DNA of 64,000 nt, taken from positions 6,083-70,082 of the forward strand of contig JACRLY010000021.1 of assembly GCA_016219595.1 (NCBI GenBank), in the 5' to 3' direction. A program made the translations under genes and the position numbers. The notes under the pieces are model-generated. The model was not told the origin of the DNA. It did no database searches and saw only the letters and a list, made by a program, of their open reading frames with translations. This stretch comes from Ignavibacteriota bacterium. GTDB taxonomy: Bacteria > Bacteroidota > Ignavibacteria > Kapaibacteriales > UBA2268. This document shows, one piece after another, positions 1 through 64,000 of this stretch (positions within the stretch are counted from its first letter, which is position 1; the number at the start of each line of letters is the position of its first letter).

Positions 1-517
1 AAATATACTTTACCTGCTCCACCGCCTTTACTCATAATTTCTTCCTTTTTATAAAGTGTTCATAACACATGTGAACAAAATTTTTCAAAATTAAAAATAT
101 AAATGTTTATTTAAAACTTTTAAGTTGCCCTATTTATTTAGAAAATTATTCATTATAATAATTGTTATTTGAGTGAATAGATTGTTCACGTTTTTCCAAT
201 TTATAGCAATTGTTTTAAATTAACAAGAAAAAAATAAAACCTTTAATGAATAAAGTTCAATAAAAGCGGTGCAAAGTAATACAACATCGTTTTTGTAAAT
301 ATAGAATATTCAATGATTTTTTTGTAGTCTTTATGTTGAAATTTTTGTAGTCAATGTTACTACATTTTCCACATTTCCTGAATTTCATTCACTATTTATA
401 TTGCCATATTTCTGCAGTCAAAATTTTCAAATTTTTTTTGGTCTGGAATCATTGGAATATTAATGAATGAAATTAAACAATATTTAATTATTTTTCCTTT
501 GCTGAGTTTGATTTTTA

Positions 518-553
518 ACAAAAAAAAGGCGGTATGGAAAAACACACCGCCTT
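518..553 (-). terminator. Rho-independent terminator after the S8 protease gene
   Basis: Hairpin AAGGCGGT (526-533) pairs with ACCGCCTT (546-553). On the minus strand it is followed by a T8 run (complement of A520-527). It lies about 20 nt past the stop at 575. Confidence 0.7.
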
Positions 554-574
554 AAAAATTAATTACAAGTAATT

Positions 575-1753
575 TTATCTTGTAGCCATCTGGTCCGGAT
601 TGCCGTCTGGATCATTCGAAACGTTACCCCTGCTTGAGATTGTTCCCCCGGTTGCAAGCAGAATACCTGCAAGATGGGGAGCTGCCATTGAAGTGCCACT
701 CATTGTCGCATATCCTTTGTTTTTGTAAGTTGAATATATGCTTACTCCCGGCGAACACCAATCTACCGGTGGATTTCCCCAGTTAGAGAAATATGCAAAT
801 ACATCATTAACATCAAGAGCCGATGCGGTAAATACGTTCTGATGATTTACACGAGCCGGAGAGTAATTTCCTGCAAAAGCCGCACTGTTCCCTGCTGCAA
901 TTGCAATAAAAACACCTTGATTCGCAAGATTGAGAACTGCATTGTCGAGTGCTGTGGAACCGCCGCCGCCGAAGCTCATGTTTGCCACATCGCCAGCTGT
1001 TGCTTTTGATGCAACATAATTAATACCTGCGATGATTTGTGAATATGTTCCGCTTCCGTTCTTATTTAACACTTTGACACCCACAACTTTTCCTCCTGCA
1101 CATACTCCAACCACACCTGAAGTATTATGTCTCGCAGCAATTGTCCCTGCCACATGTGTACCATGTCCGTTGTCGTCTTCTGCATTTCTCCTTGTGCTCA
1201 CAAAGTTTTTGCATAATGATGTCTGAACGTTTAGCTCCGGGTGGGTAAGATTAATACCCGTGTCAATTATCCATGCTATGTGAGGATTTGATGTTCCATC
1301 AACATATCCGCCTACCCTTGTAATGCCCCATGGTACTGTTTCTGCCTGGAATTTTGCCGATTTGGGATTGTCCTCGATTATGACCGGGTCATCTAATGTA
1401 ATCTCACGGTCTTGCTCTACTATCCTAACCCTTTTGTCTAATTTTAGCTGCTCTGCCTGTTCAGGGCTAAGCTTCGAGCAAAATCCCTGAATAGCGCTTT
1501 CGTATACATAAACTAAATCTGTTTCATTTACTCCATAGTTCTTCAATACTGTAAGAACATTGCTTCTCATTGCTTCTGCTGATTGAATCGTATTTCCGAA
1601 TGCATTATCATTGAATACAACGATATATTGATTCTGACTCAAGCCCTGGTTGTCCCCGTTAGTCGATGCTGAATCTGTTCCTTCGCTGCATCCGTAAAAT
1701 ACTATCGCTGCCGATGATAATATCATCAATAAGAATAGTTTTATTTTACTCAT
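575..1753 (-). CDS. Subtilisin-like (S8) serine protease with N-terminal propeptide; probable lipoprotein
   Basis: Catalytic motifs appear in subtilisin order: IIDTGI (Asp), HGTHVAGT (His), GTSMAAPH (Ser). N-terminal signal ends in FYGC (lipobox-like). I9-like propeptide YIVVFND. SD GGAGGGAG upstream of the ATG. Confidence 0.9.
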   Translation of the reverse strand: MSKIKLFLLMILSSAAIVFYGCSEGTDSASTNGDNQGLSQNQYIVVFNDNAFGNTIQSAEAMRSNVLTVLKNYGVNETDLVYVYESAIQGFCSKLSPEQAEQLKLDKRVRIVEQDREITLDDPVIIEDNPKSAKFQAETVPWGITRVGGYVDGTSNPHIAWIIDTGINLTHPELNVQTSLCKNFVSTRRNAEDDNGHGTHVAGTIAARHNTSGVVGVCAGGKVVGVKVLNKNGSGTYSQIIAGINYVASKATAGDVANMSFGGGGSTALDNAVLNLANQGVFIAIAAGNSAAFAGNYSPARVNHQNVFTASALDVNDVFAYFSNWGNPPVDWCSPGVSIYSTYKNKGYATMSGTSMAAPHLAGILLATGGTISSRGNVSNDPDGNPDQMATR

Positions 1754-1980
1754 AAATACTCCCTCCTGGTTTATTTATAATTTATACTATAATTTGATAT
1801 TTATACAACATTAATATTAACATTTTAATTAATACAAACAAAATAATATTTTTAATATTGCTATAGGATATAATATCAAATAAAATTATAGTATCAGTAA
1901 GTTAATAATAATTAAGTCAATTAGTACATTACTAATTGACTTGAAAAAGTACGATTATGATATATATGTAAATAATTTTC

Positions 1981-2751
1981 CTATCTCAGCCGGAAATTAA
2001 TTGGTATGCTCACCCACAAAGCTACCGGATTCCCATTCTGTCTTGCAGGATTAAATATTGAATTCATTACTGCTTTTGCCGCAGATTCATTCAATAATTC
2101 GTTATCAGAAAATTCAATTATTGATTTCACAGGTTTTCCATCTTTACCGACCAAAACTCTGACTATCACTTTTCCTTCAACGCCTGCCCTCCTTGCCATT
2201 TCAGAATATGCAACTCTTCTCTGCAATTCTGAAAGGTCAATATATGGTTCCACTTCAACTGCAACAAAATCTTCGGGTGATAACTCGATATCTTTAACGG
2301 GTTCATTGCTGTTTCCTAAAACATGTGCAACATTATCCTCATGTATTTCTTTGGTGCCTTCGGTAGATAATACCTTACCGAGATTTCCGAAATCGGCAAA
2401 TGTTCCCGGATTCCTGGTCAGCTCCGATATTGGCGTCGGTTCAGGATTTCCGGCAATTTCTTTGAAGCCGAAATCAGCAGGAACACGAGAATAATTTTTG
2501 TATAGTTGAACTTTTACTTCTTTATTGTTATTCCCCAATTCTATTAATTCATAGCCGCCTGCAATTTTCGGAATTTCAATTCGAATTTCTTTGGCAAAAC
2601 TCATCAATAATGCAATTATAATTGAAACTGCAGTGATTAATCCCAAAGCATAGCCAAATGCCTTGAAAGTGAATCTTTCGGATAATTCTTTCAACTCGGT
2701 TGCACCGTAAGGGAAAGGATGCGGCAGTGCGATTGCTTTTGCTCTTTTCAT
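1981..2751 (-). CDS. tonB: TonB-family energy transducer
   Basis: One TM helix (YALGLITAVSIIIALLMSF). C-terminal TonB_C-like block: AGVEGKVIVRVLVGKDGKPV...NPARQNGNPVALWVSIPINF. Start trimmed to the ATG of MKRAKAIA (cat at 2749-2751); the longer track ORF adds a Cys-rich leader that looks unlikely. Confidence 0.8.
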   Translation of the reverse strand: MKRAKAIALPHPFPYGATELKELSERFTFKAFGYALGLITAVSIIIALLMSFAKEIRIEIPKIAGGYELIELGNNNKEVKVQLYKNYSRVPADFGFKEIAGNPEPTPISELTRNPGTFADFGNLGKVLSTEGTKEIHEDNVAHVLGNSNEPVKDIELSPEDFVAVEVEPYIDLSELQRRVAYSEMARRAGVEGKVIVRVLVGKDGKPVKSIIEFSDNELLNESAAKAVMNSIFNPARQNGNPVALWVSIPINFRLR

Positions 2752-2946
2752 ATCGTGTCCTCCTCTATTTATCATCACTCTGTTTACTCCGAAACAAGTA
2801 CAATCAATCTTGCTTCTACTATTAAGACACAATGCAGGAGGGAAAAGTTACAATGTAATGATTTATAAAATTGATATCAAATATCAGTGTGATATTCATT
2901 TTATAAATATATATTCTGAAAAACTTCTATTTTAATTTATTTTTTT

Positions 2947-3672
2947 CTATTTTAAAAAATGAATATTCCGTACATAAATGGTTTGAGGATTTGTATCAAA
3001 TACAAATTCAGTAACTACATATAATTTTGTTAAATCTGCTGTTGTAAAATTATCATATAATATAATTTGGTAGATACCCCAATCTTTTGTTAAATTAAGA
3101 CGTACTTTAGATTCACTTCCATCATCAAGGTCATAGTTATCCTTAAGACCTATCAAAACAGTTTCACCACCCTTCTTCCCTTTTAATTCAAGGATTAACT
3201 TTCTGTATTTTGAATAATCTCTTGCTGGACGAGGAGGTAGTGTAGGCTCTCCAATTGTAATAAACACTGAACCCCAACTTTGTCCACCCGGATAATTAAT
3301 TGTCATAATTTTATTTGAAACATTTGCCCAGTTTTTCCTTTTTTCATATGAGTCAACACCCATATTTAAACCAGAACCTAAAACTCCATTAGAAAATACA
3401 ATGGGATCATCTTGTTGTGAAGCAATTTCTTTTAAGTCTTCCTTAGCACTATCTTTTGCTTTTTTTATCTCTTCAAATATGTTATCAATCCTCCTATTTA
3501 ATTCATATATTTTTTCATCAGAACCTTTAATTTTTTCATGTGCTGATTCCAAGTTAGCACTAAACTTTCCCATAAAAAAAATTGCTGAACCAATTAAGGT
3601 AACTAAAGCGACAATTAAAGCCCAATCCAAACTTCTGGGTTTTTGAGTTTGATTTTGTTTCGAATTTGTCAT
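2947..3672 (-). CDS. Membrane-anchored hypothetical protein (TM, coiled coil, beta-rich C-terminal domain)
   Basis: 241-aa ORF. TM helix LDWALIVALVTLIGSAIFFMG is followed by a charged heptad-like stretch and a C-terminal domain of about 150 aa. No catalytic motif recognised. Confidence 0.6.
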   Translation of the reverse strand: MTNSKQNQTQKPRSLDWALIVALVTLIGSAIFFMGKFSANLESAHEKIKGSDEKIYELNRRIDNIFEEIKKAKDSAKEDLKEIASQQDDPIVFSNGVLGSGLNMGVDSYEKRKNWANVSNKIMTINYPGGQSWGSVFITIGEPTLPPRPARDYSKYRKLILELKGKKGGETVLIGLKDNYDLDDGSESKVRLNLTKDWGIYQIILYDNFTTADLTKLYVVTEFVFDTNPQTIYVRNIHFLK

Positions 3673-3825
3673 TTTTTTCTCTTTAGATTAATACTTATTA
3701 CAGTTAATATTAATTTTATTTTTTATAATACTTTCGAAGTTTTGTATCATTTTAATTTAAAAGCTACCTATTGTCACATTAAAATAGTTTTATTGAAAAT
3801 ATTGATAGTAAAACTCTATATCTAT

Positions 3826-4587
3826 TTATTTAAATAATTTATCCTCGATTATTTTAAGATTTTTATTTACAAAAAACATGTCAGGTTCGTGTTTAACTGC
3901 TCTTGCTCTAATCTCAAAATTTGGATCTTCTGGTTTTTTGTTGTCGAAAAGTATTAGTCCTATTCCAAATTGTAGACAAAGTGTGTCAAGCCTTGTAATA
4001 TCCTCAATTTGTGAATCGTTTGGAACTACAATATAAGATTTATGTGAAAATATCTTGTAAGCACAAGCTTGTCCAAATGCAGTTATAAGCCCATTAGAGT
4101 CAATCTTAATTTCTCCTGAAATAATTTCGGTTGGAAATTGAATAATATCACTACGTTTTGATTCTCTCACGCCAACAACATCTGGTGTACCCCATTTGTC
4201 TTTAAAAATATTACCCCCTAATGGTATTGCGTTTGTACATTCTTCTAATTCATTTACCAACCAATCAGCAAAAGGATTATAAAAATCCTCCTCTTTTATA
4301 GTTTTTTCTTTGATAACTCTTTTTGGTCTTATTTGCTCATCCGGTTGTAATAGAATTTCTTCTTTAAATTTTACTAGTCTAAACACACCTCTATCAGGCT
4401 TATATATTTTTTCTGGATATTGAATATCTAAATCCCAAGTTGCTCCTCTTATTGTATTTTGGTTAATTGAGGAATCAAGTTCTAAAATTCTCCTAACTAG
4501 ATATGAATATCTTACACCTTCTGGTTTAAGATCTAAAATTTCGAAAGCAAAATTTTGTATCCGAGAGGTTATTGTTGTCTTAGCCAT
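3826..4587 (-). CDS. Putative PD-(D/E)XK nuclease-fold protein with N-terminal winged-helix-like domain (Mrr-like architecture)
   Basis: 253-aa ORF. The N-terminal 75 aa or so resemble Mrr_N-type wHTH. The core has ELEE ... PDVVGV ... SGEIK ... QACAY, consistent with an E / D / ExK / Q arrangement. The fold assignment is by eye only. Confidence 0.5.
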   Translation of the reverse strand: MAKTTITSRIQNFAFEILDLKPEGVRYSYLVRRILELDSSINQNTIRGATWDLDIQYPEKIYKPDRGVFRLVKFKEEILLQPDEQIRPKRVIKEKTIKEEDFYNPFADWLVNELEECTNAIPLGGNIFKDKWGTPDVVGVRESKRSDIIQFPTEIISGEIKIDSNGLITAFGQACAYKIFSHKSYIVVPNDSQIEDITRLDTLCLQFGIGLILFDNKKPEDPNFEIRARAVKHEPDMFFVNKNLKIIEDKLFK

Positions 4588-4739
4588 AAAATAAAAATGT
4601 TATCTATTTTAAAAAAAATATTTAAACATTAATAGAAGAGGTTAAATAATACTTCTATTCTAAGAGTTATATTTATAAATTAACTTATAAAATAAAATTT
4701 TCCAAATTTATATAAAATTCTAATTAGAAATAAATTAAA

Positions 4740-4955
4740 TTATTTCCTCACCGGATACCTCACAAGAAACATAAAACCATTCTTGGCATAGAGTGGTTTC
4801 AGGTTTTCGTTTGCAAGGTATTGCCTGCTGTCTTTTGCACGGCAGATGAAATAAGCAGGTTTGTCAATGTTTCCGTTTATGAGCCAATCCTCGAATTTGT
4901 CATTCGGTATTTTTTTATAGTATGCCGACAGGTGCATCGGCTTTCTTTGACTCAA
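4740..4955 (-). pseudogene. 3'-terminal fragment copy of the ArnT-like glycosyltransferase gene
   Basis: Translation KPMHLSAYYKKIPNDKFEDWLINGNIDKPAYFICRAKDSRQYLANENLKPLYAKNGFMFLVRYPVR nearly equals the last 70 aa or so of the 6224-7924 product. There is no homology upstream of that point. Confidence 0.8.
4746..4944. repeat. Direct repeat copy 1 (199 bp) flanking the radical SAM gene
   Basis: Aligns colinearly with 6236-6434 at a constant offset of 1490 bp, with about 16 mismatches by hand count. Confidence 0.9.
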
Positions 4956-5003
4956 AGTAAGAGATAAATTATTTTATTTTTATTTTTTGATTTTAGTAAT
5001 TGT

Positions 5004-6074
5004 TTACGGGTTTAATCTTCTAAATTTATCTTTTGCTTTGGAACCAAGCCATATAACAAATTCTATATTTCTTGATAAGATATTTCCCTTGCCAGACCTG
5101 ATATAATTACGGCATTTACTGCAAACAGTATTACAATCTGTATAATTTTTATCAAGAAAATACTTTCGGGATGAAATATACTTTTCATTGTTCCAAATAT
5201 CTATTAAGGGAGTTTCAAAAACATTGCCGAAAGAATGTTCTTTCTTATAAGTATAGCAGCAAGGAGTTACATCACCGTATACATTGATTGATAAAGTATC
5301 CCAAATGTGAGGACATCGAATTGGTTCCATCAGAGCTTTGGGTTTATTTTTACTGTATCGGTACATTCTGTTCCTTTTTTCTTTAGGAAGCCAATATTCA
5401 ATTGTACTTTTCAACTCATCTTCATTAAGATTATCCCAATCAACATTATCTTCTCTGAATCCCATCGGAACGAAACCATATGCAACTTTATCGGGCATCT
5501 CATCTAATATTTTCTTTATCCTATCTTTTTCTTTCTCGTTATATTTATTTAAAACAACCTGGAATTTTATATTGAAATGTTTTGCTTGTTTTTCCTTTCT
5601 CAACCTTACAAGTTCTTTGAAATTATCTAATGCCAAATTAAAATCACCTTTTAATCTGTATAGCAAATAAGTTTCTGCTGTAGCACCGTCGATAGAAGCC
5701 GACAAATAATCCAAGCCGCTGTCAACGATTTCGGGCAGTAATGCTTTATCAATATTTAAGTTAGAATGAATAACAAGTATAAAGTTTCTTTTTTTGCCTT
5801 CTTTTATAATGTCAAAGATATCGGGATTAAGAAATGGTTCACCAAAATGGTAGAGAGTAATTGTTGAACCTTTTTCCAATTGATTTGCTATATGAATAAA
5901 TTCATCAGTTTTTAGGTATTTATTTTTCTCTTTGATGTAGGCAGTTGAACAAGCCGGGCATTTGAGATTACAAAAATTTGTTGGCTCAATCTGAATAGTT
6001 TTAGGTAATTTCTCAATGAATGAGTTTACATTTAATACCTTGTTTTTATATTCTTCCTTTATTCTTGCGAGCAT
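5004..6074 (-). CDS. Radical SAM protein with Cys-rich SPASM/twitch-like C-terminal region
   Basis: CNLKCPAC is the CxxxCxxC motif near the N-terminus. C-terminal cysteines: CPHIW...TPCCYTY...CNTVCSKCRNY. No obvious SD before the ATG, unlike most neighbours. Confidence 0.85.
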   Translation of the reverse strand: MLARIKEEYKNKVLNVNSFIEKLPKTIQIEPTNFCNLKCPACSTAYIKEKNKYLKTDEFIHIANQLEKGSTITLYHFGEPFLNPDIFDIIKEGKKRNFILVIHSNLNIDKALLPEIVDSGLDYLSASIDGATAETYLLYRLKGDFNLALDNFKELVRLRKEKQAKHFNIKFQVVLNKYNEKEKDRIKKILDEMPDKVAYGFVPMGFREDNVDWDNLNEDELKSTIEYWLPKEKRNRMYRYSKNKPKALMEPIRCPHIWDTLSINVYGDVTPCCYTYKKEHSFGNVFETPLIDIWNNEKYISSRKYFLDKNYTDCNTVCSKCRNYIRSGKGNILSRNIEFVIWLGSKAKDKFRRLNP

Positions 6075-6223
6075 ATTTGAAATATTAATTTTTTCTTAAA
6101 AACAATAATAGTGAAAAGAGAACTAATATCTAAATCTGTTAAATAAAAAAAGTAAGAGGAATTAATTACAAGAAAATTTAATAAGTTTCTTTGTTCCGAT
6201 TCCATTTAATTATAATACAACAG

Positions 6224-7924
6224 CTATTCAATTACCCTCACCGGATACCTCACCAAAAACATAAAACCGTTCTTGGCATAGAGTGGTTTGAGGTTTTCAT
6301 TTGCAAGGTATTGCCTGCTGTCTTTTGCACGGCAGATGAAATAAGCGGGTTTGTCAATATTGCCGTTTATGAGCCAATCCTCGAATTTGTCTCTCGGAAT
6401 ATTTTTGTAGTATGCCGAAAGGTGCATAGGTTTTTCCGTGTAGAAATATTGTCCGTACTTATAATTAGGCACATTCAAGACATACACATAACATTCCCTG
6501 CCTTTTAATTGCCTGTAAAATTCAATTGCAGTACCTTGAGTATATGCATCAATTTTCGGAGCAAGCAAAGGAAGAAAAGTAAACATTACCAATGCTGTCG
6601 AAGCGAAAAGATAAATGAATCCTTTCAGCAATTTTCTTTTTCTGAAAAGAATCAGAGCAAAAATAATTGCAATAAAATAAAATATACCGACAATATATTC
6701 AAGCCCTCCCCAATGCACAGGTGTTTTGAGAATTTCTCTCGTGAAGTCATCTGTTATTTTTGGAAGGAATAATTTTATATTCATCATTGCAAGCGGGAAA
6801 GCGAACAATAGCAAAGCCCAAAAAATTCCAATTATTCCAACAAACCAGGCTATATACTTCTTCCATGGCATATCCCTGTAAGCAAGTGAATACATAGAAT
6901 AAGCACCGAGGAATGTTAACGGGAAATATGCAAGGGATGAATAATGAATAATTTTTGTTTCTACTATGGTAAACACCCCGAGTACAACGCATAACAGGAC
7001 TATTGCCATTTGCCTGAATAATTTCTGTTCAGAATTGTCATCCGGCTGGTTCCTGAAACTTCGGAAAGCAAGAACCGACGCAGGGAAACATCCGAACAAC
7101 AGGACTACAAAATGATAATAAAATGGTCCGCCGTGGCTGGCATCTTCAGTGGTAAGCAATCTCAACTGGTACGAAATAAATTGCTGAAATATATTTCCTT
7201 CGCTTTTCATTGAAATGATTATATACCAAATCACTACAGGCAGAAAAGAAATTATCGTAAATAATAGCAATTGCCCAAGAGGAAACCGGGTATTCCTTCG
7301 ATTGAAAAACCAAATCAATAACCAGGAAAGAAAGACAAGCAGGTATGCAGTGGGTCCTTTTGTCAAAATTGCCAAGGCGATGAAAATGCCAATAAGAATC
7401 GTGTATTTATATTTCGATTTGACTGCAGTATTTTTGATATTTATTTTCTGATGGAATAATTCAACAGAATAATACATGCCGGCAAAAATAAACAAGTTGA
7501 ACAATGGGTCAATCAATCCCGTCTTGAAATAAAAATGCGGCAGAATTGAACCTGAATAAGCCAAAACCCACAGAAGTCCTAATTTTTCATCAAATAGTTT
7601 TTTCCCGATATGAAAAATAAATAGCAAAGAAATTATTCCAATCAAAGCATTAGGAAAACGTGCCGCAAATTCATTGACACCAAACAGCTTCATACTCAAT
7701 GCCTGGCACCAGAAAAAGAGAGGAGGTTTTTCGTGGAAAGGTTCATAGTCAATACGAACAGTCATGTAATCACCCGTCACGAGCATCTCGCGTGCCGCTT
7801 CTGCAAAGTTCACTTCATCCCAGTCGAACAGATGTACACTTCCGAGATATGGAATGAACATCAGTATACCGATTACGGCAACAATAATGTAGGATTTCCA
7901 TTTGTTATTATTTGTTTTTTGCAT
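6224..7924 (-). CDS. GT-C fold glycosyltransferase, ArnT/PMT-like (family 39/83)
   Basis: 566 aa, polytopic with many hydrophobic segments. The first loop motif FDWDEVNFAEAAREM is typical of ArnT/PMT-type lipid-linked sugar transferases. Confidence 0.8.
   Translation of the reverse strand: MQKTNNNKWKSYIIVAVIGILMFIPYLGSVHLFDWDEVNFAEAAREMLVTGDYMTVRIDYEPFHEKPPLFFWCQALSMKLFGVNEFAARFPNALIGIISLLFIFHIGKKLFDEKLGLLWVLAYSGSILPHFYFKTGLIDPLFNLFIFAGMYYSVELFHQKINIKNTAVKSKYKYTILIGIFIALAILTKGPTAYLLVFLSWLLIWFFNRRNTRFPLGQLLLFTIISFLPVVIWYIIISMKSEGNIFQQFISYQLRLLTTEDASHGGPFYYHFVVLLFGCFPASVLAFRSFRNQPDDNSEQKLFRQMAIVLLCVVLGVFTIVETKIIHYSSLAYFPLTFLGAYSMYSLAYRDMPWKKYIAWFVGIIGIFWALLLFAFPLAMMNIKLFLPKITDDFTREILKTPVHWGGLEYIVGIFYFIAIIFALILFRKRKLLKGFIYLFASTALVMFTFLPLLAPKIDAYTQGTAIEFYRQLKGRECYVYVLNVPNYKYGQYFYTEKPMHLSAYYKNIPRDKFEDWLINGNIDKPAYFICRAKDSRQYLANENLKPLYAKNGFMFLVRYPVRVIE
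6236..6434. repeat. Direct repeat copy 2 (inside the 3' end of the ArnT-like gene)
   Basis: Partner of 4746-4944. Confidence 0.9.
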
Positions 7925-7927
7925 AAT

Positions 7928-8257
7928 TTATTTCGCAAACATCTCCTGCAATGTAGAAATAACGGCACGGCTGGTTGGAACTTCAATTGCACCAAGTTTG
8001 CTGACAAGCCTTACTTTATCAATTGTCCGCAATTGGTCAAGCACAATCCAGCCTTCTTTTTTCTGAAATTTACATTTTATTCTCGTAGGGTAACTTCTTC
8101 CCTTTGTTGTCATGGGTGCAATTATAACTGTATTAATATATTCGTTCATCTCATCGGGTGACACAATAAGGCATGGTCTTGTTTTCTTGATTTCACTTCC
8201 GATTGTCGGGTCGAGATTGACTAACCATACTTCAAAACGCTGAACTACCATTCCCAT
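7928..8257 (-). CDS. mazF: MazF/PemK-family type II toxin (mRNA interferase)
   Basis: 109 aa. FEVWLVNLDPTIGSEIKKTRPCLIVSPD signature. Overlaps the upstream antitoxin ORF by 13 nt. Confidence 0.85.
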   Translation of the reverse strand: MGMVVQRFEVWLVNLDPTIGSEIKKTRPCLIVSPDEMNEYINTVIIAPMTTKGRSYPTRIKCKFQKKEGWIVLDQLRTIDKVRLVSKLGAIEVPTSRAVISTLQEMFAK

Positions 8258-8502
8258 TCATCCTTGTCGAAATCATTTAATAAGATGGTATCAGTATCAA
8301 TCAGCGTGTCATCCTTATTCTGAGTCATTTGTTCAAAATTCTCGTCCCATCCTCTCCTGACTTTTTTTCTTATAGGTTTTATTATCAGCAAACGAGAAGA
8401 TTCTTCAATCTCAACTTCCGATTCGATTTCGCATTGTTTCAGCAATGGCTTCGGTATTCGGATACCAAGGGAATTTCCTATTTTTATAACTTTTGTTTTC
8501 AT
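8245..8502 (-). CDS. mazE: MazE/AbrB(SpoVT)-family antitoxin
   Basis: 85 aa. N-terminal KVIKIGNSLGIRIPKPLL is a swapped-hairpin motif. Acidic C-terminus. Coupled to mazF. Confidence 0.8.
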   Translation of the reverse strand: MKTKVIKIGNSLGIRIPKPLLKQCEIESEVEIEESSRLLIIKPIRKKVRRGWDENFEQMTQNKDDTLIDTDTILLNDFDKDEWEW

Positions 8503-8549
8503 AATTACAAATGTAATTACAATGTAATTATTTTCAAAATCTTTTTTTT

Positions 8550-8579
8550 AAATAAAAAAGGGGGCTGATGCCCCCTTTG
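8550..8579 (-). terminator. Rho-independent terminator after 8601-10727
   Basis: GGGGGC (8560-8565) pairs with GCCCCC (8570-8575) around a 4-nt loop. A T-rich run follows on the minus strand. Confidence 0.7.
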
Positions 8580-8600
8580 AAAATATAAATAACCTTTAGA

Positions 8601-10727
8601 TCACCTCACTATTGCAACCGGGGTTATTACCCTTCCATCGTTAATCCAGGTTACAATATAATATGAACCTGACGGGTAAGCTGATGCGTCAAATTCACAA
8701 GAATATTCTCCGGGTGCAAGTGTACCTTTCATTATTGTTGCCACTTTCCTCCCGTTCAAATCTACAAGGAACATTTCAGCAAACATTGATTTATCACCGC
8801 CAAGATTATACTGTATGTTTGTCTTGTTGTTTACAGGATTCGGAGAAGCCTGTACGTTCATGACACCACCAGCAGTATTATCATCAACACCCGACGGGGT
8901 TTCAAGCCAGTTCAATGAATTGCCAATCAAATTATTTCTTGCGGTTTCATCTTTAATTATTTCAGGTAGAATCGGCATGTAAACCACCCTCTTGCCCTGG
9001 AATGAATACCGTATTGCCACAATCGAATCTATATTATCTTTATGATACAGAATCGGGAATGCCTTTGTCATATTCGATATCATAAGGCAGGGAGTTTTGT
9101 ATTTGTTGATTTTGCAGGTCTGCTCAAAATTATTTGTGATTGGGTCATTTTGTGTACCTGCAAGTACAAAATCTTCACCGCTTGCTCCAATTTCAATATC
9201 CTTGAAATAATCGACTGCTATACCTTTCAATCCGTTAAAGAATTCAATATTAGCACCTCCTGTACTTCTTGCAATGTTAGCTCCGGTCAGCAAAATACGT
9301 TTTCCGGAATCCAGCATTTCTTTCAGAAGAGGCAATTCCACATCTGATAAACTACCTTCCAATCCGCAGTTCCAGACTATGGTTTTAATATTTTTAAACA
9401 ATTCCTTATTATCGATGAATTCATTTGAAGACATAATCACAAAATCATTTCTGCCTGACTGGATGATTGCGGAATTCAATCCGTACTTGGTTTCCCCTCC
9501 GTCATCCATTACTTCGAAACGCTGAATCTCGGTAGAAATAATAGTAATTGTTCTTTTCCCGATAATTGCCTCGGGGTCATCTTTGACGCCAATTGTAACA
9601 GTGGCATCGCCAAAACCGAGTGTCTGACCGTGAGTAAGTTTCAAAATAAAATCCGAACTCTGCTGAGGAGCAAGAGTTATTTCCTGGGATGCGGAATTAA
9701 TTTTTGTCTTTCCCGATACCTGACTCGGTAACTCAACATCGGCAGTCCAGTCAGCAGGTGTTCTTGCGGATTTTTCAGCATTCAAAGTATAAGTTACATC
9801 GCCATCGCTGATATTTTTCAATGTAAAGGTTTTATCGAATGATTCGCCTTTGCCTGCAATTTTATTTGTTTCCTGCTGTTCAGAAGTAACCGTGAATTTC
9901 GGCATCTTTGGTTCGCCGACATAACCCCAGGCAGCATTCAATGTTTTTTTATTCGATGTGTACATCTGAACCAAGCCGAGGATTTTAATATTATTAATTT
10001 TCCATGCAGGGTCAAGTGCTAATGAAAAATTATGACTGTATGAAACGCCGGCTTCTGCCGGTATCGCAAATTCACCCTTAACACCATAGGCTCCGCCGAG
10101 CATCTTGCGGACAACTTTCATGTGCTGGTAACCTTCAATAACGTCAGGAAGATTATAATATGGATTGTCTTCATACCCGGCTCTACCCGACAGGTAATTG
10201 TGCTGGTCCCATCCATCTCCGGTTCCTGAACAACTGTCTTCAACTATATAGCAATTAAAATGAAGTTCTTCATTCACAGACTCGAGCATGGTTGCAGTCA
10301 ATGTTGCATATAATTCCCTTGTCTGTTCATTAATTGTATAAACAATATTGACATCAACCTCGGGTTCTTGTGCCAAAGCAGTTTCGACTTTGCTCATCCA
10401 TGTATCACGTTCTACAATTAGTACTCCACCTGTACCAGTCCAGTCAAACCTGTCTATTGAACCCTGAGGATAGCTATGTGAATTAAAATCCGTAGCTAAT
10501 GTATCCTCTTCAGGTATAACCATCCCATCGCCATTATGGATTTTCACCCCGATAAAATTATCGGGATATTTTTCATGTATCTGCTCCACGACATAAGAGC
10601 CGTCAACACACCATCCGCACCATGCGCCTGTGTGCTGTTCGAGAACCACCCTTTTCACTGCCTGGCTGTTTGCCGTTGTGAAAAGAAGTGACAAAGCCGC
10701 TATAAAGTATGTAAACTTTCTAAGCAT
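8601..10727 (-). CDS. Omp28-related surface protein with CGWC motif and T9SS C-terminal sorting domain
   Basis: Signal peptide, then VVLEQHTGAWCGWCVDGSY. C-terminal ASPNPVNN...GSYYIVTWINDGRVITPVAIVR is Por_Secre_tail-like. Start set to the ATG of MLRKF (cat at 10725-10727), which follows SD GGAGGTG; the track TTG start lies inside that SD. Confidence 0.7.
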   Translation of the reverse strand: MLRKFTYFIAALSLLFTTANSQAVKRVVLEQHTGAWCGWCVDGSYVVEQIHEKYPDNFIGVKIHNGDGMVIPEEDTLATDFNSHSYPQGSIDRFDWTGTGGVLIVERDTWMSKVETALAQEPEVDVNIVYTINEQTRELYATLTATMLESVNEELHFNCYIVEDSCSGTGDGWDQHNYLSGRAGYEDNPYYNLPDVIEGYQHMKVVRKMLGGAYGVKGEFAIPAEAGVSYSHNFSLALDPAWKINNIKILGLVQMYTSNKKTLNAAWGYVGEPKMPKFTVTSEQQETNKIAGKGESFDKTFTLKNISDGDVTYTLNAEKSARTPADWTADVELPSQVSGKTKINSASQEITLAPQQSSDFILKLTHGQTLGFGDATVTIGVKDDPEAIIGKRTITIISTEIQRFEVMDDGGETKYGLNSAIIQSGRNDFVIMSSNEFIDNKELFKNIKTIVWNCGLEGSLSDVELPLLKEMLDSGKRILLTGANIARSTGGANIEFFNGLKGIAVDYFKDIEIGASGEDFVLAGTQNDPITNNFEQTCKINKYKTPCLMISNMTKAFPILYHKDNIDSIVAIRYSFQGKRVVYMPILPEIIKDETARNNLIGNSLNWLETPSGVDDNTAGGVMNVQASPNPVNNKTNIQYNLGGDKSMFAEMFLVDLNGRKVATIMKGTLAPGEYSCEFDASAYPSGSYYIVTWINDGRVITPVAIVR

Positions 10728-10760
10728 AGACACCTCCAAAAATTTATATGTAAAGAACTT

Positions 10761-12950
10761 TTATCTTGTAATTAACACCGGTATCGAAAATACCTTTCCA
10801 CCTATATAGGATGCAAGACGGTATGACCCGCTTGACAATTCTTCAGAGCCTAATGGAATTATATGCTCACCGGGGAAAACATTTTCGTTATTTATCACTT
10901 TTAATTCGTTACCAAGATTATCATATAAAATAAATTTCAATTTCTCAGGACGATTACCCTTCAGATTATACGAAATCATCGAAGATGATTCGACGGGATT
11001 GGGTGAAACATCGAATGAAAATTCCATATTCTCCGATTTGTATTCCTCATCTACGTCAAGCATGCCAAGCACCCATTTGATTGAATTATCAACTAATTTG
11101 TTCCGTTTATTTGCATCTTTAATGACAAATGGAGTAATTGATGACAGGAAAACAAGATTGCCATTATTTACTATTCTGACACCGAAAATTGCCTCTTCAC
11201 CGGGAATATCAAGAGTGTCATTCTTAGTACCGTTCCATTTGACAAATTTTCCAGTATTTGAAAAATGGAGAACCGGATGAGTTGTTGACCAATTTGTAAT
11301 CTTCATCAATGTAATCAAATATTGAATAAGATTACCCTCTGTACTTGAACCAAAATCACCACTAATAGGGTCATTCGCAACACCTGAAAGCCATACACGC
11401 CAGGGTTCTTTTCCATATCCCTGGAGTGAGAACCCGTTGTATTCAACTCCAAAATATCCGAGTGAATTATCATTACCTAAACCGGAAACTATTTGGTTTC
11501 CATATAATACCATTGGAATATTAGCATTTAATGCTTCAAACATAGTTGATATATCACTTTGAGATGGAGAACTGAAAACACCCGTATTCCATACTATAAT
11601 TTTTTTATTTGGAAATCCACTAATAAATTCTTCAAATTCCACAGGACTAATTTCAAAGAAATCATTATAACCAAGGGTTTTTAAAATGCCATTCATTGAG
11701 TATTGAGCTTCAGTTGGACTAATAACCTCAAAACTTTCAAGTTCTTCAGAAGCGGCTTTTATACATCTCAAGGTTTTAACAGATGCCGGTTCATTTTTTA
11801 TTTCCAAATTCATTGTTGCATCACCAATACCTCTTGTAGGTCCTGGCGTCAATTGTAATTCAAAATTAGCCGTTTGTTGAGCTTCAACTGTAATTTCAAT
11901 AGATGCGGCGGTACTTTTCACTTTACCTTCAAAAGAAGTGGGAGGAACCAAATTAACATTCCAGTCGGCTGGAGTTCTTTGTGATTTACTCGCAGTGACA
12001 ATATAGGTAACTGATGCATCAGTTTCATTTTTCAAAGTATAGTTTTTAGTAAAAGGTGTTCCCTGATTAACTACTTTTTTATAAACCGGAGATTCTGATG
12101 TCAATTCATAACTTGGTATGGAGATAGTGACGTCTTTTGTACCTTTCGCTGCATTAAGAACTTCTTTATTATTTGTTGCATTAACCTGGATAAGTCCGAT
12201 TGCATGAATATCTTTTATTTTCCATCCGGCGTCCAGAGTATAAGTAAAATTATGAGTATATGTTTTACCTTCCAATGCGGGAGTTGCAAATTCCCCTTTT
12301 ATTCCCCATGCGCCGCCAAGCATTACCCTCACCACTTTCATGTGTTGATAACCGACAATTGGGTTAGGCAGATTGTAATATGGATTGTTTTCAAAACCTG
12401 CAAGATGAGATAGATAATTAGCCTGGTTCCAGCCTGTACCTGTTCCGGAGCAGCTATCTTCCAAAACGAAAACATTAAATCGTAGCTCATCGCTCATTGT
12501 TTCTAGCATAGTTGCTCTAATAGTTGCGGTTAATTCTCGTGTTGATTCATTAATACTATATACCATTTCAATATCAACTTTTGGAAGCTCTGCTATTGAT
12601 GTTTCACATAATGTTTTCCAATCACCACGGTTCTGCTTATAAACACCTCCGAATATTTTCCTGTCTATTGTTCCTGAAGGCCATGAAGCAATGCTAAGGG
12701 CTCCTTCGATTATATCAGTTTCGGGTATAACCATTGCATCACCATTGTGCAGCTTACATCCAATAATTTGGTTAGGATATTGTTCAAGAAGTTGATCCAT
12801 AACATATGAACCATCTACGCACCAGCCACACCATGCTCCTGTGTGCTGTTCGAGCAATACTCTTTTAACAGGCTGCGAATTGGATACTAATACCGATGTT
12901 ATTGTTATAACAAGCGAGATAAAAATTAATCTTGTAAATCTTGAATGCAT
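10761..12950 (-). CDS. Omp28-related surface protein with CGWC motif and T9SS CTD (paralog of 8601-10727)
   Basis: RVLLEQHTGAWCGWCVDGSY. Colinear similarity to the neighbour through the first 350 aa or so. C-terminal VSPNPVESSS...GSYRLASYIGGKVFSIPVLITR. SD GGAG. Confidence 0.7.
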   Translation of the reverse strand: MHSRFTRLIFISLVITITSVLVSNSQPVKRVLLEQHTGAWCGWCVDGSYVMDQLLEQYPNQIIGCKLHNGDAMVIPETDIIEGALSIASWPSGTIDRKIFGGVYKQNRGDWKTLCETSIAELPKVDIEMVYSINESTRELTATIRATMLETMSDELRFNVFVLEDSCSGTGTGWNQANYLSHLAGFENNPYYNLPNPIVGYQHMKVVRVMLGGAWGIKGEFATPALEGKTYTHNFTYTLDAGWKIKDIHAIGLIQVNATNNKEVLNAAKGTKDVTISIPSYELTSESPVYKKVVNQGTPFTKNYTLKNETDASVTYIVTASKSQRTPADWNVNLVPPTSFEGKVKSTAASIEITVEAQQTANFELQLTPGPTRGIGDATMNLEIKNEPASVKTLRCIKAASEELESFEVISPTEAQYSMNGILKTLGYNDFFEISPVEFEEFISGFPNKKIIVWNTGVFSSPSQSDISTMFEALNANIPMVLYGNQIVSGLGNDNSLGYFGVEYNGFSLQGYGKEPWRVWLSGVANDPISGDFGSSTEGNLIQYLITLMKITNWSTTHPVLHFSNTGKFVKWNGTKNDTLDIPGEEAIFGVRIVNNGNLVFLSSITPFVIKDANKRNKLVDNSIKWVLGMLDVDEEYKSENMEFSFDVSPNPVESSSMISYNLKGNRPEKLKFILYDNLGNELKVINNENVFPGEHIIPLGSEELSSGSYRLASYIGGKVFSIPVLITR

Positions 12951-13074
12951 ATAATCTCCATAAAAAATTGTTAAACTTTTATTTATATTTAAATAATTGC
13001 ATTCACTACTAATAAATTCAAACTTCCAATTTCCTTAATTTATTTGTAAAAGTCAAACATTATTTATATTTTAT

Positions 13075-13100
13075 ATAAAAAAAGGGGTATTACTACCCCT
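13075..13100 (-). terminator. Rho-independent terminator after 13157-15088
   Basis: AGGGGTA (13083-13089) pairs with TACCCCT (13094-13100) around a 4-nt loop. A T run follows on the minus strand. Confidence 0.65.
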
Positions 13101-13156
13101 TTTATGATTTTTATATAAAATTTCCTCCACTCATTCTATTGAGTGAAATTTTATTT

Positions 13157-15088
13157 CTAATGCTTCACGAATTTCAAAATCTCATTATTGATTTTTATAT
13201 AATAATTTCCTGAATTAAGTGAACTTATATCAATTTTATTATTTGCATTTATTCCTTTTGATGTAATCATTCCGATTACAGAATAAATCGAATAATTTTT
13301 CCCGATGAAATTCGGATTTCCAAGATGCAATTCGTTTTCAGCAGGATTCGGGTACAATGACAATTCAGTAGTGTTTGTTTCCTCTCCTACTTCGGTTATG
13401 CTCGGACCAAGTGTAACTTCATCGATATACAGTGCATTGCCGCTTGTTCCCGGTATTCCGGCAATTTTAATAATCACACTCTTGGTTTTATATGCATCAA
13501 GGCTTAATTGAACGGGCTTATATTCATTGGAAGCCGGAATATACATATACTGTGGATTCGAAGGTTGTCCTGTCTCTACAGCATTCATTGAAAATATTTC
13601 ATTCCATGTCAGTCCGCAATCTTCAGATACCTGTACCTTGATTTGTGGTGCTGTTCCTCCATTGGAACCGTCTGAATATGCATAATAAAAACACAGGTAA
13701 TCTTGTGTAAGTTTAGACAAATCCGCTTCTCCGAATATTATGTTACCCGGTTTTCCCGAGACACCCCAGGAACTGTGTAATGCATATCTGATTGCACCTA
13801 ATGAACCGTTAGCTCCGCATCTTGGATTTGTTACCATCAGGAAGTTTGTATTTTCAGCCTGGTCGAATGCTAAGTTATTTGGCATCTGTCCGTCAAATTC
13901 TCCATTGAAAAGTGAAAAGGCTTTTGATTTGAAACCGAAACCACTGTGTGATTCGGCATCGTTAGTAAAATCCATATCAAATACTTGATTTCCATTTATA
14001 TTTTTGAATCCCTGGAATGTTAAATTATAAGAACCCGAGGGGGTATATTGCAAATCTCCCCAATCTATTATAGTTTTTTCATACGGTGCAAGATTGCCGG
14101 TAAAACTTTTAACATTTTCAACTCCGTCAAGAATTAAAGAAACATCAAACTCAGTAATATCTTTTCCTGAATTGTTAGTTACTTCAATTTTTGGGTCAAT
14201 TGTAATAAAACAGAAATCGGTGGGATATACTGTCATATTTTTCAAACCAAGGTCAACCTTCAGGTTCGGGTCAAAATCAACTGCTGTTCCGCTGCCGGAA
14301 TAAATATTGCTTTGATTTTCCGAAACAAAAGCAACCACATGTAAATTATAAAGTACAACATCAAGGCTATTAATGTTATCAGGTAAGGTTGTTACATATT
14401 TCCTGTATTCATAATGGTCTTTGGTAGTTGTATCGATAGCCTCACCAAATGAACCACCCGAGCTAATAGCCATTCTCAGAACATGATTATGCCTGTACTT
14501 TCCGTCTTTTGTCCAGTTTGTTGGATTATAATTCCCATAATCCGACTGTGGACCTAAAATATTATCCTGTGTAAGGAATACAGAAAGATAATTTTTTTGA
14601 CTCGAGCTGTTACCTGTATAGTAGATTTCCACTTCGGTTGTCAGTGTACGGTTAGAAAAATCAACATTTGCTTTGACTGCTACATTAACCGGTGAATTTT
14701 GACCCATTATTTGGTATGCTGCCGAAGCCCAGCTTCCTCTGTCCATAGCCCATGGTGATGTACTGCGATTGACCGAACCAGCAGGATAGCCGCTCAATCC
14801 GGATGCACCATCGATAGGTGTACCAACTGTTGTTCTCAAATCCGGTTCTCCGGCACCTGGTGTCGCATAACCTCCGGCATGGATATTAACAAGGAAAACT
14901 CTGCCGGGATTAGCTGCTACCAATTCATTAGCCCTTTTGTGTCCGTCCGGGCAGTACCCGCAATGAATTCCTGTAAATTCCTCTAAAATCACATTTCTTT
15001 TTTCTACCTGTGTGCTAACCCACTGCTGTGAATTCGCATTGTAAAATATAAATGCGATTAGTATTATGATTGTAATTTTGTATCGCAT
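13157..15088 (-). CDS. Omp28-related surface protein with CGYC motif and T9SS CTD
   Basis: VILEEFTGIHCGYCPDGH after the signal peptide. C-terminal LYPNPAENELHL...GNYYIKINNEILKFVKH. SD AAGGAG. Confidence 0.7.
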   Translation of the reverse strand: MRYKITIIILIAFIFYNANSQQWVSTQVEKRNVILEEFTGIHCGYCPDGHKRANELVAANPGRVFLVNIHAGGYATPGAGEPDLRTTVGTPIDGASGLSGYPAGSVNRSTSPWAMDRGSWASAAYQIMGQNSPVNVAVKANVDFSNRTLTTEVEIYYTGNSSSQKNYLSVFLTQDNILGPQSDYGNYNPTNWTKDGKYRHNHVLRMAISSGGSFGEAIDTTTKDHYEYRKYVTTLPDNINSLDVVLYNLHVVAFVSENQSNIYSGSGTAVDFDPNLKVDLGLKNMTVYPTDFCFITIDPKIEVTNNSGKDITEFDVSLILDGVENVKSFTGNLAPYEKTIIDWGDLQYTPSGSYNLTFQGFKNINGNQVFDMDFTNDAESHSGFGFKSKAFSLFNGEFDGQMPNNLAFDQAENTNFLMVTNPRCGANGSLGAIRYALHSSWGVSGKPGNIIFGEADLSKLTQDYLCFYYAYSDGSNGGTAPQIKVQVSEDCGLTWNEIFSMNAVETGQPSNPQYMYIPASNEYKPVQLSLDAYKTKSVIIKIAGIPGTSGNALYIDEVTLGPSITEVGEETNTTELSLYPNPAENELHLGNPNFIGKNYSIYSVIGMITSKGINANNKIDISSLNSGNYYIKINNEILKFVKH

Positions 15089-15470
15089 AAAAAATCTCCT
15101 TTTAATAATTCTTTATATATATTTTAATACTAATAATCAACCTTTTATTCTAAAATATTATATCTAATATCAATAATTTCTATTTAAAAATCAAGTACTA
15201 TTTTATATTTGATTAAATTTTATTAATCTTAATGTTAATTAATTTATTATTAAAATTACTACTTATCAATATATTTAATATGGAGGATTTTTTTATATTT
15301 TTTTGATAATTTACAGGGAAATTATTGAAATTGGTTTTTTCTTAGATTTTCAACACTTTGATTGAATTAATATGATTTTTTCTAATTCGCTGAGAAATTA
15401 ATCAGTATAATAATCTAATTTGCTTTTTCTATCAGAAAATTCTAATAATAATGATAATCCATTTCACTTG

Positions 15471-15499
15471 TTTTAACCCCAATTCTTCAGTAATTTTAT
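15471..15499 (+). repeat. 29-bp direct repeat, copy 1 (upstream of MNT gene)
   Basis: TTTTAACCCCAATTCTTCAGTAATTTTAT matches 16329-16357 at 27/29 positions. It ends 37 nt before the ATG at 15537. Confidence 0.85.
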
Positions 15500-15536
15500 G
15501 GTAGCTTTATTGTAGTACTTAAAATTAATTATAGTA

Positions 15537-15812
15537 ATGGCTGTATCTCAAAGTAATATTCAAATTGCAATCAGTTTAGCATGTGATTATGGAGCAAGAA
15601 AGCTTGTTCTGTTTGGTAGTGCATTATACGAACCTGAAAAAGCGAATGACCTTGACCTGGCAGTATCGGGCATTGAAGGATTCCGAATATTTAGCTTTGG
15701 AAACCGACTTGAAGAAATATTGAAAATTCATGTTGACGTAATTCCACTAGACACAGATTCAAGATTCATTAAACACATTCTTAAATATGGGAAAGTGATT
15801 TATGAGTCCTGA
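15537..15812 (+). CDS. Nucleotidyltransferase-domain protein (MNT-type antitoxin)
   Basis: LVLFGSALYEPEKANDLDLAV is the GS...DxD minimal nucleotidyltransferase motif. 91 aa. Overlaps the downstream HEPN ORF by 11 nt. Confidence 0.8.
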   Translation: MAVSQSNIQIAISLACDYGARKLVLFGSALYEPEKANDLDLAVSGIEGFRIFSFGNRLEEILKIHVDVIPLDTDSRFIKHILKYGKVIYES

Positions 15813-16260
15813 TATACTGAAAGAAGAAATTGACATTGAAATTCAGGAGCTGGAATTAATAGTTGGTAAATTAACTGAAATTTACAAAAAATTTAAAAAC
15901 AATGAACCCGATATCATCATTAAGACTGCAGCGGCCTCTTTTACTGCCCAATTCTATAGCGGAATTGAGAACATTTTAAAGAGAATTTCAAAATATAATA
16001 ATATTCAAATTCCAAAAGGGGAGGACTGACATATTGAACTCTTTAACAGATTTTGTTCTCCCCCATTTTCATCTCTTCCTGTAATTTTTGATAATTATTT
16101 AAAGGAAGAGTTATCCAATTATAGAAGATTCAGACATTTTGTCTTTCACGGTTATTCTAACAGAATCACTTGGAATATTCTATGTGATGGCATAAAAGAA
16201 GTAAATAATGTTTTTCAAAATTTTAAATTTAGCTTAAATAATATTTTAAATCATTTATAA
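15802..16260 (+). pseudogene. HEPN/HepT-like toxin gene with one in-frame TGA (16027-16029)
   Basis: The frame stays open after the TGA as HIELFNRF...NYRRFRHFVFHGY...NHL*, which contains an R-x4-H HEPN-type motif. The combined length of about 152 codons is typical for the MNT partner. Confidence 0.65.
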
Positions 16261-16328
16261 GATATCGAAAGTAGATATCACATAACAAATCTTATTTTTC
16301 AATTCTAATTTTGATATATGTGTTTTTT

Positions 16329-16357
16329 TTAACCCGAATTCTTCATTAATTTTATCT
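16329..16357 (+). repeat. 29-bp direct repeat, copy 2 (upstream of nuoD)
   Basis: TTTTAACCCGAATTCTTCATTAATTTTAT ends 36 nt before the ATG at 16394. Confidence 0.85.
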
Positions 16358-16393
16358 TTCGTATAATTTGCAATTGAATCGGAGCTTTTTTAA

Positions 16394-17674
16394 ATGGCGT
16401 ATAATGTTAGAACACAAGCTGAAGTTGATGAAATAACTAAGAAAAGACACGAGAAAATAATCAGGGAATTACTCGATAAAGATACATCTGCTTATTTCGA
16501 TGACCCATTAGAAAATGATATGATTCTCAATATGGGTCCACAGCACCCGGCTACTCACGGTGTTTTGAGATGTCTTCTGCGGCTCGACGGCGAATCAATA
16601 CTCAAATGTATACCCGAATTGGGTTACCTGCACAGAGGCTATTAAAAACTTGCGGAAAATGTAACTTATCACGAGTTTATTCCACATACAGACAGATTGG
16701 ACTACCTTTCGCCATTGTCAAACAATGTTGCAATTGCATTGGCAATTGATAATGCAATTGGTATAGAAGCACCGACGAGAGCACAGTGGATAAGAACCCT
16801 GGTTGCAGAGCTTGCCCGTTTGTCGTCTCACCTGATGGCTATGGGTTCCACATGCCTGGACGTTGGTGCAGTTACAATGCTTCTCTGGACATTCACTGAA
16901 AGGGAAAAACTTTATGATATATTCGAGTTAATCTGCGGAGCACGCTTTACCACAAGCTTCACACGCATTGGAGGTGTGGCAAACGATATTGATGATATAA
17001 CATTGGAAAAAATTAAAAAATGGGCAATACAATTCACTCCCGAATTAAAAAGATTCGAAAAACTCGTTGACAGAAACAGGATTTTCCTAAACAGGATATC
17101 CGGCATTGGCATTATGCCTCCTGAAAAAGCAATCCAGCTTGGCTTAACCGGACCTACATTGAGAGGTTCAGGAATACCGAGGGATTTACGCCGTGATATG
17201 CCTTATCTCGTCTATGACCAACTTGATTTCAATGTCATCACATATAATGATTGCGATGTACGTTCGCGTTACAAAGTCCGCGTTGACGAAATGTATGAAA
17301 GTGTTAATATGGTTCTTCAAATATTAGACAAAATGCCAAAAGGCGAAGTCAGGTTGAACGAGCCAAGTAAAGTACTTCCAAAAAAAGGGGAAATTTACAC
17401 AAAAATGGAAGAGCTGATTAACGATTTCATGCTCATAAATTTTGGAGCATTGCCCCCAGTTGGCGAAACTTACACAGCAATAGAAGCTCCAAAAGGAGAG
17501 CTTGGTTTCTTCATCGTATCAGATGGAACAGGTCACCCATGGAAGCTGAAAATCCGTTCTCCTTCGGCATCCAATCTCCAAGGGCTGCCCTATATGGCAG
17601 AGGGTTCTATGATTGCCGATATAGTCGCCATCATCGGCTCCATTGACCCTGTGATGGGCGAAGCGGATAAATAG
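16394..17674 (+). pseudogene. nuoD: NADH-quinone oxidoreductase subunit D (NuoD/Nqo4-like), interrupted by an in-frame TAA at 16643-16645
   Basis: The two track ORFs (16394-16645 and 16697-17674) are in the same frame. Read-through gives [12 protein letters not shown]...[30 protein letters not shown]...SIDPVMGEADK, which is NuoD-like throughout. No other nuo genes are adjacent. Confidence 0.8.
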
Positions 17675-17688
17675 ATATTTATTAAATT

Positions 17689-18279
17689 ATGCTTTACCGC
17701 ACAGAACAACGTATCAAACGATTAAAAGATGTTCTATCAAAACGTCAGACTACTCTAACTGTCGTTCTGGAAAACATCAATGACCCTCATAATCTCTCAG
17801 CCGCACTCCGTTCATGCGATGCAGTGGGCATTTATGAAGTATGCCTTGTGTATTATGGAGGACAATCATTTCCTAAACTCGGTGCAAAAAGCTCTGCCAG
17901 TGCCAGGAAATGGATTCACATCAGGAAATACAAATCAATAGAAGAATGTTTTAATGAATTAAGAAAAGAAAAAAAGAAAATTTACACAACACACATGTCC
18001 AAAGAATCAGTCTCACTCTACGAACTTGAACTGACAAAACCCACAGCCCTTGTCTTTGGCAATGAACATTCAGGTGTTTCGGAAGAAGCTGTCAATCTCG
18101 CAGATGGAAATTTCCTCATTCCTCAAGTTGGGATGATACAAAGCCTGAACATATCAGTGGCAGTAGCTGTCAGCGTTTATGAAGTCTTCCGCCAGAGGTA
18201 CGAAGCAGGGTTGTATGACAAACCACAATTCAAAAAAACAGAGTTGAATAAAATGCTTGAGGAGTGGGGAAAGAAGTGA
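17689..18279 (+). CDS. trmH: SpoU/TrmH-family tRNA 2'-O-ribose methyltransferase
   Basis: RQTTLTVVLENINDPHNLSAALRSCDAVGI, LVFGNEHSGVSEEA and IPQVGMIQSLNISVAVAVSVYE are the three SPOUT motifs in TrmH order. Confidence 0.8.
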   Translation: MLYRTEQRIKRLKDVLSKRQTTLTVVLENINDPHNLSAALRSCDAVGIYEVCLVYYGGQSFPKLGAKSSASARKWIHIRKYKSIEECFNELRKEKKKIYTTHMSKESVSLYELELTKPTALVFGNEHSGVSEEAVNLADGNFLIPQVGMIQSLNISVAVAVSVYEVFRQRYEAGLYDKPQFKKTELNKMLEEWGKK

Positions 18280-18297
18280 AGGTTTACTTATCCTATT

Positions 18298-18483
18298 TTA
18301 TCTGATTTTTTTATATTCCTTTAACACTTTTTCTAAAGGGATTGCATTAGAAATTGGTGTCTTCTCTCTTCTTTTGATGATATTATAAATCTCTCTGTGT
18401 TCTTCAAGTTCTAACTTCTCCTTTAAACTTTCATACTCCTTATCTTGTATGAGTACAGAATCCGATTTACTATTTGCAACCAT
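18298..18483 (-). CDS. Small hypothetical protein (61 aa), charged and helical
   Basis: ORF only. Weak resemblance to Phd/YefM-type antitoxin tails (EYESLKEKLELEE). No partner toxin. Confidence 0.3.
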   Translation of the reverse strand: MVANSKSDSVLIQDKEYESLKEKLELEEHREIYNIIKRREKTPISNAIPLEKVLKEYKKIR

Positions 18484-18551
18484 ATTAATCCTGATAAAAT
18501 ATTCTTTATAATATAATACGTATAATTATATGTAATATTATTCAATTATTT

Positions 18552-19058
18552 TTAAATCTCAATCTCCTCCGGCTCATTCTCATTCCTCACAACTCTCCAG
18601 TCATTTTCTTCGCGGTCGAAGTTAGCTATCTTTTCAATAGGCATTCTCAGGTATTTGCCTTCACCGGTTACTGCCACTTCACCATCGGGAAGAACAATTT
18701 CACCTTTTCCTTCAAAGGATCTGCCGGTCTCTTTAGTCAACCTGCCAATGACTTTCAATTCACAATCAAGTGGTATCTGTTTTCTGTATTTCGCATTAAA
18801 CTCAAGTGTTACCCCCCAGACTTCATCTTCATGATTCATCATAATTGCCCTGCCGATTGTTTCATCCAGTATAGTAGAAGCAATTCCCCCATGCAGTCTT
18901 CCGGGATAGCTCTGGTGCATTTCTGAGGGTTTGAATATTGCAATCAGTTCCTTTGTGCTTGTTTCATAAAATGATGCTTTCAATCCAAAAGGATTCTTCA
19001 ATCCGCAGACAAAACATAGTTTTGAGTTTGGCTGTTTTCCTGATATTTTGTATTTCAT
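18552..19058 (-). CDS. Hotdog-fold thioesterase (PaaI-like)
   Basis: 168 aa. N-terminal CFVCG zinc-ribbon-like motif followed by HGGIASTILDETIGRA, typical of PaaI/4HBT-type thioesterases. Confidence 0.65.
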   Translation of the reverse strand: MKYKISGKQPNSKLCFVCGLKNPFGLKASFYETSTKELIAIFKPSEMHQSYPGRLHGGIASTILDETIGRAIMMNHEDEVWGVTLEFNAKYRKQIPLDCELKVIGRLTKETGRSFEGKGEIVLPDGEVAVTGEGKYLRMPIEKIANFDREENDWRVVRNENEPEEIEI

Positions 19059-19103
19059 AGTTTCTATTAATTTTGGAAATCAAATAAATATAAAATAATA
19101 AAT

Positions 19104-19133
19104 AAAACCCACGATCTTCATCGTGGGTTTTAT
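19104..19133 (-). terminator. Rho-independent terminator after dnaK
   Basis: CCCACGA (19108-19114) pairs with TCGTGGG (19121-19127). T-rich flanks on both strands, so it is potentially bidirectional. Confidence 0.75.
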
Positions 19134-19168
19134 TATCAATCTCAATTTTATTTTAGATTATTTTTCGA

Positions 19169-21121
19169 TTACTTCTCATCCACAATTGTATAATCTGCTT
19201 CCTCGACATTGCCGGTTGAGCTTGTCTGGCTCTGTTCTCCACCTGCACCTGCTTGCTGCTGTCCGCCGTCGGTTGGACCGGGTCCGGGTTCTGCTCCGGG
19301 TGGAGGCGGCTGTGAGGCACCTGCCTGCTGGTACATGTTCGTAGAAGCATCGCTCCACGCTTTGTTCAGCTCATCCATTGCGGGATGCAGGTCGCCTGTA
19401 TTATCTTTTATAGCTTTTTCGAGTCTTTCCTTAGCAGCTACAATCTTCTGCTTATATTCAGGTGCGAGCTTATCACCAAGTTCCTTCAATTGTTTATCAG
19501 TCGAATAACACAAAGTATCAGCCTGGTTCCTTATATTAATTTCTTCACGCCTCTTTGCATCATCGGCAGAGTTTGCTTGTGCATCATGTTTCATCTTCTC
19601 GACTTCCTCCTTTGATAATCCGCTCGAAGACTCAATCCTGATGTTCTGCTCTTTACCTGTTGCTTTGTCTTTAGCAGCAACTGAAAGAATGCCATTAGCA
19701 TCAATATCAAATGTTACTTCAATTTGCGGGATACCCCTCGGTGCCGGAAGAATGCTGTCGAGATAAAATCTTCCGAGTGAACGGTTATCTTTTGCCATCG
19801 GACGTTCACCTTGTAGAACATGAATTTCCACAGATGTCTGACTGTCAGTAGCTGTCGAGAATATTTCCTGCTTCCTTGTGGGAATAGTAGTATTCGCTGA
19901 AATCATCGGTGTAGTTACTCCACCAAGAGTTTCAATACCGAGTGTCAAAGGTGTTACGTCAAGTAATAGAACATCGGTTACATCGCCTGATAACACACCA
20001 CCCTGTATTGCAGCACCAACAGCTACTACTTCATCAGGATTCACACCTTTTGACGGTTCTTTTCCGAAAAAGTTCTTCACCAATTCCTGTATTTTTGGAA
20101 TACGTGTTGAACCACCGACAAGAATAACCTCATCAATCTGTGTAGGTGTTACCTTAGCATCATTTAGTGCCTGTTCGACAGGTCTCAATGTCTTATCAAA
20201 AAGGTCAGCGCAAAGGCTTTCGAATTTTGCCCTGGTTATATTTATATTAAAATGTTTCGGACCTTCTGGTGTAGCAGTTATGAATGGAAGATTCACATCA
20301 GTTTGAAGCATTTGGGAAAGTTCGGTTTTTGCTTTTTCAGCAGCTTCACGCAATCTCTGCAAAGCCATCGGGTCTTTCCTCAAATCAATGCTTTCCTGCT
20401 TTCTGAATTCATCTGCAAGAAAATCAATAAGTCTCTGGTCGAAGTTGTCACCGCCGAGATGTGTATCACCGTTTGTTGATTTGACTTCAAATACACCTTC
20501 ACCGATTTCAAGAATAGATATATCAAATGTACCGCCGCCAAGATCATAAACGGCAACGGTCATGTTTTTCCCTTTTTTGTCAAGCCCGTAGGCAAGTGCT
20601 GCAGCCGTTGGTTCATTAATAATTCTTTTAACTGTCAATCCTGCAATTTCGCCTGCATCTTTCGTTGCCTGTCTCTGTGCATCATTGAAATAAGCAGGAA
20701 CAGTAATAACGGCTTCGGTGATTTTGGTGCCAAGATAATCTTCTGCGGTTTGTTTCATTTTCTGCAATACCATAGCTGAGATTTCAGGTGATGAGTACTG
20801 CCGTCCTTCTATGTCAACCCTGACCGAATTACCATCGCTCGATGGAAGTACTTTAAAAGGTACCATCGAAATTTCCTCGGTTACCTCGCTAAGTCTTCTT
20901 CCCATGAATCGTTTAATAGAATATACTGTGTTTGTCGGATTAGTAATAGCCTGACGTTTTGCAGCCTGACCAACAAGACGTTCACCTGATTTTGTAAAAC
21001 CAATAACCGAGGGAGTAGTCCTCGCCCCTTCGCTGTTTGCTATCACAACCGGAGTCGTTCCTTCCATTACAGCTACAACCGAGTTTGTTGTCCCTAAGTC
21101 AATTCCAATTATTTTCCCCAT
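19169..21121 (-). CDS. dnaK: Molecular chaperone DnaK (Hsp70)
   Basis: 650 aa. [17 protein letters not shown] and [12 protein letters not shown] motifs. G/P/Q-rich tail ending [11 protein letters not shown]. Confidence 0.98.
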
Positions 21122-21164
21122 CTAATCACCATATTTAAAAAATTTAACAATAAAATTATTATTT

Positions 21165-21211
21165 TTCAAAAAACAAAGGACAGCAGATAAGCCTATAAGC
21201 TCCTGCTATCC
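21165..21211 (-). terminator. Terminator between hsp20 and dnaK
   Basis: On the minus strand GGATAGCAG pairs with CTGCTGTCC (9 bp including one G-U) around a 16-nt loop. TTTGTTTTTTG follows. Confidence 0.55.
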
Positions 21212-21273
21212 ATAAAAAATATCAATATCGAATAATCAAAAATAAAATTTCAATATACGTTTTTCAATTTAAT

Positions 21274-21720
21274 TTATTTAATTTCAACAGTTTTCTCTTT
21301 CGGTTTAACCGGTTCGAGCTTAGGAACCGATAAATAAAGCATTCCGTTTTCATATTTTGCTTCGATTTTATCGGCAGAAGCAATGTCAGGAAGCTGGAAT
21401 GACCTCTCAAAATCTCCAAAGGTACGTTCACTCCTGCAGCAGACTTTTATATCGTTCTTTTTCTCGAACTTCTTCTCGCCTTTTATCGTGAGAATGTTAT
21501 CCTCGTCAACCGAAACTTTTACTTCATCCTTTTTTACACCGGGAACTTCAATATCAAAATATATATTCTTTTCATCTTCCTGTATATCGACTCTTGGTTT
21601 AAATCCCCCAAATTCAACTCTTGGTCTTGTTTCCGGGTTAGATACTGTCTTAAACATTTTATCAAACTCTTTTGTCAAATTTTCGAATTCCCACCAGGGA
21701 TTAAATTTTACAAATGCCAT
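21274..21720 (-). CDS. Hsp20/alpha-crystallin family small heat-shock protein
   Basis: PRVDIQEDEKNIYFDIEVPGVKKDEVKVSV...AKYENGMLYLSVPK. Start set to the ATG of MAFVKF, which follows SD GGAGGT. Confidence 0.9.
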   Translation of the reverse strand: MAFVKFNPWWEFENLTKEFDKMFKTVSNPETRPRVEFGGFKPRVDIQEDEKNIYFDIEVPGVKKDEVKVSVDEDNILTIKGEKKFEKKNDIKVCCRSERTFGDFERSFQLPDIASADKIEAKYENGMLYLSVPKLEPVKPKEKTVEIK

Positions 21721-21763
21721 AGTTACCTCCATCAATATTTTAATTATTATTATTTTTTATCTT

Positions 21764-21785
21764 GGGCAGACACAATGGTCTGCCC
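21764..21785. other. Perfect 8-bp GC-rich hairpin between the two hsp20 genes
   Basis: GGGCAGAC (21764-21771) pairs with GTCTGCCC (21778-21785). No T tract follows on the transcribed (minus) strand. Confidence 0.5.
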
Positions 21786-21822
21786 TTACATTTTGCATTT
21801 TTAATTATCAATTGTCAATTTA

Positions 21823-22260
21823 TTATGCAATCTTTACTTCAATTTCTTTAGGTTTTGGCGGCTCAATCTTTTTCAAACTCAATTCCAAAACACCATTCTC
21901 AAATTTTGCATTAATGTTTTCTACATCAATATAATCGGGTAGAGAAAAACTACGTGTGAAACTTCCAAAATTTCTTTCAGTCCTGATTAAACTCTTGTCT
22001 TCTTTCTTCTCTTCCTTCTTTTTCTCGCCCTGTATGGTCAGAAGCCTGTCCTCGTTAACCGAAACCTTTACCTGGTCTTTTGCCAGTCCGGGAAGTTCGG
22101 CATGGACAAATAAATTGTTGTCATCTTCTGTAATGTCAACTCTCGGGTTGAATGCTCCCATTTCGAAACTAAACCCTTTTTCGAAATCGTTCATAAAGTG
22201 GTCGAATTTGCGGCTTAATCTTTCAAAGCTTCTGTATGGTTCAAATCTGACTAATGTCAT
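21823..22260 (-). CDS. Hsp20/alpha-crystallin family small heat-shock protein
   Basis: PRVDITEDDNNLFVHAELPGLAKDQVKVSV...AKFENGVLELSLKK. SD AAGGAG. Confidence 0.9.
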   Translation of the reverse strand: MTLVRFEPYRSFERLSRKFDHFMNDFEKGFSFEMGAFNPRVDITEDDNNLFVHAELPGLAKDQVKVSVNEDRLLTIQGEKKKEEKKEDKSLIRTERNFGSFTRSFSLPDYIDVENINAKFENGVLELSLKKIEPPKPKEIEVKIA

Positions 22261-22412
22261 ATTATTTCTCCTTATAATTTATTCACATATTTATTTACAA
22301 AAATCATTTCGATTATTGAGAATTACGAAAAACGTGCCAAACAAATAATACTGCCATAATGTCATAATTTACTGAAAAGTCGTCAAATGGATTTAAAAAG
22401 TATATGAAAATT

Positions 22413-22461
22413 TGTCAGTTAGTCTGACATAAGATATTTTTTAGTCTATGTCATTTTGACA
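22413..22461. promoter_or_regulatory. Two palindromes sharing TGTCA/TGACA half-sites upstream of the hsp20-hsp20-dnaK cluster
   Basis: TGTCAG-ttagt-CTGACA (22413-22429) and TGTCA-ttt-TGACA (22449-22461), 150-200 bp upstream of the hsp20 start at 22260. Confidence 0.35.
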
Positions 22462-22561
22462 CATTGATTAAATTATTGCTCTTTCTGTTATCAATCAAGT
22501 GTAAAATTGCAAGTATTGGATGGTATAAGAAATTTTGGGCACTGAAATTCGAGTTAAATGC
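22451..22561 (-). pseudogene. C-terminal relic of a YgbA-like (nitrous-oxide-stimulated-promoter family) gene
   Basis: The minus-strand frame gives SNFSAQNFLYHPILAILHLIDN. The intact paralog at 27095-27439 reads MRFSGPKMLIYHPIHAILHLIDN. A stop lies immediately upstream. DNA identity is visible at 22487-22546 vs about 27133-27192. Confidence 0.5.
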
Positions 22562-22901
22562 TTATTTTCTTTTCCCTGCTGATTTAAAGTAAAGTTGCAC
22601 CACTAACAATTTGTGATTCATTACTATATTATTTAAAAAGATACAATGTAAATTAATTAAACCACTATTTATTTATCTGTCTTTATTATGTAGTTATAAT
22701 AGTAAGAATATTCACATTTATAAAATCAGTTTCTATTTAATTACTACTTAATAATATGTTGACAATAGCAACATTACGTTATAAAAAAAATCAAGAATTT
22801 TTTTTCTAATATAAAATAACTAATTTGAGATTTTATAGAGAAATTAAAGACAGTGTAATGACTATAATATAGAACTATTTTAATTTAGTGAGTATCAAAT
22901 G

Positions 22902-22913
22902 TGATAATTATCA
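22902..22913. promoter_or_regulatory. Fur-box-like palindrome upstream of TonB-dependent receptor A
   Basis: TGATAATTATCA is a perfect 6+6 palindrome built from GATAAT-type hexamers, 48 nt upstream of the ATG at 22961. Confidence 0.35.
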
Positions 22914-22960
22914 ATTGAAAAAGAAGTATTTATATTTAAATTATTTTTTTGTAGTTAAAA

Positions 22961-25036
22961 ATGTATTACAGTAAATTAATTCAAAAAATATTTATTTGTG
23001 CCTTTTCCAACTTTGAAAAAAAAGACTATTTCAAATTATTTCTAATCTTTTTGAGTATTATTATTACAAACCAAAGTATTTATTCTCAAATTTCAGATGA
23101 CTCAACAAAATACTATGAATCACTAATAAAGATGCTCGAGAGTAAAATAGACATTGATTCAAAATATGAAAAAACAGCCTCTAAATATATACAATCGGTC
23201 TTAGATGCACCTGCTTCTGTTTCGGTAATAACTTCTGATGATATTGAAAGGTATGGATATAAAACAGTAGCTGAAGCCTTAAACAGTGTAAGAAGTTTTT
23301 ATATTAGAAACGATAGAAATTATGAATATGCAGGAGTTCGCGGCATTGAACTTCCCGCTACATATAACAGTCTAATATTAATGCTATTAGATGGACATAT
23401 AATGAATGATAATATTTATTGGGCACCTTTTATAGGCAATGATTTTTCACTGAATATGAATCTAATTGACAGAATTGAAATAATAAGAGGACCTGGTGCT
23501 GTATTATATGGGACAAGTGCGGTAACTGCAGTAATTAATATAATTACTAAAAGCGGTAACACATTGGATGGATTAAATATTTTGGGAGGTACTGGTAGTT
23601 ATCGTAACCGTAAAGCTTGTATTAATTATGGAAATACTATTTCTGACATAATAGATTTAAGTATTTCTGCCCAATACGGTCATTCGAAGGGTAGGGATTT
23701 GTATTTCAAAGAGTATGATGCAGATTCAACAAATCATGGATGGGCTGAAGGAATTGATGGGGAAGAATATTATGGAGTTTATTCATCATTAAAATATAAA
23801 AATTTAAAACTAACAGGTTTTTATTCTATTCGAGAAAAAGAAATACCTACTGCTGCCTGGGAAATGACTTTTAATAAATTATCAAAGAGTACCGATATCA
23901 GGAGTTTCCTGGAAATAAAATATGAAACTTCAATTTCAAAGGATTTCAATTTTTCTTCGAGAATTTTCTATGATAATTATAAATATAAAGGATATTTTCC
24001 GTATGAACTGGAACAATATGAAATAGACAATGGAAATTGGTTAGGTGGAGAGTTTGAATTTATTTGGGATATATTTTCAGATAACAGGCTTACTTTGGGA
24101 GGGCAGGCAAAACGTAATTATCAAGCCAGGATATATCTGTGGGATGACTCGACAAATTTCTTTGAAGGTGATTTTCCTTACAGTTTATTTTCGGTTTATT
24201 TGCAAAATAATTTTCAGATTTTAGAAAATTTATCTGTTGGAATTAGCTTGAGAGATGAATATTTTGAACTTACAAAAAGTAATTCTTTATGTCCCCGAGC
24301 TTCAATAATATATAATCCTTCCAGCAACAGCTCTATAAAACTACTATACAATAATGCATACAGAGACCCTAATATTTATGAAATGTATTATAATGACGGC
24401 GATTTATCTGAAAGTAATCTTAATTTAAAACCAATAATAATTAATTCAATTGAAATTTTATATGAACAAAATATTGGAGATAACCTTTTAGGAACTGTAT
24501 CGTGTTTTTATAATAAAATTAATGATATTATCGAATCAGTTCTGGACTCTTCAAACAACCTTAATCAATTTAGAAATATTTCAAATGTTAATACTATAGG
24601 AATGGAATTTGAAATCCAATCCAAGTTTAAATCAGGTCTGTGGAGCTATTTGAGTTTTTCATTTCAGAGGTCAAAATATCAGGGTACTAATGAATTTGTT
24701 TTAAATTCTCCTGAATATATGCTTAAAGGAGGTATTTCTTATGGATTTTTTAATTATTTGTTTATTGGTTTAGATATTGATATTGAATCGGGTAGAAAAA
24801 CCATATATAACACTTGGACCGAACCTTTTTGTATAAATAATCTGAGCTTTTCATTTTTACCTCATTCAAATTCAGTTAATTCAGAGGAGGAGTTGATTAA
24901 CAGGCTCAATTTTACTTTTAGAGTAAATAACTTATTTGATGTTCAATATGAACTACCAGGAGGTCCCGAAAATTTACAAAATGCTTTTTTGCAAAACGGG
25001 GCAAATTTTATTTTTGAGACCTCAATAAAATTTTAG
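22961..25036 (+). CDS. TonB-dependent outer-membrane receptor (module A)
   Basis: Plug motif DAPASVSVITSDDIERYGYKTVAEALNSV, then IEIIRGPGAVLYGTSAVTAVINIITK. Long beta-barrel ending in a terminal F. Confidence 0.85.
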   Translation: MYYSKLIQKIFICAFSNFEKKDYFKLFLIFLSIIITNQSIYSQISDDSTKYYESLIKMLESKIDIDSKYEKTASKYIQSVLDAPASVSVITSDDIERYGYKTVAEALNSVRSFYIRNDRNYEYAGVRGIELPATYNSLILMLLDGHIMNDNIYWAPFIGNDFSLNMNLIDRIEIIRGPGAVLYGTSAVTAVINIITKSGNTLDGLNILGGTGSYRNRKACINYGNTISDIIDLSISAQYGHSKGRDLYFKEYDADSTNHGWAEGIDGEEYYGVYSSLKYKNLKLTGFYSIREKEIPTAAWEMTFNKLSKSTDIRSFLEIKYETSISKDFNFSSRIFYDNYKYKGYFPYELEQYEIDNGNWLGGEFEFIWDIFSDNRLTLGGQAKRNYQARIYLWDDSTNFFEGDFPYSLFSVYLQNNFQILENLSVGISLRDEYFELTKSNSLCPRASIIYNPSSNSSIKLLYNNAYRDPNIYEMYYNDGDLSESNLNLKPIIINSIEILYEQNIGDNLLGTVSCFYNKINDIIESVLDSSNNLNQFRNISNVNTIGMEFEIQSKFKSGLWSYLSFSFQRSKYQGTNEFVLNSPEYMLKGGISYGFFNYLFIGLDIDIESGRKTIYNTWTEPFCINNLSFSFLPHSNSVNSEEELINRLNFTFRVNNLFDVQYELPGGPENLQNAFLQNGANFIFETSIKF

Positions 25037-25037
25037 T

Positions 25038-25613
25038 ATGAAAAGTATATTATTAATAATCATAGCTTTAAACTTTGTGGTTCCGGAAATATCTGTGTCC
25101 CAGGAGATTTCAGTTCCTGTAATTTATCAACTTCAAATATTTAATAAGATACTTTATTCAAACCGGAATTTCAATTCAATAGACAAGAATAATATTGAAA
25201 TATGTATTATTTATCAGAAGAAATTCAGGTTATCATCCGAGCTGAAAAGCCAGGTCTTATCATTCATTGAAGAAAATAGCAGTTTCAAAGAACTTGGGAA
25301 TAAAAAAATTAATTTTAATGTTTTATCAATTGAAACTGAAAAAACACTTGACAATTTTTTAGAATCGAATAAAGTAGATATTATAATGGTTACACCTTTG
25401 AGGGCTGTTGATATTGAACAATTAGCAAAAATAACAAGGAAACATAAAGTATTAAGTTTTAGTTTTATTCCTGAATATATCGAATCCGGATTAAGTGTAG
25501 GTATCGGCTCAAAAGCGGAAAGACCTCAAATATTGATTAATTTAAAGGCTTCAAAAGAGGAAGGGGTTGATTTTAGTTCACAATTATTAAAACTGTCAAG
25601 AATTATTGAATAG
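25038..25613 (+). CDS. Periplasmic YfiR-like (DUF4154-type) protein (module A)
   Basis: Signal peptide. C-terminal GLSVGIGSKAERPQILINLKASKEEGVDFSSQLLKLSRII follows the YfiR tail pattern (G..i.f....f.iN...a...g..is..LL.lA). Starts 1 nt after the receptor stop. Confidence 0.55.
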   Translation: MKSILLIIIALNFVVPEISVSQEISVPVIYQLQIFNKILYSNRNFNSIDKNNIEICIIYQKKFRLSSELKSQVLSFIEENSSFKELGNKKINFNVLSIETEKTLDNFLESNKVDIIMVTPLRAVDIEQLAKITRKHKVLSFSFIPEYIESGLSVGIGSKAERPQILINLKASKEEGVDFSSQLLKLSRIIE

Positions 25614-25616
25614 TTT

Positions 25617-27044
25617 ATGAATTTATTGAAATCTTTAAATAGAAAATTCAAAAACCTTTCCTTCAGGAGAAAATTCGTATTCTCCTTTATTATTCCGATA
25701 TTTTTCGCATCTTTATTCATTTACTTGTATATACCTGCCAGAATTGAAACTCAGGCTCATGCATTTATTGCAGACAAAACCGAAGGGATATCCAATATGA
25801 CTTCCTATGCGATAAGTTCTGCTCTTTTCTATGAAGATAAGGAAACCATTAAAGAGTCCTTTAATATTATAAAACAGGATAAAGAAATTCTTTATGCAGT
25901 AGTGACAGATTTATCTAACGAATTAATTTTTTATTATAACCAAAAACTGGCTGAGGAAAATTGGTATAAAAATGATTTAAATAATCAGGAAGCAACAAAT
26001 ACTTCTGTTTTTAAATATAAAAAAGTAATTATTTACAATAATAACAAGGTTGGAATTTTATATCTGGGTGTATCACTTACGAATATAAACAAGCAGATAA
26101 CTGAAGTCAGAACATCAATAGCAACAATAAGCATTATATGTTTTATTATAGCTTTAATTATTGTGTATGGTATAGGTGATTATTTATCAAAGCCATTAGA
26201 GAAAATTGAAGAAACAATTGGTAAAATTTCAGACGGAGAAATTTCAAAAAGATTAGAATACAATTATAATGATGAGATTGGTCATTTTGCTAAGTCTTTC
26301 AACCAAATGCTCGATGAATTGGAGAATACTTTAACTGAACTGAAGCAAATCAATGCAGAAAAGGACAAATTCTTTTCAATTATTGCTCATGATTTGAAGT
26401 CACCATTCGCCGGATTTCTCGGTCTAACCCAAATTATGTCTGAGCAAATGCAGAACCTTTCACTGAATGAAATTCAGGATTATTCAAAAAGTCTAAAGGA
26501 GTCAGCTGCTAACCTATATAAATTATTGGAAAACCTTCTTGAATGGTCAAGGATGAAGAGAGGATTAATAAGCTTCAGCCCCGATAATATCATACTCTCG
26601 CAGTTAGTAAATCAAAACATAGAAATTATAGCTGAAAGTGCAAAGCAAAAAGAAATAACTATTACCAGTTCAATTCCAGAAGGGACTATGGCTATAGCTG
26701 ACAGTCAAATGCTGAATACAGTAATAAGGAATTTAATATCAAATGCAATAAAATTTACAAATCATAACGGAGAAATTCTAATTTCTTCTGAAAATATTGA
26801 TAATGATATGATTAAAATATCTGTTAAGGACAATGGAATCGGCATGGATGCAGTTATTTTGGGAAACCTGTTCAGAGTTGATGTAAAGGTTTCTCAAAGG
26901 GGGACTGATAATGAGCCAAGTACGGGAATTGGGCTTCTTTTATGCAAGGAATTTGTCTATAAAAACGGTGGCGAGATATGGGTCGAAAGCACTGAAGGCA
27001 AGGGCAGTACTTTCCATTTCACTGTGCCGGTTTTGAAAAATTAA
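25617..27044 (+). CDS. Sensor histidine kinase: 2 TM, periplasmic domain, HAMP, HisKA, HATPase (module A)
   Basis: HAMP (LSKPLEKIEETIGKIS...FNQMLDEL). H-box FFSIIAHDLKSPF. N/G boxes NAIKFT, DNGIGM, GIGLLLCKEF. Confidence 0.9.
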   Translation: MNLLKSLNRKFKNLSFRRKFVFSFIIPIFFASLFIYLYIPARIETQAHAFIADKTEGISNMTSYAISSALFYEDKETIKESFNIIKQDKEILYAVVTDLSNELIFYYNQKLAEENWYKNDLNNQEATNTSVFKYKKVIIYNNNKVGILYLGVSLTNINKQITEVRTSIATISIICFIIALIIVYGIGDYLSKPLEKIEETIGKISDGEISKRLEYNYNDEIGHFAKSFNQMLDELENTLTELKQINAEKDKFFSIIAHDLKSPFAGFLGLTQIMSEQMQNLSLNEIQDYSKSLKESAANLYKLLENLLEWSRMKRGLISFSPDNIILSQLVNQNIEIIAESAKQKEITITSSIPEGTMAIADSQMLNTVIRNLISNAIKFTNHNGEILISSENIDNDMIKISVKDNGIGMDAVILGNLFRVDVKVSQRGTDNEPSTGIGLLLCKEFVYKNGGEIWVESTEGKGSTFHFTVPVLKN

Positions 27045-27094
27045 TTTAAACCTCATTTTAGAAATAATAATTTACAGTTATCATAAGTAGAATA

Positions 27095-27439
27095 TTAATT
27101 CCTTATTGATTTCACCTCATTCTTTTTTATCCAGTTATCAATCAAATGTAAAATTGCATGTATTGGATGGTATATTAACATCTTTGGTCCGGAAAAACGC
27201 ATTACTTGCCGGATTTTCTCCCTCTCAACAGATTTATAGCAATGAATCGAGCAGTTTAGGCAGGTTGGTTTGTCCTCATCGAATGGGCATTTATCTAATT
27301 TCTTCATTACATAATCGAACATTCCGTCGCAATCACTGCATAGAGTCCCCCTTGAGCCATGCTCCAGCCTGCAGTATAGCTTAATCATAGCTCCAACGGT
27401 AATTTTTTCTCTCTCTATTCTGCTTTTGAAGAAAATCAT
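27095..27439 (-). CDS. YgbA-like nitrous-oxide-stimulated-promoter family protein (Cys-rich)
   Basis: 114 aa. KLYCRLEHG...LCSDC...KCPF...KPTCLNCSIHCYK is the pattern characteristic of this family. Confidence 0.7.
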   Translation of the reverse strand: MIFFKSRIEREKITVGAMIKLYCRLEHGSRGTLCSDCDGMFDYVMKKLDKCPFDEDKPTCLNCSIHCYKSVEREKIRQVMRFSGPKMLIYHPIHAILHLIDNWIKKNEVKSIRN

Positions 27440-27472
27440 TAGAATTATTTGTTAAAAATCAAATGTGAAACG
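27431..27472. repeat. 42-bp repeat copy 1 (start codon and upstream region of the YgbA-like gene)
   Basis: 37/42 identical to 33563-33604 by hand alignment. Confidence 0.8.
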
Positions 27473-27597
27473 ATAGATGATGATTAATAGTTTTATTCTA
27501 AAATCGATATATTCCCTTGTATTTTTATAACGAATTTATTATCTTTAGGAAGATGAATTTTTCCTTTTAGTGAGTAAAATATCATGAGGAAAGACTA

Positions 27598-29595
27598 ATG
27601 ATTCATAAATTTATATCTCAAATATTTTCTGCATTTGGAATAATATTCTTTTATCAAGTGTTTTTATTTTTTTTAGGGATAAACTTATCCTTTTCTCAAT
27701 CCGATAGCACAGATATTTATGATTATGATTTCAATCAATTATCAAAATTAAAAATTACTTCAGTATCAAAAACACCACAAAGATTAGTAGAAGTTCCATC
27801 AACTATTTACGTAATATCATCAGTCGAAATAAAAGAAAGAGGATACTTTACACTTGAAGATGTTTTATCTGACCTCCCCGGTTTCCAGTTCAGAAACATA
27901 CAAAGTTTCAATAGCTATTCTTTTCAAAGGGGAATACCTAATCAAAACAATTTAATTTTAGTTTTGATAGATGGTGTCCAGGTGAACGAACTCAATTCAG
28001 GTGGCTACTATGGCGGAGGGCAATACAATTTGTCAAATGTTGAACGCATTGAGGTTGTTTATGGTCCGGTATCAGTTGCTTACGGCACTAATGCAGTGTC
28101 AGGAATTATAAATATAATAACTAAGGGTACATTAGAAAAGCAAGCTGTCATCAATACTATAGTTGGTAACTTTAATACTATCAATTCAGATATAAGTTAT
28201 TGTTATACAAATAATAAGAAAAGTTTGGGAATTCGTGTTTCAGGCATGATTAAAAGTACAGAAAAAGCTGATTTAAAGGGGACAGCAGGCGATAACAACT
28301 GGTCTGACTTACTGGATAACTTTGAGAATGATTATTCTTTTGATATTAAAATTCAAGTTGACAATTTTATTTTAGGAACAAACTTTTTACAAAAGCAATC
28401 ATCGGCTGCAACTTATGTAAAGTCTACCGGAACAATTTATAAAGATTACGGAACATTATGGAATATAAGGTTTATAAATAATTACTTGAAATACAATAAT
28501 ATATTATCAGACAATCTGACATTTACATCCACTCTTTACAACCGTAATGCAACAGTACTTGATAATTCAGTAGAATATATAGTTGATACAGCTCAAATTG
28601 GATATTATCGTCCTAATAACTTAACCGGATTAGAAAATATTTTAGAATATTATATCGGTAATATTTTTTCAATTACAGGCGGTTTAACACTTGAGTATGA
28701 GCAATTAGCAGAAGCATTTACAATTACGTACAGCAAATCTCCGGAACAAAAGCCACCAACTCCACTAAGTCCTGAAATGAAAAAAAATTCTTTGATAAGC
28801 CTTTTTTTAGAACCACACATTTCTCTTTTTGAAAATATTTATATTTCCGGAGGAATTCGCTTTGATAAAAGCAGTTTTTATAATCAGGTATTAACTCCAA
28901 GTGCAGGGCTAAGTTATAACTATCAAAATCATGTAATACGTTTCTCCTATTCGGAAGCATTCAGAGCGCCTAAACCTTGGGATTATACTGATGGTCTGGG
29001 CAACAGCTCCCTGCTCCCTGAAAAAATGAAATCGATTGAAGCGGCAATTACATTATCAATAGCTGATAATTTTAAACTCGATTTAATCGGATACAGCAAC
29101 AAATTTGAAAATGCGATTACTAAACAGAGTATAGGCGAAAGTTACAAATGGATTAATGAAGGCAAAATTACAACTAATGGTTTTGAAGTTTATTTCAGGT
29201 ATTCATCGCCAAAGTTAAAATCATCAGTAAATTACACTTATAATCAAAGCCTGAATTCAAATGATGATTTTATTCCTGAAATCAGCAAACATACCGGTAA
29301 TGCAAGTTTGACTTATTCATTCACTAATAATATAATCCTGAACATTCGTGCTAATTATATAGGAGAAAGAGAAAATACTAAAGTTATTGCTACAACCAAT
29401 AGTAATATGATTGAACCATGTTTGATATTCCATGCAGTTTTATCATTCTTAAATTACGAAGGATTTAATTTACAATTAATTGGCAAAAACATATTAAACA
29501 AAGAATATTATCATACTTCCAACAGACCCCCTGACAGGTACCGGCAATCTCAGCGAACCATTATGCTATCAGTTGGTTATTCATTAAACAATTAG
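27598..29595 (+). CDS. TonB-dependent outer-membrane receptor (module B)
   Basis: Plug motif EVPSTIYVISSVEIKERGYFTLEDVLSDLPG, then IEVVYGPVSVAYGTNAVSGIINIITK. SD AGGAAAG. Confidence 0.85.
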   Translation: MIHKFISQIFSAFGIIFFYQVFLFFLGINLSFSQSDSTDIYDYDFNQLSKLKITSVSKTPQRLVEVPSTIYVISSVEIKERGYFTLEDVLSDLPGFQFRNIQSFNSYSFQRGIPNQNNLILVLIDGVQVNELNSGGYYGGGQYNLSNVERIEVVYGPVSVAYGTNAVSGIINIITKGTLEKQAVINTIVGNFNTINSDISYCYTNNKKSLGIRVSGMIKSTEKADLKGTAGDNNWSDLLDNFENDYSFDIKIQVDNFILGTNFLQKQSSAATYVKSTGTIYKDYGTLWNIRFINNYLKYNNILSDNLTFTSTLYNRNATVLDNSVEYIVDTAQIGYYRPNNLTGLENILEYYIGNIFSITGGLTLEYEQLAEAFTITYSKSPEQKPPTPLSPEMKKNSLISLFLEPHISLFENIYISGGIRFDKSSFYNQVLTPSAGLSYNYQNHVIRFSYSEAFRAPKPWDYTDGLGNSSLLPEKMKSIEAAITLSIADNFKLDLIGYSNKFENAITKQSIGESYKWINEGKITTNGFEVYFRYSSPKLKSSVNYTYNQSLNSNDDFIPEISKHTGNASLTYSFTNNIILNIRANYIGERENTKVIATTNSNMIEPCLIFHAVLSFLNYEGFNLQLIGKNILNKEYYHTSNRPPDRYRQSQRTIMLSVGYSLNN

Positions 29596-29604
29596 ACAAA
29601 GAAT

Positions 29605-31425
29605 ATGAAAATATTAATTAAAATATTATTAGTCACAATACTAATTTGTTTAATCACTTTCAGGTCATTCGGACAAACAGACAAAGCAAAGGTTATCGCA
29701 GCATATATTAATAACTTTGCCAGGTTTATCACCTGGCCGAATGAAAATCAGTTAGATAGCTTCAGAATTGGTATTTTTACAAATAATATTGATTTAATCA
29801 AAGAGTTTGATGATTATTCAAAAAAACGAAGAATAAAAGAAAAGCCAATCAGTCTGACAATATTTAAAACGTACCCTTCGCATTTCAATTTTCAAATTTT
29901 AATGCTGTCCGAAGATAATTCAAATTACATTACCCAAATTTATGATGCTATAGAGGGAAAATCAACATTACTTATAAGTGAAAATTATAAGGACCAACGC
30001 AACATAATGATTAATTTTATTAAAACTTCACAGGAGCAACTTTCTTTTGAGGTTAATAAAGCTAACGTGATAAATCAAAAACTTTCAATAGACCCTGAAA
30101 TTTTACTTTCAGGTGGAACGGAAATTGATGTTGCAAGCCTTTACCGGAAATCGCAATTTAACCTGAGAAATATGCAAAAAAACATGGATATAATGAGCGA
30201 TTCACTTAAAAACCTTCAGGAGTATATCAATACATCAATAGATTTGATAAATAAACAACAATCTGCAATAACAAGACAGAAGAATTTATTAGAAGAACAA
30301 ATAGCAAAAATCAATAAAGACCAGGAAATAATTCAGTCTCAAAGAGGGATACTGGGTTCACAGCAAGATTCCATAAATATTAAAAACCGTGTACTTCTTA
30401 AAATGTTGAATGATGTAAAAAAGCATCAAAGTGAGCTGGAATATCAGGAACAAATATTAAGAACCAATCAAAAACAGATTGAAGTTTTGAACAAAGAAAT
30501 AAAAAACAAAAACATTACATTAGGGAGTCAATCCGAAACCATTGTACGACAAAAACAGATGTTATTATTTTCTATAATTATCGGTTTTCTTATAATTTTA
30601 TTAGTTACAGCAATTTATATCGGTTATCGAAAAAATAAACATAAAAGCCAAATCTTGGCAAGTCAAAAACGAGAAATCGGAAGAAAATTAAATGAGGTGG
30701 AAAAATTAAATTTACAGCTTAAAAATGCCGACCAATACAAATCCATATTTTTAGCAAGCATGAGCCACGAACTCCGTACCCCATTAAATTCCATAATCGG
30801 ATATACCGGAATACTGCTTATGGGTATGACGGGAAAGTTAAGCGATGAACAAAACAAACAATTATCTAAGATAAAAAACAATGCTAAACACTTATTAAGC
30901 TTAATCAACGATATACTTGATATATCAAAAATTGAAGCGGACAGGGTCGAATTACACATCGAAGAATTTAAATTAAAAGATATGATTAATCAGGTTGTTG
31001 AAATAATAAATCCAAAAGTAATTGAGAAACAGCTTGAATTGACAATTGATTTAAAAGATGATTTGACAATTTCTACTGATGAAAGAAGAATTAAACAAGT
31101 GGTATTGAACCTTGTCAGCAATGCTGTAAATTATTCCGAAACAGGTATTATACATATTAGTTCGAAGAGATTGTCAGACAACAAATTCAGAATATCCGTG
31201 AAAGACACTGGGATCGGGATTTCAGAAGATGACATGCTGAGATTGTTTCAACCGTTCCAGCAAATTGATTCTTCACTTACCAAAAAAACTAGCGGGACCG
31301 GATTAGGATTATACTTATGCAGAAAAATATTGAAGATGCTGGGTGGAGATATTTTTGTAAAAAGCGAGCTGGGTAAGGGAAGTGAATTTTATATTGAAAT
31401 GCCTATTAAATACAAAAAGGATTAA
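29605..31425 (+). CDS. Fusion protein: periplasmic YfiR-like domain, coiled coil, TM, HisKA/HATPase histidine kinase (module B)
   Basis: Signal peptide. KAKVIAAYINNFARFITWPNE...FRIGIFT...STLLISE...LSFEVNKANVINQKLSIDPEILLSG is YfiR-like. Long Q/N-rich coiled coil. TM LLFSIIIGFLIILLVTAIYIGY. H-box FLASMSHELRTPLNSI. G-box GTGLGLYLCRKI. Confidence 0.75.
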   Translation: MKILIKILLVTILICLITFRSFGQTDKAKVIAAYINNFARFITWPNENQLDSFRIGIFTNNIDLIKEFDDYSKKRRIKEKPISLTIFKTYPSHFNFQILMLSEDNSNYITQIYDAIEGKSTLLISENYKDQRNIMINFIKTSQEQLSFEVNKANVINQKLSIDPEILLSGGTEIDVASLYRKSQFNLRNMQKNMDIMSDSLKNLQEYINTSIDLINKQQSAITRQKNLLEEQIAKINKDQEIIQSQRGILGSQQDSINIKNRVLLKMLNDVKKHQSELEYQEQILRTNQKQIEVLNKEIKNKNITLGSQSETIVRQKQMLLFSIIIGFLIILLVTAIYIGYRKNKHKSQILASQKREIGRKLNEVEKLNLQLKNADQYKSIFLASMSHELRTPLNSIIGYTGILLMGMTGKLSDEQNKQLSKIKNNAKHLLSLINDILDISKIEADRVELHIEEFKLKDMINQVVEIINPKVIEKQLELTIDLKDDLTISTDERRIKQVVLNLVSNAVNYSETGIIHISSKRLSDNKFRISVKDTGIGISEDDMLRLFQPFQQIDSSLTKKTSGTGLGLYLCRKILKMLGGDIFVKSELGKGSEFYIEMPIKYKKD

Positions 31426-31428
31426 ATT

Positions 31429-31788
31429 ATGAAACGTGTATTGATTATTGAAGATAACGCAGATAATATGTATCTAATGAAGTTCATATTGGAAGCAAAC
31501 AATATAAATGTAATTATGGCTACTACAGGTTTAGAGGGTATTGAAACAGCATTGAAAGAAAAACCGGATTTAATCCTTATGGATATTCAATTGCCTGATA
31601 TAAATGGATTAGAGGTTACAAAGAGAATCAGAGAGTCTGATATTAGTAATTCGATTCCAATTTTAGCAGTATCTTCTTATGCCATGACGGGTGATAAACA
31701 AAAAGCACTCGATGCTGGATGCAACGGTTATATAGAAAAACCTATAGAACCTGAAACAATTATGGATAAAATAAACAAATTCCTATAA
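31429..31788 (+). CDS. Single-domain response regulator (CheY-like receiver)
   Basis: VLIIEDN...DLILMDIQLPDINGLE...AVSSYAM...GYIEKP. Confidence 0.9.
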   Translation: MKRVLIIEDNADNMYLMKFILEANNINVIMATTGLEGIETALKEKPDLILMDIQLPDINGLEVTKRIRESDISNSIPILAVSSYAMTGDKQKALDAGCNGYIEKPIEPETIMDKINKFL

Positions 31789-31831
31789 CATACAAATTTT
31801 TTATAATCAATTTTAAGCTTAGGATATTTAT

Positions 31832-33094
31832 ATGAAAATACTAATAGTGGATGATAATCCTGACAATTTGGATATGTTGGAAATTGTTCTCAAAAGCCAG
31901 GATCATATTGTACATTCAGCTATCAACGGCAAGGAAGCACTCGAAAAGCTCCACACAGAAAAGTATGATTTGATTGTATCCGACATTTTAATGCCGGTTA
32001 TGGATGGTTTTCAGCTTTGCAGGGAGTGCAGGAAAGAGGATGAATTAAAAGATATTTGTTTCATTTTCTATACTGCTACTTATATTGACAACAAAGATGA
32101 GGATTTTGCCAAATCATTAGGTGCTCACGAATTTATTCGCAAACCGCAGGAACCGGAAATTCTTATAAAAATTATTAATGATGTTTATGAAAAATCTAAA
32201 ACCACTCCCCTGGTTTTTGAAGAACATAGTGATAAGGAGATTCTTAAACTTTACAATGAGAGATTAGTTTCCAAATTGGAAAAGAAAAATATTGATTTGG
32301 AAAAGGAAATCAATGCACATAAAAGAACTGTTAAAGATTTAATTATATCTAAGAATAAAGCAGAAGAAATGAACCGTCTAAAATCGAATTTTCTTGCGAA
32401 CATGAGTCATGAATTAAGAACTCCGATGAATGGTATTATTGGATTTTCACAGATTTTAAAAGATGATAATAATCTCGATAGTGTAAAGGAAATTGCAGAA
32501 TTGATATATAAAAGCAGTAAAAGACTGATGGAAACTTTAAATTCAATCCTTGACCTGTCGAGACTTGCTTCCGGTGAAGTGATACCAAAGCTGTCTTTCG
32601 TCAATTTGTTGCAGATATTAAATGAGATTATTGTACTTAATAGGAATTCCGCAAGAAATAAACAATTAGAATTAAAGTTAGATACTACACTCGATAATCT
32701 ATCCTTTAATTGCGACTCAAGATTTATCTGGGAAATAATGAATAATCTGATTAATAATGCAATTAAATTTACTGATAATGGTAGTATCAGCATCAAAGTT
32801 GACACAACATTGGTAAATAAGGAAAAATATGCTGTAATTGATATTATAGATACCGGTATTGGCATTGAAGAAAGTCAATACAATGTCATTTTCGATGAAT
32901 TCCGGCAAGTAAGTGAAGGATTGAGCAGGAGCTTTGAAGGTACCGGGCTGGGTTTGACTATAAGCAAAAAATATGTGGAGTTACTTGGGGGCATATTAAA
33001 AGTGAAAAGTAAACTCAACGAGGGTTCTACATTTACTATACTATTGCCATTATCTGGATACAAAGGACCTTCAGTTAAAGGTAATCAAGAATAA
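31832..33094 (+). CDS. Hybrid receiver-histidine kinase (REC, coiled coil, HisKA, HATPase)
   Basis: N-terminal REC (ILIVDDNPDN...DLIVSDILMPVMDG). H-box FLANMSHELRTPMNGI. G-box GTGLGLTISKKY. Confidence 0.9.
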   Translation: MKILIVDDNPDNLDMLEIVLKSQDHIVHSAINGKEALEKLHTEKYDLIVSDILMPVMDGFQLCRECRKEDELKDICFIFYTATYIDNKDEDFAKSLGAHEFIRKPQEPEILIKIINDVYEKSKTTPLVFEEHSDKEILKLYNERLVSKLEKKNIDLEKEINAHKRTVKDLIISKNKAEEMNRLKSNFLANMSHELRTPMNGIIGFSQILKDDNNLDSVKEIAELIYKSSKRLMETLNSILDLSRLASGEVIPKLSFVNLLQILNEIIVLNRNSARNKQLELKLDTTLDNLSFNCDSRFIWEIMNNLINNAIKFTDNGSISIKVDTTLVNKEKYAVIDIIDTGIGIEESQYNVIFDEFRQVSEGLSRSFEGTGLGLTISKKYVELLGGILKVKSKLNEGSTFTILLPLSGYKGPSVKGNQE

Positions 33095-33105
33095 AAAAAA
33101 AAATT

Positions 33106-33516
33106 GTGGATGGGAAACTGATTAATACTAAAGATAGTGAATCTAAAGTACTATATGTGGAAGATGATGAGATTAGTATTCTCCTTTTTGAACGGCTTTT
33201 CAAGGATAAGCTAATAATTGATTTTGCAAGAAATGCTGAGGAAGCAATTCAAAAAGCAACTGAAATCCAGTATTCGTTAATAATGATGGATATTAATCTT
33301 GGAAAAGGAAATGATGGGATTTATGTTACAAATGAGTTAAGGAAATTTGAAAATTATAAAAATATTCCGATTATAGCTGTTACTGCATTTGCTATGCTCG
33401 GTGATAAAGAAGATTTTATCAGCAAAGGATGTACTGATTATATATCTAAACCTTATGATACTGGAGCTTTATTCAAACTAATTAGTAAATATACTAATGT
33501 TGTGTGGTATTATTAA
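33106..33516 (+). CDS. Single-domain response regulator (receiver), GTG start
   Basis: LYVEDDEISI...LIMMDINLGKGNDG...AVTAFAMLGD...DYISKP. Paralogous to the C-terminal REC of 35579-38518. Confidence 0.8.
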   Translation: MDGKLINTKDSESKVLYVEDDEISILLFERLFKDKLIIDFARNAEEAIQKATEIQYSLIMMDINLGKGNDGIYVTNELRKFENYKNIPIIAVTAFAMLGDKEDFISKGCTDYISKPYDTGALFKLISKYTNVVWYY

Positions 33517-33562
33517 AAAGGTTCCATTTTATACTCTGTTAAATAAGAAATAAAATAACATA

Positions 33563-33604
33563 GAAAATTATTAGAATAATATGTTACAAATCAAATGTAA
33601 AACG
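33563..33604. repeat. 42-bp repeat copy 2 (relic of the YgbA-like 5' end and upstream region)
   Basis: Partner of 27431-27472. The position equivalent to the ATG reads ATA (tat on the plus strand). Confidence 0.75.
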
Positions 33605-33673
33605 CAGGCTAACAGGTAATAGTATAAATATTATTTGAACCCATAAGAGAATATTTAGGCATTTAATTTTTCT

Positions 33674-34279
33674 TTATTCAATAATATTAATATTCAGTAC
33701 AGGATGAAGTTCAAGAAAATGAGGCATTGCATCTTTTGATTTTTTATGTTTTAAATCGTGAAAAAGAACACCATCAATTTCAACTTTTACTTTGTGTTCG
33801 AGTTTATGTTCACTGCTGCCATCATTTACTATTCCGTGCGGATAAGTAATGGATAATATTTTATTACGGCATTTCTGATAAAGCATTGCGAACTTTGTTT
33901 TTCTAACTTCAGGACATAAATCAGGAGAGGGAATTTCACACACTATTGAATGCTTTTTATCCAACATAATATTCAAATGGTAATCGTTGTCATTTTGTTC
34001 ACTCCATTCTTTCAATTTACCTTTAATCCTGTACACCTGTTTTTCATCCATTAATCTGGCTTTGTTTTCATCTCCGTTTTCTTTCGATAACCTGGTATTT
34101 TTATCCAATACTTTCAATGCTTTATAATCAATCGGAATGGGTTCGAACTTAATTTCCTTTGCCTCATTATCAGCGAGTATTTTAACTTCCCAGCGGTTGT
34201 TACCACACGGGTGTGCTTTTTGAGAGAAAAGTAACTGATTTATTATTAGTATTAATAACAGAACAAATATTTGTTTCAT
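33674..34279 (-). CDS. Secreted hypothetical protein
   Basis: 201-aa ORF with a signal peptide (LLLILIINQLLFSQ). No recognised motifs. Confidence 0.6.
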   Translation of the reverse strand: MKQIFVLLLILIINQLLFSQKAHPCGNNRWEVKILADNEAKEIKFEPIPIDYKALKVLDKNTRLSKENGDENKARLMDEKQVYRIKGKLKEWSEQNDNDYHLNIMLDKKHSIVCEIPSPDLCPEVRKTKFAMLYQKCRNKILSITYPHGIVNDGSSEHKLEHKVKVEIDGVLFHDLKHKKSKDAMPHFLELHPVLNINIIE

Positions 34280-34321
34280 ATTCTTAACTGATTCTAATTT
34301 AATTTATCTATAAAAACAAAG

Positions 34322-35212
34322 TTAATCAATCCCATATAATAACTTACCAGTTTCAATTTTATCACCAGCTGAGAATTTATAAAAATAAATTCCTTTATTC
34401 AAATTCATTGGATAAAATGAATATTGATACTCCCCTTCCTCCTGCCTTTCATTAACTATTGATTCTACTTCACTTCCCAACAAATTGCTTATAATTAATT
34501 TTACATTCGTCATACCGTCGAGTTTATATTTAAAATATGTTTTATCTGAAAAAGGATTGGGATAATTCATTATTTGTTTATCTTCATTTTTATAGTATCC
34601 AACTGAAGTCTCTTTTTCCAAATATGCAGTCGCCCATGTTGAAGGTTTGAGTGAATCCGAAGTAGATGGGTAATATTCCCATGCACTGAAAGTATTTGTT
34701 ACATCGAATGCAATACCAATCGCCACTGTATTCGAGTCAATACCCACTAAATAAAAAGGAATTTTTATTTCAACAATATCCGGCAGATTGACAGCAAAAT
34801 TGTTAGCTTCCCAATCAGTGGGATTATCATGACAATTATCATAAATATTAGGAGCTCCTCGATGATTACAATTAGTAGCCGAAACGTGGAACCACCAGTC
34901 ATCATCCATCCATGACAGGCTTTTATCATTATTAATGTCGAGCAATAATTCAGGGAAACGGAAATTTGCTGAGCCCAGGTTATCAAGATAGGCAAACATC
35001 AGTGAAACACTATCATGTTTGAACAATACCCTCACAATCTTATTATTCATAGAAATAATATGAACAGAATCGGCGTCTTCCCACTCACCCACTGATAAAT
35101 TCCCGTCAACTTTTATTGAAATCCCTTTCGGGATGTTAATAGTAACCTGTGAATTTAACAGGGTTGAATTCAATATAGCCAAAAATAAAAAAATCTGTAT
35201 CAACATTTTCAT
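34322..35212 (-). CDS. Secreted protein with CBM9/DOMON-like N-terminal domain and T9SS CTD
   Basis: Signal peptide. VDGNLSVGEWEDADSV. C-terminal NYPNPFSDKTYFKY...GIYFYKFSAGDKIETGKLLY. SD AAGGTGGA. Confidence 0.7.
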   Translation of the reverse strand: MKMLIQIFLFLAILNSTLLNSQVTINIPKGISIKVDGNLSVGEWEDADSVHIISMNNKIVRVLFKHDSVSLMFAYLDNLGSANFRFPELLLDINNDKSLSWMDDDWWFHVSATNCNHRGAPNIYDNCHDNPTDWEANNFAVNLPDIVEIKIPFYLVGIDSNTVAIGIAFDVTNTFSAWEYYPSTSDSLKPSTWATAYLEKETSVGYYKNEDKQIMNYPNPFSDKTYFKYKLDGMTNVKLIISNLLGSEVESIVNERQEEGEYQYSFYPMNLNKGIYFYKFSAGDKIETGKLLYGID

Positions 35213-35578
35213 AATTCCACCTTCAGATCAGTTATTTATTTACTTTTTTATTATTTTATTATCAATAAATATCATGGTAAATTTACTCATTAACAGCTGT
35301 GAATTTAACAAACCACAATATTTATGGATATTTTTATTTATCTATAAAAAATCATATAAATTTTTTTATAACATAATAAACAGCATCAATAAATACAATT
35401 TTATTATTCAAAGTACTTATAATTTTGTTTTCTTTTTAATATTCTTTATATTATAAAGTATATAAAATATATAATTGTCAGAATTGGTTGAGAACCTGAG
35501 AATTCCTATTCAAAAGACATAATAAATTGACAAAATAAATTCCATTACACTGAATATTAATTTATAATTTGGTGATTT

Positions 35579-38518
35579 ATGAGACTGAAATTAAATATTG
35601 ACATATCTAAAAAGAAACATACAATTATTTTGATTATCTGCATTAGTATTTTATTTGCAGTTTTCGGTTTTCTTTTTTACAACTACGTAGAAACACACTT
35701 TCGGGAAGAAAAACAACATGAACTTAAAGCTATTGCTGATTTAAAGATAAATCAAATCGCACAGTGGCATAATGACAAAATTGGAAATGCTGATGTGCTT
35801 GCTAATTCTCCATTCTCAAAAAAAGCAGTTCAGGAATTAGTAATAAATTCTAATAACTTATCCTTAAAAGAATCCTTAAAGGAAAGAATGCTGCTTTGCA
35901 AGGAGAGTTATAATTATGAGGATATTTTCCTTGTTTCTACTAATGGAAAGATGTTACTGAACATTGCAAATTATCATAATTTAGATATTACAGCTATTGA
36001 TAAATACTCAATGTATATTGCTAAGAAAAAAATATCATTCACAGATTTTTATTATTGTCCAACTCATAAGAAAATTCATTATGATATTGTATCTCCGGTT
36101 TTCAATGAAACAGGTATTCCGGTTGCAGCATTTATAATGAGAATTGACCCTAAAGATTACCTTTATCCTCTGATTGAAACCTGGCCCACACCAAGCCTTA
36201 CTTCAGAAACAATGATTGTTCGTAAGGAAAACGACAGCGTTCTCTATCTGAATGAAACCAGGTTTTTGAAAAATACAGCATTAATATACAGAAATTCTTT
36301 AAACCGTAAAGATTTACCATCAGTACAAGCTGTTTTAGGTTATAAAGGTATTTTTGAAGGTGTTGATTACCGCAACAATAAGGTTCTTGCTGATATCCGT
36401 CCTGTCCCTGGAACACCATGGTTTATGGTAACGAAGGTAGACCAAAGTGAAATATATTCCGAACTTTATATAATAGCCGGTGTAATCGGTGGATTTATAG
36501 TTATTTTGATTCTTTTAACCAGTGCCGGATTTTTCTACTTTTATAGCAGCAGAAACAAAAATATTTATCTGGATTTATATAATAAAGAAAAAGAATTATG
36601 GCAATCACAAGAAAAATTTAAAGTTACATTGGATAGCATAGGTGATGCTGTTATAACTACAAATACCAACGGTAATATTGAGTACATGAACACAATGGCA
36701 GAAAATTTGACAGGCTGGAGTTACAGGGATGCCAGGGGAAGAAAATTAGATGAAATATACCCAATCAGAAATGAAGAAACAGGAAATAAGGAAAATAATG
36801 TTGTTCAAAAGGTAATGAAACACGGAATAATTAAAGAATTAGCTAACCATACAATTCTAATTTGCAAAAATGGAAAAGAAATACCAGTTATGGATACAGG
36901 TGCTCCAATCTTTAATGCCGATGGTTCAATTATCGGTATTGTGCTGGCATTTCAAGATGAAACCGAGAAACGTAGCCAACAGCGGCTTTTGAAGGAAAGT
37001 GAAAAGCGATACCGTACAACATTAGACAATATGCTCGAAGGCGGGCAGATTATCGGACATGACTGGAGATACCTTTACCTGAATGATACTGCTGATATTC
37101 ATAATAAAAGACCTAAAGAAGAATTGCTTGGAAATAAATATATGGATATGTGGCCAGGTATAGAACAAACAGAAGTTTTTGTCAAAATAAAGAAATCTAT
37201 GGAAGAAAGAATTCCACAGAAAATGGTAAATGAATTTATCTACCCTGATGGAAGCATTGGGTGGTTTGAGCTTAGTTTCCAACCTGTTCCAGAAGGTATT
37301 TTTATACTCTCTAATGACATTACGGAGCAAAGAAGAGCTGTCGATGAGATTGTTAAAGCTAAGGAAAAAGCAGAAGAAATGAACCGTCTCAAATCGAGCT
37401 TTCTAGCCAACATGAGCCATGAATTGAGGACTCCGATGAACGGCATACTTGGTTTCTCCGAAATTTTACAATTAGAAGAAAAACTTGACATTGTTAGAGA
37501 CATAGCCAATGTAATAAATAAGAGCGGCAAAAGACTCATGAATACCCTTAATTCGATACTGAATTTATCTCATATTGAATCAGGAGAAGTGAAACCCGAA
37601 AGCCAAATTGTAAACATAATCGATGTTGTCTATAACAGTGTAGAATTAATCAGAAACGAAGCCGATAAAAAAGGATTAAAACTGTATTTAGAATCTAATG
37701 TTGATTCCTTATATACTCTTTCGGATGAAAGAATGCTTTCAGAAATAATTAGTAATCTTATTAACAATGCTGTTAAATTCACTCAGGAAGGCAGTATAAA
37801 AGTCAATATCAGCAATGAAAATATTGACTCTTTAGAATGGGCAATAATCGAAGTAACAGATACAGGTATAGGTATTGAAGAAAGTGATTACGGGAGGATA
37901 TTTGATGAATTCCGACAAGTGAGCGAAGGTTTAAGCCGAAGCTTCGAAGGTACTGGACTGGGTTTAACCATTTGCAAAAAGTATGTAAACTTACTGAAAG
38001 GTTCAATTTCCGTAAAAAGCAAAATAAATGAAGGTTCTGTGTTTACTTTCAAAATACCTTTGGAAGTTGAGAAAATTTCTGATATAATTAATAAATCAGA
38101 AGACCTTGAAAAACCTTTTAGTGAGGAGATTCATACTCTCCATCAGAATAAGCCTTTTCTATTATATGTGGAGGACGATCCAACAAGTATACAACTGATT
38201 GATATGTTTCTTAGAGACAATTGTACAATTGATGTAGCTACAAATGCAGAACAAGCAGTTAAAAAAGCTAAAGGAAACAACTACCTCATGATTCTAATGG
38301 ATATTAATCTTGGCAAAGGTTCTAATGGTATTGATGCTACCAGGGAAATAAGAAAACTCGCAAATTATAAAGATACTCCTATTATAGCTGTGACTGCATT
38401 TGCAATGCATGGAGACAGGGATGAATTTTTGGAAAGTGGCTGTACCGATTATTTATCGAAACCTTTTGAAAAAAATGAATTGTTCAATATAATTAATAAG
38501 TACATTAAAAATGAATGA
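35579..38518 (+). CDS. Hybrid sensor kinase: TM, extracytoplasmic Cache-like domain, TM, 2 PAS, HisKA, HATPase, REC
   Basis: 979 aa. PAS-like segments (FKVTLDSIGDAVITTN..., YRTTLDNMLEGGQII...). H-box FLANMSHELRTPMNGI. G-box GTGLGLTICKKY. C-terminal REC LLYVEDD...ILMDINLGKGSNG...DYLSKP. Confidence 0.9.
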   Translation: MRLKLNIDISKKKHTIILIICISILFAVFGFLFYNYVETHFREEKQHELKAIADLKINQIAQWHNDKIGNADVLANSPFSKKAVQELVINSNNLSLKESLKERMLLCKESYNYEDIFLVSTNGKMLLNIANYHNLDITAIDKYSMYIAKKKISFTDFYYCPTHKKIHYDIVSPVFNETGIPVAAFIMRIDPKDYLYPLIETWPTPSLTSETMIVRKENDSVLYLNETRFLKNTALIYRNSLNRKDLPSVQAVLGYKGIFEGVDYRNNKVLADIRPVPGTPWFMVTKVDQSEIYSELYIIAGVIGGFIVILILLTSAGFFYFYSSRNKNIYLDLYNKEKELWQSQEKFKVTLDSIGDAVITTNTNGNIEYMNTMAENLTGWSYRDARGRKLDEIYPIRNEETGNKENNVVQKVMKHGIIKELANHTILICKNGKEIPVMDTGAPIFNADGSIIGIVLAFQDETEKRSQQRLLKESEKRYRTTLDNMLEGGQIIGHDWRYLYLNDTADIHNKRPKEELLGNKYMDMWPGIEQTEVFVKIKKSMEERIPQKMVNEFIYPDGSIGWFELSFQPVPEGIFILSNDITEQRRAVDEIVKAKEKAEEMNRLKSSFLANMSHELRTPMNGILGFSEILQLEEKLDIVRDIANVINKSGKRLMNTLNSILNLSHIESGEVKPESQIVNIIDVVYNSVELIRNEADKKGLKLYLESNVDSLYTLSDERMLSEIISNLINNAVKFTQEGSIKVNISNENIDSLEWAIIEVTDTGIGIEESDYGRIFDEFRQVSEGLSRSFEGTGLGLTICKKYVNLLKGSISVKSKINEGSVFTFKIPLEVEKISDIINKSEDLEKPFSEEIHTLHQNKPFLLYVEDDPTSIQLIDMFLRDNCTIDVATNAEQAVKKAKGNNYLMILMDINLGKGSNGIDATREIRKLANYKDTPIIAVTAFAMHGDRDEFLESGCTDYLSKPFEKNELFNIINKYIKNE

Positions 38519-38617
38519 CATTATTGAATCATTTGTACAAAAAATTATACAACTGTAACATTTTCCTTTTTTTTGTGTTATATAACAAAATTCAAAACAA
38601 ATTTTAAGGGAGTATAT

Positions 38618-40246
38618 ATGATTTTGATTATACGTGCTTTGAAACGGCTATTTTTACCATCGTTATTTGCTGTATTATGTTTGCTGTTCTCTTGTATAAA
38701 AGGAGAGAGTCCGCTCAATCCATATACAGGGCAGACGGGAAGTATAAGAGGAATAGTAACTACAACATCCGATAACCCACTTGGCGGTATCACGGTCAGT
38801 GTAGGTTCATTAACCACATACACAGACTCTAAAGGCAGGTTCTTCCTTCAGAATATACCTGCCGGAGAACGGGTTTTGGTGAATTTTAGCGATGATAATT
38901 ATGCATCCACTCAAAAGGTGACGGAAGTGTTACCTAACCGTACAAGCGAAATTGATGCATCAATGCTCCTGACTGGTACAAAACAGAACCTAAGTACTGC
39001 GGGAGGTTCAATTTCATTTAACGGTGCTATTGTTAACTTCCCTGCAAATCCTTTTGTCGATAGTAAAGGTAATGCATTTAACGGTACTGCACAAGTAAAG
39101 GCAACATTCTTTGACCCTTCAAACAATGCTTTTTTTGGTTGTTTCCCAGGTGAATTCAAAGGAGTAAGAACTGATAATTCAGAGACTCAGATTGAATCTT
39201 TCGGATTTATCAATGTAGAAATACTGAACGGAGCGGAAAAATTGAACCTTGCATCAGGGAAAACAGCAACAATAACTTTTCCTATTTCGGCTCAACTCCT
39301 GGCAAAAGCACCGTCAACAATACCATTATGGTATTATGATGAATCACAGGGAAAATGGTTCGAGCAGGGAACCGCTACAAGAGTTGGTAATAATTATGTC
39401 GGCACTGTCAATCACTTCAGCAGTTGGAATTGCGACCAGCCAACACAAACATCCTTCATCCACGGCAGGGCTCTCGACCAAAACGGTAATCCAGTATCAA
39501 TGGCTAAAGCACATTCAGAAGGAATAGATTACACAGGTGCTTCGCAAATAAGTACAGACGACAACGGCTATTTTACATTAGCCGTAAAATCTAATTCAAA
39601 TGCAAAAGTTTGGGCTTCATATCATATATTTTCAAGCGTATCACAAAATATTTCAACTCCGGCTACAGGTGATACTACCGAAGTTGGTAATTTTGTTATA
39701 CCCATCGATACAGCAAATTTGTGTATGATTACCGGAAGATTAATCGATAACGGAAATTTCCCGGTTCAAGGAATAAATCTCCACCAATATAGTTCCAATC
39801 TTAATTTAATTGACTACTTGTATTCAAATAAAGATGGCAAATTCCTGTTCTTCGGGGAATTAGATACAAAATACATAATTGAAATTAATTATTTTACATC
39901 CGATTCATCCGGCGATACTCTAATCGTATTAACAACACCATCTTCAGCGACAACTGTTGATTTGGGAGATATAAAACTCAACATCGGCGGTGCCACTGTA
40001 TTAGGAAGAGTGGTTGATTCACTTTTGTCTCCACTGGAAAATATATATGTTTATTCTGCAGAAGGAGGCTCAAACCAGGGGAGGGAATACAGAACTGATT
40101 CAACAGGTGTATTCTCACTTTGGGTAAGACCGGACAAATCATTTAAAATATATCTAATGGGTAAAAACCAGAAAAGTAAAACCATTAACGCTTCAAGCGG
40201 AGCCTTGGGTTCAACTACCAATATGGGTGATATTATATTTCCTTAG
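38618..40246 (+). CDS. Lipoprotein with about four CarboxypepD_reg-like domains
   Basis: Lipobox LLFSC. Repeated G.I.G.V.D..G.P......V......T.TD..G.F.L pattern (e.g. GSIRGIVTTTSDNPLGGITVSVGSLTTYTDSKGRFFLQNIP). Start set to the ATG at 38618, which follows SD AAGGGAG; the track start is an upstream TTG. Confidence 0.7.
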   Translation: MILIIRALKRLFLPSLFAVLCLLFSCIKGESPLNPYTGQTGSIRGIVTTTSDNPLGGITVSVGSLTTYTDSKGRFFLQNIPAGERVLVNFSDDNYASTQKVTEVLPNRTSEIDASMLLTGTKQNLSTAGGSISFNGAIVNFPANPFVDSKGNAFNGTAQVKATFFDPSNNAFFGCFPGEFKGVRTDNSETQIESFGFINVEILNGAEKLNLASGKTATITFPISAQLLAKAPSTIPLWYYDESQGKWFEQGTATRVGNNYVGTVNHFSSWNCDQPTQTSFIHGRALDQNGNPVSMAKAHSEGIDYTGASQISTDDNGYFTLAVKSNSNAKVWASYHIFSSVSQNISTPATGDTTEVGNFVIPIDTANLCMITGRLIDNGNFPVQGINLHQYSSNLNLIDYLYSNKDGKFLFFGELDTKYIIEINYFTSDSSGDTLIVLTTPSSATTVDLGDIKLNIGGATVLGRVVDSLLSPLENIYVYSAEGGSNQGREYRTDSTGVFSLWVRPDKSFKIYLMGKNQKSKTINASSGALGSTTNMGDIIFP

Positions 40247-40306
40247 TAATATTTTAGCATTTATCTGAATTAAAAAGAATCAGATAAATCTAACTGAATT
40301 TTAATT

Positions 40307-40338
40307 GAGACAGGTTTCTTACCTGTCTCTTTTTTTTA
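40307..40338 (+). terminator. Rho-independent terminator
   Basis: GAGACAGGT (40307-40315) pairs with ACCTGTCTC (40321-40329) around a 5-nt loop, followed by a T8 run. Confidence 0.85.
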
Positions 40339-40466
40339 TTCTTGCCTTAAAGGGAAAAAAAATCAAGACAATTAAATCTGAAATTTTGTATAATAATTAT
40401 TTATTCATATTATTACAAAATTGAAAAAAAGGATTTCTTTGACAGAAAAAATTGTAAAAATGTGAA

Positions 40467-43370
40467 ATGCAGCATAAAGAAATGGTTAACCGGAAATTAA
40501 TATCAATTTTGCTAATATTAATTAGCTTTACGTACATATCTTATTCGCAGGATTCTCTCAGCAGCAGAGCTTTTAATATTATTACCCGCGGGCTGAAAGC
40601 AAATGAAATGAATTTCAACGATGTCTGGCTCCCGATTGATACAACAGAAAATAATTATCACAAGTTGTATTTATTCGATACCTTATTCAGTTTCCCGCTA
40701 CATTCTGTCGATATTGTAAAAGAACATGCCAACTTTCTGCTTAACCTTAACGGAGCCAATTTTGATAAATATTTTGAAAAAATATTCGACCAGTTGGAAT
40801 TCAGAAAATATCAGCCGATTTACTATGAAAATAATCTTTCGACTAAGGAAATTGACGGTGAGTTGGGATTCGGAACAGATACGACTCTTGGGAATGAGGG
40901 TGGACAAATGTTCAGGATGTTCATTTCACCAGTAATTCAAATTAAGCAATTGCTCTCGGAAGATTTCCTTTGTAAAAATGGTGTAAGGCTTTCTTTTCTT
41001 AAGGATAATTATAAGATGGTTTTAATTGGTTCGCAAATCGGGGGTTTAAACATCGGATTTGATTCATTGCAAAAAATATCAAAAGACTTCTTTATTTATT
41101 CTCAATCGGCTAATCGTTCAATGATTTATTCAAACGGTATTTCATTATATAAAACACTGATGAAACTGGCACAAATAGCCAAAGTCAATGTTGATATGTT
41201 AAAGAACAATATTAAAACAAAAGTATTGGAAACTCCATACGGAAAAGTGGCATTAGGTGGTGTGGGAAATGACAAATATGAAGGTGATTTCACAGCAATA
41301 CTCGATATAGGAGGTGATGATAATTATTCTATATCAAATTCAGGAAATGGAAATAATTCTAATACTAAATTTATTGTTGATTTATCAGGTAATGATACAT
41401 ATTCGGGAGCAGATTTCTCTCTGGGAGGGACATCATTCGGAATAAATATTATGATTGACCTCGAAGGAAATGACACTTATAATTCTGATAATTTTACACT
41501 TGGTACCGGGATATTCGGTGTAGGCATACTTCAGGATTTATCTGGAGATGATAAATATTCGGGTAAAATAATGGCTCAAGGTGCCTCTGCATTTGGTATT
41601 GGATTATTACTCGATAGTTCCGGAAATGATGTGTATGATTTAAAGGGTTTTGGTCAGGGATTGGCTTTATCAAAAGGATTCGCAGCATTAGTTGATAATT
41701 TCGGTAAGGATACATATCATACTTTGTATTTTGTTAACCCAGACTCTATGCCTTCTATATCATTTGCACAGGGAGCCTCAGCAGGTTATTATCCATACGC
41801 ATCAGGTGGAATTGGATTACTTATTGATGGAAGGGGAAATGACCAATACACGACAGGAATCTGCAGCCAGGGTTTCGGTTATTGGTTTGGATTGGGTGGA
41901 TTATACGATTTTAACGGTAATGATGATTATATATCATATCAATATTCTGAAGGTTCTTCGATTAATAACGGAATTGGATTATTATTAGATAATCAGGGTA
42001 ATGATTCATATGAATCTGAAAGTTATTCACAGGCATTTGCTGTCGAAAATAGTTTTGCAATGCTGCTCGATGATTTCGGGAATGATAATTTCAAAGTTTA
42101 TAATCAGCCAAAGAATGAACCGGTTGCAACTGAACCCTCGCTTTCATTCTTAGTCGATGCTTACGGTAGTTCTACATTTAGCAATTACTTAGTAATAGAC
42201 AGCGAATCGATTGCGAATAAATGGGATGGAATATCAGTTGAAAATAGTAAAAATGATGTATCATTTTATATAAAAAAAGGAATTGCTCCAGTTAATTTAA
42301 CGCATAATATAAGGGAAACCTACGGTAGATTCAATTTGTGTATGAGAGATACATCTTCTATAGATTTTTATAATATTTTACCATCGATTAATCATGATAT
42401 ATACAAAACGAAATTTGTATATGACATAAACCTTTTCGATTTTGAAAGGAAGCTGATTTCGTCAAATTCAAAAATCGATTCAATTGAATTTACCAAAACA
42501 ATAAATAATATGTCCTCTGTGGAATTATATTGGAGTGTGCTGGACGGCAGACAAAATGCAGAAGGAATTGAGTTATTAAAAAATAAGTTAATTGAAAATA
42601 CCACACCATTCGAATTTTTATCAGGTAAATATGGAACCGAATCATTGTTCGAAAGAAGGATACTCTCGGATATTCTGGATGGACTTCTGAAAAAGGGTTC
42701 ATTACCTTTGAAGAACAGTCTAATTGATTCATCTGAATCCAAAAATGCAAGAGTGCTTTTGCTTTGTCTGAAACTGATGTCTGAAAATAAAATTTTTGAT
42801 ATCGTACGACCAATTGCAGAATTGTCAAAAAACAGCTCGTGGAGATTAAGAGCAGAATCTGCGGAGTCTATAGGTAAATTGGGAGCTAACACTCAGATTG
42901 ATATTCTTTTTTCCTTACTTGAAGACAGCAATCCATATGTACGTGCTTCAGCAGTATATTCTCTCGGAAGACTAATGCCTGATGATATTTTGAACCGGAT
43001 TCATTTATCTTTTTATGATGATTTCTTATATGTAAGGGAAAAAGCACTAAAAGGTCTTACATTAAACCGCCAGCTTCCTTTATTGTTCATATTGCAGAGT
43101 TTAAGCACCGATATACCAGTGACAGCCAAATTCAAATTTGCATCATTTGTAACTACTTCAAAATTTTCCAAAAAAGAAATGAAAGTATTTCAGGAAAAAT
43201 TTTATAATTTACCAGTGAATATCAGAAAGATAGTTTATAATTCAATTTATAATTCAGGAACTAATACATGGATAAAAAAATTAAAGGAATTAGGTAAGAA
43301 AGAACCAGATACTGATTTACAAAATATGATAGACAGAATTTTAACAACAATAAAAAAGAAGAAAAAATAA
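40467..43370 (+). CDS. Secreted large repeat protein: about 10 G-(N/D)-D-x-Y repeats plus C-terminal HEAT-like repeats
   Basis: Signal peptide. Repeats LSGNDTYSG, LEGNDTYNS, LSGDDKYSG, SSGNDVYDL, GRGNDQYTT, FNGNDDYIS, NQGNDSYES, DFGNDNFKV at spacings of about 20-28 aa. C-terminal SSWRLRAESAESIGKLG...DSNPYVRASAVYSLGRL (HEAT/PBS-lyase-like). Confidence 0.7.
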   Translation: MQHKEMVNRKLISILLILISFTYISYSQDSLSSRAFNIITRGLKANEMNFNDVWLPIDTTENNYHKLYLFDTLFSFPLHSVDIVKEHANFLLNLNGANFDKYFEKIFDQLEFRKYQPIYYENNLSTKEIDGELGFGTDTTLGNEGGQMFRMFISPVIQIKQLLSEDFLCKNGVRLSFLKDNYKMVLIGSQIGGLNIGFDSLQKISKDFFIYSQSANRSMIYSNGISLYKTLMKLAQIAKVNVDMLKNNIKTKVLETPYGKVALGGVGNDKYEGDFTAILDIGGDDNYSISNSGNGNNSNTKFIVDLSGNDTYSGADFSLGGTSFGINIMIDLEGNDTYNSDNFTLGTGIFGVGILQDLSGDDKYSGKIMAQGASAFGIGLLLDSSGNDVYDLKGFGQGLALSKGFAALVDNFGKDTYHTLYFVNPDSMPSISFAQGASAGYYPYASGGIGLLIDGRGNDQYTTGICSQGFGYWFGLGGLYDFNGNDDYISYQYSEGSSINNGIGLLLDNQGNDSYESESYSQAFAVENSFAMLLDDFGNDNFKVYNQPKNEPVATEPSLSFLVDAYGSSTFSNYLVIDSESIANKWDGISVENSKNDVSFYIKKGIAPVNLTHNIRETYGRFNLCMRDTSSIDFYNILPSINHDIYKTKFVYDINLFDFERKLISSNSKIDSIEFTKTINNMSSVELYWSVLDGRQNAEGIELLKNKLIENTTPFEFLSGKYGTESLFERRILSDILDGLLKKGSLPLKNSLIDSSESKNARVLLLCLKLMSENKIFDIVRPIAELSKNSSWRLRAESAESIGKLGANTQIDILFSLLEDSNPYVRASAVYSLGRLMPDDILNRIHLSFYDDFLYVREKALKGLTLNRQLPLLFILQSLSTDIPVTAKFKFASFVTTSKFSKKEMKVFQEKFYNLPVNIRKIVYNSIYNSGTNTWIKKLKELGKKEPDTDLQNMIDRILTTIKKKKK

Positions 43371-43444
43371 TTTCGGATTTGTTATATTAAGGAAGTGATA
43401 AAAAATAATATAAATATTATTGATAATAAAAATAAAAAATATAT

Positions 43445-44014
43445 ATGCCGACAACTAAGAAAAAACTAATCGTACTGTCCTCTCCCAGCGGAGGAGGCAA
43501 ATCAACGGTAGCGAGATTCCTGCTGAGGACATTTCCTCAGCTTCAGTTCTCGATTTCGGCAACTACACGTCCCAAAAGACCAAGGGAACAGCAGGGACGG
43601 GAATATTATTTTATGGACATACCTGAATTTTTCCGGAAATTGCAGAATAATGAGATGATTGAGTCAGAAGAAATTTTCGGGCAATACTATGGCACTCTGA
43701 AAAGTGAAATTGACAAAGCTATAAACCAGGGAAAAATTCTTGTGTTCGATGTCGATGTGAAGGGAGCATTATCGCTGAAGCTGACATATCCAAGGGAATC
43801 GGTTCTAATATTTCTTAAACCTGCTAATATGGAAGCACTCGAGCAAAGACTCAGGAAAAGACATACGGAATCCGAAGAGCAAATCCAGGTAAGACTCAAG
43901 AGAGTCGAGATGGAAATCGGAAAAAGCACTGAATTCGACCATATTATTATAAATGATGTATTAGCTGATACTTTCGAAGAGGTAAAAAGTATTGTCGAGA
44001 AATACATTTTATAA
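43445..44014 (+). CDS. gmk: Guanylate kinase
   Basis: P-loop SSPSGGGKST. ATTRPKRPREQQGREYYF. 189 aa. Confidence 0.95.
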   Translation: MPTTKKKLIVLSSPSGGGKSTVARFLLRTFPQLQFSISATTRPKRPREQQGREYYFMDIPEFFRKLQNNEMIESEEIFGQYYGTLKSEIDKAINQGKILVFDVDVKGALSLKLTYPRESVLIFLKPANMEALEQRLRKRHTESEEQIQVRLKRVEMEIGKSTEFDHIIINDVLADTFEEVKSIVEKYIL

Positions 44015-44064
44015 ATAAATTTTATTAATTGCTCTGCAAACCTTAATTTTGCAGTCTCGATTTT

Positions 44065-44139
44065 CGGCGTGTAGCGCAGCCCGGTTAGCGCACTACTTTG
44101 GGGTAGTAGGGGTCGGCAGTTCGAATCTGCCCACGCCGA
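44065..44139 (+). tRNA. tRNA-Pro (anticodon GGG)
   Basis: Hand-folded cloverleaf. Acceptor CGGCGTG/CACGCCG. D arm GCGC-AGCCCGGTTA-GCGC. Anticodon arm CTACT-TTGGGGT-AGTAG. T arm GGCAG-TTCGAAT-CTGCC. No encoded CCA. Confidence 0.9.
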
Positions 44140-44164
44140 CGATGATTATACAAATATCCTTTTC

Positions 44165-47100
44165 TTATTTAACTATACCTACCCTTTGTGTTTTTATAAT
44201 TGTTGGTGTTTTTAGGATTACAAAATAGTTGCCTTGAGACAAATGGTATGTATTAAAACCTATTTTCTGCCTTCCTAATTCAGGTACACCATCCAAAAGT
44301 GTCATTACTGTTTCACCAAGAATATTTGTTATTATTAATTGTGTTCTGTCTTTTTCTATAAGTTCAATTTCTATTTCTGCTTCATATGATACAGGATTGG
44401 GATTTATTGAAAATAATTGAACTTTACCATTGATATCAAATAAACGTTTACCACCTTCTTCGCAAATACCCAAAATCTTGAATTTACCCGAATTTGTTTC
44501 GATATCGTAGTCAACGATATTATTTGAAGCATCGTACAAATTGAATTCCAACAAATCAAGAGTAGTCTCAGTGGCAGTTCCTAATGCGGCAACGATAGGA
44601 ATAGAGGCAAGTTCTGTATTGCCACTTATTTCTCCTGTTACTTCTATTATTACTGAATCATTGCTGAATGTTGAAATGGATCTTCTGTCTATGGGAGCCA
44701 ATATACTTCTCTGGAATCGCACTTTGGATTTGAAATTCGTAGCAATTGCCTGAATTCCGTCCATTTTCACTTTACTGAAATACAGCTTCAGTTCACGTGC
44801 TTCACCGGGATTAGCCGAGTCATCGGGAATTGTTACTAATCCACCGATACCTTCGCCAAAGAGAGTGACAATAGCGGGAGAGCCGGTTCCTGCATAATCG
44901 AAACCTATTCCGCCTGATGTTCTTCCACCGTATTTTGGTTTGAACTGAACAGTCAGTGGACGCGAATCCCCGGAATTCAGATTGAACGTACCGCCACCTG
45001 AAATAATATTGAATTGCTCCTTGTCAGGATACATTAATTCGGTATTTGTTATTGCGATAGAACTTGTGCCGATGTTTTTGAGCAACAGGGTATCACTAAA
45101 TGTTTTTTCATTACCTAATTCAACTTTGCCGAAGTCGAGAATATTTGTCATCACCTGCAACTGAGGTAATACACCTTCTCCAATGATTCTTTGTCTTAAT
45201 GTATCTGCCTGTGTAATAATAACAATTGTTGAGGATTTGTTACCCACTGAATTTGGCTTGAATCTGAACTCGACCGATTTAGTATTACCAACATCAACAT
45301 TGAAAGGAGGAAATCCCGAAACCTGGGCAAATTGGTTATAATTGCCGCCTTCAAAATATATTGAATCAATCCTGCAAGGATAGCTTCCTGTGTTCGTTAT
45401 AAAACCTGTAATCACAGAATCCTTCACAGTTCCAACCAGCGCCTGTTTCATATCAATATCAACAGCAGCAGCTTGAGGTGCGACAATAGACCAGAGAGAA
45501 TCGGAGATGTCTTGTTGAGCTATAGATACATTATCCATTGCCCATATTTTGATAGTTGAATCATTACTCCCACTTGCAAGGAACAGCCCATCTGGACTAA
45601 AAGCTACTGTACTAATTCTCCCATTATGTCCAGTCAAGGTTTTTATAATAGTACCAGAATTTATGTCCCATATTTTAATGGTGGAATCAGTGCATCCACT
45701 TGCTAATATCGAGCCATTCGGATTAAATGCTATTGAGGTAGGTGCAAAATTTTTCCCAGTTAAAGTTTTTATTATAGTGCCAGAATTAAAGTCCCATATT
45801 TTAATTGTGGAATCACCGCTACAACTTGCTAACATAGTACCATCGGTACTAAATACTACTGATATTACTATAACTAAATGTCCTAAAAAAGTATTAATTA
45901 AATTTCCAGAATTAATATCCCATATTTTGATTGTATGATCAAAACTTCCACTTACCAACTTTGTACCGTCAGGACTATATGCGATAGATGTTATACCATA
46001 AGAATGACCGGAAAAAGTTTTTTCTACATTACCAGTAAATATATTCCATAATTTAATTGTTCTATCGTCACTACCACTTGCTAAAAATGTACTATTAGGA
46101 CTAAAAGCAATTGAATAAATTCTTTCAGTATGTCCAATTAAAGTTTTAATTTCTGAACCAGAGTCTACGTCCCATAATTTTATAGTTTTATCATAATATT
46201 CGCTGGCACTTGCTAACTTTGTATTATCCGGACTAAAAGCTACACATTTAATATCATCAGTGTGGCCAGAAATAGTTTTTACAGGATTACCAGTAATTAT
46301 ATCCCACAATTTAACTGTATTATCATTACTTCCACTTACTAATTTAGTATCATCAGGGCTAAATGCAACAGAATTAACGGATCCATTATGACCACGCAAA
46401 GTATAAATTAAAGAACCATAAGCAATAGGGTATTCTTTACTTTTTACCTTCATGATACACTGATTACTAATGGGTTTGGGTATATTAATCCATTTGTACT
46501 TTAAATTACTCGCTCCGTTTGTTATATTCTTCCAGTTAATTCCATTATCAATACTGAAATCAATACATAATGTATCACCAGGTAAAACTCCATCCCAAGT
46601 AATAGAAGTATCAGAACCAACAAAAAAGAATTCTCCACCATTTGGGTTTCTTAATATTAATTTATTATTTACAAAAGTATCAAACTTAAAACGGGTTCTT
46701 GAAAAGAATAAATTACCTGAACAAGCATCAGATTCAAATTCTAATCTACAATAATAATGACCTGTTTTACTTGGTGAAAACTGAACTTTTAAATTCCTAC
46801 TTTGATTTTCTTGTAATATGAAAGGCGGAGCCGAACCACCCCAATTAATTATTTGAAAGTCAGGATTTGATATTATTAGATTATTTATTTTAATATCATT
46901 ATTCCTTGCAGTAATTGTTATATTCTTTGTTTGTGAACCAGGGGGTAAAATTTTATCAAAACTAATTGATGGAGAAGGATTGTACTCAATTTTTGCTAGG
47001 TTATTGCTTGATATAAAATATTCAAAATTGGATTGAAGGTTTAATGGTTTTATAAGAGAATTACAAGAGCGATAAGTTGTACAATTTTTATCACTTAACC

Positions 47101-47893
47101 ACTCAATATAACAATTTTCAGAGAATAATATCTCTTGTAATATTTTAAGATATATTGCTTTAATATTTGATTCTGTTGCAACATTTTCAAAATATTTACC
47201 TCCAGTTTGTTCTGATATATCTTTCAAACACTTAGGGGCACACATACTTACAACAATTGAAAAAACAGATATTTGATTTTGCTGACAAAGCTGAATTATT
47301 CTACTTGTTTGTGGTTCAAATTTAGGGTATCCATCTGACAGAAAAATAATAATTCTTTTATTTTTTCCATTCATAGCAACTTGAACTGCTCCATTAGATT
47401 GATTAAGAAATGCTTCGTCGTAATTAGTTCCATTAAGTGATTTAAATGATAAAATTTTATTTAATAATATTTGCTTTTGGTTAGTGAAATCCTGGTTGAA
47501 ATAACTCGCATCGCTGAAACTGGTAATTGCACATTCCGAAATGCCAAGATTCAATGAATTGACCCATATAGTGGCTCCGGTTTGTGCCATCTTTAGTCCT
47601 TCACCTTCCATTGAACTTGAAACATCTATTGTAATAACTGAAGATATTGGTACATCCGGTTTTGGTGCAGGACAGGAGACTCTGGTTACTGTTTTCTGAA
47701 TGCCGTCTTCTGTTAATGTGAAATCTGAGGGACTTAGGTTTGTGATTTGTTTTCCGTCTTTGTCGAATGCAAAAAATTTTGCTTTCATTGTCGGGAAGTT
47801 TGAAGCATCAACGTCAAATACTGATATGGTTTGTCCAGCCAGTGTCAGAGTAATGAATTGAAATAAACAGCAAAGAATAACTAACTTTTTCAT
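44165..47893 (-). CDS. Secreted multidomain protein: vWA, Ig-like domains, seven WD40 repeats, Ig-like domains, T9SS CTD
   Basis: Signal peptide. MIDAS DVSSSMEG. Seven GH...(K/I)(L/I)WD repeats (e.g. GHNGSVNSVAFSPDDTKLVSGSNDNTVKLWDI). C-terminal INPNPVSYEAEIEI...GNYFVILKTPTIIKTQRVGIVK. Confidence 0.85.
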   Translation of the reverse strand: MKKLVILCCLFQFITLTLAGQTISVFDVDASNFPTMKAKFFAFDKDGKQITNLSPSDFTLTEDGIQKTVTRVSCPAPKPDVPISSVITIDVSSSMEGEGLKMAQTGATIWVNSLNLGISECAITSFSDASYFNQDFTNQKQILLNKILSFKSLNGTNYDEAFLNQSNGAVQVAMNGKNKRIIIFLSDGYPKFEPQTSRIIQLCQQNQISVFSIVVSMCAPKCLKDISEQTGGKYFENVATESNIKAIYLKILQEILFSENCYIEWLSDKNCTTYRSCNSLIKPLNLQSNFEYFISSNNLAKIEYNPSPSISFDKILPPGSQTKNITITARNNDIKINNLIISNPDFQIINWGGSAPPFILQENQSRNLKVQFSPSKTGHYYCRLEFESDACSGNLFFSRTRFKFDTFVNNKLILRNPNGGEFFFVGSDTSITWDGVLPGDTLCIDFSIDNGINWKNITNGASNLKYKWINIPKPISNQCIMKVKSKEYPIAYGSLIYTLRGHNGSVNSVAFSPDDTKLVSGSNDNTVKLWDIITGNPVKTISGHTDDIKCVAFSPDNTKLASASEYYDKTIKLWDVDSGSEIKTLIGHTERIYSIAFSPNSTFLASGSDDRTIKLWNIFTGNVEKTFSGHSYGITSIAYSPDGTKLVSGSFDHTIKIWDINSGNLINTFLGHLVIVISVVFSTDGTMLASCSGDSTIKIWDFNSGTIIKTLTGKNFAPTSIAFNPNGSILASGCTDSTIKIWDINSGTIIKTLTGHNGRISTVAFSPDGLFLASGSNDSTIKIWAMDNVSIAQQDISDSLWSIVAPQAAAVDIDMKQALVGTVKDSVITGFITNTGSYPCRIDSIYFEGGNYNQFAQVSGFPPFNVDVGNTKSVEFRFKPNSVGNKSSTIVIITQADTLRQRIIGEGVLPQLQVMTNILDFGKVELGNEKTFSDTLLLKNIGTSSIAITNTELMYPDKEQFNIISGGGTFNLNSGDSRPLTVQFKPKYGGRTSGGIGFDYAGTGSPAIVTLFGEGIGGLVTIPDDSANPGEARELKLYFSKVKMDGIQAIATNFKSKVRFQRSILAPIDRRSISTFSNDSVIIEVTGEISGNTELASIPIVAALGTATETTLDLLEFNLYDASNNIVDYDIETNSGKFKILGICEEGGKRLFDINGKVQLFSINPNPVSYEAEIEIELIEKDRTQLIITNILGETVMTLLDGVPELGRQKIGFNTYHLSQGNYFVILKTPTIIKTQRVGIVK

Positions 47894-47965
47894 TATCGTA
47901 TCCTGTTATAGTTCTACTCAAATATACAAAAAAGCATTGATTATATATTCAATGAAATAATTAAT

Positions 47966-50503
47966 TCACATCTTCACAAATTTATATATCTTGTCTCCTG
48001 ATTTGAGGAAATACACTCCGTCATTTAATCTATTTACATCTAATTTTTTCCAGCTTTCTGCTTCCTGTACTTTTATACCAAGTAAATTGTATACTTCAAT
48101 TTTCTTATTTGGATTGATTGTCCCGTAAATCAACTCAGTGTCTTCTGTCATGACTTCAATAGGTATATCGCAATTGGATTTCCCGGTAAATGAAATTGAT
48201 TTTCCAGTTCCATGCAGTATCAACATCTGATTCATACACGAGTCAGTCATATTGAGTGTGTCGGATTGTTCTCCTGATTTTTCTGGTGCAAAACAAATTA
48301 AAAGTTCCTTCGATTCTCCCGGTGCAAAATTCATAGCAAACTGGTTTTGTGGAATTGAAAATACAGTATTATGTTTTAGAAATACATTTTCAAGAATATA
48401 AGGCTCACTGCCATTATTAGTAAGTACCACAGCCAAACAATTTATGCTGAAAACAAATACATCCCCGAATTCTAATTTCCCGCTGTCCGAGGGTGGCTTC
48501 GAAGATAAAACAAGATTGTTATCCTTGAATGTTATTTCAATAGTATCGGAATGGCCAATACATCCCGAAGCAGTGTGACCCTCGACCCAGTACTTGCCGC
48601 TTTGTGTTACTTCAAGGTAATTGACCCAATTTAAAACTTTCATGGTAGGGCAATGCCACCAATAATATGAAAAACCGGATTCGGTATATAAGCGGACAGT
48701 GTCGCCTTCGCAAGGATTCCCGTTATATGTAATTCTTATATTTGTATCGAATGCTGCTACATTAACAGTATCATGCTGAATACATCCTTCTGCCGATACA
48801 GCTTCAACGCTGTATTGACCAGTAGAATAGACTTTAATAAATTCAGTAGTTTCTCCCGTATTCCATTTATAACTGACAAACCCCGGTCCTGCAGATAGAA
48901 AAATACTGTCCCCTTCGCATATAGTTCTGTCTTTTCCGATTGATAAAACGTTGGGTGAAACAAATGATACATTAATTGTATCACGCACTTCGCAGTTGCC
49001 GAGCCGCGCAATTACCCAATAGCTGCCGGATTCACGAACTATGATAGACCTTTCAGTAGAGCCGTTACTCCAGCGGTATGGTTCTTTGCCGTAACCGGCG
49101 TCGAGCTCTGCAGAATCACCGGGACAGATGGAAACATCCTGGCCCAGATTGAGACTATTGTAATCCGAGAAAAAGCCATAAGAACATCCTGTGTGAGTAT
49201 CACCTTCAAGCACACCAAGATGGAAAAAGTTTATACTGTTTGAAAATATACATGTTTGGTCAACGGGAATTGTTGTAGTATTGAATGATAACCTTGCATA
49301 AAGCCACTGGTTGCTTGTGCCGGGAATTGCAGAAAAATCGGATGCTTTAATAATGTTCGGATTTCCATTTAAGGTAAAACCGCTTATTGCATCGGATGTA
49401 GTGAAAATCATCATCGAAAGCTGCTGCTTTGTCGTACGTGTGAATGCTACCTGGCGTGAGCCGGTACATTTTGTATGAGGCAGCAAAGCTGAACCAAGCT
49501 CACATCCAATACCGGATGTTTGATAAACATAGATTGGCTTATCGCTTTCTATATGACAGGAATTATCATCAATTGAGTATCCTGTTAAAAAGCCTTTATT
49601 CGTAGTATTAATTGAATAATTAGAATTCCACACTTTAATATTTGTGTTGTCTTCAGTTGCAGTAATCCAAACAGTTTCTTTTTCTCCGGAACCTAAAAAT
49701 CCTTTGACTGCATTGTATTCAGTACCGATTATATTTAAAGGTACAATTTGGTCTCCAATTAAATCGGCACAACCTGTCCATCCATTAAGCATATCGTCTT
49801 TAATTGTAATTGCAATTGGCTTGTCTGATGTTACTTCAGTGCCAATCAGATGACGAATAGGGTCATTACCTATTCCTGCTCCCGAATAGGTTTGTCCTTT
49901 ATTTAATATTAAACTGTATGGAATTCTTCTGCTGTGGCCAACAATATTTTGTTCAGGAATAATTGTAACTGATGTACTGTCGCTTGTAGCAACAATTTCC
50001 ATCGAAGAATAAGGCTTTGGAGTATAGTTGTTATCAATATTGTAAGTACCTTGCCCGGGTATTATGAAATGAGTGCCAAGTGCATTTTTTCCTTTTAGTG
50101 CGAATAACTCGGGATTGAAATTAGTTTCGAGAGATGCAACTTCATAGTATGCCTGAATCGGTTTTGTTGCTTTTATGTATAAACCGTAATTCAATACCCG
50201 GTCAGGTGGTTTATTTTCGATTATATCAATAAACGGAGTCAGGTCAACTGTCTGAGAGCTGTTTGCGGCGATATTCACCGTAATAGGTGTAAACGAAGGA
50301 TTAGCCGGCTGCGAAACAGTAACTAAGGATGGATGGTCGAACGATGACATTCGCAAGAAAATAGGTCTGTCCAAATCCTCCGAACTGTTACGCGACACTT
50401 CAGGTGCCACAAACCAGAACTCGGTGTCTGTCTGACAATAGGCAGTTACAGAAAGAACAAACAAGAGAAATAAATTAACATACAAAAAACGAATATGCTT
50501 CAT
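47966..50503 (-). CDS. Secreted T9SS cargo with IgGFc-binding-like N-terminal domain and Cys-containing Ig-like repeats
   Basis: TDTEFWFVAPE after the signal peptide. Repeats CPGDSAELDAGYG..YRWSNG and CEGDSIFLSAGPGFVSYKWNTG. CTD ends GVYFLKSGDKIYKFVKM. The ATG at 50503 is preferred; a GTG at 50512 is an alternative. Confidence 0.75.
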   Translation of the reverse strand: MKHIRFLYVNLFLLFVLSVTAYCQTDTEFWFVAPEVSRNSSEDLDRPIFLRMSSFDHPSLVTVSQPANPSFTPITVNIAANSSQTVDLTPFIDIIENKPPDRVLNYGLYIKATKPIQAYYEVASLETNFNPELFALKGKNALGTHFIIPGQGTYNIDNNYTPKPYSSMEIVATSDSTSVTIIPEQNIVGHSRRIPYSLILNKGQTYSGAGIGNDPIRHLIGTEVTSDKPIAITIKDDMLNGWTGCADLIGDQIVPLNIIGTEYNAVKGFLGSGEKETVWITATEDNTNIKVWNSNYSINTTNKGFLTGYSIDDNSCHIESDKPIYVYQTSGIGCELGSALLPHTKCTGSRQVAFTRTTKQQLSMMIFTTSDAISGFTLNGNPNIIKASDFSAIPGTSNQWLYARLSFNTTTIPVDQTCIFSNSINFFHLGVLEGDTHTGCSYGFFSDYNSLNLGQDVSICPGDSAELDAGYGKEPYRWSNGSTERSIIVRESGSYWVIARLGNCEVRDTINVSFVSPNVLSIGKDRTICEGDSIFLSAGPGFVSYKWNTGETTEFIKVYSTGQYSVEAVSAEGCIQHDTVNVAAFDTNIRITYNGNPCEGDTVRLYTESGFSYYWWHCPTMKVLNWVNYLEVTQSGKYWVEGHTASGCIGHSDTIEITFKDNNLVLSSKPPSDSGKLEFGDVFVFSINCLAVVLTNNGSEPYILENVFLKHNTVFSIPQNQFAMNFAPGESKELLICFAPEKSGEQSDTLNMTDSCMNQMLILHGTGKSISFTGKSNCDIPIEVMTEDTELIYGTINPNKKIEVYNLLGIKVQEAESWKKLDVNRLNDGVYFLKSGDKIYKFVKM

Positions 50504-50526
50504 ATCTTTCACAATCTAAATTATTA

Positions 50527-51792
50527 TCAAATTTTAACAAACTTATATATTTTATTATTCACTAACAAGAAATACACTCCGGCACTCAATCCGCTTACAT
50601 TAATTTTGTTTTTGTATTCGGTTTCGATTACTTTTATGCCGAGAGCAGAAAAGATTTCGATTTTATTAATTTCTTGGTCTGTATTTAATGTTAAATAATT
50701 GGAGACTGGGTTGGGAGAAATTAACACTTTATTTTTTTGAATTTGTTCATCAACTGAAGTCGCTTTAGAATCAAATACGAAAACGCCATAAGTAGCTTCT
50801 GCAAACCATAATTTTCGGTTTTCATCTATAGTAAAATCGAGAATTTTAAAAATATCTTTATATACACCATCAAAATTTGGGAATTCATATTTTGTCCAAT
50901 TTTTGTTATTGTCTAATCTATAAAAATGACGGGAAGCACCAACTCCTGCTGTATCTTTTGAAATTATCCATAGATTGCCTTCTAAATCGGCTTTAACATT
51001 TGCGAAAACTTCGTTTTGAGCCAATAAACTATCCGTTACAGAAAATAAGGCATAATAAACAACTCCAGTATAATCCTTATAAATCCCAATTTTTCTTTTC
51101 AATAGAATAGCAATTGAATTATCTGACTGTATTTGAATAGATTGTATTGATTCATTTTCTAAGTCTGAAATATCATTCTTATCGAAAATCTTCACGGTAG
51201 TACCATCAAACTTTACCATTTTGCTATATGCCGAATACCATAAATTATTCTTTCCGTCGCAAAACATAACTGCATCGTTGTTAAACGGCAAAGGCGTTGA
51301 TTGCGGAATATTATATCTGACTATTGAATCACCAGTAATGTCATATTTATTAATTCCTAAGGTAAGATTTAAAAACCAGATATTGCCAAACTGGTCGCCA
51401 GCTATACCTCTAATTTTATCATCATACATTTTCGGATAATTCGTAAGATCTAAGCGTTTTACAGAATCAAGCTCAATGCTAATTAATCCTTGGTTAGTTC
51501 CAGCCCAAACTCTTCCCTTAGAAACGACAACTTTTCGGATATTATAAGGATTATTGGCATCGTTTTGATTTTGTTTGTTATTATAAATTGATGCCCATTT
51601 AGAACCATCAAATTTAGCTAATCCGCAATCCATTCCAAGATATACATTACCATTAAAATCAGATTTTATGCAGAACGGCAATCCTTTTATTGGTAAATCA
51701 TTATTTTTAAACCAAGTCCAACCTGATTGAGAAAAAGTATCAGCTATTATTACAAACATCAAAACAACAAAAATGTAAAGAAAGTTTTTCAT
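50527..51792 (-). CDS. Secreted single beta-propeller protein (Reg_prop-like repeats) with T9SS CTD
   Basis: Repeats of the type VWAGTNQGLISIE and NLWYSAYSKMVKFDG. CTD ISPNPVSNYLTL...EIFSALGIKVIETEYKNKINVSGLSAGVYFLLVNNKIYKFVKI. SD GAGGTG. Confidence 0.75.
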   Translation of the reverse strand: MKNFLYIFVVLMFVIIADTFSQSGWTWFKNNDLPIKGLPFCIKSDFNGNVYLGMDCGLAKFDGSKWASIYNNKQNQNDANNPYNIRKVVVSKGRVWAGTNQGLISIELDSVKRLDLTNYPKMYDDKIRGIAGDQFGNIWFLNLTLGINKYDITGDSIVRYNIPQSTPLPFNNDAVMFCDGKNNLWYSAYSKMVKFDGTTVKIFDKNDISDLENESIQSIQIQSDNSIAILLKRKIGIYKDYTGVVYYALFSVTDSLLAQNEVFANVKADLEGNLWIISKDTAGVGASRHFYRLDNNKNWTKYEFPNFDGVYKDIFKILDFTIDENRKLWFAEATYGVFVFDSKATSVDEQIQKNKVLISPNPVSNYLTLNTDQEINKIEIFSALGIKVIETEYKNKINVSGLSAGVYFLLVNNKIYKFVKI

Positions 51793-51807
51793 TTAACACC
51801 TCATATA

Positions 51808-53109
51808 TTAAAATTTAACAAACTTATAAATCTTATCTCCTACTTTTACAAAATACACTCCGGCACTTAGCCCACTGACATCAATTCTGTCTTTGTAATC
51901 AGTTTCGATTACTTTTATCCCGAGAGCAGAGAAGATTTCGATATCGCCAATTTCTTGATATGAATCCAATGTTAAATAATTTTTTACCGGATTTTGAAAC
52001 ACTAATTGAGTTACGTTTGATTCATTTTCTACGACTGAAGTAGGATATTGATTAAAAAGTAACACACCTTCGACATTTGTGCCAACCCATAATTTATTAT
52101 CATCATCTATAGCAATTGCAGAGGGAGCGTATATATTGGGGTCAGATGAGTCGGTTGTACCAATCGGGGGTAAATCAATACTACTCCATAGATTATTGAT
52201 ATTTATATTTTTATCAAGGACCAAAATTTTCGGTTTTTCTTTTTGATATACTCCAGCTACACCTACTAATAAATTACCAATTTTATCTTCAAATATGGTA
52301 AAAATATATTTTTTTCCGGGTTCATATTCAGGCAATCCGGTTATATTTTCATGACTATATTCATACCATATCCCGTTCCTAAATATCAAAACATTTTCTT
52401 TACTTGTTATAATAACTATAGAATTATCTTTCGTTATATAAAATTTTCTAATTACTTCGCCTGTTGGGTCTAAAGGAACAAAATTTGAATCGGAAACAAT
52501 CCATTGAACTCCGTCATAATGAACTAATAATTTTCCTGAACTGTACCAAATATTGCCCTGTTTATCTGCTTGTATGAAACTTCCTTGAATATATGGTAAG
52601 GGTATGTTTAAAGCAAGCAGGTCAAATACCTGAATCGTTGTGTCTTCCATTTTGTAAATGTATTTGCCCATATCGGTACACCAAATTGAATTATTACTAT
52701 TGAATGTGATACCTGTAAAACTGTTGGTTTTTAATCCGCTGTTAGCATTAGTATAAATGGTGAATTGACTTCCATCATATTTAAGCAATCCGTAATTAGT
52801 AGCACACCATATATTATCATCTTTATCAATACACATGTCCATAATATTCCATGTAATTTTATTAGTCAGACCTGTATTATTCCAATTGAACCATCCAATA
52901 ACATCATCTTTTATTGTAGCTAATCCGTATGCAGTAGCAACATAAACCTGATTTTTTGTAGTAATAATTTTTCTTATATTAAAAAGAGTATCATTCATTT
53001 GCAAATCGCCGTAAGTTGATTTGTATAATTTCCAATCCGATTGTGATTGGAGCTCGTTTATTAAGAATACAATGCAGAAAAAGACAGTAATAAGTTTAAA
53101 TAAATTCAT
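51808..53109 (-). CDS. Secreted single beta-propeller protein (Reg_prop-like) with T9SS CTD; paralog of 50527-51792
   Basis: IWCATNYGLLKYDGSQFTIY and similar repeats. CTD EIFSALGIKVIETDYKDRIDVSGLSAGVYFVKVGDKIYKFVKF. Confidence 0.75.
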   Translation of the reverse strand: MNLFKLITVFFCIVFLINELQSQSDWKLYKSTYGDLQMNDTLFNIRKIITTKNQVYVATAYGLATIKDDVIGWFNWNNTGLTNKITWNIMDMCIDKDDNIWCATNYGLLKYDGSQFTIYTNANSGLKTNSFTGITFNSNNSIWCTDMGKYIYKMEDTTIQVFDLLALNIPLPYIQGSFIQADKQGNIWYSSGKLLVHYDGVQWIVSDSNFVPLDPTGEVIRKFYITKDNSIVIITSKENVLIFRNGIWYEYSHENITGLPEYEPGKKYIFTIFEDKIGNLLVGVAGVYQKEKPKILVLDKNININNLWSSIDLPPIGTTDSSDPNIYAPSAIAIDDDNKLWVGTNVEGVLLFNQYPTSVVENESNVTQLVFQNPVKNYLTLDSYQEIGDIEIFSALGIKVIETDYKDRIDVSGLSAGVYFVKVGDKIYKFVKF

Positions 53110-53129
53110 AATTAATGCCCTATTAAATA

Positions 53130-53162
53130 TTGGAGATTAAATATATTTTAAATAATCTCCAA
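53130..53162 (-). terminator. Hairpin (possible terminator) after 53191-55218
   Basis: TTGGAGATTA (53130-53139) pairs perfectly with TAATCTCCAA (53153-53162). The downstream tract on the minus strand is only weakly U-rich. Confidence 0.4.
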
Positions 53163-53190
53163 AATTCATATTTGTTTCATAATTATTTTC

Positions 53191-55218
53191 TCACATCTTC
53201 ACAAATTTATATATCTTGTCTCCTGCTTTCAGAAAATACACTCCTGCACTCAGCCGACTGACATCAATTCTGTCTTTGTATTCGGTTTCGATAACTATTA
53301 TTCCCTCAATTGTAAAGATTTGAATTATTTTATCTTTGATATCTTTATCAGCAAAAATATAAATTATTGATTCAGCAGGATTGGGAGATAATTGAACTTT
53401 TTCCGGGTATAATTCTTCTATGACTGCAGATTCATCTGTAGTGTACAGGTAACGATAAGCAGTATATGATGACAAATAACCGTCGGCTTCGGCAATGACC
53501 CACCATAAATATGTAACATTAGCCAGCAGAGTATCTATCGTTTTAGAAGTGTCTGTCAGATTCTTAAATTGAAAATCAAAATCACCGCTTCCAATATTTA
53601 TTGGTTGTACGACAATTAAGGTATATCTCTGGGCATCCTTTACAGATGTCCATTTAAATGTAATGTGATTAGGAGATAAATATTTTGTGTCTGCAGGTAC
53701 GATTAAAAAAAGGGAATCCAATTGCAATTTTGTTGTAGTGTCTTTTTGAGTCCTAATCATTGCGGGCTTAGACCAATCGCTTTGTTCGCTTCCGTAAATT
53801 GCCTTTACACGCATATAATAATCTTTTTCATATTTCAACTTTCCTGTAAGTTCAATCAGTGTATCAGTGGAATTATTATTTTCATAAATTATATTTTGTT
53901 CAAAGCCAGGTGGAAAATATTCCGGAAATGCATTTTGTTCAAATTCTGCAAGCTGGAATATATACTTATCTGCTTTAGAGACATTATCCCAATACACATT
54001 ATTCCAATGTGCCGTGTACTTCAATAATTCTGCGCTTTCTTTTGTATAATATAATGATGGCGGAGCAAGCACTTTTCTTCCGGTGAACAGGCAGATTTCT
54101 TCAATTCCATTTACAACAGCCCTGTTACTGTCGAAAAAAACAGCTTTATTCAGAACACTTAAAAAATAGTCGAATGGTAAAGTTTGAATTTCCCAGTTAA
54201 TACCACCGTCAGATGTTTTAAGGATATTACTATATGTAAGAGCAATGCCGTTCAATTCGTCATAAAAAGAAATGCCGTTTAGACCAAATTCAAGCGGTAC
54301 TTTGGTTGACATTATTTTTTCCCAGCTTGTTCCCGCATCTGTGGTTTTATATATGACATTCCATTTTGTCTGACCTTGACCTGTTGAAGGACCAATACAT
54401 GATATAAACCAAATATTTTCATTCAAGAAGCAAATGTCGGAAAAAGAAACATTAGTTTCATACGGTTGGGTTTTATTAACCCATGTTGCTCCTCCGTCTT
54501 CAGTTGTTACAATAGCAGACCTGCCGATTACTGCAAACTTTTTATCGGAAAAGGCTTTTATACTATAGTAATAATTGGACTGACCTAATAAATCACCTGT
54601 ATTGATTTCTGCCCAGTTTAATCCCCCGTTTATCGTATTGTATAGCCCTGCGTTGAGAGGATTGTCAGTGGAAGGTATTCTCCCCGTAAGCATGATACCA
54701 TTGTTATCATCGTACATAGAAATAAAATTATTGTAAAAATTAAGTGTGTCATTGGAGATTGTAATCCTATCCCAATTATTACCGAAATCGGTTGAACGCA
54801 GGATGAATGGATGGTGTTCATACTGTGTCTCATTATTCATTCGTTCTATACCTAAAAGTAGAATTAGGTTTCTTGAAGGCATTTCCACTGATTGATACCA
54901 TCTTGCATGCCAATCTCCCGGGAGCGGCATATAATTAGAATCAAGATTTGTTATTTTGTCTCTAATTGCCGTAATCCAGGTTTCACCGGCATCACTCGAC
55001 AATAAAACCAAGTCAAGAGAATCAATTGAGATAGCCGGTGGGCCTAATGAATTGCTAACAGCAGCAATGTATTTTTTTTCGGCAACTTTAAGATTATCAA
55101 AAGCTTCACTTCCTGTGAAAGCGCCATTAGCAACAGTCTTCCACTCGTTTACCATTTGAGCTTGCAATAAAATAAAAGGGGACAGTATGAGTGTGAGAAC
55201 AAGTAATAATATTTTCAT
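53191..55218 (-). CDS. Secreted BNR/Asp-box propeller protein (Ycf48-like) with Fn3-like domains and T9SS CTD
   Basis: Asp-boxes SSDAGETW, STDFGNNW, INGGLNW, TEDGGATW, TTDAGTSW, TSDGGINW. CTD ...IETEYKDRIDVSRLSAGVYFLKAGDKIYKFVKM. Confidence 0.8.
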   Translation of the reverse strand: MKILLLVLTLILSPFILLQAQMVNEWKTVANGAFTGSEAFDNLKVAEKKYIAAVSNSLGPPAISIDSLDLVLLSSDAGETWITAIRDKITNLDSNYMPLPGDWHARWYQSVEMPSRNLILLLGIERMNNETQYEHHPFILRSTDFGNNWDRITISNDTLNFYNNFISMYDDNNGIMLTGRIPSTDNPLNAGLYNTINGGLNWAEINTGDLLGQSNYYYSIKAFSDKKFAVIGRSAIVTTEDGGATWVNKTQPYETNVSFSDICFLNENIWFISCIGPSTGQGQTKWNVIYKTTDAGTSWEKIMSTKVPLEFGLNGISFYDELNGIALTYSNILKTSDGGINWEIQTLPFDYFLSVLNKAVFFDSNRAVVNGIEEICLFTGRKVLAPPSLYYTKESAELLKYTAHWNNVYWDNVSKADKYIFQLAEFEQNAFPEYFPPGFEQNIIYENNNSTDTLIELTGKLKYEKDYYMRVKAIYGSEQSDWSKPAMIRTQKDTTTKLQLDSLFLIVPADTKYLSPNHITFKWTSVKDAQRYTLIVVQPINIGSGDFDFQFKNLTDTSKTIDTLLANVTYLWWVIAEADGYLSSYTAYRYLYTTDESAVIEELYPEKVQLSPNPAESIIYIFADKDIKDKIIQIFTIEGIIVIETEYKDRIDVSRLSAGVYFLKAGDKIYKFVKM

Positions 55219-55295
55219 AAATAACCATCAAAATTTTTAGATTAACATATAATTTAAATAATCCAAAATATTCAAATTTGTTTCATTAATTATTT

Positions 55296-57707
55296 TCACA
55301 TCTTCACAAACCTTAATACTCTATCACCACCTCTAATAAAATATACTCCTGTACTCAACCTGCTTACATCTATTTTGTCTTTGTAATCAGTTACCATAAC
55401 TTTTAATCCGAGAAAATTATATATTTCAACATCTGATAATTTTACATCATCGGAACGATGTAATTGAATGAAATCGTGAGCAGGATTTGGATAAACACTA
55501 ATACTTTCGCCATCAATTATTATATAATCATCCACCCCAGTCAATATTGTTTTGTTTGTGAGTAATCCAATATCAGTTCCGAGATGAAGATAGTTGTTTG
55601 CATCAATGGAGAAGTCGTTTATTTGGAAATTCAGATATTCTCTTCCGTTTATTTTCAAATTGTATAGTTCGAACTTCCCTTTGCCGATATAACGGTACAT
55701 ATATCCCGTGTAATCACAAGCCCAAATCCTGCCATCGAGTAGTTTTTTATGGGTAATGTACCAGCCGATAATACCGCACTCAGATTTGGGTATGCTATCC
55801 CATTTTTCGGTTGCGATGTCGAAAAAGTAGTAATGATCACGCATAAAGTAATCTGCAAGAAGTTCATTTGAAGCAATATCATAAAATAATGTATTTGCAA
55901 ATACTTTGTTTATTGAATCATACATTGGGATATTATAGATTTTACTTTCAATAGGATTAAATTTAATTAGAGATTCAGATGTATAAATCCAGACATTTAA
56001 ATTGTTATCAATAGTAACAGCTTTGGGGACTGTGTCATGTTGGACTAAATAAAAACCACCAATCCTTTCATAATAATAATCCGGCATGCATGAATTGTAT
56101 TTATCATAAGTTGTTAATACTTTTGTCGCTGTATTATATATCGAAAGGAATGAGTTAAGAGAATCGGAATCTTCATTTAAATAATAATGTCCTAATGAGA
56201 CCAGGTATTCATTATAAGAATCGAAGTCTTCAATATAAGCATCATGTTTATCCATAAATCCCATATCGATATTTAATAATTCAATATTATCCCAAGTTGT
56301 CAAAATAGGACTTAATAATGTGTTGTCAATCCTGCGACAATTGAAATAAACATTACCATCCTGACAAGGTAAAATTTTATAACTATCAGAGACTAAACTA
56401 GGTCTAATGAATGATGAATCTGTTTCGCATAGCAGGGGTTCTGAATAAATATTCCTACCCTTGAAAATTCCTTTTCCATCCTTCCGAATACCAAATTCAA
56501 CTATAGAAGAAAACGGTGTATTTGATTCGATAGGAGGAATAATATTTCTATCATCAAGACAATAGAGTGTACCAATAGAATAATCAGGTTTATAAGAATA
56601 TGTTATTTTAACATATCTTTTACCATTAACAAGCCTTGGAGCAGAGAAGTAAACGCTATCAGGAATCCCAAAGTCTTGAGGAGTATTTTTTATCCATCCC
56701 GTATCATTTTTAAAATAAATAAATTTGCTTGAATATGCTACAAGTGTACCATCATCGAGAATGCTTAACGTGTTAATAAATTTATCATCATCATATACCA
56801 AATATTCGGTTACAATTCCTGAATTGATATCATACTTTATCGGATGAGCAATTGTACTATTATCATTAGAGGCGATACACCATATATTACCATCTATGTC
56901 TGTGATAAATGGCCTGGTTTCGCGGGGTGCTAATAAATTAATATCAAATATATAAGACATAGACCAGGAAGTATCATGATATACATAAACTCCTATGGGA
57001 TTTTTCAAGAAGACATCATCGTTGGCGCTTGCTAATGAAATATTAGCACCATAATTATACATATCATAATAAGGAAATTCATCTTTTGATTGAAATGTTC
57101 TCACAATACCACTATCAGCAATAATAGCAATTTTTATTCTTTCGTTATTAGATTCAGTGAAATAATAAACAGTATTGGTTTTTGTATTATCATTAAACAA
57201 AGCCCAGCACTGGTCTTTGTGAAAAAAAAGTTTTGCTAAATCAAATTTATATTTGATTGAATCACTTAAATCAAAAGTTTTCCATACTCCATTGCTGTAT
57301 TTGTGTACTTTGTGAGATGAGAAAGTCCAGATGTTACCGCTCGAATCCTTGTAGAGGTCTCTTGCATCCGTGTCGGGATAACTTGTGCATATATGTTTGT
57401 CTTTTGTGATTACACCATTCTCAATAACAGCTAATCCGCCGTTTGTGCTAATAAGAATTGTATTATCGGTCATTGACATTAATGTGTTGATATAATTCCC
57501 CGAAAGGTCGGAATTGAGGGAAGTTTTGTTTTCACTTTCTTTTGTTGTCAAATCATAAACAGTCATTCCATTATTTCTTCCGATATACATTTTATTACCA
57601 TCGCTCGCAAATTGCCTGACGAAGTCATAATTAGTTCTGAGTTCCCATTGGGAAAGAGCAATGTTTGTTAGTAGAACTATAGTGAAAAATTTGACAAATA
57701 GCTTCAT
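55296..57707 (-). CDS. Secreted protein of about 800 aa with Reg_prop-like propeller repeats and T9SS CTD (PorZ-like architecture)
   Basis: Signal peptide. STNGGLAVIENGVIT and NIWTFSSHKVHKYSNGVWKTF repeats. CTD VYPNPAHDFIQL...DYKDKIDVSRLSTGVYFIRGGDRVLRFVKM. SD GAGGA. Confidence 0.75.
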   Translation of the reverse strand: MKLFVKFFTIVLLTNIALSQWELRTNYDFVRQFASDGNKMYIGRNNGMTVYDLTTKESENKTSLNSDLSGNYINTLMSMTDNTILISTNGGLAVIENGVITKDKHICTSYPDTDARDLYKDSSGNIWTFSSHKVHKYSNGVWKTFDLSDSIKYKFDLAKLFFHKDQCWALFNDNTKTNTVYYFTESNNERIKIAIIADSGIVRTFQSKDEFPYYDMYNYGANISLASANDDVFLKNPIGVYVYHDTSWSMSYIFDINLLAPRETRPFITDIDGNIWCIASNDNSTIAHPIKYDINSGIVTEYLVYDDDKFINTLSILDDGTLVAYSSKFIYFKNDTGWIKNTPQDFGIPDSVYFSAPRLVNGKRYVKITYSYKPDYSIGTLYCLDDRNIIPPIESNTPFSSIVEFGIRKDGKGIFKGRNIYSEPLLCETDSSFIRPSLVSDSYKILPCQDGNVYFNCRRIDNTLLSPILTTWDNIELLNIDMGFMDKHDAYIEDFDSYNEYLVSLGHYYLNEDSDSLNSFLSIYNTATKVLTTYDKYNSCMPDYYYERIGGFYLVQHDTVPKAVTIDNNLNVWIYTSESLIKFNPIESKIYNIPMYDSINKVFANTLFYDIASNELLADYFMRDHYYFFDIATEKWDSIPKSECGIIGWYITHKKLLDGRIWACDYTGYMYRYIGKGKFELYNLKINGREYLNFQINDFSIDANNYLHLGTDIGLLTNKTILTGVDDYIIIDGESISVYPNPAHDFIQLHRSDDVKLSDVEIYNFLGLKVMVTDYKDKIDVSRLSTGVYFIRGGDRVLRFVKM

Positions 57708-57743
57708 AATGAATCCTCTAATATATTATTATCATTTAATTTC

Positions 57744-60170
57744 TCACATCTTCACAAACTTATATATTTTGCCTCCTGTTTTCAGGAAATACACTCCGGC
57801 ATTCAATCCGCTGACATCTATTCTGTCTTTGTAATCAGTGACCAGAACTTTTATTCCGAGAACATTATATATTTCAACATCTGAAAATTTTACATTATCG
57901 GAATAATGTAACTGAATGAAATCAGTTGCGGGATTGGGATAAATACTAATATTTGCCACTTCAATGATTGTATTTTCTTCAACACCGGTCAATATTGTTT
58001 TATTTGTCAGCAAGCCTATGTCTGTGCCGAGATGAAGATAGTTGTTTGCATCAATGGAAAAATCATTAATGAAGAATCCAAGGTTAGGTTTTCCATTCAC
58101 CTGTAAATTATATGGAGTGAAATGTCCTTTACCTGCATAACGGTACATATAGCCCAAATCATCACAAGCCCAGACATTGTTGTCGAGGAGTTTTTTGTGA
58201 GTAACATAATTGCCGATGAAACCTGCATCTGCTTTGGGAATACTATCCCATTTTTCAGTGGCAATATCAAAGTAAAAAAACATGGTGTGAATAGTATTTC
58301 TGAAATCAACGTATAATCCAACGAGTTCGTTTGATTTAGAATCAAAGTTGAATTGCTTTAATGAAATATGATAATTTTTAACTGAATCATATACAGGTAT
58401 ATCATATACTTTACTATCAGAGGGATTAAACTTGATTAATGATAAATTGGTTTTTATCCATACATTCATATCATTATCTACAGTAACTTTAGAAGGAATA
58501 GTATCCATACCATACCTAAAATAACCATCTATTATATAATAAAAATCGGGCAAAGGTGAGTTATTTCTGTCATAATTTAATAATGTACCCTCGGATGTAT
58601 TATAAATAGAAATATAAGAAGAATAATTAGTAGTCAATGAATCATAATCATATTCATATCTCCCCAAAGCAACTAAATAATTGTCTTTAACATCAAAATC
58701 AATTATTTCCGGATTTTTTTCTATAAAACCCATGTCTCTTTTAATTAATTCGTCTCCATCCCAGGTTGTGAGAAAAGGAGTTGAACCGGAAGGACCGGAT
58801 AACCTTTGGCTTGTATAATATACATAGCCATCCAAACACGGTTTGATATCAATCACATTAGAAACCAAATCGGGTCTAACAAATCCAGATTCAGCTTCAT
58901 ATTGATAAGTTTCAATATAAGAAAACTTTCCTAAGAACATCCCTTTGCCGTCTTTATTTATACCAAACTGGGTTATTGTTGAATATGGGAATCCTTTTGT
59001 TATGGGTAGTATTTGAGACCCGTCATCTAAACATATTGTTGTTCCAACAATAATATTTGTGTCCTTTTTAGGTGAATAAGAAATCACTGAATAAATTTTA
59101 CCATTAACTAAAACAGGGTATGTAAAATATACACTATCCGGTATACCTAAATCGGTGGACTTTTTTCTAGTCCATCCGGTATCATTATAAAAATGCAGAT
59201 TAAATCTTGTGTAAGCAATTATAGTACCGTCATTGAGTATTATCATGCTTGCTATATATTTCTCATCTTCGGTACTAAGATGATGAGTCATTATACTTGT
59301 ATTTAAATTATAGCTTGCAGGGTGTGCTGTGTTTGCAAGTTCGTCTCTAACTATTGTCCATAAATTATTGTTATTGTCTAAGAGCAAGTCAGAGAGCCAA
59401 AATGGTTCAAAAGGAGAATCCAGAAAAATATTTGTCTTTGACCATATATTATTGCGATATTGATATATTCCATCACCATTTTTGAGGTACACATCATCAG
59501 CAGCACTTATAAATGAGACAGAACCCTGACGATATGGAAATTCTTCTTTTGACTGGAATGTTTTGATAATACCTGTATCATCAATAACAGCGATTTTCAA
59601 ATATTCATCACTAACATCTGAATAATAATAAACAGTCTCAGTTTTTGTATTGTCATTAAACAAAGCCCAACATTGGTCTTTATGAAAAAATAAACTTGCC
59701 AAATCGAAACGATACGTTATAGAATCACTAATGTCATAAGATTTCCAAACACCATCACTGTATTTATGTACTTTGTGGGATGAGAATGTCCAGATGCTGC
59801 CGCTTGAATCAATGTAAAGGTCTCTTGCATCCGTGTCGGGATAACTCGAACATATCGGCTTATCATTTGTAATTACTCCATTTTCAATTAATGCTAAACC
59901 GCCGTTCGTACTGATGAGAATTGTATTATCGTTCAGTGGCATTAATGTGTTAATGTAATTTCCCGGCAGTTCGGAATTGAGAGAAGTCAAATTGACACCT
60001 TCTTTAGTTGCAAAATCATAGGCAGTCATTCCGTTGTTTCTTCCCATGTACAATTTATTACCATCGCTGGCTAATTTTCTTATGAAATCGGAATTGTACC
60101 TTAGCTCCCATTGCGGCTTTACGAGATTAGTCAGAAATACAAAGAACAGAATTTTAATGAATGTTTTCAT
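57744..60170 (-). CDS. Tandem paralog of 55296-57707 (PorZ-like architecture) with T9SS CTD
   Basis: The N-terminal 200 aa or so are strongly similar to the neighbour. CTD IYPNPATDFIQL...DYKDRIDVSGLNAGVYFLKTGGKIYKFVKM. Start set to the ATG of MKTFIK, which follows SD GGGTGAT; the track GTG start lies inside that SD. Confidence 0.75.
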   Translation of the reverse strand: MKTFIKILFFVFLTNLVKPQWELRYNSDFIRKLASDGNKLYMGRNNGMTAYDFATKEGVNLTSLNSELPGNYINTLMPLNDNTILISTNGGLALIENGVITNDKPICSSYPDTDARDLYIDSSGSIWTFSSHKVHKYSDGVWKSYDISDSITYRFDLASLFFHKDQCWALFNDNTKTETVYYYSDVSDEYLKIAVIDDTGIIKTFQSKEEFPYRQGSVSFISAADDVYLKNGDGIYQYRNNIWSKTNIFLDSPFEPFWLSDLLLDNNNNLWTIVRDELANTAHPASYNLNTSIMTHHLSTEDEKYIASMIILNDGTIIAYTRFNLHFYNDTGWTRKKSTDLGIPDSVYFTYPVLVNGKIYSVISYSPKKDTNIIVGTTICLDDGSQILPITKGFPYSTITQFGINKDGKGMFLGKFSYIETYQYEAESGFVRPDLVSNVIDIKPCLDGYVYYTSQRLSGPSGSTPFLTTWDGDELIKRDMGFIEKNPEIIDFDVKDNYLVALGRYEYDYDSLTTNYSSYISIYNTSEGTLLNYDRNNSPLPDFYYIIDGYFRYGMDTIPSKVTVDNDMNVWIKTNLSLIKFNPSDSKVYDIPVYDSVKNYHISLKQFNFDSKSNELVGLYVDFRNTIHTMFFYFDIATEKWDSIPKADAGFIGNYVTHKKLLDNNVWACDDLGYMYRYAGKGHFTPYNLQVNGKPNLGFFINDFSIDANNYLHLGTDIGLLTNKTILTGVEENTIIEVANISIYPNPATDFIQLHYSDNVKFSDVEIYNVLGIKVLVTDYKDRIDVSGLNAGVYFLKTGGKIYKFVKM

Positions 60171-60579
60171 AGCAATCACCCATGAAGATTTAGAAAATAT
60201 ATATATTTAATTATTAATTTCTAATTAAAATCTTTCTTGTGTCAGCCCTATTATAGTAATAACAAAAAAAAAGGGAAAATGTTTCAGTGCATTACTGATT
60301 TTTTATTTGTTTGGATTATTGAATTTCCTTTTTTTAGGATTTTAAATCCGATAAAATAATTGAAGATTAAATGGGTTTAACATCATAATATGAAATAAGA
60401 CATAATAATCCTGAAACAAATCGTTCAAATTAGGATTTATTTAATAAGGAAGCATAGAGTACTCTTAGAAATAAAAAATACTGAAGTTAATTAATAACTG
60501 AAGAAAATATGAAACTTTTTTTTAAAGTAATCGTTCTTTATTATGTAACATATTTTGTATTTGAAGGGAGGATAAAAAT

Positions 60580-61119
60580 ATGCCGCGAATGAATTTTCCA
60601 TCGGTTTTCTGGTCAATGGCTTTTATAGTGATTTTATTTTCTTATATCATTTCCGGTTGTGAAAAAAACAGCATTTCCAATGTTGGCAAACCGACTGGAG
60701 CTTTGGTGCAATACTCTGAGTGCAAAAATACAATTGTCGGCAAGACCGAAATTGATATAACATCGAACAATCTTGATTGCATAGAGTATAGCTATGATGT
60801 AAAATCAAATAGTTTGATTTTAAAGCACATTAATGCCGGATTCAATTGCTGCCCGGGTAAAATCACTGCCGATATTTCAATTAACAGCGATGCAATAATT
60901 ATCAATGAAAAGGAACAGGAAGCAGGCTGCCATTGCAATTGTTTATTTGATATTGATTATAAAATTGAAAATCTTATTTCCAGGTCGTTCAAAATCGTAA
61001 TAGTCGAGCCCTATCGTCCAGTCGAAGAAGATGTATTAGAGTTCAATATTGATTTGAATGTTAATCCATCAGGTAAGTTTTGCGTAGAACGCAATAACTA
61101 CCCGTGGAATATTAAGTAA
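60580..61119 (+). CDS. Cys-rich hypothetical lipoprotein
   Basis: Lipobox IISGC. Cysteines at CKNT, CIEY, NCCPG, GCHCNC, FCVE. Strong SD GGGAGGA. Confidence 0.65.
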   Translation: MPRMNFPSVFWSMAFIVILFSYIISGCEKNSISNVGKPTGALVQYSECKNTIVGKTEIDITSNNLDCIEYSYDVKSNSLILKHINAGFNCCPGKITADISINSDAIIINEKEQEAGCHCNCLFDIDYKIENLISRSFKIVIVEPYRPVEEDVLEFNIDLNVNPSGKFCVERNNYPWNIK

Positions 61120-61229
61120 TTTACAATTTTTCATTACAAATAATAACTAGTATGAAGAAAGCTTCTGAATATCAGCAAATAAAAATTATTTGGAAGCTCT
61201 GTTCGGAGAATTAAACCCACAATGTGGGA

Positions 61230-63350
61230 TTAATTCTTAATAACCATTTTTGCTAAATGTGCAACCGGCACATTAATGAAGTATACTCCCGGCGTAAGGG
61301 ATTCAGTATTCAAATGAATTTTATGTATTATTCCTTCATTAAGTAACCCGGTCTGAATAGTTTGAATGGTTTTCCCAAACAAATCACAAATATTTATTGT
61401 CATCTTTTCATTATTCCCGGCGATTTCCAAAACAATCTTATCCATAAACGGATTCGGATATACAGTTAAATTTGATTCATTGTTGATTTGCGGATATTCC
61501 TCGACAGACACTACCGAATCAACAGTTCTATAAACACCTGTAGTAGTTGTTGCATAAATATGTTTATCTTTCAAATAATTTACATGCGAGGTAGGTGATG
61601 CTATTATACCGGAATCACTTAAAATCCAGGTTCTGTTATCGAAGTCATAAGTAAAAAGTCCATAATCCAATCCGGCATACAATGTATTCGAAATTTTATT
61701 TATGTCATTGAACTGGAACTCACCTACAAAATCATCGCCGGTTAAACCATCATTAATTAATCTCCAAATATTACCACGGTCATTTGACTCTATTACACCT
61801 GATTTAGGATAACTAATCCAAATAAAATCTCCATCCATTTCAATCTTTTGTCCATAAAATTCGCCGGCTAAATCCATACAGGTTTTTGGAATCCATGTAA
61901 TTCCATAGTCGGTAGAATAATAAACCGTAACATCTTCAGTATATATTATTTCATCATTTTCTCCAAGATTGATTACTGCTGAATTAAAATTATCCAATAA
62001 TTTCTCCCAGCTTTGACCATCATTCTTCGATACATACAAATTTGAACTTAATCCCTGTCCGTTTGCAAGGTAAAGATGACCTAAAGAATTTTCTTTCAAA
62101 TCATATGTTCTGGTATTTTCGAATCCGGGAACATTTTCCCATGTTGTTCCGTCGTCTGACGAAAATAAGAAATAATCCAGGTAAGATGACCATATATACA
62201 ACTTGTCGTTTTTATCAAGTAAAACTCCGTTCATATAATCTATATTTATTCCATTCATCGGATTGAAACTCCATGAATTACCTTTGTCGGTCGATGAATA
62301 CAAACCAATCAGTGACATTGCGAAAATTTTCCCGTTACTATTTATATCATAACTTGTAATCATAGGAAAACCGGGATTATCAGCAATAACTGTCCAATTT
62401 TCTCCATCGTCTTTTGAAGTGAATATTCCGTTTGAACATACATATATTTTTTCATTGTATATGTCAATATCGTTGATACTGTAATCTGCAAATGATGCCG
62501 TTGATTTTGTCCATGTTAAACCGTCATCTGCCGATATATAAATTCCCCCGTCCTCAGAACCTGCAATTAATTTTCCGTTTTTAGTATAGACCATAGAGGT
62601 TATAGAAACTGTTTTAGGGGAATTATTAAGTCTGTTCCAGGTTTGTCCATCATCTGCAGACACATAAACACCACTCGTATCAGTGCCTGCAAATACTTTA
62701 CCATTACCGAAAGCAAAACATCGAATCCACGATGAATCAAGTCCATCGGTATAATAATTATAAGCCAGTGAAGCCGTGTCAATAACCCATACCCCTTTAT
62801 TCGATGCAAACAACTTCCCTGATGGCGATAAAGCCATCCTTGTTCTGCTGTTTCCCAGGTGAGTATCTTCCCAAAATTCACATCTTGACCACGAACTGCC
62901 GCTGTCATCTGAAAAGTATAAATCGTATGTTCGGTTTGCAAATATCCTTCCATTGCTGCATGCAATAAAATCCTGGATATTTTCCATGGTGTCTTGTATA
63001 AGTCCCCAGCTATTACCTCCGTCTATCGACCGGAATACTCCTCCGTCACTCATGGACGAAAATAAATATCCGTTTTTTGCTATTGCTATCGATTGTATTA
63101 TCAATTTTGTACGGGAGAGTTTTACTGTTTGTCCCTGTGCTGTCACCTCATCAATCACATTCCATGAAGTACCGTCATCGGTTGATTTATACATACCCAA
63201 AAAACAGGTATATAAGTTCCCGCTTGAATCTATTGCAAGTTCCTTTGTGGGTGAATCATTCGGTACATTGACCTTCTCCCAATAATCCTTTGAATGTAAA
63301 GTACCTGAAAAAATTAAAATACAAACAAGAAAAATGACAAGTTGTTTCAT
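61230..63350 (-). CDS. Secreted BNR/Asp-box multi-propeller protein (sortilin/VPS10- or GH74-like repeats) with T9SS CTD
   Basis: About 11 Asp-boxes (STDDGTSW, SIDGGNSW, SDDSGSSW, SADDGQTW, SADDGLTW, SKDDGENW, STDKGNSW, SSDDGTTW, SKNDGQSW, STDYGITW, SNDRGNIW). CTD VYPNPFMDKIVLEI...GVYFINVP. Confidence 0.8.
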   Translation of the reverse strand: MKQLVIFLVCILIFSGTLHSKDYWEKVNVPNDSPTKELAIDSSGNLYTCFLGMYKSTDDGTSWNVIDEVTAQGQTVKLSRTKLIIQSIAIAKNGYLFSSMSDGGVFRSIDGGNSWGLIQDTMENIQDFIACSNGRIFANRTYDLYFSDDSGSSWSRCEFWEDTHLGNSRTRMALSPSGKLFASNKGVWVIDTASLAYNYYTDGLDSSWIRCFAFGNGKVFAGTDTSGVYVSADDGQTWNRLNNSPKTVSITSMVYTKNGKLIAGSEDGGIYISADDGLTWTKSTASFADYSINDIDIYNEKIYVCSNGIFTSKDDGENWTVIADNPGFPMITSYDINSNGKIFAMSLIGLYSSTDKGNSWSFNPMNGINIDYMNGVLLDKNDKLYIWSSYLDYFLFSSDDGTTWENVPGFENTRTYDLKENSLGHLYLANGQGLSSNLYVSKNDGQSWEKLLDNFNSAVINLGENDEIIYTEDVTVYYSTDYGITWIPKTCMDLAGEFYGQKIEMDGDFIWISYPKSGVIESNDRGNIWRLINDGLTGDDFVGEFQFNDINKISNTLYAGLDYGLFTYDFDNRTWILSDSGIIASPTSHVNYLKDKHIYATTTTGVYRTVDSVVSVEEYPQINNESNLTVYPNPFMDKIVLEIAGNNEKMTINICDLFGKTIQTIQTGLLNEGIIHKIHLNTESLTPGVYFINVPVAHLAKMVIKN

Positions 63351-63511
63351 AATAATTACTCCGAATCGAATATGAATTATTCTAAGATGTATATCAAAAC
63401 AAAGCTAATGAAAATTTTAATTATTTCAAATTCTTTAAATAAATATTAAATCCGGAATTGTAAAAAGTAAAAGTTATATAAGACAATTTGAAGAATATTT
63501 AACTGGAGTTT

Positions 63512-64000
63512 TTATTTTTTGGTTTTCATCAACAGTTTTTTTATAGAGTCAATGCTTCTTTTTTCGTCATCCTGGTACGATTGCATTAACTGCTCTTTAG
63601 ATACAACCTGTTTGGGAGCAGAAGGTGTGAAAAATATTTCTTTTGTTTCATCCTCTTCCGGGATTTCAATAGTTTTGATTTCAGGAACAGGTTTTGATTT
63701 CTCGGCAGTAGGTTTATTATTCTCCAATTCTATCAGTTGCCCTGCAGCAATTTTATCAAGATTATCCTTGCCGAAGATATTAATCAATTTTTCAAATACA
63801 GTTGCTCTCGTAAAAGGCTTCGATATGAATCCTGAGACACCGGCTTTAACAGCAAGACCTAAGTTCTCGGTATTAGACATAGCAGACACCATAAGAATCG
63901 GAATATGTTTTGTCACTTTGATTTTCTTCAGTATTTTCAGGGTAAGCTGACCACTCAGCTCAGGCATCAATATATCCAGTATTATCAGGTTGGGAACATA
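63512..64000 (-). CDS. Response-regulator receiver protein with charged C-terminal extension (5' end outside window)
   Basis: The frame is open to the window edge. It reads ...VPNLIILDILMPELSG...PILMVSAMS...GFISKPF. Confidence 0.75.
   Translation of the reverse strand, partial: YVPNLIILDILMPELSGQLTLKILKKIKVTKHIPILMVSAMSNTENLGLAVKAGVSGFISKPFTRATVFEKLINIFGKDNLDKIAAGQLIELENNKPTAEKSKPVPEIKTIEIPEEDETKEIFFTPSAPKQVVSKEQLMQSYQDDEKRSIDSIKKLLMKTKK

Follow-up and report, generated by a model that had tools for sequence, protein, structure and literature searches.

Two TonB-dependent receptor, YfiR-like and histidine kinase operons in an Ignavibacteriota bacterium: a candidate outer-membrane-to-cytoplasm signalling system

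Two neighbouring operons of an Ignavibacteriota bacterium each combine a gene for a TonB-dependent receptor (TBDR) with coding sequence for a YfiR-like domain and a histidine kinase, which raises the question of whether the state of the receptor is reported to the cytoplasm through these proteins. Our analysis of the 64,000-nucleotide stretch of DNA that contains them (the window) and of related loci indicates that the two operons probably carry signals from the outer membrane to the cytoplasm, and that the system is real, widespread and assembled from known parts. In module A (22961-27044), the TBDR gene is followed by genes for a free YfiR/DUF4154 protein and a CHASE8-HAMP histidine kinase. 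Module B (27598-33516) encodes a TBDR and a DUF4154–coiled-coil–one-transmembrane (TM)–kinase fusion, followed by a receiver (REC), a REC-kinase and another REC (Table 1). The open reading frames lay where the first-pass annotation had placed them, all on the + strand, with gaps of 1 nt (25036/25038), 3 nt (25613/25617) and 9 nt (29595/29605). The same annotation had recognized the receptor and the fusion of module B but ended the module at 31425, whereas the three REC/kinase genes continue on the same strand to 33516, after gaps of 3, 43 and 11 nt (REC, REC-HisKA-HATPase and REC, respectively). Pfam detected no DNA-binding response regulator in either operon. The two receptors are the only TBDRs within the window and each adjoins a DUF4154 gene, indicating that the arrangement is not one of chance. 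Heat-shock genes are found just upstream in the window.

Table 1. Features of modules A and B, in window coordinates.
Feature	Position	Strand	Length	Composition and basis
TBDR-A, TonB-dependent receptor of module A	22961..25036	+	691 aa	Pfam Plug and barrel
Free periplasmic YfiR-like protein, module A	25038..25613	+	191 aa	Pfam DUF4154
Kinase A	25617..27044	+	475 aa	TM, CHASE8 periplasmic domain, TM, HAMP, HisKA, HATPase
TBDR-B, TonB-dependent receptor of module B	27598..29595	+	665 aa	Plug
Fusion sensor kinase	29605..31425	+	606 aa	Signal peptide, YfiR-like domain, coiled-coil stalk, 1 TM, HisKA, HATPase
YfiR-like (DUF4154) domain of fusion	29689..30105	+	aa 29-167	Pfam, AF2
Periplasmic coiled-coil stalk of fusion	30115..30558	+	aa 171-318	148 residues, GTEID motif to TM
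Single TM helix of fusion	30559..30627	+	aa 319-341	Hydropathy
Cytoplasmic kinase core of fusion	30739..31407	+	aa 379-445 (HisKA, H388) and 491-601 (HATPase)	Pfam
Stand-alone receiver	31429..31788	+	119 aa	Response_reg, 99.5 bits; 3 nt after fusion kinase
Second kinase	31832..33094	+	420 aa	REC-HisKA-HATPase, Pfam
Second stand-alone receiver, GTG start	33106..33516	+	136 aa	Response_reg, 68.2 bits

Concerning the receptors, TBDR-A matched the Pfam models Plug (62.3 bits) and TonB_dep_Rec_b-barrel (91.1 bits). TBDR-B matched Plug (66 bits), and its barrel was detected only via the NCBIfam BtuB/CirA-type models; CirA and BtuB were also its nearest solved structures, and its segment KLKITSV aligned with the TonB box of CirA. 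With an intact Plug and a TonB-box-like strand that aligns with this same CirA box, both receptors look like working transporters. They had been described as lacking an N-terminal signalling extension; no STN signalling domain was indeed found in either with Pfam, yet in both the TonB-box position is preceded by a short conserved segment of about 20 residues. In a rough neighbour-joining tree, TBDR-A clustered with the receptors of L088/L091, whose genes lie ahead of free YfiR-like genes, and not with TBDR-B, and the receptor thus appears, on this sequence comparison, to have co-diverged with its type of partner, free or fused.

The free YfiR-like protein of module A matched DUF4154 ('YfiR/HmsC-like') with 41.3 bits against a cut-off of 24.9, over its C-terminal two-thirds (aa 80-188). 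It has a hydrophobic, signal-like N-terminal segment and no lipobox Cys, and represents a divergent subtype in which ILIN replaces the FExN motif described below. An orthologue in L089 is 71% identical and conserved in position. Kinase A matched CHASE8 (28.5 bits, exceeding the cut-off of 27 by just 1.5 bits), HAMP (41.8 bits), HisKA (36.5 bits) and HATPase (82.7 bits), with TM helices at 21-39 and 168-186; topology throughout was called from simple hydropathy, with no dedicated predictor. Relatives of kinase A at 38% identity keep a TBDR and a protein of about 198 aa upstream. The trio was found in L088, L091/L092 and L089/L090, a free DUF4154 protein followed by CHASE8-HAMP proteins in L047 and L037, and the whole tandem of A and B in L047. 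Two module A relatives scored 19-24 bits, under the Pfam DUF4154 cut-off.

The fusion kinase of module B is 100% identical to an NCBI protein recorded as 'MAG: Ignavibacteriae bacterium'. Pfam matched DUF4154 (79.8 bits), HisKA (73.2 bits) and HATPase (100.1 bits), and the YfiR-like assignments of both modules in the first-pass annotation are thus borne out by significant matches. Its AF2 model has a mean pLDDT of 80, with the YfiR-like domain at about 90 and comprising 7 strands. No Cys residue is present in this domain, for which 2159 cluster representatives were retrieved at E<=1e-3. Its direct similarity in sequence to Pseudomonas aeruginosa YfiR is marginal (E ~0.1). The most conserved motif of the domain family, the invariant F-E-x-N-x-x-N-I, aligns with F162-E163...I169 of YfiR, where E163 and I169 contact YfiB and have been implicated in YfiN binding (PMC4887326). 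Foldseek matched the kinase core to those of GacS, HK853 and RetS (E down to 6e-23). The downstream REC gene is also found in L001, L002, L003 and L007, and a REC-HK(-REC) gene occupies the equivalent position in these loci and in L005; in relatives the second receiver forms the C-terminal end of the kinase that here precedes it. The DUF4154-stalk-TM sensor was also found joined to PAS/GAF kinases, hybrid kinases and a SpoIIE phosphatase, a variety of outputs expected of a modular input device.

We then examined the segment between domain and membrane, where a long coiled coil and a single TM helix had been proposed. The fusion has a signal-like segment at 1-23 and one TM helix with a hydropathy peak of 3.03, and AF2 placed one helix over residues 176-339 (pLDDT 83-92). 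Heptad power in the stalk was 1.5-1.7, against 0.1-0.2 at other periods; the register is continuous, proline is absent and there is no conserved mid-stalk Gly or Pro, all in agreement with the proposal. Exactly one TM helix followed the domain in 219 of 221 long homologues, at a median distance of 155 residues (IQR 149-159). Among 257 homologues, stalk length rose in steps of seven residues, with peaks at 141, 148, 155, 162 and 169 and a separate series shifted by half a heptad, at 158, in Cellvibrionaceae (chi-square for length modulo 7, p = 3e-80, uncorrected for relatedness). The stalk sequences themselves show little conservation (25% identity) and are hard to align, yet their length is held. 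Stalks of 141 to 162 residues span about 21-24 nm, and the periplasm of E. coli is about 20-25 nm wide, a width that may not be that of Ignavibacteriota. This correspondence, and the conserved, heptad-stepped length of about 22 nm, favour a sensor tip held close to the outer membrane, and speak less for sensing of a freely diffusing ligand.

The linkage between receptor and YfiR-like domain was counted in both directions. Of 80 genome loci that encode the fused domain, 64 had a TBDR directly next to it, upstream in 38, downstream in 24 (in Cellvibrionaceae) and divergent in 2, compared with 2 of 158 distal large ORFs (1.3%); in 4 other loci a TBDR lay elsewhere in the locus. This sample was drawn by one peptide pattern and ranked on similarity to the window protein, and therefore covers one subfamily with many Cellvibrio species; when sequences were collapsed at 70% identity, an adjacent TBDR remained in 35 of 48 clusters. 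In a set of diverse fusion relatives, with identities as low as 28-31% and with Gallionella and Sedimenticola among them, 7 of 7 had one. Conversely, among 68 TBDR-B relatives with 39-68% identity, 64 adjoined a DUF4154 gene and 2 more had one within the same operon (66 of 68). The pairing spans at least seven phylum-level groups and persists despite inversion of gene order and fission or fusion of domains. The co-occurrence of receptor, DUF4154 and kinase, which the first-pass annotation had suggested as a check, thus holds strongly in either direction and across phyla. In 10 of the 80 loci no TBDR was present within 8 kb and stalk length was unchanged, indicating that the stalk is not strictly tied to a neighbouring receptor; the partner in these loci could have its gene at a distance, or could be something other than a receptor.

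Literature searches yielded no published experiments on the pairing of a TBDR with a YfiR-like protein and a kinase, as the first-pass annotation had supposed. The NCBIfam models NF053590 ('TOL_0244 family TonB-dependent receptor') and NF053591 ('TOL_0243 family YfiR-like periplasmic protein') form a pair, and the type of pairing in module A is thus known to annotators, by names alone with no function attached. Against the NF053590 cut-off of 645, the window's TBDRs score 96 and 122, the latter being the best NCBIfam match of TBDR-B. Against the NF053591 cut-off of 125, the window protein scores 21.5, compared with 110.8 for the free YfiR-like protein of L047 and 120.3 for that of L037. The fused, stalk-bearing form falls outside both models, with the NCBI names 'YfiR/HmsC family protein' or 'DUF4154 domain-containing protein'. 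What is new here is its continuous coiled-coil stalk, with a conserved length stepped by sevens.

How else could these observations be explained? That the DUF4154 matches or the gene pairing are coincidental might be argued from the partial match of the free protein and the two module A relatives below the Pfam cut-off. The scores of 41 and 80 bits, 80% adjacency over background, 94-97% in the reverse direction and the phylum-level spread refute this, and we give it next to no credence. A possible, though less probable, account than the one we prefer is that the receptor is an ordinary transporter, and that the YfiR-like domain, whose fold would resemble half a periplasmic binding protein, binds the imported substrate when it reaches the periplasm and switches the kinase. 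The genes would then be linked because sensing needs uptake, as for PfeA and PfeS/PfeR, where kinase activation requires enterobactin import (PMC8001512). The transporter-like features of both receptors and the same sensor architecture in receptor-less loci agree with this account, as does the similarity of YfiR to type I periplasmic ligand-binding domains (PMC4655355). YfiR also binds vitamin B6 and L-Trp at its YfiB-binding site, but with affinities just in the ten-millimolar range (PMC4887326). Moreover, it is not obvious why a sensor of a freely diffusing ligand should require a rigid stalk of about 22 nm, conserved in whole heptads across phyla, a free YfiR-like protein with a CHASE8 kinase is the arrangement of a protein-protein partner switch, and the conserved motif falls on the protein-contact surface of YfiR. 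A hybrid is possible, in which the stalk sets the domain under the receptor for direct handover of substrate.

It is unlikely, in our estimation, that the linkage is purely regulatory, with the kinase pathway controlling its own operon, receptor included, and a sensor independent of the receptor; the stalked domain might, for example, sense peptidoglycan or envelope state near the outer membrane. Two-component systems often adjoin transporter genes under their control (PfeRS/PirRS), canonical YfiBNR answers envelope stress via a peptidoglycan-binding partner, and 10 of 80 loci have no nearby receptor; the upstream heat-shock genes would be weak, circumstantial support. On the contrary side, nearly all receptors of the TBDR-B clade (66 of 68) share an operon with DUF4154, and gaps of 1-9 nt with a pairing that outlasts rearrangement are more typical of the subunits of one machine than of a regulator and its target. 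The operons also lack a DNA-binding response regulator, and the receptor's apparent co-divergence with its partner type likewise speaks against regulation only.

On balance, we lean towards a trans-envelope device in which a dedicated TBDR and a YfiR-like domain jointly set histidine kinase activity. From the conserved stalk we infer that receptor occupancy or transport is passed to the kinase by protein contact; the ligand, the eventual output and the direction in which regulation runs are likewise inferred. Modules A and B would be two old paralogous versions of the device. In module A, the free YfiR-like protein may bind the CHASE8 domain of kinase A and hold the kinase in one state, with the receptor standing in for YfiB by capturing or releasing it, and the output would be phosphorylation, not c-di-GMP. 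In module B, a dimer of YfiR-like domains would tip the rigid, continuous coiled coil, kept close to the outer membrane on its periplasmic side and within reach of the plug/TonB-box region of the receptor. Ligand binding, engagement of TonB or release of substrate at the receptor would alter the tip, and this change could reach the DHp domain by way of the coiled coil and the one TM helix, with phosphate then transferred to the REC, REC-kinase and REC encoded downstream.

Among known systems, this proposed device most resembles YfiBNR (TpbB/HmsCDE) of P. aeruginosa, E. coli and Yersinia. Both have a periplasmic YfiR/DUF4154 protein and a third, outer-membrane component from the same operon, and module A shares an inner-membrane effector with two TM helices, a CHASE8 periplasmic domain and HAMP, the periplasmic domain of YfiN, by which YfiR acts on it, now being assigned to the CHASE8 class (PMC8085984). 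The FExN...I surface motif of the fused domain would, by alignment, match the YfiR residues that touch its partners; together with CHASE8 in kinase A, it strengthens the analogy originally drawn. The outer-membrane partner in YfiBNR is the OmpA/Pal-like lipoprotein YfiB and the output a GGDEF cyclase, whereas here they are a 22-strand TonB-dependent receptor and a histidine kinase, and the disulfide cysteines of YfiR are missing. Sequestration as in YfiBNR cannot apply literally to module B, where the coiled coil of about 148 residues joins the YfiR-like domain covalently to the kinase.

TonB-dependent transducers (FecA-FecR-FecI, FpvA) likewise couple an outer-membrane receptor genetically to a cytoplasmic-membrane signalling protein, and the proposed logic, receptor state reported to the cytoplasm, is alike. 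They carry an N-terminal STN domain of about 80 residues, which the window receptors lack, and act through an anti-sigma and an ECF sigma factor, neither of which is present in these operons; the relay here would be a YfiR-like domain and a histidine kinase phosphorelay. In PfeA-PfeS/PfeR and PirA-PirS/PirR of P. aeruginosa, a TBDR is also functionally linked to a two-component sensor kinase. There, an ordinary sensor domain detects the imported siderophore in the periplasm, with neither a YfiR-like domain nor a periplasm-spanning stalk, and the receptor gene is under regulatory control, without translational coupling to the sensor. The Rcs system, whose proteins are unrelated to those of the window, presents a similar problem of reach, as an outer-membrane-anchored component has to contact an inner-membrane partner, and RcsF-IgaA signalling depends on a protein length matched to periplasm width (PMC5736177). 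In Rcs the distance is covered from the outer-membrane side by a disordered lipoprotein linker, whereas here it would be covered from the inner membrane by a rigid coiled coil.

Concerning the gene content, the open reading frames (ORFs) from which the first-pass annotation had drawn two receptor/YfiR-like/kinase modules were all present on the forward strand at the coordinates it gave, with gaps of 1, 3 and 9 nt. Module A consists of a TonB-dependent receptor (TBDR-A), a free YfiR-like protein and a HAMP-containing kinase with two transmembrane (TM) helices (kinase A), a composition borne out by Pfam and a hydropathy scan. Module B contains a second receptor (TBDR-B) and a protein that joins a YfiR-like domain, a coiled coil, one TM helix and a kinase (the fusion kinase), in agreement with Pfam, hydropathy and the single helix of an AF2 model. 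The annotation had closed the system at 31425; the ORFs it listed stand but this end does not, as the module B operon runs on to 33516. Signal peptides and TM helices were called by a simple hydropathy scan. Kinase A displayed two TM helices around a 128-residue periplasmic domain, and the fusion kinase a signal-like N-terminus and a single TM helix at residues 319-341. The free YfiR-like protein also has a signal-like N-terminus, without a lipobox; the N-terminal hydrophobic segments of the two YfiR-like proteins cover residues 3-21 and 1-19. The H-box histidine is found in SHELRTP (H388) in the fusion kinase and in AHDLKSP in kinase A, both accompanied by HATPase_c. The last receiver (REC) of the module B operon is fused to the second kinase in two related loci (L001, L002), and no DNA-binding regulator was detected in this operon with Pfam.

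Features of the two modules and of their surroundings in the window
Feature	Position	Strand	Basis or remark
Three tandem paralogous Omp28-domain proteins	8601-15088	-	712, 729 and 643 aa
Heat-shock cluster	18552-22260	-	Just upstream of module A; DnaK 19169-21121; Hsp20 21274-21735 and 21823-22260
Direct repeat, copy 1	22472-22527		56 nt, 84% identity between copies
TBDR-A	22961-25036	+	Plug and PF00593 barrel (Pfam)
Free YfiR-like protein, 191 aa	25038-25613	+	DUF4154 41.3 bits, cut-off 24.9
Kinase A	25617-27044	+	CHASE8 28.5 bits (cut-off 27), HAMP 41.8 bits, HisKA, HATPase
YgbA_NO gene, 114 aa, Cys-rich	27095-27439	-	140 bits; separates the two modules
Direct repeat, copy 2	27119-27174
TBDR-B	27598-29595	+	Plug (Pfam); barrel via NCBIfam BtuB/CirA-type models and the CirA structure sequence
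Fusion kinase, 606 aa	29605-31425	+	DUF4154 residues 29-167 (79.8 bits), HisKA, HATPase
REC, REC-HisKA-HATPase and REC genes	31429-33516	+	Gaps of 3, 43 and 11 nt; extend the module B operon
Hybrid kinase, 979 aa	35579-38518	+	Weak dCache, PAS, HisKA, HATPase, REC
Four large proteins with T9SS C-terminal sorting domains (Por_Secre_tail)	53191-63350	-	Two with BNR/sortilin-like repeats

TBDR-A and TBDR-B are the sole TBDRs of the 64-kb window. They share about 23% identity, and in a rough neighbour-joining tree without bootstrap TBDR-A groups with receptors of other modules with a free YfiR-like protein, apart from TBDR-B. The low identity and the different clades indicate that the modules represent old paralogous types. 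A recent tandem duplication, at which the 56-nt repeat hinted, is ruled out on the same grounds for the coding parts. Copy 2 of the repeat falls at the 3' end of the YgbA_NO gene, a member of the 'nitrous oxide-stimulated promoter' family on the minus strand. Copy 1 is in non-coding DNA ahead of module A and resembles what is left of another ygbA-like gene, so that at one time both modules may have had such a gene in front of them. No link between YgbA_NO and the modules was seen in the other loci. Promoter and terminator scans of this AT-rich DNA were uninformative (82 sites against 71.5 expected). The 979-aa hybrid kinase lies 2 kb downstream of the module B operon, past two convergent genes.

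The Plug begins at residues 64 and 80 in the two receptors, signal peptide counted. KLKITSV of TBDR-B aligns on ETMVVTA of CirA, the position of the CirA TonB box, and is a putative TonB box; a strand-like pattern, I-x-I-x-x-A-S-K, is kept in the alignment of partnered receptors. The first-pass annotation had described both receptors as devoid of an N-terminal signalling extension. This is correct in that neither matches the STN domain, but a short conserved segment of about 20 residues, D-S-x-D-x-Y-x-L-S-L-x-E-L-S-x-L, precedes the TonB-box position (residues 34-52 in TBDR-B and 44-62 in TBDR-A) and is not found in CirA or BtuB. By analogy with the N-terminal segment of YfiB, the YfiR-like domain could dock on this segment. 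As the YxLSLxEL extension is also present in two receptors without a DUF4154 neighbour (L110, L139), its role as a partner-specific docking peptide was set aside and it is kept as a lead only.

We then turn to gene linkage. The fusion kinase has many full-length relatives, which carry the NCBI names 'YfiR/HmsC family protein' or 'DUF4154 domain-containing protein'. Seven diverse relatives with 60% to 28% identity, including PAS-, GAF- and REC-bearing variants and proteins from Gallionella and Sedimenticola, all adjoin a Plug/barrel TBDR, six with the receptor immediately upstream and one with it divergent. For locus scans, alignments of 21 domain and 12 receptor sequences proved too diverse, and the narrower homologue alignments A2 and A6 were used as queries, which yields narrower subfamilies. 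A scan of species-representative genomes with a narrow peptide pattern gave the 80 loci most similar to the window protein, from Bacteroidales, Prolixibacteraceae, Cyclobacteriaceae, Bacteroides, Ignavibacteriota, Cellvibrionaceae, other Gammaproteobacteria, Gallionellaceae, Elusimicrobia, Fibrobacterota and Lentisphaeraceae. Neighbours were identified with home-made HMMs, each built from 3-21 Pfam-verified seeds. A TBDR was directly adjacent on the same strand upstream in 38 loci and downstream in 24, adjacent and divergent in 2, elsewhere in the locus in 4, absent within about 8 kb in 10, and not assigned a position in 2. The background among distal ORFs of at least 300 aa was 2 TBDRs in 158. 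After collapse at 70% identity an adjacent receptor was found in 35 of 48 clusters, and at 50% in 12 of 21, kinship being otherwise ignored. Pfam searches of the neighbours indicated that the loci without a TBDR are genuine exceptions. In Cellvibrionaceae (L019, L028, L030, L032 and about 20 more loci) a DUF4154-kinase-REC hybrid comes first and the TBDR second, which implies that the pairing outlived a change in gene order. In a further layout, that of L015:7923-15723 and L161/L162, the operon begins with a DUF4154-kinase, REC and REC-kinase and closes with two TBDRs in tandem. Cultured carriers include Cellvibrio mixtus J3-8, C. fibrivorans BE190, Labilibacter sediminis CG51, Pseudomaricurvus hydrocarbonicus and Teredinibacter.

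The linkage was also examined from the receptor side. A metagenome scan with the receptor alignment A6, again with a narrow pattern and with the most similar sequences kept, gave 80 relatives of TBDR-B with 39-68% identity. A DUF4154 gene adjoins the receptor in 64 of the 68 relatives with at least 500 nt downstream (60 by rule, 4 by inspection); two more lie at the end of a DUF4154 operon in the L015 layout, and two (L110, L139) have no DUF4154 neighbour. The TBDR-B clade therefore appears essentially dedicated to DUF4154 partners. The co-occurrence of TBDR, DUF4154 and kinase that had been proposed from the window was thus recovered in both directions and across phyla (64 of 80 loci; 64 of 68 receptors).

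As for module A, a protein of about 191-199 aa is encoded immediately upstream of all three kinase A relatives examined (38-69% identity), with a TBDR before it where the contig reaches. This small protein scored 37.6 bits against DUF4154 in L089 and a sub-threshold 19-24 bits in L088 and L091, where it aligns to the free protein of the window at 32-33% identity. L091/L092:1-567 encodes an ECF-type sigma factor (Sigma70_r2/r4); about 2.6 kb with two unannotated genes separate it from the module A-like TBDR downstream, to which it is probably unrelated. In L047 and L037 a free DUF4154 protein (112-130 bits) is flanked by a TBDR on one side and a signalling protein with CHASE8 and HAMP on the other, and in L047, a Melioribacteraceae MAG, the whole A+B tandem is repeated. 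L149:1112-7573 contains two tandem pairs of TBDR and free DUF4154 protein, then one kinase. NCBIfam has a model named 'TOL_0243 family YfiR-like periplasmic protein' (NF053591, cut-off 125), on which the free proteins of L047 and L037 scored 110.8 and 120.3 bits; its sister model is NF053590, 'TOL_0244 family TonB-dependent receptor'. This pair of models indicates that a pairing of the module A type is already known to curators, with no function assigned. The window receptors scored 96.0 and 122.1 bits against the TOL_0244 model (cut-off 645) and the free protein 21.5 bits against the TOL_0243 model; with scores far under the cut-offs, these are related proteins and not members.

The YfiR-like assignment itself held against the Pfam YfiR/DUF4154 profile, whose cut-off both proteins exceed. 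YfiR has an alpha/beta fold with a central seven-stranded sheet (PMC4655355), and the AF2 model of the fused domain, with seven strands and five to six helices (pLDDT about 90), agrees with that description. A Foldseek search with the full-length fusion model returned kinase cores only, matching GacS and HK853. When a profile of the fused domain was compared with the PDB, YfiR chains were the top four matches, but with E of about 0.1. In that alignment the invariant motif F-E-x-N-x-x-N-[IV] of the fused domain would fall on F162-E163-A-N165...I169 of YfiR, of which E163 and I169 touch YfiB and form part of the site proposed for YfiN (PMC4887326). The free protein of the window lacks the FExN motif and has I-L-I-N at the equivalent place. 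The disulfides of YfiR (Cys71-Cys110, Cys145-Cys152) have no counterpart, the fused domain containing no Cys and the free protein one. A word-indexed search with the isolated domain matched nothing in a database that holds its parent protein, which reflects the sensitivity limit of that search, and HMMER, run exhaustively with just the domain as query, gave 2159 cluster representatives (50% identity) at E<=1e-3. Among the best 150 of these, nearly all were 500-1700 aa long with the domain N-terminal; the family is spread over Bacteroidota, Ignavibacteriota, Cellvibrionaceae, Gallionellaceae and others. In L065:602-2557 a SpoIIE (PP2C-type) phosphatase takes the place of the kinase behind the DUF4154-stalk-TM sensor, indicating that the sensor module is reused with different outputs. 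In L025:7878-11905 a DUF4154-PAS protein stops within a PocR domain (profile 1-80) and the next ORF carries the PocR remainder (80-162) and a PAS-kinase, probably a single gene broken by a frameshift or an assembly error in that MAG.

The segment between domain and membrane was then considered. Among 221 long homologues, 219 have exactly one TM helix after the domain, at a median distance of 155 residues (interquartile range 149-159). The stalk contains 0.03 proline on average, is rich in Q, E, L, K and I, and gave a hydrophobic periodicity power of 1.5-1.7 at periods 3.5 and 7 against 0.1-0.2 elsewhere. Its sequences share only 25% identity and are difficult to align; conserved hydrophobic positions at 38, 45, 52, 59, 73, 115, 122 and 129 after the domain fall in one heptad register. 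The length from GTEID to the TM helix in 257 non-identical proteins peaked at 141 (20 proteins), 148 (54), 155 (45), 162 (8) and 169 (3), with p = 3e-80 in a chi-square test of length modulo 7, kinship ignored. A minor series of 144/151/158 is offset by half a heptad. Cellvibrionaceae make up the 158 class, and the steps of 141/148/155 are seen inside the Bacteroidota/Ignavibacteriota group. AF2, supplied with a 41-sequence alignment, predicted one unbroken helix over residues 176-339 (stalk pLDDT 83-92). A hairpin stalk, suggested by a dip in heptad score at residues 231-258 and by G248 and G251, was rejected as the main reading, given the single register, the one AF2 helix and the lack of a conserved central Gly or Pro in the stalk alignment. 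In ten loci the stalk is retained although no receptor is close by, which calls for caution over the mechanism proposed below. With the coiled-coil rise of 0.148 nm per residue, 141-162 residues correspond to 21-24 nm, and the 148 residues of the window protein to about 22 nm. The periplasm of E. coli is about 20-25 nm wide. The outer membrane lies about 5 nm from the peptidoglycan, which is itself about 7 nm thick (PMC4887326). Taking these figures together, the modelled stalk would place a dimer of YfiR-like domains beyond the wall, at the periplasmic side of the outer membrane.

The best-supported reading of the observed parts, topology pattern, two-way linkage and stalk properties is a trans-envelope relay, for which we infer the contact, the direction, the ligand and the output. 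In module B, the YfiR-like tip would read the periplasmic face of the receptor, and the change would pass down the phase-preserving coiled coil and the TM helix to the DHp domain. Module A would follow the same logic in split form, the free YfiR-like protein shuttling from CHASE8 kinase to receptor and back, in the manner of YfiR with YfiN and YfiB. The phosphate may then be transferred to the REC, REC-kinase and REC proteins.

The main rival is import followed by sensing in the periplasm, as in PfeA/PfeS (PMC8001512). The receptors have an intact Plug and a TonB-box-like strand, as expected of importers, and the YfiR fold resembles a binding protein, with YfiR ligand binding being weak; what import leaves unexplained is why the sensor of a diffusible ligand should possess a length-locked stalk of about 22 nm. 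A hybrid in which the receptor hands its substrate over to the YfiR-like domain is possible. A purely regulatory linkage of receptor and kinase is less likely, considering that 97% of the receptors examined from their own side share an operon with DUF4154 and that the gaps measure 1-9 nt. Within the trans-envelope relay, we tentatively raise, at somewhat short of an even chance, a third route of TBDR signalling, distinct from both sigma/anti-sigma signalling and import-then-sense, in which the periplasmic face of the receptor is read directly by a YfiR-like domain that a rigid, heptad-phased coiled coil spanning the periplasm keeps at the outer membrane, so that events there are mechanically coupled to a histidine kinase, modules A and B being fission and fusion variants.

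The system is real, widespread and uncharacterised. The first-pass annotation knew of no experimentally characterised example, and no description of a TBDR-YfiR/DUF4154-kinase system was found in the open-access literature, a scope within which absence is not proof. The pairing of TBDR and YfiR-like protein is known at the annotation level through the TOL_0244/TOL_0243 names; the stalk analysis is new here. Bacteroidota and polysaccharide degraders, among them Cellvibrio and Teredinibacter, have TBDRs in very large numbers, and in known TBDR signalling the N-terminal STN domain passes the signal to an anti-sigma factor paired with an ECF sigma factor. If the relay is true, a second widespread wiring, from TBDR to two-component phosphorelay, would alter the reading of receptor repertoires, and the partner-switch idea of YfiBNR would reach past c-di-GMP and lipoprotein partners. 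The heptad-stepped stalk offers a handle on how signals cross a periplasm of about 20 nm and could act as a molecular ruler of envelope width in uncultured phyla; occurrence in cultured strains makes the hypothesis directly testable. In RcsF-IgaA, length matching across the periplasm matters for signalling (PMC5736177).

Concerning known systems, YfiR acts on YfiN through a periplasmic domain that is now assigned to CHASE8 (PMC8085984), and kinase A has this domain, just above the cut-off, together with HAMP; CHASE8 reached 41.9 bits in the L037 relative. This comparison does not apply to module B. Differently from YfiBNR, GGDEF is found in neither module, the outputs being HisKA and HATPase_c by Pfam, the four disulfide cysteines of YfiR are absent, and no OmpA-like YfiB occurs among the ORFs of 22961-33516, all of which are accounted for; the outer-membrane component of each module is a TBDR in its place. 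In contrast to cell-surface signalling through TonB-dependent transducers, neither receptor has STN and the operons contain no anti-sigma or ECF sigma genes. Since GGDEF and YfiB define the one and STN and ECF sigma the other, the system is a member of neither: it would operate in the manner of YfiBNR with two parts swapped, and of cell-surface signalling minus STN, anti-sigma and sigma.

Follow-up and report, generated by a model that had tools for sequence, protein, structure and literature searches.

Eight predicted T9SS cargo genes, most of them encoding beta-propeller proteins, in an uncultured Ignavibacteria-type bacterium

Genes and export signals at the locus

In the window, a stretch of 64,000 nt, we found eight minus-strand ORFs between positions 44165 and 63350 (P1 to P8; Table 1), which are predicted secreted-protein genes of an uncultured Ignavibacteria-type bacterium. 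All eight proteins have a signal-peptide-like N-terminus with a basic start and then a hydrophobic stretch, and all eight pass the 23-bit cut-off of TIGR04183 (T9SS type A sorting domain) with 23.5 to 40.6 bits, P1 only narrowly. These results agree with the first-pass annotation, which had given each gene a signal peptide and a T9SS CTD. No T9SS machinery genes were found within the window. Seven of the proteins had been described as propellers (one WD40, four Reg_prop-like and two BNR/Asp-box), and Pfam, profiles and models lead to the same assignment. Three propeller types are thus present, as had been claimed; calling them unrelated repeat families is too strong, because many P8 homologues have both Reg_prop and BNR Pfam matches and because the best matches of the P8 model by E-value (~1e-23) are Reg_prop sensor domains.

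Table 1. Features of the locus, in positions of the window.
Feature	Position	Strand	Description	Basis
Inverted segment (inferred, relative to relatives)	40467..60179	.	HEAT-gmk-tRNA-Pro-P1...P7	gene-order comparison
tRNA-Pro (GGG)	44065..44140	+		ARAGORN; Rfam 60.6 bits
P1	44165..47893	-	1242 aa, VWA-WD40	Pfam, TIGR04183, N-terminus inspection
P2	47966..50512	-	848 aa, last gene of conserved core	Pfam, TIGR04183
P3	50527..51792	-	421 aa, single Reg_prop-like propeller, core-type CTD	Pfam
P4	51808..53109	-	433 aa, single Reg_prop propeller, core-type CTD	Pfam
P5	53191..55218	-	675 aa, Asp-box (BNR, Ycf48-like) propeller, core-type CTD	Pfam, TIGR04183
P6	55296..57707	-	803 aa, two beta-propellers, core-type CTD	AlphaFold model, pLDDT 84.7
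P7	57744..60179	-	811 aa, first gene of core, tandem paralogue of P6	ORF calling, alignment
Intergenic region upstream of P7	60180..60579	.	AT-rich, divergent; inferred right inversion breakpoint	sequence; gene-order comparison
Lipoprotein-like ORF	60580..61119	+	179 aa, Cys-rich, 'IISGC'	ORF calling, domain scan
Hairpin of P8	61228-61216		P8's own, terminator-like	
P8	61230..63350	-	706 aa, two tandem Asp-box propellers, CTD of non-core subtype	AlphaFold model, pLDDT 88.8

P1 carries, in order, a signal peptide, a VWA domain (DxSxS motif at residue 90), a choice-of-anchor-D Ig-like domain, seven WD40 repeats (residues 493-790; PF00400, 285 bits), two further choice-of-anchor-D domains and a T9SS CTD. 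P2 is the sole non-propeller protein of the eight; its signal peptide is followed by an IgGFc_binding domain (143-410), Ig-like/ASH domains and a core-type CTD, and a PDB sequence search with it gave no match. Its orthologue in the related sequence L002 (70% identity) has an equivalent relative position, while a Cytophagales homologue (37% identity) is a singleton with a type B CHU_C signal instead. P3 and P4 are paralogues with 32% identity, and their Reg_prop matches (22.2 and 46 bits) lie above the cut-off of 20.4 bits. P4, which has an 84% identical orthologue in L002, also matches the BT4663 sensor domain by sequence (E 9.6e-8), and its residues 178-433 align with the C-terminal end of the P6/P7 family (hhalign, probability 99.3, E 3e-20). 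P5 has a PSII_BNR match with 6 Asp-boxes and about 230 aa without an assigned domain between propeller and CTD; compared with its L002 orthologue (41-43% overall identity), the CTD is far better conserved than the remainder. P6 and P7 share 57% identity and are predicted by modelling to fold as two propellers plus CTD. Pfam detects only the CTD in both; across their family, a Reg_prop match at E<=1 is present in 17 of 18 members, and the family profile matches the BT4673 sensor domain (E 1.3e-7). P8 has a Sortilin-Vps10/BNR match with 11 Asp-boxes.

The array had been described as eight consecutive proteins, which does not strictly hold: a plus-strand lipoprotein-like ORF and 1050 nt stand between P7 and P8. 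This ORF interrupts the array and is outside the system; its orthologue (69% identity) adjoins a response-regulator gene in the related sequence L088.

A probable six-gene core unit with two neighbours of separate origin

The first-pass annotation had proposed a single co-oriented island into which different propeller types were recruited convergently. The relatives do not bear this out. In the closest relative (GCA_004322215.1), the counterpart of P1 is on contig 36 and that of P8 on contig 40, while the core P6/7-P5-P4-P2 is divided between two apparently neighbouring contigs, 39 and 29. P8 orthologues are located elsewhere in relatives, and P8 is inherited separately. P1 orthologues are found in two relatives (80% and 72% identity), in both of which OmpA-DUF1800-DUF1501-LamG precede the gene; the tRNA-Pro-gmk-HEAT side is seen in the 80% relative only, and the other contig ends inside the P1 orthologue gene. 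P2 to P7 were not found near the P1 orthologues in either relative, and P1, whose CTD subtype differs from that of the core, is inherited separately from the core. The genes are thus partly scattered in relatives: P1 and P8 lie apart, and only the six-gene core keeps its order. The earlier interpretation is partly supported, and three blocks make up a mosaic array: the core P7 to P2, P1, and P8.

The array had also been placed 26 nt after tRNA-Pro. The two are indeed adjacent, with 24 nt between the tRNA and the P1 stop codon; the tRNA is convergent with P1 and faces its 3' end, not its start. In L088 the same tRNA is found 25 nt away from the P1 orthologue. This short distance, together with a phage-type integrase gene after the core block in GCA_004322215.1, would suit a mobile genomic island integrated at tRNA-Pro. 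We regard such an origin as highly improbable: the window has no integrase, the tRNA 3' end is not repeated directly anywhere in 44000-64000, the G+C of the array (0.30-0.38) is inside the range of the remaining window (0.28-0.40), and in GCA_004322215.1 the core occupies the same chromosomal site, adjoining a CarboxypepD_reg gene. The surroundings of tRNA-Pro are conserved and do not mark an island attachment site: the P1/tRNA-Pro/gmk junction is kept in relatives where the core is missing from that position.

The segment from HEAT to P7 appears to be inverted compared to the relatives, because flipping it restores two adjacencies at once: CarboxypepD_reg comes to lie beside P7, as in GCA_004322215.1, and HEAT comes to lie beside the lipoprotein/response-regulator side, as in L088. 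No inverted repeats were found at the breakpoints.

The genes P7-P6-P5-P4-P3-P2 (47966-60179) are probably a functional unit and one operon. From P7 to P1, successive genes are separated by 14-81 nt, with no terminator-like hairpins on the coding strand in between, and the AT-rich region upstream of P7 probably holds a putative core promoter. A single CTD subtype ('...GDKIYKFVKM') is common to P2 to P7, with other CTDs on P1 and P8; its last 44 aa show 63-70% mean identity across unrelated folds. In GCA_004322215.1, the corresponding block has eight proteins and every one carries this subtype, the P2-like tail being the most diverged. In this MAG the order P6/7-P5-P4-P2 is kept beside the CarboxypepD_reg gene, which is one comparison, as GCA_004322215.1 alone has the core, split over two contigs. 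The core contains Reg_prop, BNR and IgGFc-binding proteins and no WD40 protein.

Would abundant CTD genes pile up in this way by local duplication, leaving a core of unrelated surface proteins with no shared function? About 8% of neighbouring genes bear a CTD, here and in relatives, P1 and P8 are demonstrably recent neighbours, and P6 homologues with 35-45% identity occur singly amid housekeeping genes. A run of seven CTD genes is not expected by chance if genes are assumed to be independent, and tandem duplication accounts for part of the run. We nevertheless find this explanation rather unlikely for the core, in which four different gene types stay in order at 41-84% protein identity in the relative, the gaps between genes are short, and a block-specific CTD subtype extends across unrelated passenger folds. 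A core unit of exported binders, with P1 and P8 as independent cargo joined by rearrangement, is the reading we moderately favor.

Similarity to enzymes and to PorZ

The locus had been judged not to look catabolic, and our Pfam/NCBIfam scan agrees: no glycoside hydrolase, SusC/D or regulator families were found inside the array. The opposite case is that P8 and P5 are secreted to break down polysaccharide, P8 as a xyloglucanase of the GH74 type and P5 as an Asp-box hydrolase resembling sialidases. The first PDB matches of the P8 family profile are GH74 xyloglucanases (E 1.5e-37 to 1e-22), the highest Foldseek TM-scores of the P8 model are to GH74 enzymes (0.55-0.64), and P8 scores 131 bits against NCBIfam 'F510_1955 family glycosylhydrolase', which is under the 175-bit cut-off of that family. 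Like P8, GH74 xyloglucanases (such as 2CN2, 6P2K, 6MGJ and 1SQJ) have tandem 7+7 Asp-box propellers; unlike them, P8 is more regular, has a T9SS CTD at its end and has 11 Asp-boxes compared to 4+5 in GH74 (PMC2716378).

The GH74 N-terminal motif 'YARTDIGGAYRW' aligns to 'YTC--FLGMYKS' in P8, a site comparison that covers the N-terminal motif, as the region of the second catalytic Asp did not align. We take the Asp of the aligned motif to be the catalytic residue. No acidic residue is present in the aligned segment of P8 and its five closest orthologues, and the residue at the acidic position varies across the P8 family. In the alignment of 44 family members, no Asp/Glu column is at least 90% conserved. 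P5 matches Ycf48 only, and its 'GRIP' reads 'GRNP' in the orthologue; SusC/D, transporter and sugar-metabolism genes are not adjacent. With no intact glycosidase site found in the array, we consider a catabolic role quite unlikely.

In a single-sequence search of solved structures, both P5 and P8 match only Ycf48. Ycf48/HCF136 (PDB 2XBG, 5OJ5, 8AM5) shares an Asp-box-like propeller with them, which in Ycf48 is seven-bladed and non-enzymatic; both match it weakly (E 1e-4 to 1e-5) and, unlike it, are predicted T9SS exports. Many P8 homologues bear the database name 'photosystem II stability/assembly factor-like', which is an annotation artefact; nothing ties P5 or P8 to photosystems.

The P6 model has its best Foldseek matches to BT4673, BT4663 and BT3049 (E ~1e-18), with PorZ (5m11) at E 2.6e-17. 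PorZ (PG1604, Porphyromonas gingivalis, PDB 5M11) is a top structural match for the P6 model and also for the P8 model. Like P6 and P7, it has a pair of seven-bladed propellers between a signal peptide and a T9SS CTD, with a length of about 780-800 aa. It retains its CTD (PMC5121618) and binds carbohydrate (A-LPS) without enzymatic activity (PMC8545088). P6 and P7 could be this lineage's PorZ counterparts, which would make them not cargo but part of the T9SS attachment machinery that passes anionic LPS to the sortase. Besides the matching architecture in about 800 aa, this fits with 5m11 having the best TM-score among bacterial matches to the P6 model (0.36-0.38) and with one family member that weakly matches NF052228 T9SS_PorZ at its N-terminal end, in matching positions (E 1.1e-6). 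That match, however, was obtained for a single one of the 18 members and scores 27 bits, where the cut-off is 260. Unlike PorZ, P6 and P7 belong to a small family restricted to one lineage (31 representatives at E<=1e-30) and are not beside T9SS genes, with porU, porV and porQ absent nearby; the family's occurrence in tandem sets of two or three paralogues, in this bacterium as well as in its closest relative, is a poor fit to a single-copy core component. PorZ counterparts thus seem very unlikely, and we treat P6 and P7 as cargo.

Predicted surface display and ligand binding

BT4663, BT4673 and BT3049 (4A2L/4A2M, 3OTT/3VA6, 3V9F) are periplasmic sensor domains of Bacteroides thetaiotaomicron hybrid two-component systems and, like P6, have two Reg_prop propellers and then an all-beta domain; differences in domain orientation keep the TM-scores low (0.23-0.33). 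The propeller faces of BT4663 bind disaccharide ligands (PMC5121618). Unlike these sensors, the array proteins lack transmembrane segments as well as kinase and receiver domains and end in a T9SS sorting domain, and they are therefore predicted to be exported, not signalling.

In the model that we propose, each protein would be built from binding modules without catalytic function, which are beta-propellers, Ig-like domains and the VWA domain of P1, and its type A CTD would send it through the T9SS. The CTD would then be removed, and the protein would be fixed to surface lipopolysaccharide or released, by extrapolation from Bacteroidota. The displayed propellers may bind ligands, most likely glycans by analogy with the BT4663 Reg_prop sensor domain and PorZ, and ligand binding by P1 would probably depend on a metal and involve its VWA domain. 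The core may have grown by tandem duplication, with one CTD subtype marking unrelated passenger folds. As independent T9SS cargo genes, P1 and P8 would have been placed beside it by rearrangement, including the inversion of about 19.7 kb.

One study (PMC9143113) describes type B CTD cargo with cognate PorP-like anchors, in which the CTD class sets a dedicated surface-anchoring route. By analogy, the block-specific CTD subtype of the core could mean similar routing; unlike that cargo, all eight CTDs here score as type A (TIGR04183), and the cluster has no PorP- or SprF-like gene.

A shared surface function had been suggested for the whole array. Non-catalytic, T9SS-exported binding modules are consistent with that suggestion; a single island of all eight genes is not supported. 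Taken together, the sequences predict a rather ordinary gene cluster for binding proteins at the cell surface, which are most likely T9SS-displayed ligand- or glycan-binding proteins.

Export signals and domain content of the eight proteins

We found that each protein of the minus-strand row, P1 to P8, has both a Sec signal and a type A signal for the T9SS, as the first-pass annotation had read from the DNA in giving each a signal peptide and a T9SS C-terminal sorting domain (CTD). Every protein reaches TIGR04183 (T9SS type A; 23.5–40.6 bits, cut-off 23), P1 only narrowly. PF18962 is above its 27-bit cut-off in P3–P8 and scores 22.6 bits in P2; for P1, it is absent among the 25 of 66 families listed. 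All eight N-termini have Lys or Arg within the first 8 residues and then a 12-residue window with a mean hydropathy of 2.2–3.4, a heuristic measure. No genes for SprA/Sov, PorU, PorV or PorK-N are present within the 64-kb window. In seven of the eight proteins (P1–P7), Gln directly follows the likely signal-peptide cleavage site (AG/Q, YC/Q, FS/Q, QS/Q, QA/Q, LS/Q and KP/Q), the pattern of the 'Bacteroidetes Q-rule' (pyroglutamate N-termini), and P8 differs (HS/K). Because this rule is not valid across the entire FCB group (PMC5837995), these N-termini suggest that it may extend to an Ignavibacteria-type lineage.

Features of the row and of other loci named in the text (positions in the window unless a locus is named)
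Feature	Position	Strand	Description
Radical SAM/SPASM and PMT_2-family genes	5004-7924		adjoining
Omp28-like paralogues	8601-15088		three in tandem; 712, 729, 643 aa
Omp28-like protein with core-like tail	13157-15088
TonB/DUF4154 cassettes	22961-31425		two, successive
TonB-dependent receptors	22961-29595
Receiver and hybrid kinase genes	31429-33516		receiver stand-alone
Terminator-like hairpin	40307-40337		strong; GAGACAGGT...ACCTGTCTC then T run
Segment, HEAT to P7	40467-60179		19.7 kb; probably inverted
tRNA-Pro(GGG)	44065-44140	+	convergent with P1; 24 nt from P1 stop codon
P1-P8	44165-63350	-	eight ORFs
P1	44165-47893	-	1242 aa
P2	47966-50512	-	848 aa
P3	50527-51792	-	421 aa
P4	51808-53109	-	433 aa
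P5	53191-55218	-	675 aa
P6	55296-57707	-	803 aa
P7	57744-60179	-	811 aa
Lipoprotein-like ORF	60580-61119	+	Cys-rich; lipobox 'IISGC'
P8	61230-63350	-	706 aa
Phage-type integrase	L002 11725-12572		Arm-DNA-bind_5, Phage_int_SAM_5, Phage_integrase
WD40 protein	L004 1-2558		1238 aa; runs off locus end
Ig/CTD protein	L004 10001-12457		376 aa

The eight proteins are propellers and Ig-like domains without a recognisable catalytic site. P1 joins seven canonical WD40 repeats (PF00400 285 bits in 7 stretches; best PDB match 2YMU, E 5e-143) to choice-of-anchor-D Ig-like domains and a VWA domain, whose DxSxS motif is at residue 90; the WD40 DNA shows a 126-nt periodicity. The P1 family (VWA, Ig-like domains and CTD) is populated, and some members have SBBP repeats, lectin or other modules in place of the WD40 repeats, a pattern in keeping with an adhesin whose binding modules can be swapped. 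P2, an IgGFc_binding domain with Ig-like domains, is not a propeller. P3 and P4 are single Reg_prop propellers (PF07494 22.2 and 46 bits, cut-off 20.4), P5 is a Ycf48-like Asp-box propeller with six S-x-D-x-G-x-x-W motifs (PSII_BNR 45.3 bits, cut-off 27), and P8 has 11 Asp-boxes (Sortilin-Vps10 73.3 bits, cut-off 33). The domain scan thus bears out the earlier assignment of one WD40 (P1), two BNR/Asp-box (P5 and P8) and one non-propeller protein (P2). PADLOC defence-system models gave only a generic WD40 match, Rfam found only the tRNA, and literature searches on Ignavibacteria T9SS cargo and 'choice-of-anchor D' turned up nothing about the locus or its families.

In P6 and P7, the CTD alone is visible in Pfam. 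P6 by itself matches PF07494 Reg_prop weakly (12.4 bits, E 0.2; cut-off 20.4); in an alignment of P6, P7 and 16 homologues, 17 of the 18 members have a Reg_prop match at E≤1 (best 6.5e-7), and the family profile matches BT4673 at E 1.3e-7. The AlphaFold model of P6 made from this alignment (pLDDT 84.7) has two propellers followed by a CTD sandwich; its best PDB matches are the Bacteroides hybrid two-component periplasmic sensor domains BT4673, BT4663 and BT3049 (E ~1e-18), with PorZ next (E 2.6e-17, TM 0.36–0.38). P4 matches BT4663 (E 9.6e-8), hhalign aligns its C-terminal half with the C-terminal end of the P6/P7 family (probability 99.3, E 3e-20), and homologous C-terminal ends are common to P3, P4, P6 and P7. 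This alignment and the Reg_prop and sensor-domain matches argue that these four proteins, which had been called Reg_prop-like with good reason, are probably one paralogous group, with P6/P7 (57% identity) and P3/P4 (32%) as tandem paralogues. A word-indexed search gave 20 clusters of the P6/P7 family and an exhaustive one gave 31 representatives at E≤1e-30; past that threshold the family merges into a very large propeller-plus-CTD class. As a small Ignavibacteria-restricted family with PorZ/sensor-domain architecture and tandem copies, it is of possible specialist interest.

PorZ, a surface protein of the T9SS, passes anionic LPS on to the sortase. Its two propellers and CTD (PMC5121618) recur in P6 and P7 by model and fold matches, so that these proteins could be PorZ-like T9SS machinery; however, neither matches the NCBIfam PorZ equivalog NF052228 (cut-off 260 bits), and we consider this reading very unlikely. 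Identity with PorZ by the equivalog is ruled out, as only 1 of the 18 P6-family members scores at all, with 27.4 bits across 80 N-terminal positions.

Active-site positions and the question of catabolism

In single-sequence PDB searches, P8 and P5 retrieved non-enzymatic Ycf48 only. The P8 family profile (44 sequences) has GH74 xyloglucanases as its top PDB matches (E 1.5e-37 and weaker), and the P8 model (pLDDT 88.8) superposes best on GH74 enzymes (TM 0.55–0.64), which indicates that P8 is probably built like GH74, from two seven-bladed Asp-box propellers in tandem (7+7); in GH74 enzymes such propellers form a cleft, and the model has this feature. These matches favour the idea that the locus encodes catabolic enzymes, which we nevertheless regard as improbable: the GH74 motif YARTDIGGAYRW (6P2O, 5JWZ) lies opposite 'YTC--FLGMYKS' in P8, in alignments that match both N-termini position for position, and neither P8 nor its five closest orthologues have an Asp or Glu in the segment facing it, a position that varies across the family. 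We take the Asp of the N-terminal 'RTD-x-GG' motif to be the first catalytic Asp of GH74; the D60A mutant entry 6MGL by itself places a catalytic Asp somewhere near the N-terminus. The second catalytic Asp lies where the second propeller begins (D465 in 1SQJ/2EBS), and the profile alignments matched positions at the N-terminal motif, not there. No Asp or Glu column is at least 90% conserved in the 44-sequence family alignment. P8 also differs from GH74 in being more regular, with 11 Asp-boxes as compared to 4+5 (PMC2716378). The P8-type family has at least 792 members. Many P8 homologues match Reg_prop as well as BNR, so the earlier description of the repeat families as unrelated was too strong.

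P5 has no sialidase match in PDB or Pfam, and its only 'RIP' is a 'GRIP' (residues 179–182) that follows two Asp-boxes and reads 'GRNP' in an orthologue; these results speak against a GH33 sialidase. Ordinary enzymes with intact active sites were thus not what the domain searches revealed, as P8 lacks the first-motif Asp and P5 any sialidase similarity. A domain-model search of 44165–63350 found no SusC/SusD pair, glycoside hydrolase family or regulator, which argues further against catabolic enzymes, does not fit a polysaccharide utilisation locus and agrees with the first-pass annotation. From the sequences, we concluded that intact known active sites appear to be absent from the array proteins; an activity of an unrecognised kind in P8 would be a surprise. 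Elsewhere in the window, TonB-dependent receptors are paired with DUF4154 (YfiR/HmsC-like) and histidine kinases, not SusD, in two successive cassettes; in the second, DUF4154 is fused to the kinase, and stand-alone receiver and hybrid kinase genes come after both.

Gene order in relatives

We found the closest relative for the six genes P7–P2, here called the core, in GCA_004322215.1. One contig end carries o201, o296, PAS-kinase, UbiA, rSAM, CarboxypepD_reg, P6-like (62%) and P6-like (75%, cut by the contig end); another contig starts with a CTD fragment, P6-like (57%), a 489-aa CTD protein and P5-like (41%), followed by P4-like (84%), P2-like (70%), an Asp-box CTD protein of 435 aa and, last, a phage-type integrase. 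A third contig has the P1 counterpart (72%), after OmpA-DUF1800-DUF1501 and a 1673-aa LamG protein, and a fourth the P8 counterpart (61%), adjoining TPR/CHAT genes. In GCA_027347965.1, GCA_021824625.1 and an ENA contig, the same LamG block precedes a P1 orthologue (80%), which is followed by tRNA-Pro (25 nt off), gmk, HEAT, two genes, a lipoprotein orthologue (69%) and a response regulator (77%). In another MAG, a P8 orthologue adjoins yidC, and P6 homologues at 35–45% identity are singletons among housekeeping genes. These separate contigs and neighbourhoods indicate that the row, at first taken for one island, probably consists of three separately inherited pieces: P1, the core and P8. A genome-collection scan anchored on P2 added little synteny, since its three near-full-length relatives are on short or unrelated contigs and the other 72 loci matched the Ig-like repeat region only.

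The integrase of GCA_004322215.1 (on L002, contig SCSM01000029.1) lies after the core block, where P1 follows P2 in the window. UbiA and rSAM/SPASM lie between PAS-kinase and CarboxypepD_reg in that genome and are not there in the window, which has a radical SAM/SPASM gene adjoining a PMT_2-family glycosyltransferase gene elsewhere. In L004, a distant P6-homologue locus (39% relative), two genes lie ~8 kb away from the P6 homologue, one for a WD40 protein that may be a P1 counterpart and one for an Ig/CTD protein. The space between is taken up by housekeeping genes, and a loose neighbourhood may thus predate the tight cluster.

When the segment from HEAT to P7 is flipped, CarboxypepD_reg adjoins P7, as in GCA_004322215.1, and HEAT adjoins the lipoprotein/response-regulator side, as in the GCA_027347965.1 set. 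As the flip restores two adjacencies at once, an inversion in the window's lineage would be the simplest account. At the breakpoints, we found only weak AT-rich inverted matches, e.g. 24 nt at 79%. A strong terminator-like hairpin directly follows CarboxypepD_reg at the putative left breakpoint. The eight genes are co-oriented as first described, but they are not strictly consecutive: 1050 nt and the plus-strand lipoprotein-like ORF split P7 from P8. This ORF has no match in Pfam, NCBIfam or PADLOC, and its 69% orthologue adjoins the response-regulator gene in L088, a locus with the 80% P1 orthologue.

The tRNA-Pro gene does adjoin the row, but at the 3' end of P1, which it faces, and not, as had been proposed, where the array starts. 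It was ruled out as an integration boundary, the P1/tRNA junction being kept in relatives without the core there. A tRNA-integrated genomic island was likewise ruled out, and it is extremely unlikely that the row is a mobile island of any kind, given a window without an integrase, no repeat of the tRNA 3' end in 44000–64000 and no composition shift (G+C is flank-like).

The core CTD subtype and a possible surface role

Neighbouring core genes, from P7 to P2, are separated by 14–81 nt, P2 and P1 by 72 nt, and none of the P7-to-P1 gaps has a coding-strand terminator-like hairpin; P8 has its own. A promoter scan gave 125 matches, not clearly above shuffled sequence (104.7 ± 10.2), with a sigma-70 consensus that may not suit the phylum. 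All of P2–P7 end in one CTD subtype, '...EYKDRIDVSGLSAGVYFLKxGDKIYKFVKM', and so do all eight proteins of the GCA_004322215.1 block, including the 489-aa and 435-aa proteins without a window counterpart; the P2-like tail is the most diverged of that block. Over the last 44 residues, identity averages 63–70% across unrelated passenger folds. The CTDs of P1 and P8 differ from this subtype. P5 orthologues are 41–43% identical overall, with a CTD much better conserved than the passenger. In a Cytophagales homologue of the P2 passenger, the sorting signal is not type A but type B (CHU_C), which suggests that the sorting domain was exchanged during evolution. Tail identity is similar within genomes (62.9 and 70.5%) and between them (66.4%), so ongoing gene conversion among the CTD-coding ends is not demonstrated. 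A more diverged version of the core tail is found on an Omp28-like protein, so that, strictly, the subtype also occurs outside the block. That protein is one of three tandem Omp28-like paralogues, two of which carry a T9SS CTD, making this another local surface-protein gene expansion.

Around the locus, both in this window and in relatives, some 8% of genes have a CTD, which leaves room for the view that the genes have no shared function, even within the core. However, the core-type CTD is found on unrelated passenger folds in two genomes, and we think that view unlikely. A run of seven CTD genes would not be a chance event if genes were independent; tandem duplication explains part of it. Taken together, we consider it fairly probable that the locus is a six-gene core of displayed binding proteins with two unrelated cargo neighbours, P1 and P8. 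As outlined for Bacteroidota in reviews and the PorZ papers, the proteins would cross the inner membrane via Sec and the outer membrane via the T9SS; the CTD would then be cleaved and the protein linked to anionic LPS or released. Disaccharide ligands sit on BT4663 propeller faces (PMC5121618) and PorZ binds phosphorylated mannan (PMC8545088), and by analogy the propeller faces may bind ligands, most likely glycans, with P1 perhaps adding metal-dependent binding through its VWA domain.

A more specific reading strikes us as quite unlikely: the core proteins would assemble into a non-enzymatic complex for glycan capture or adhesion, displayed by the T9SS, with membership set by CTD subtype. One sub-class of type A CTD would then steer unrelated passenger folds (double propellers like that of PorZ, single Reg_prop propellers, the Asp-box propeller and the IgGFc-binding protein) to a dedicated anchoring route or a shared surface assembly. 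It would have a parallel in type B CTDs, which pair with cognate PorP-like proteins (PMC9143113).

T9SS cargo-gene clusters and propeller-plus-CTD proteins are common, and nothing here departs from known kinds. To our knowledge, T9SS cargo has been studied almost exclusively in Bacteroidota, and Ignavibacteria-type genomes encode many CTD proteins without an assigned role. The locus offers surface propeller proteins, presumably non-catalytic, in a set compact enough to test, and the sharing of one CTD subtype by unrelated passenger folds within a conserved block is of possible specialist interest. If this subtype marks dedicated sorting, it would refine the view of how type A CTDs work; otherwise the locus would be an ordinary example of surface-protein genes accumulating through duplication and rearrangement, in which similar genes in an eye-catching row may be a mosaic of recent origin and not a functional island.
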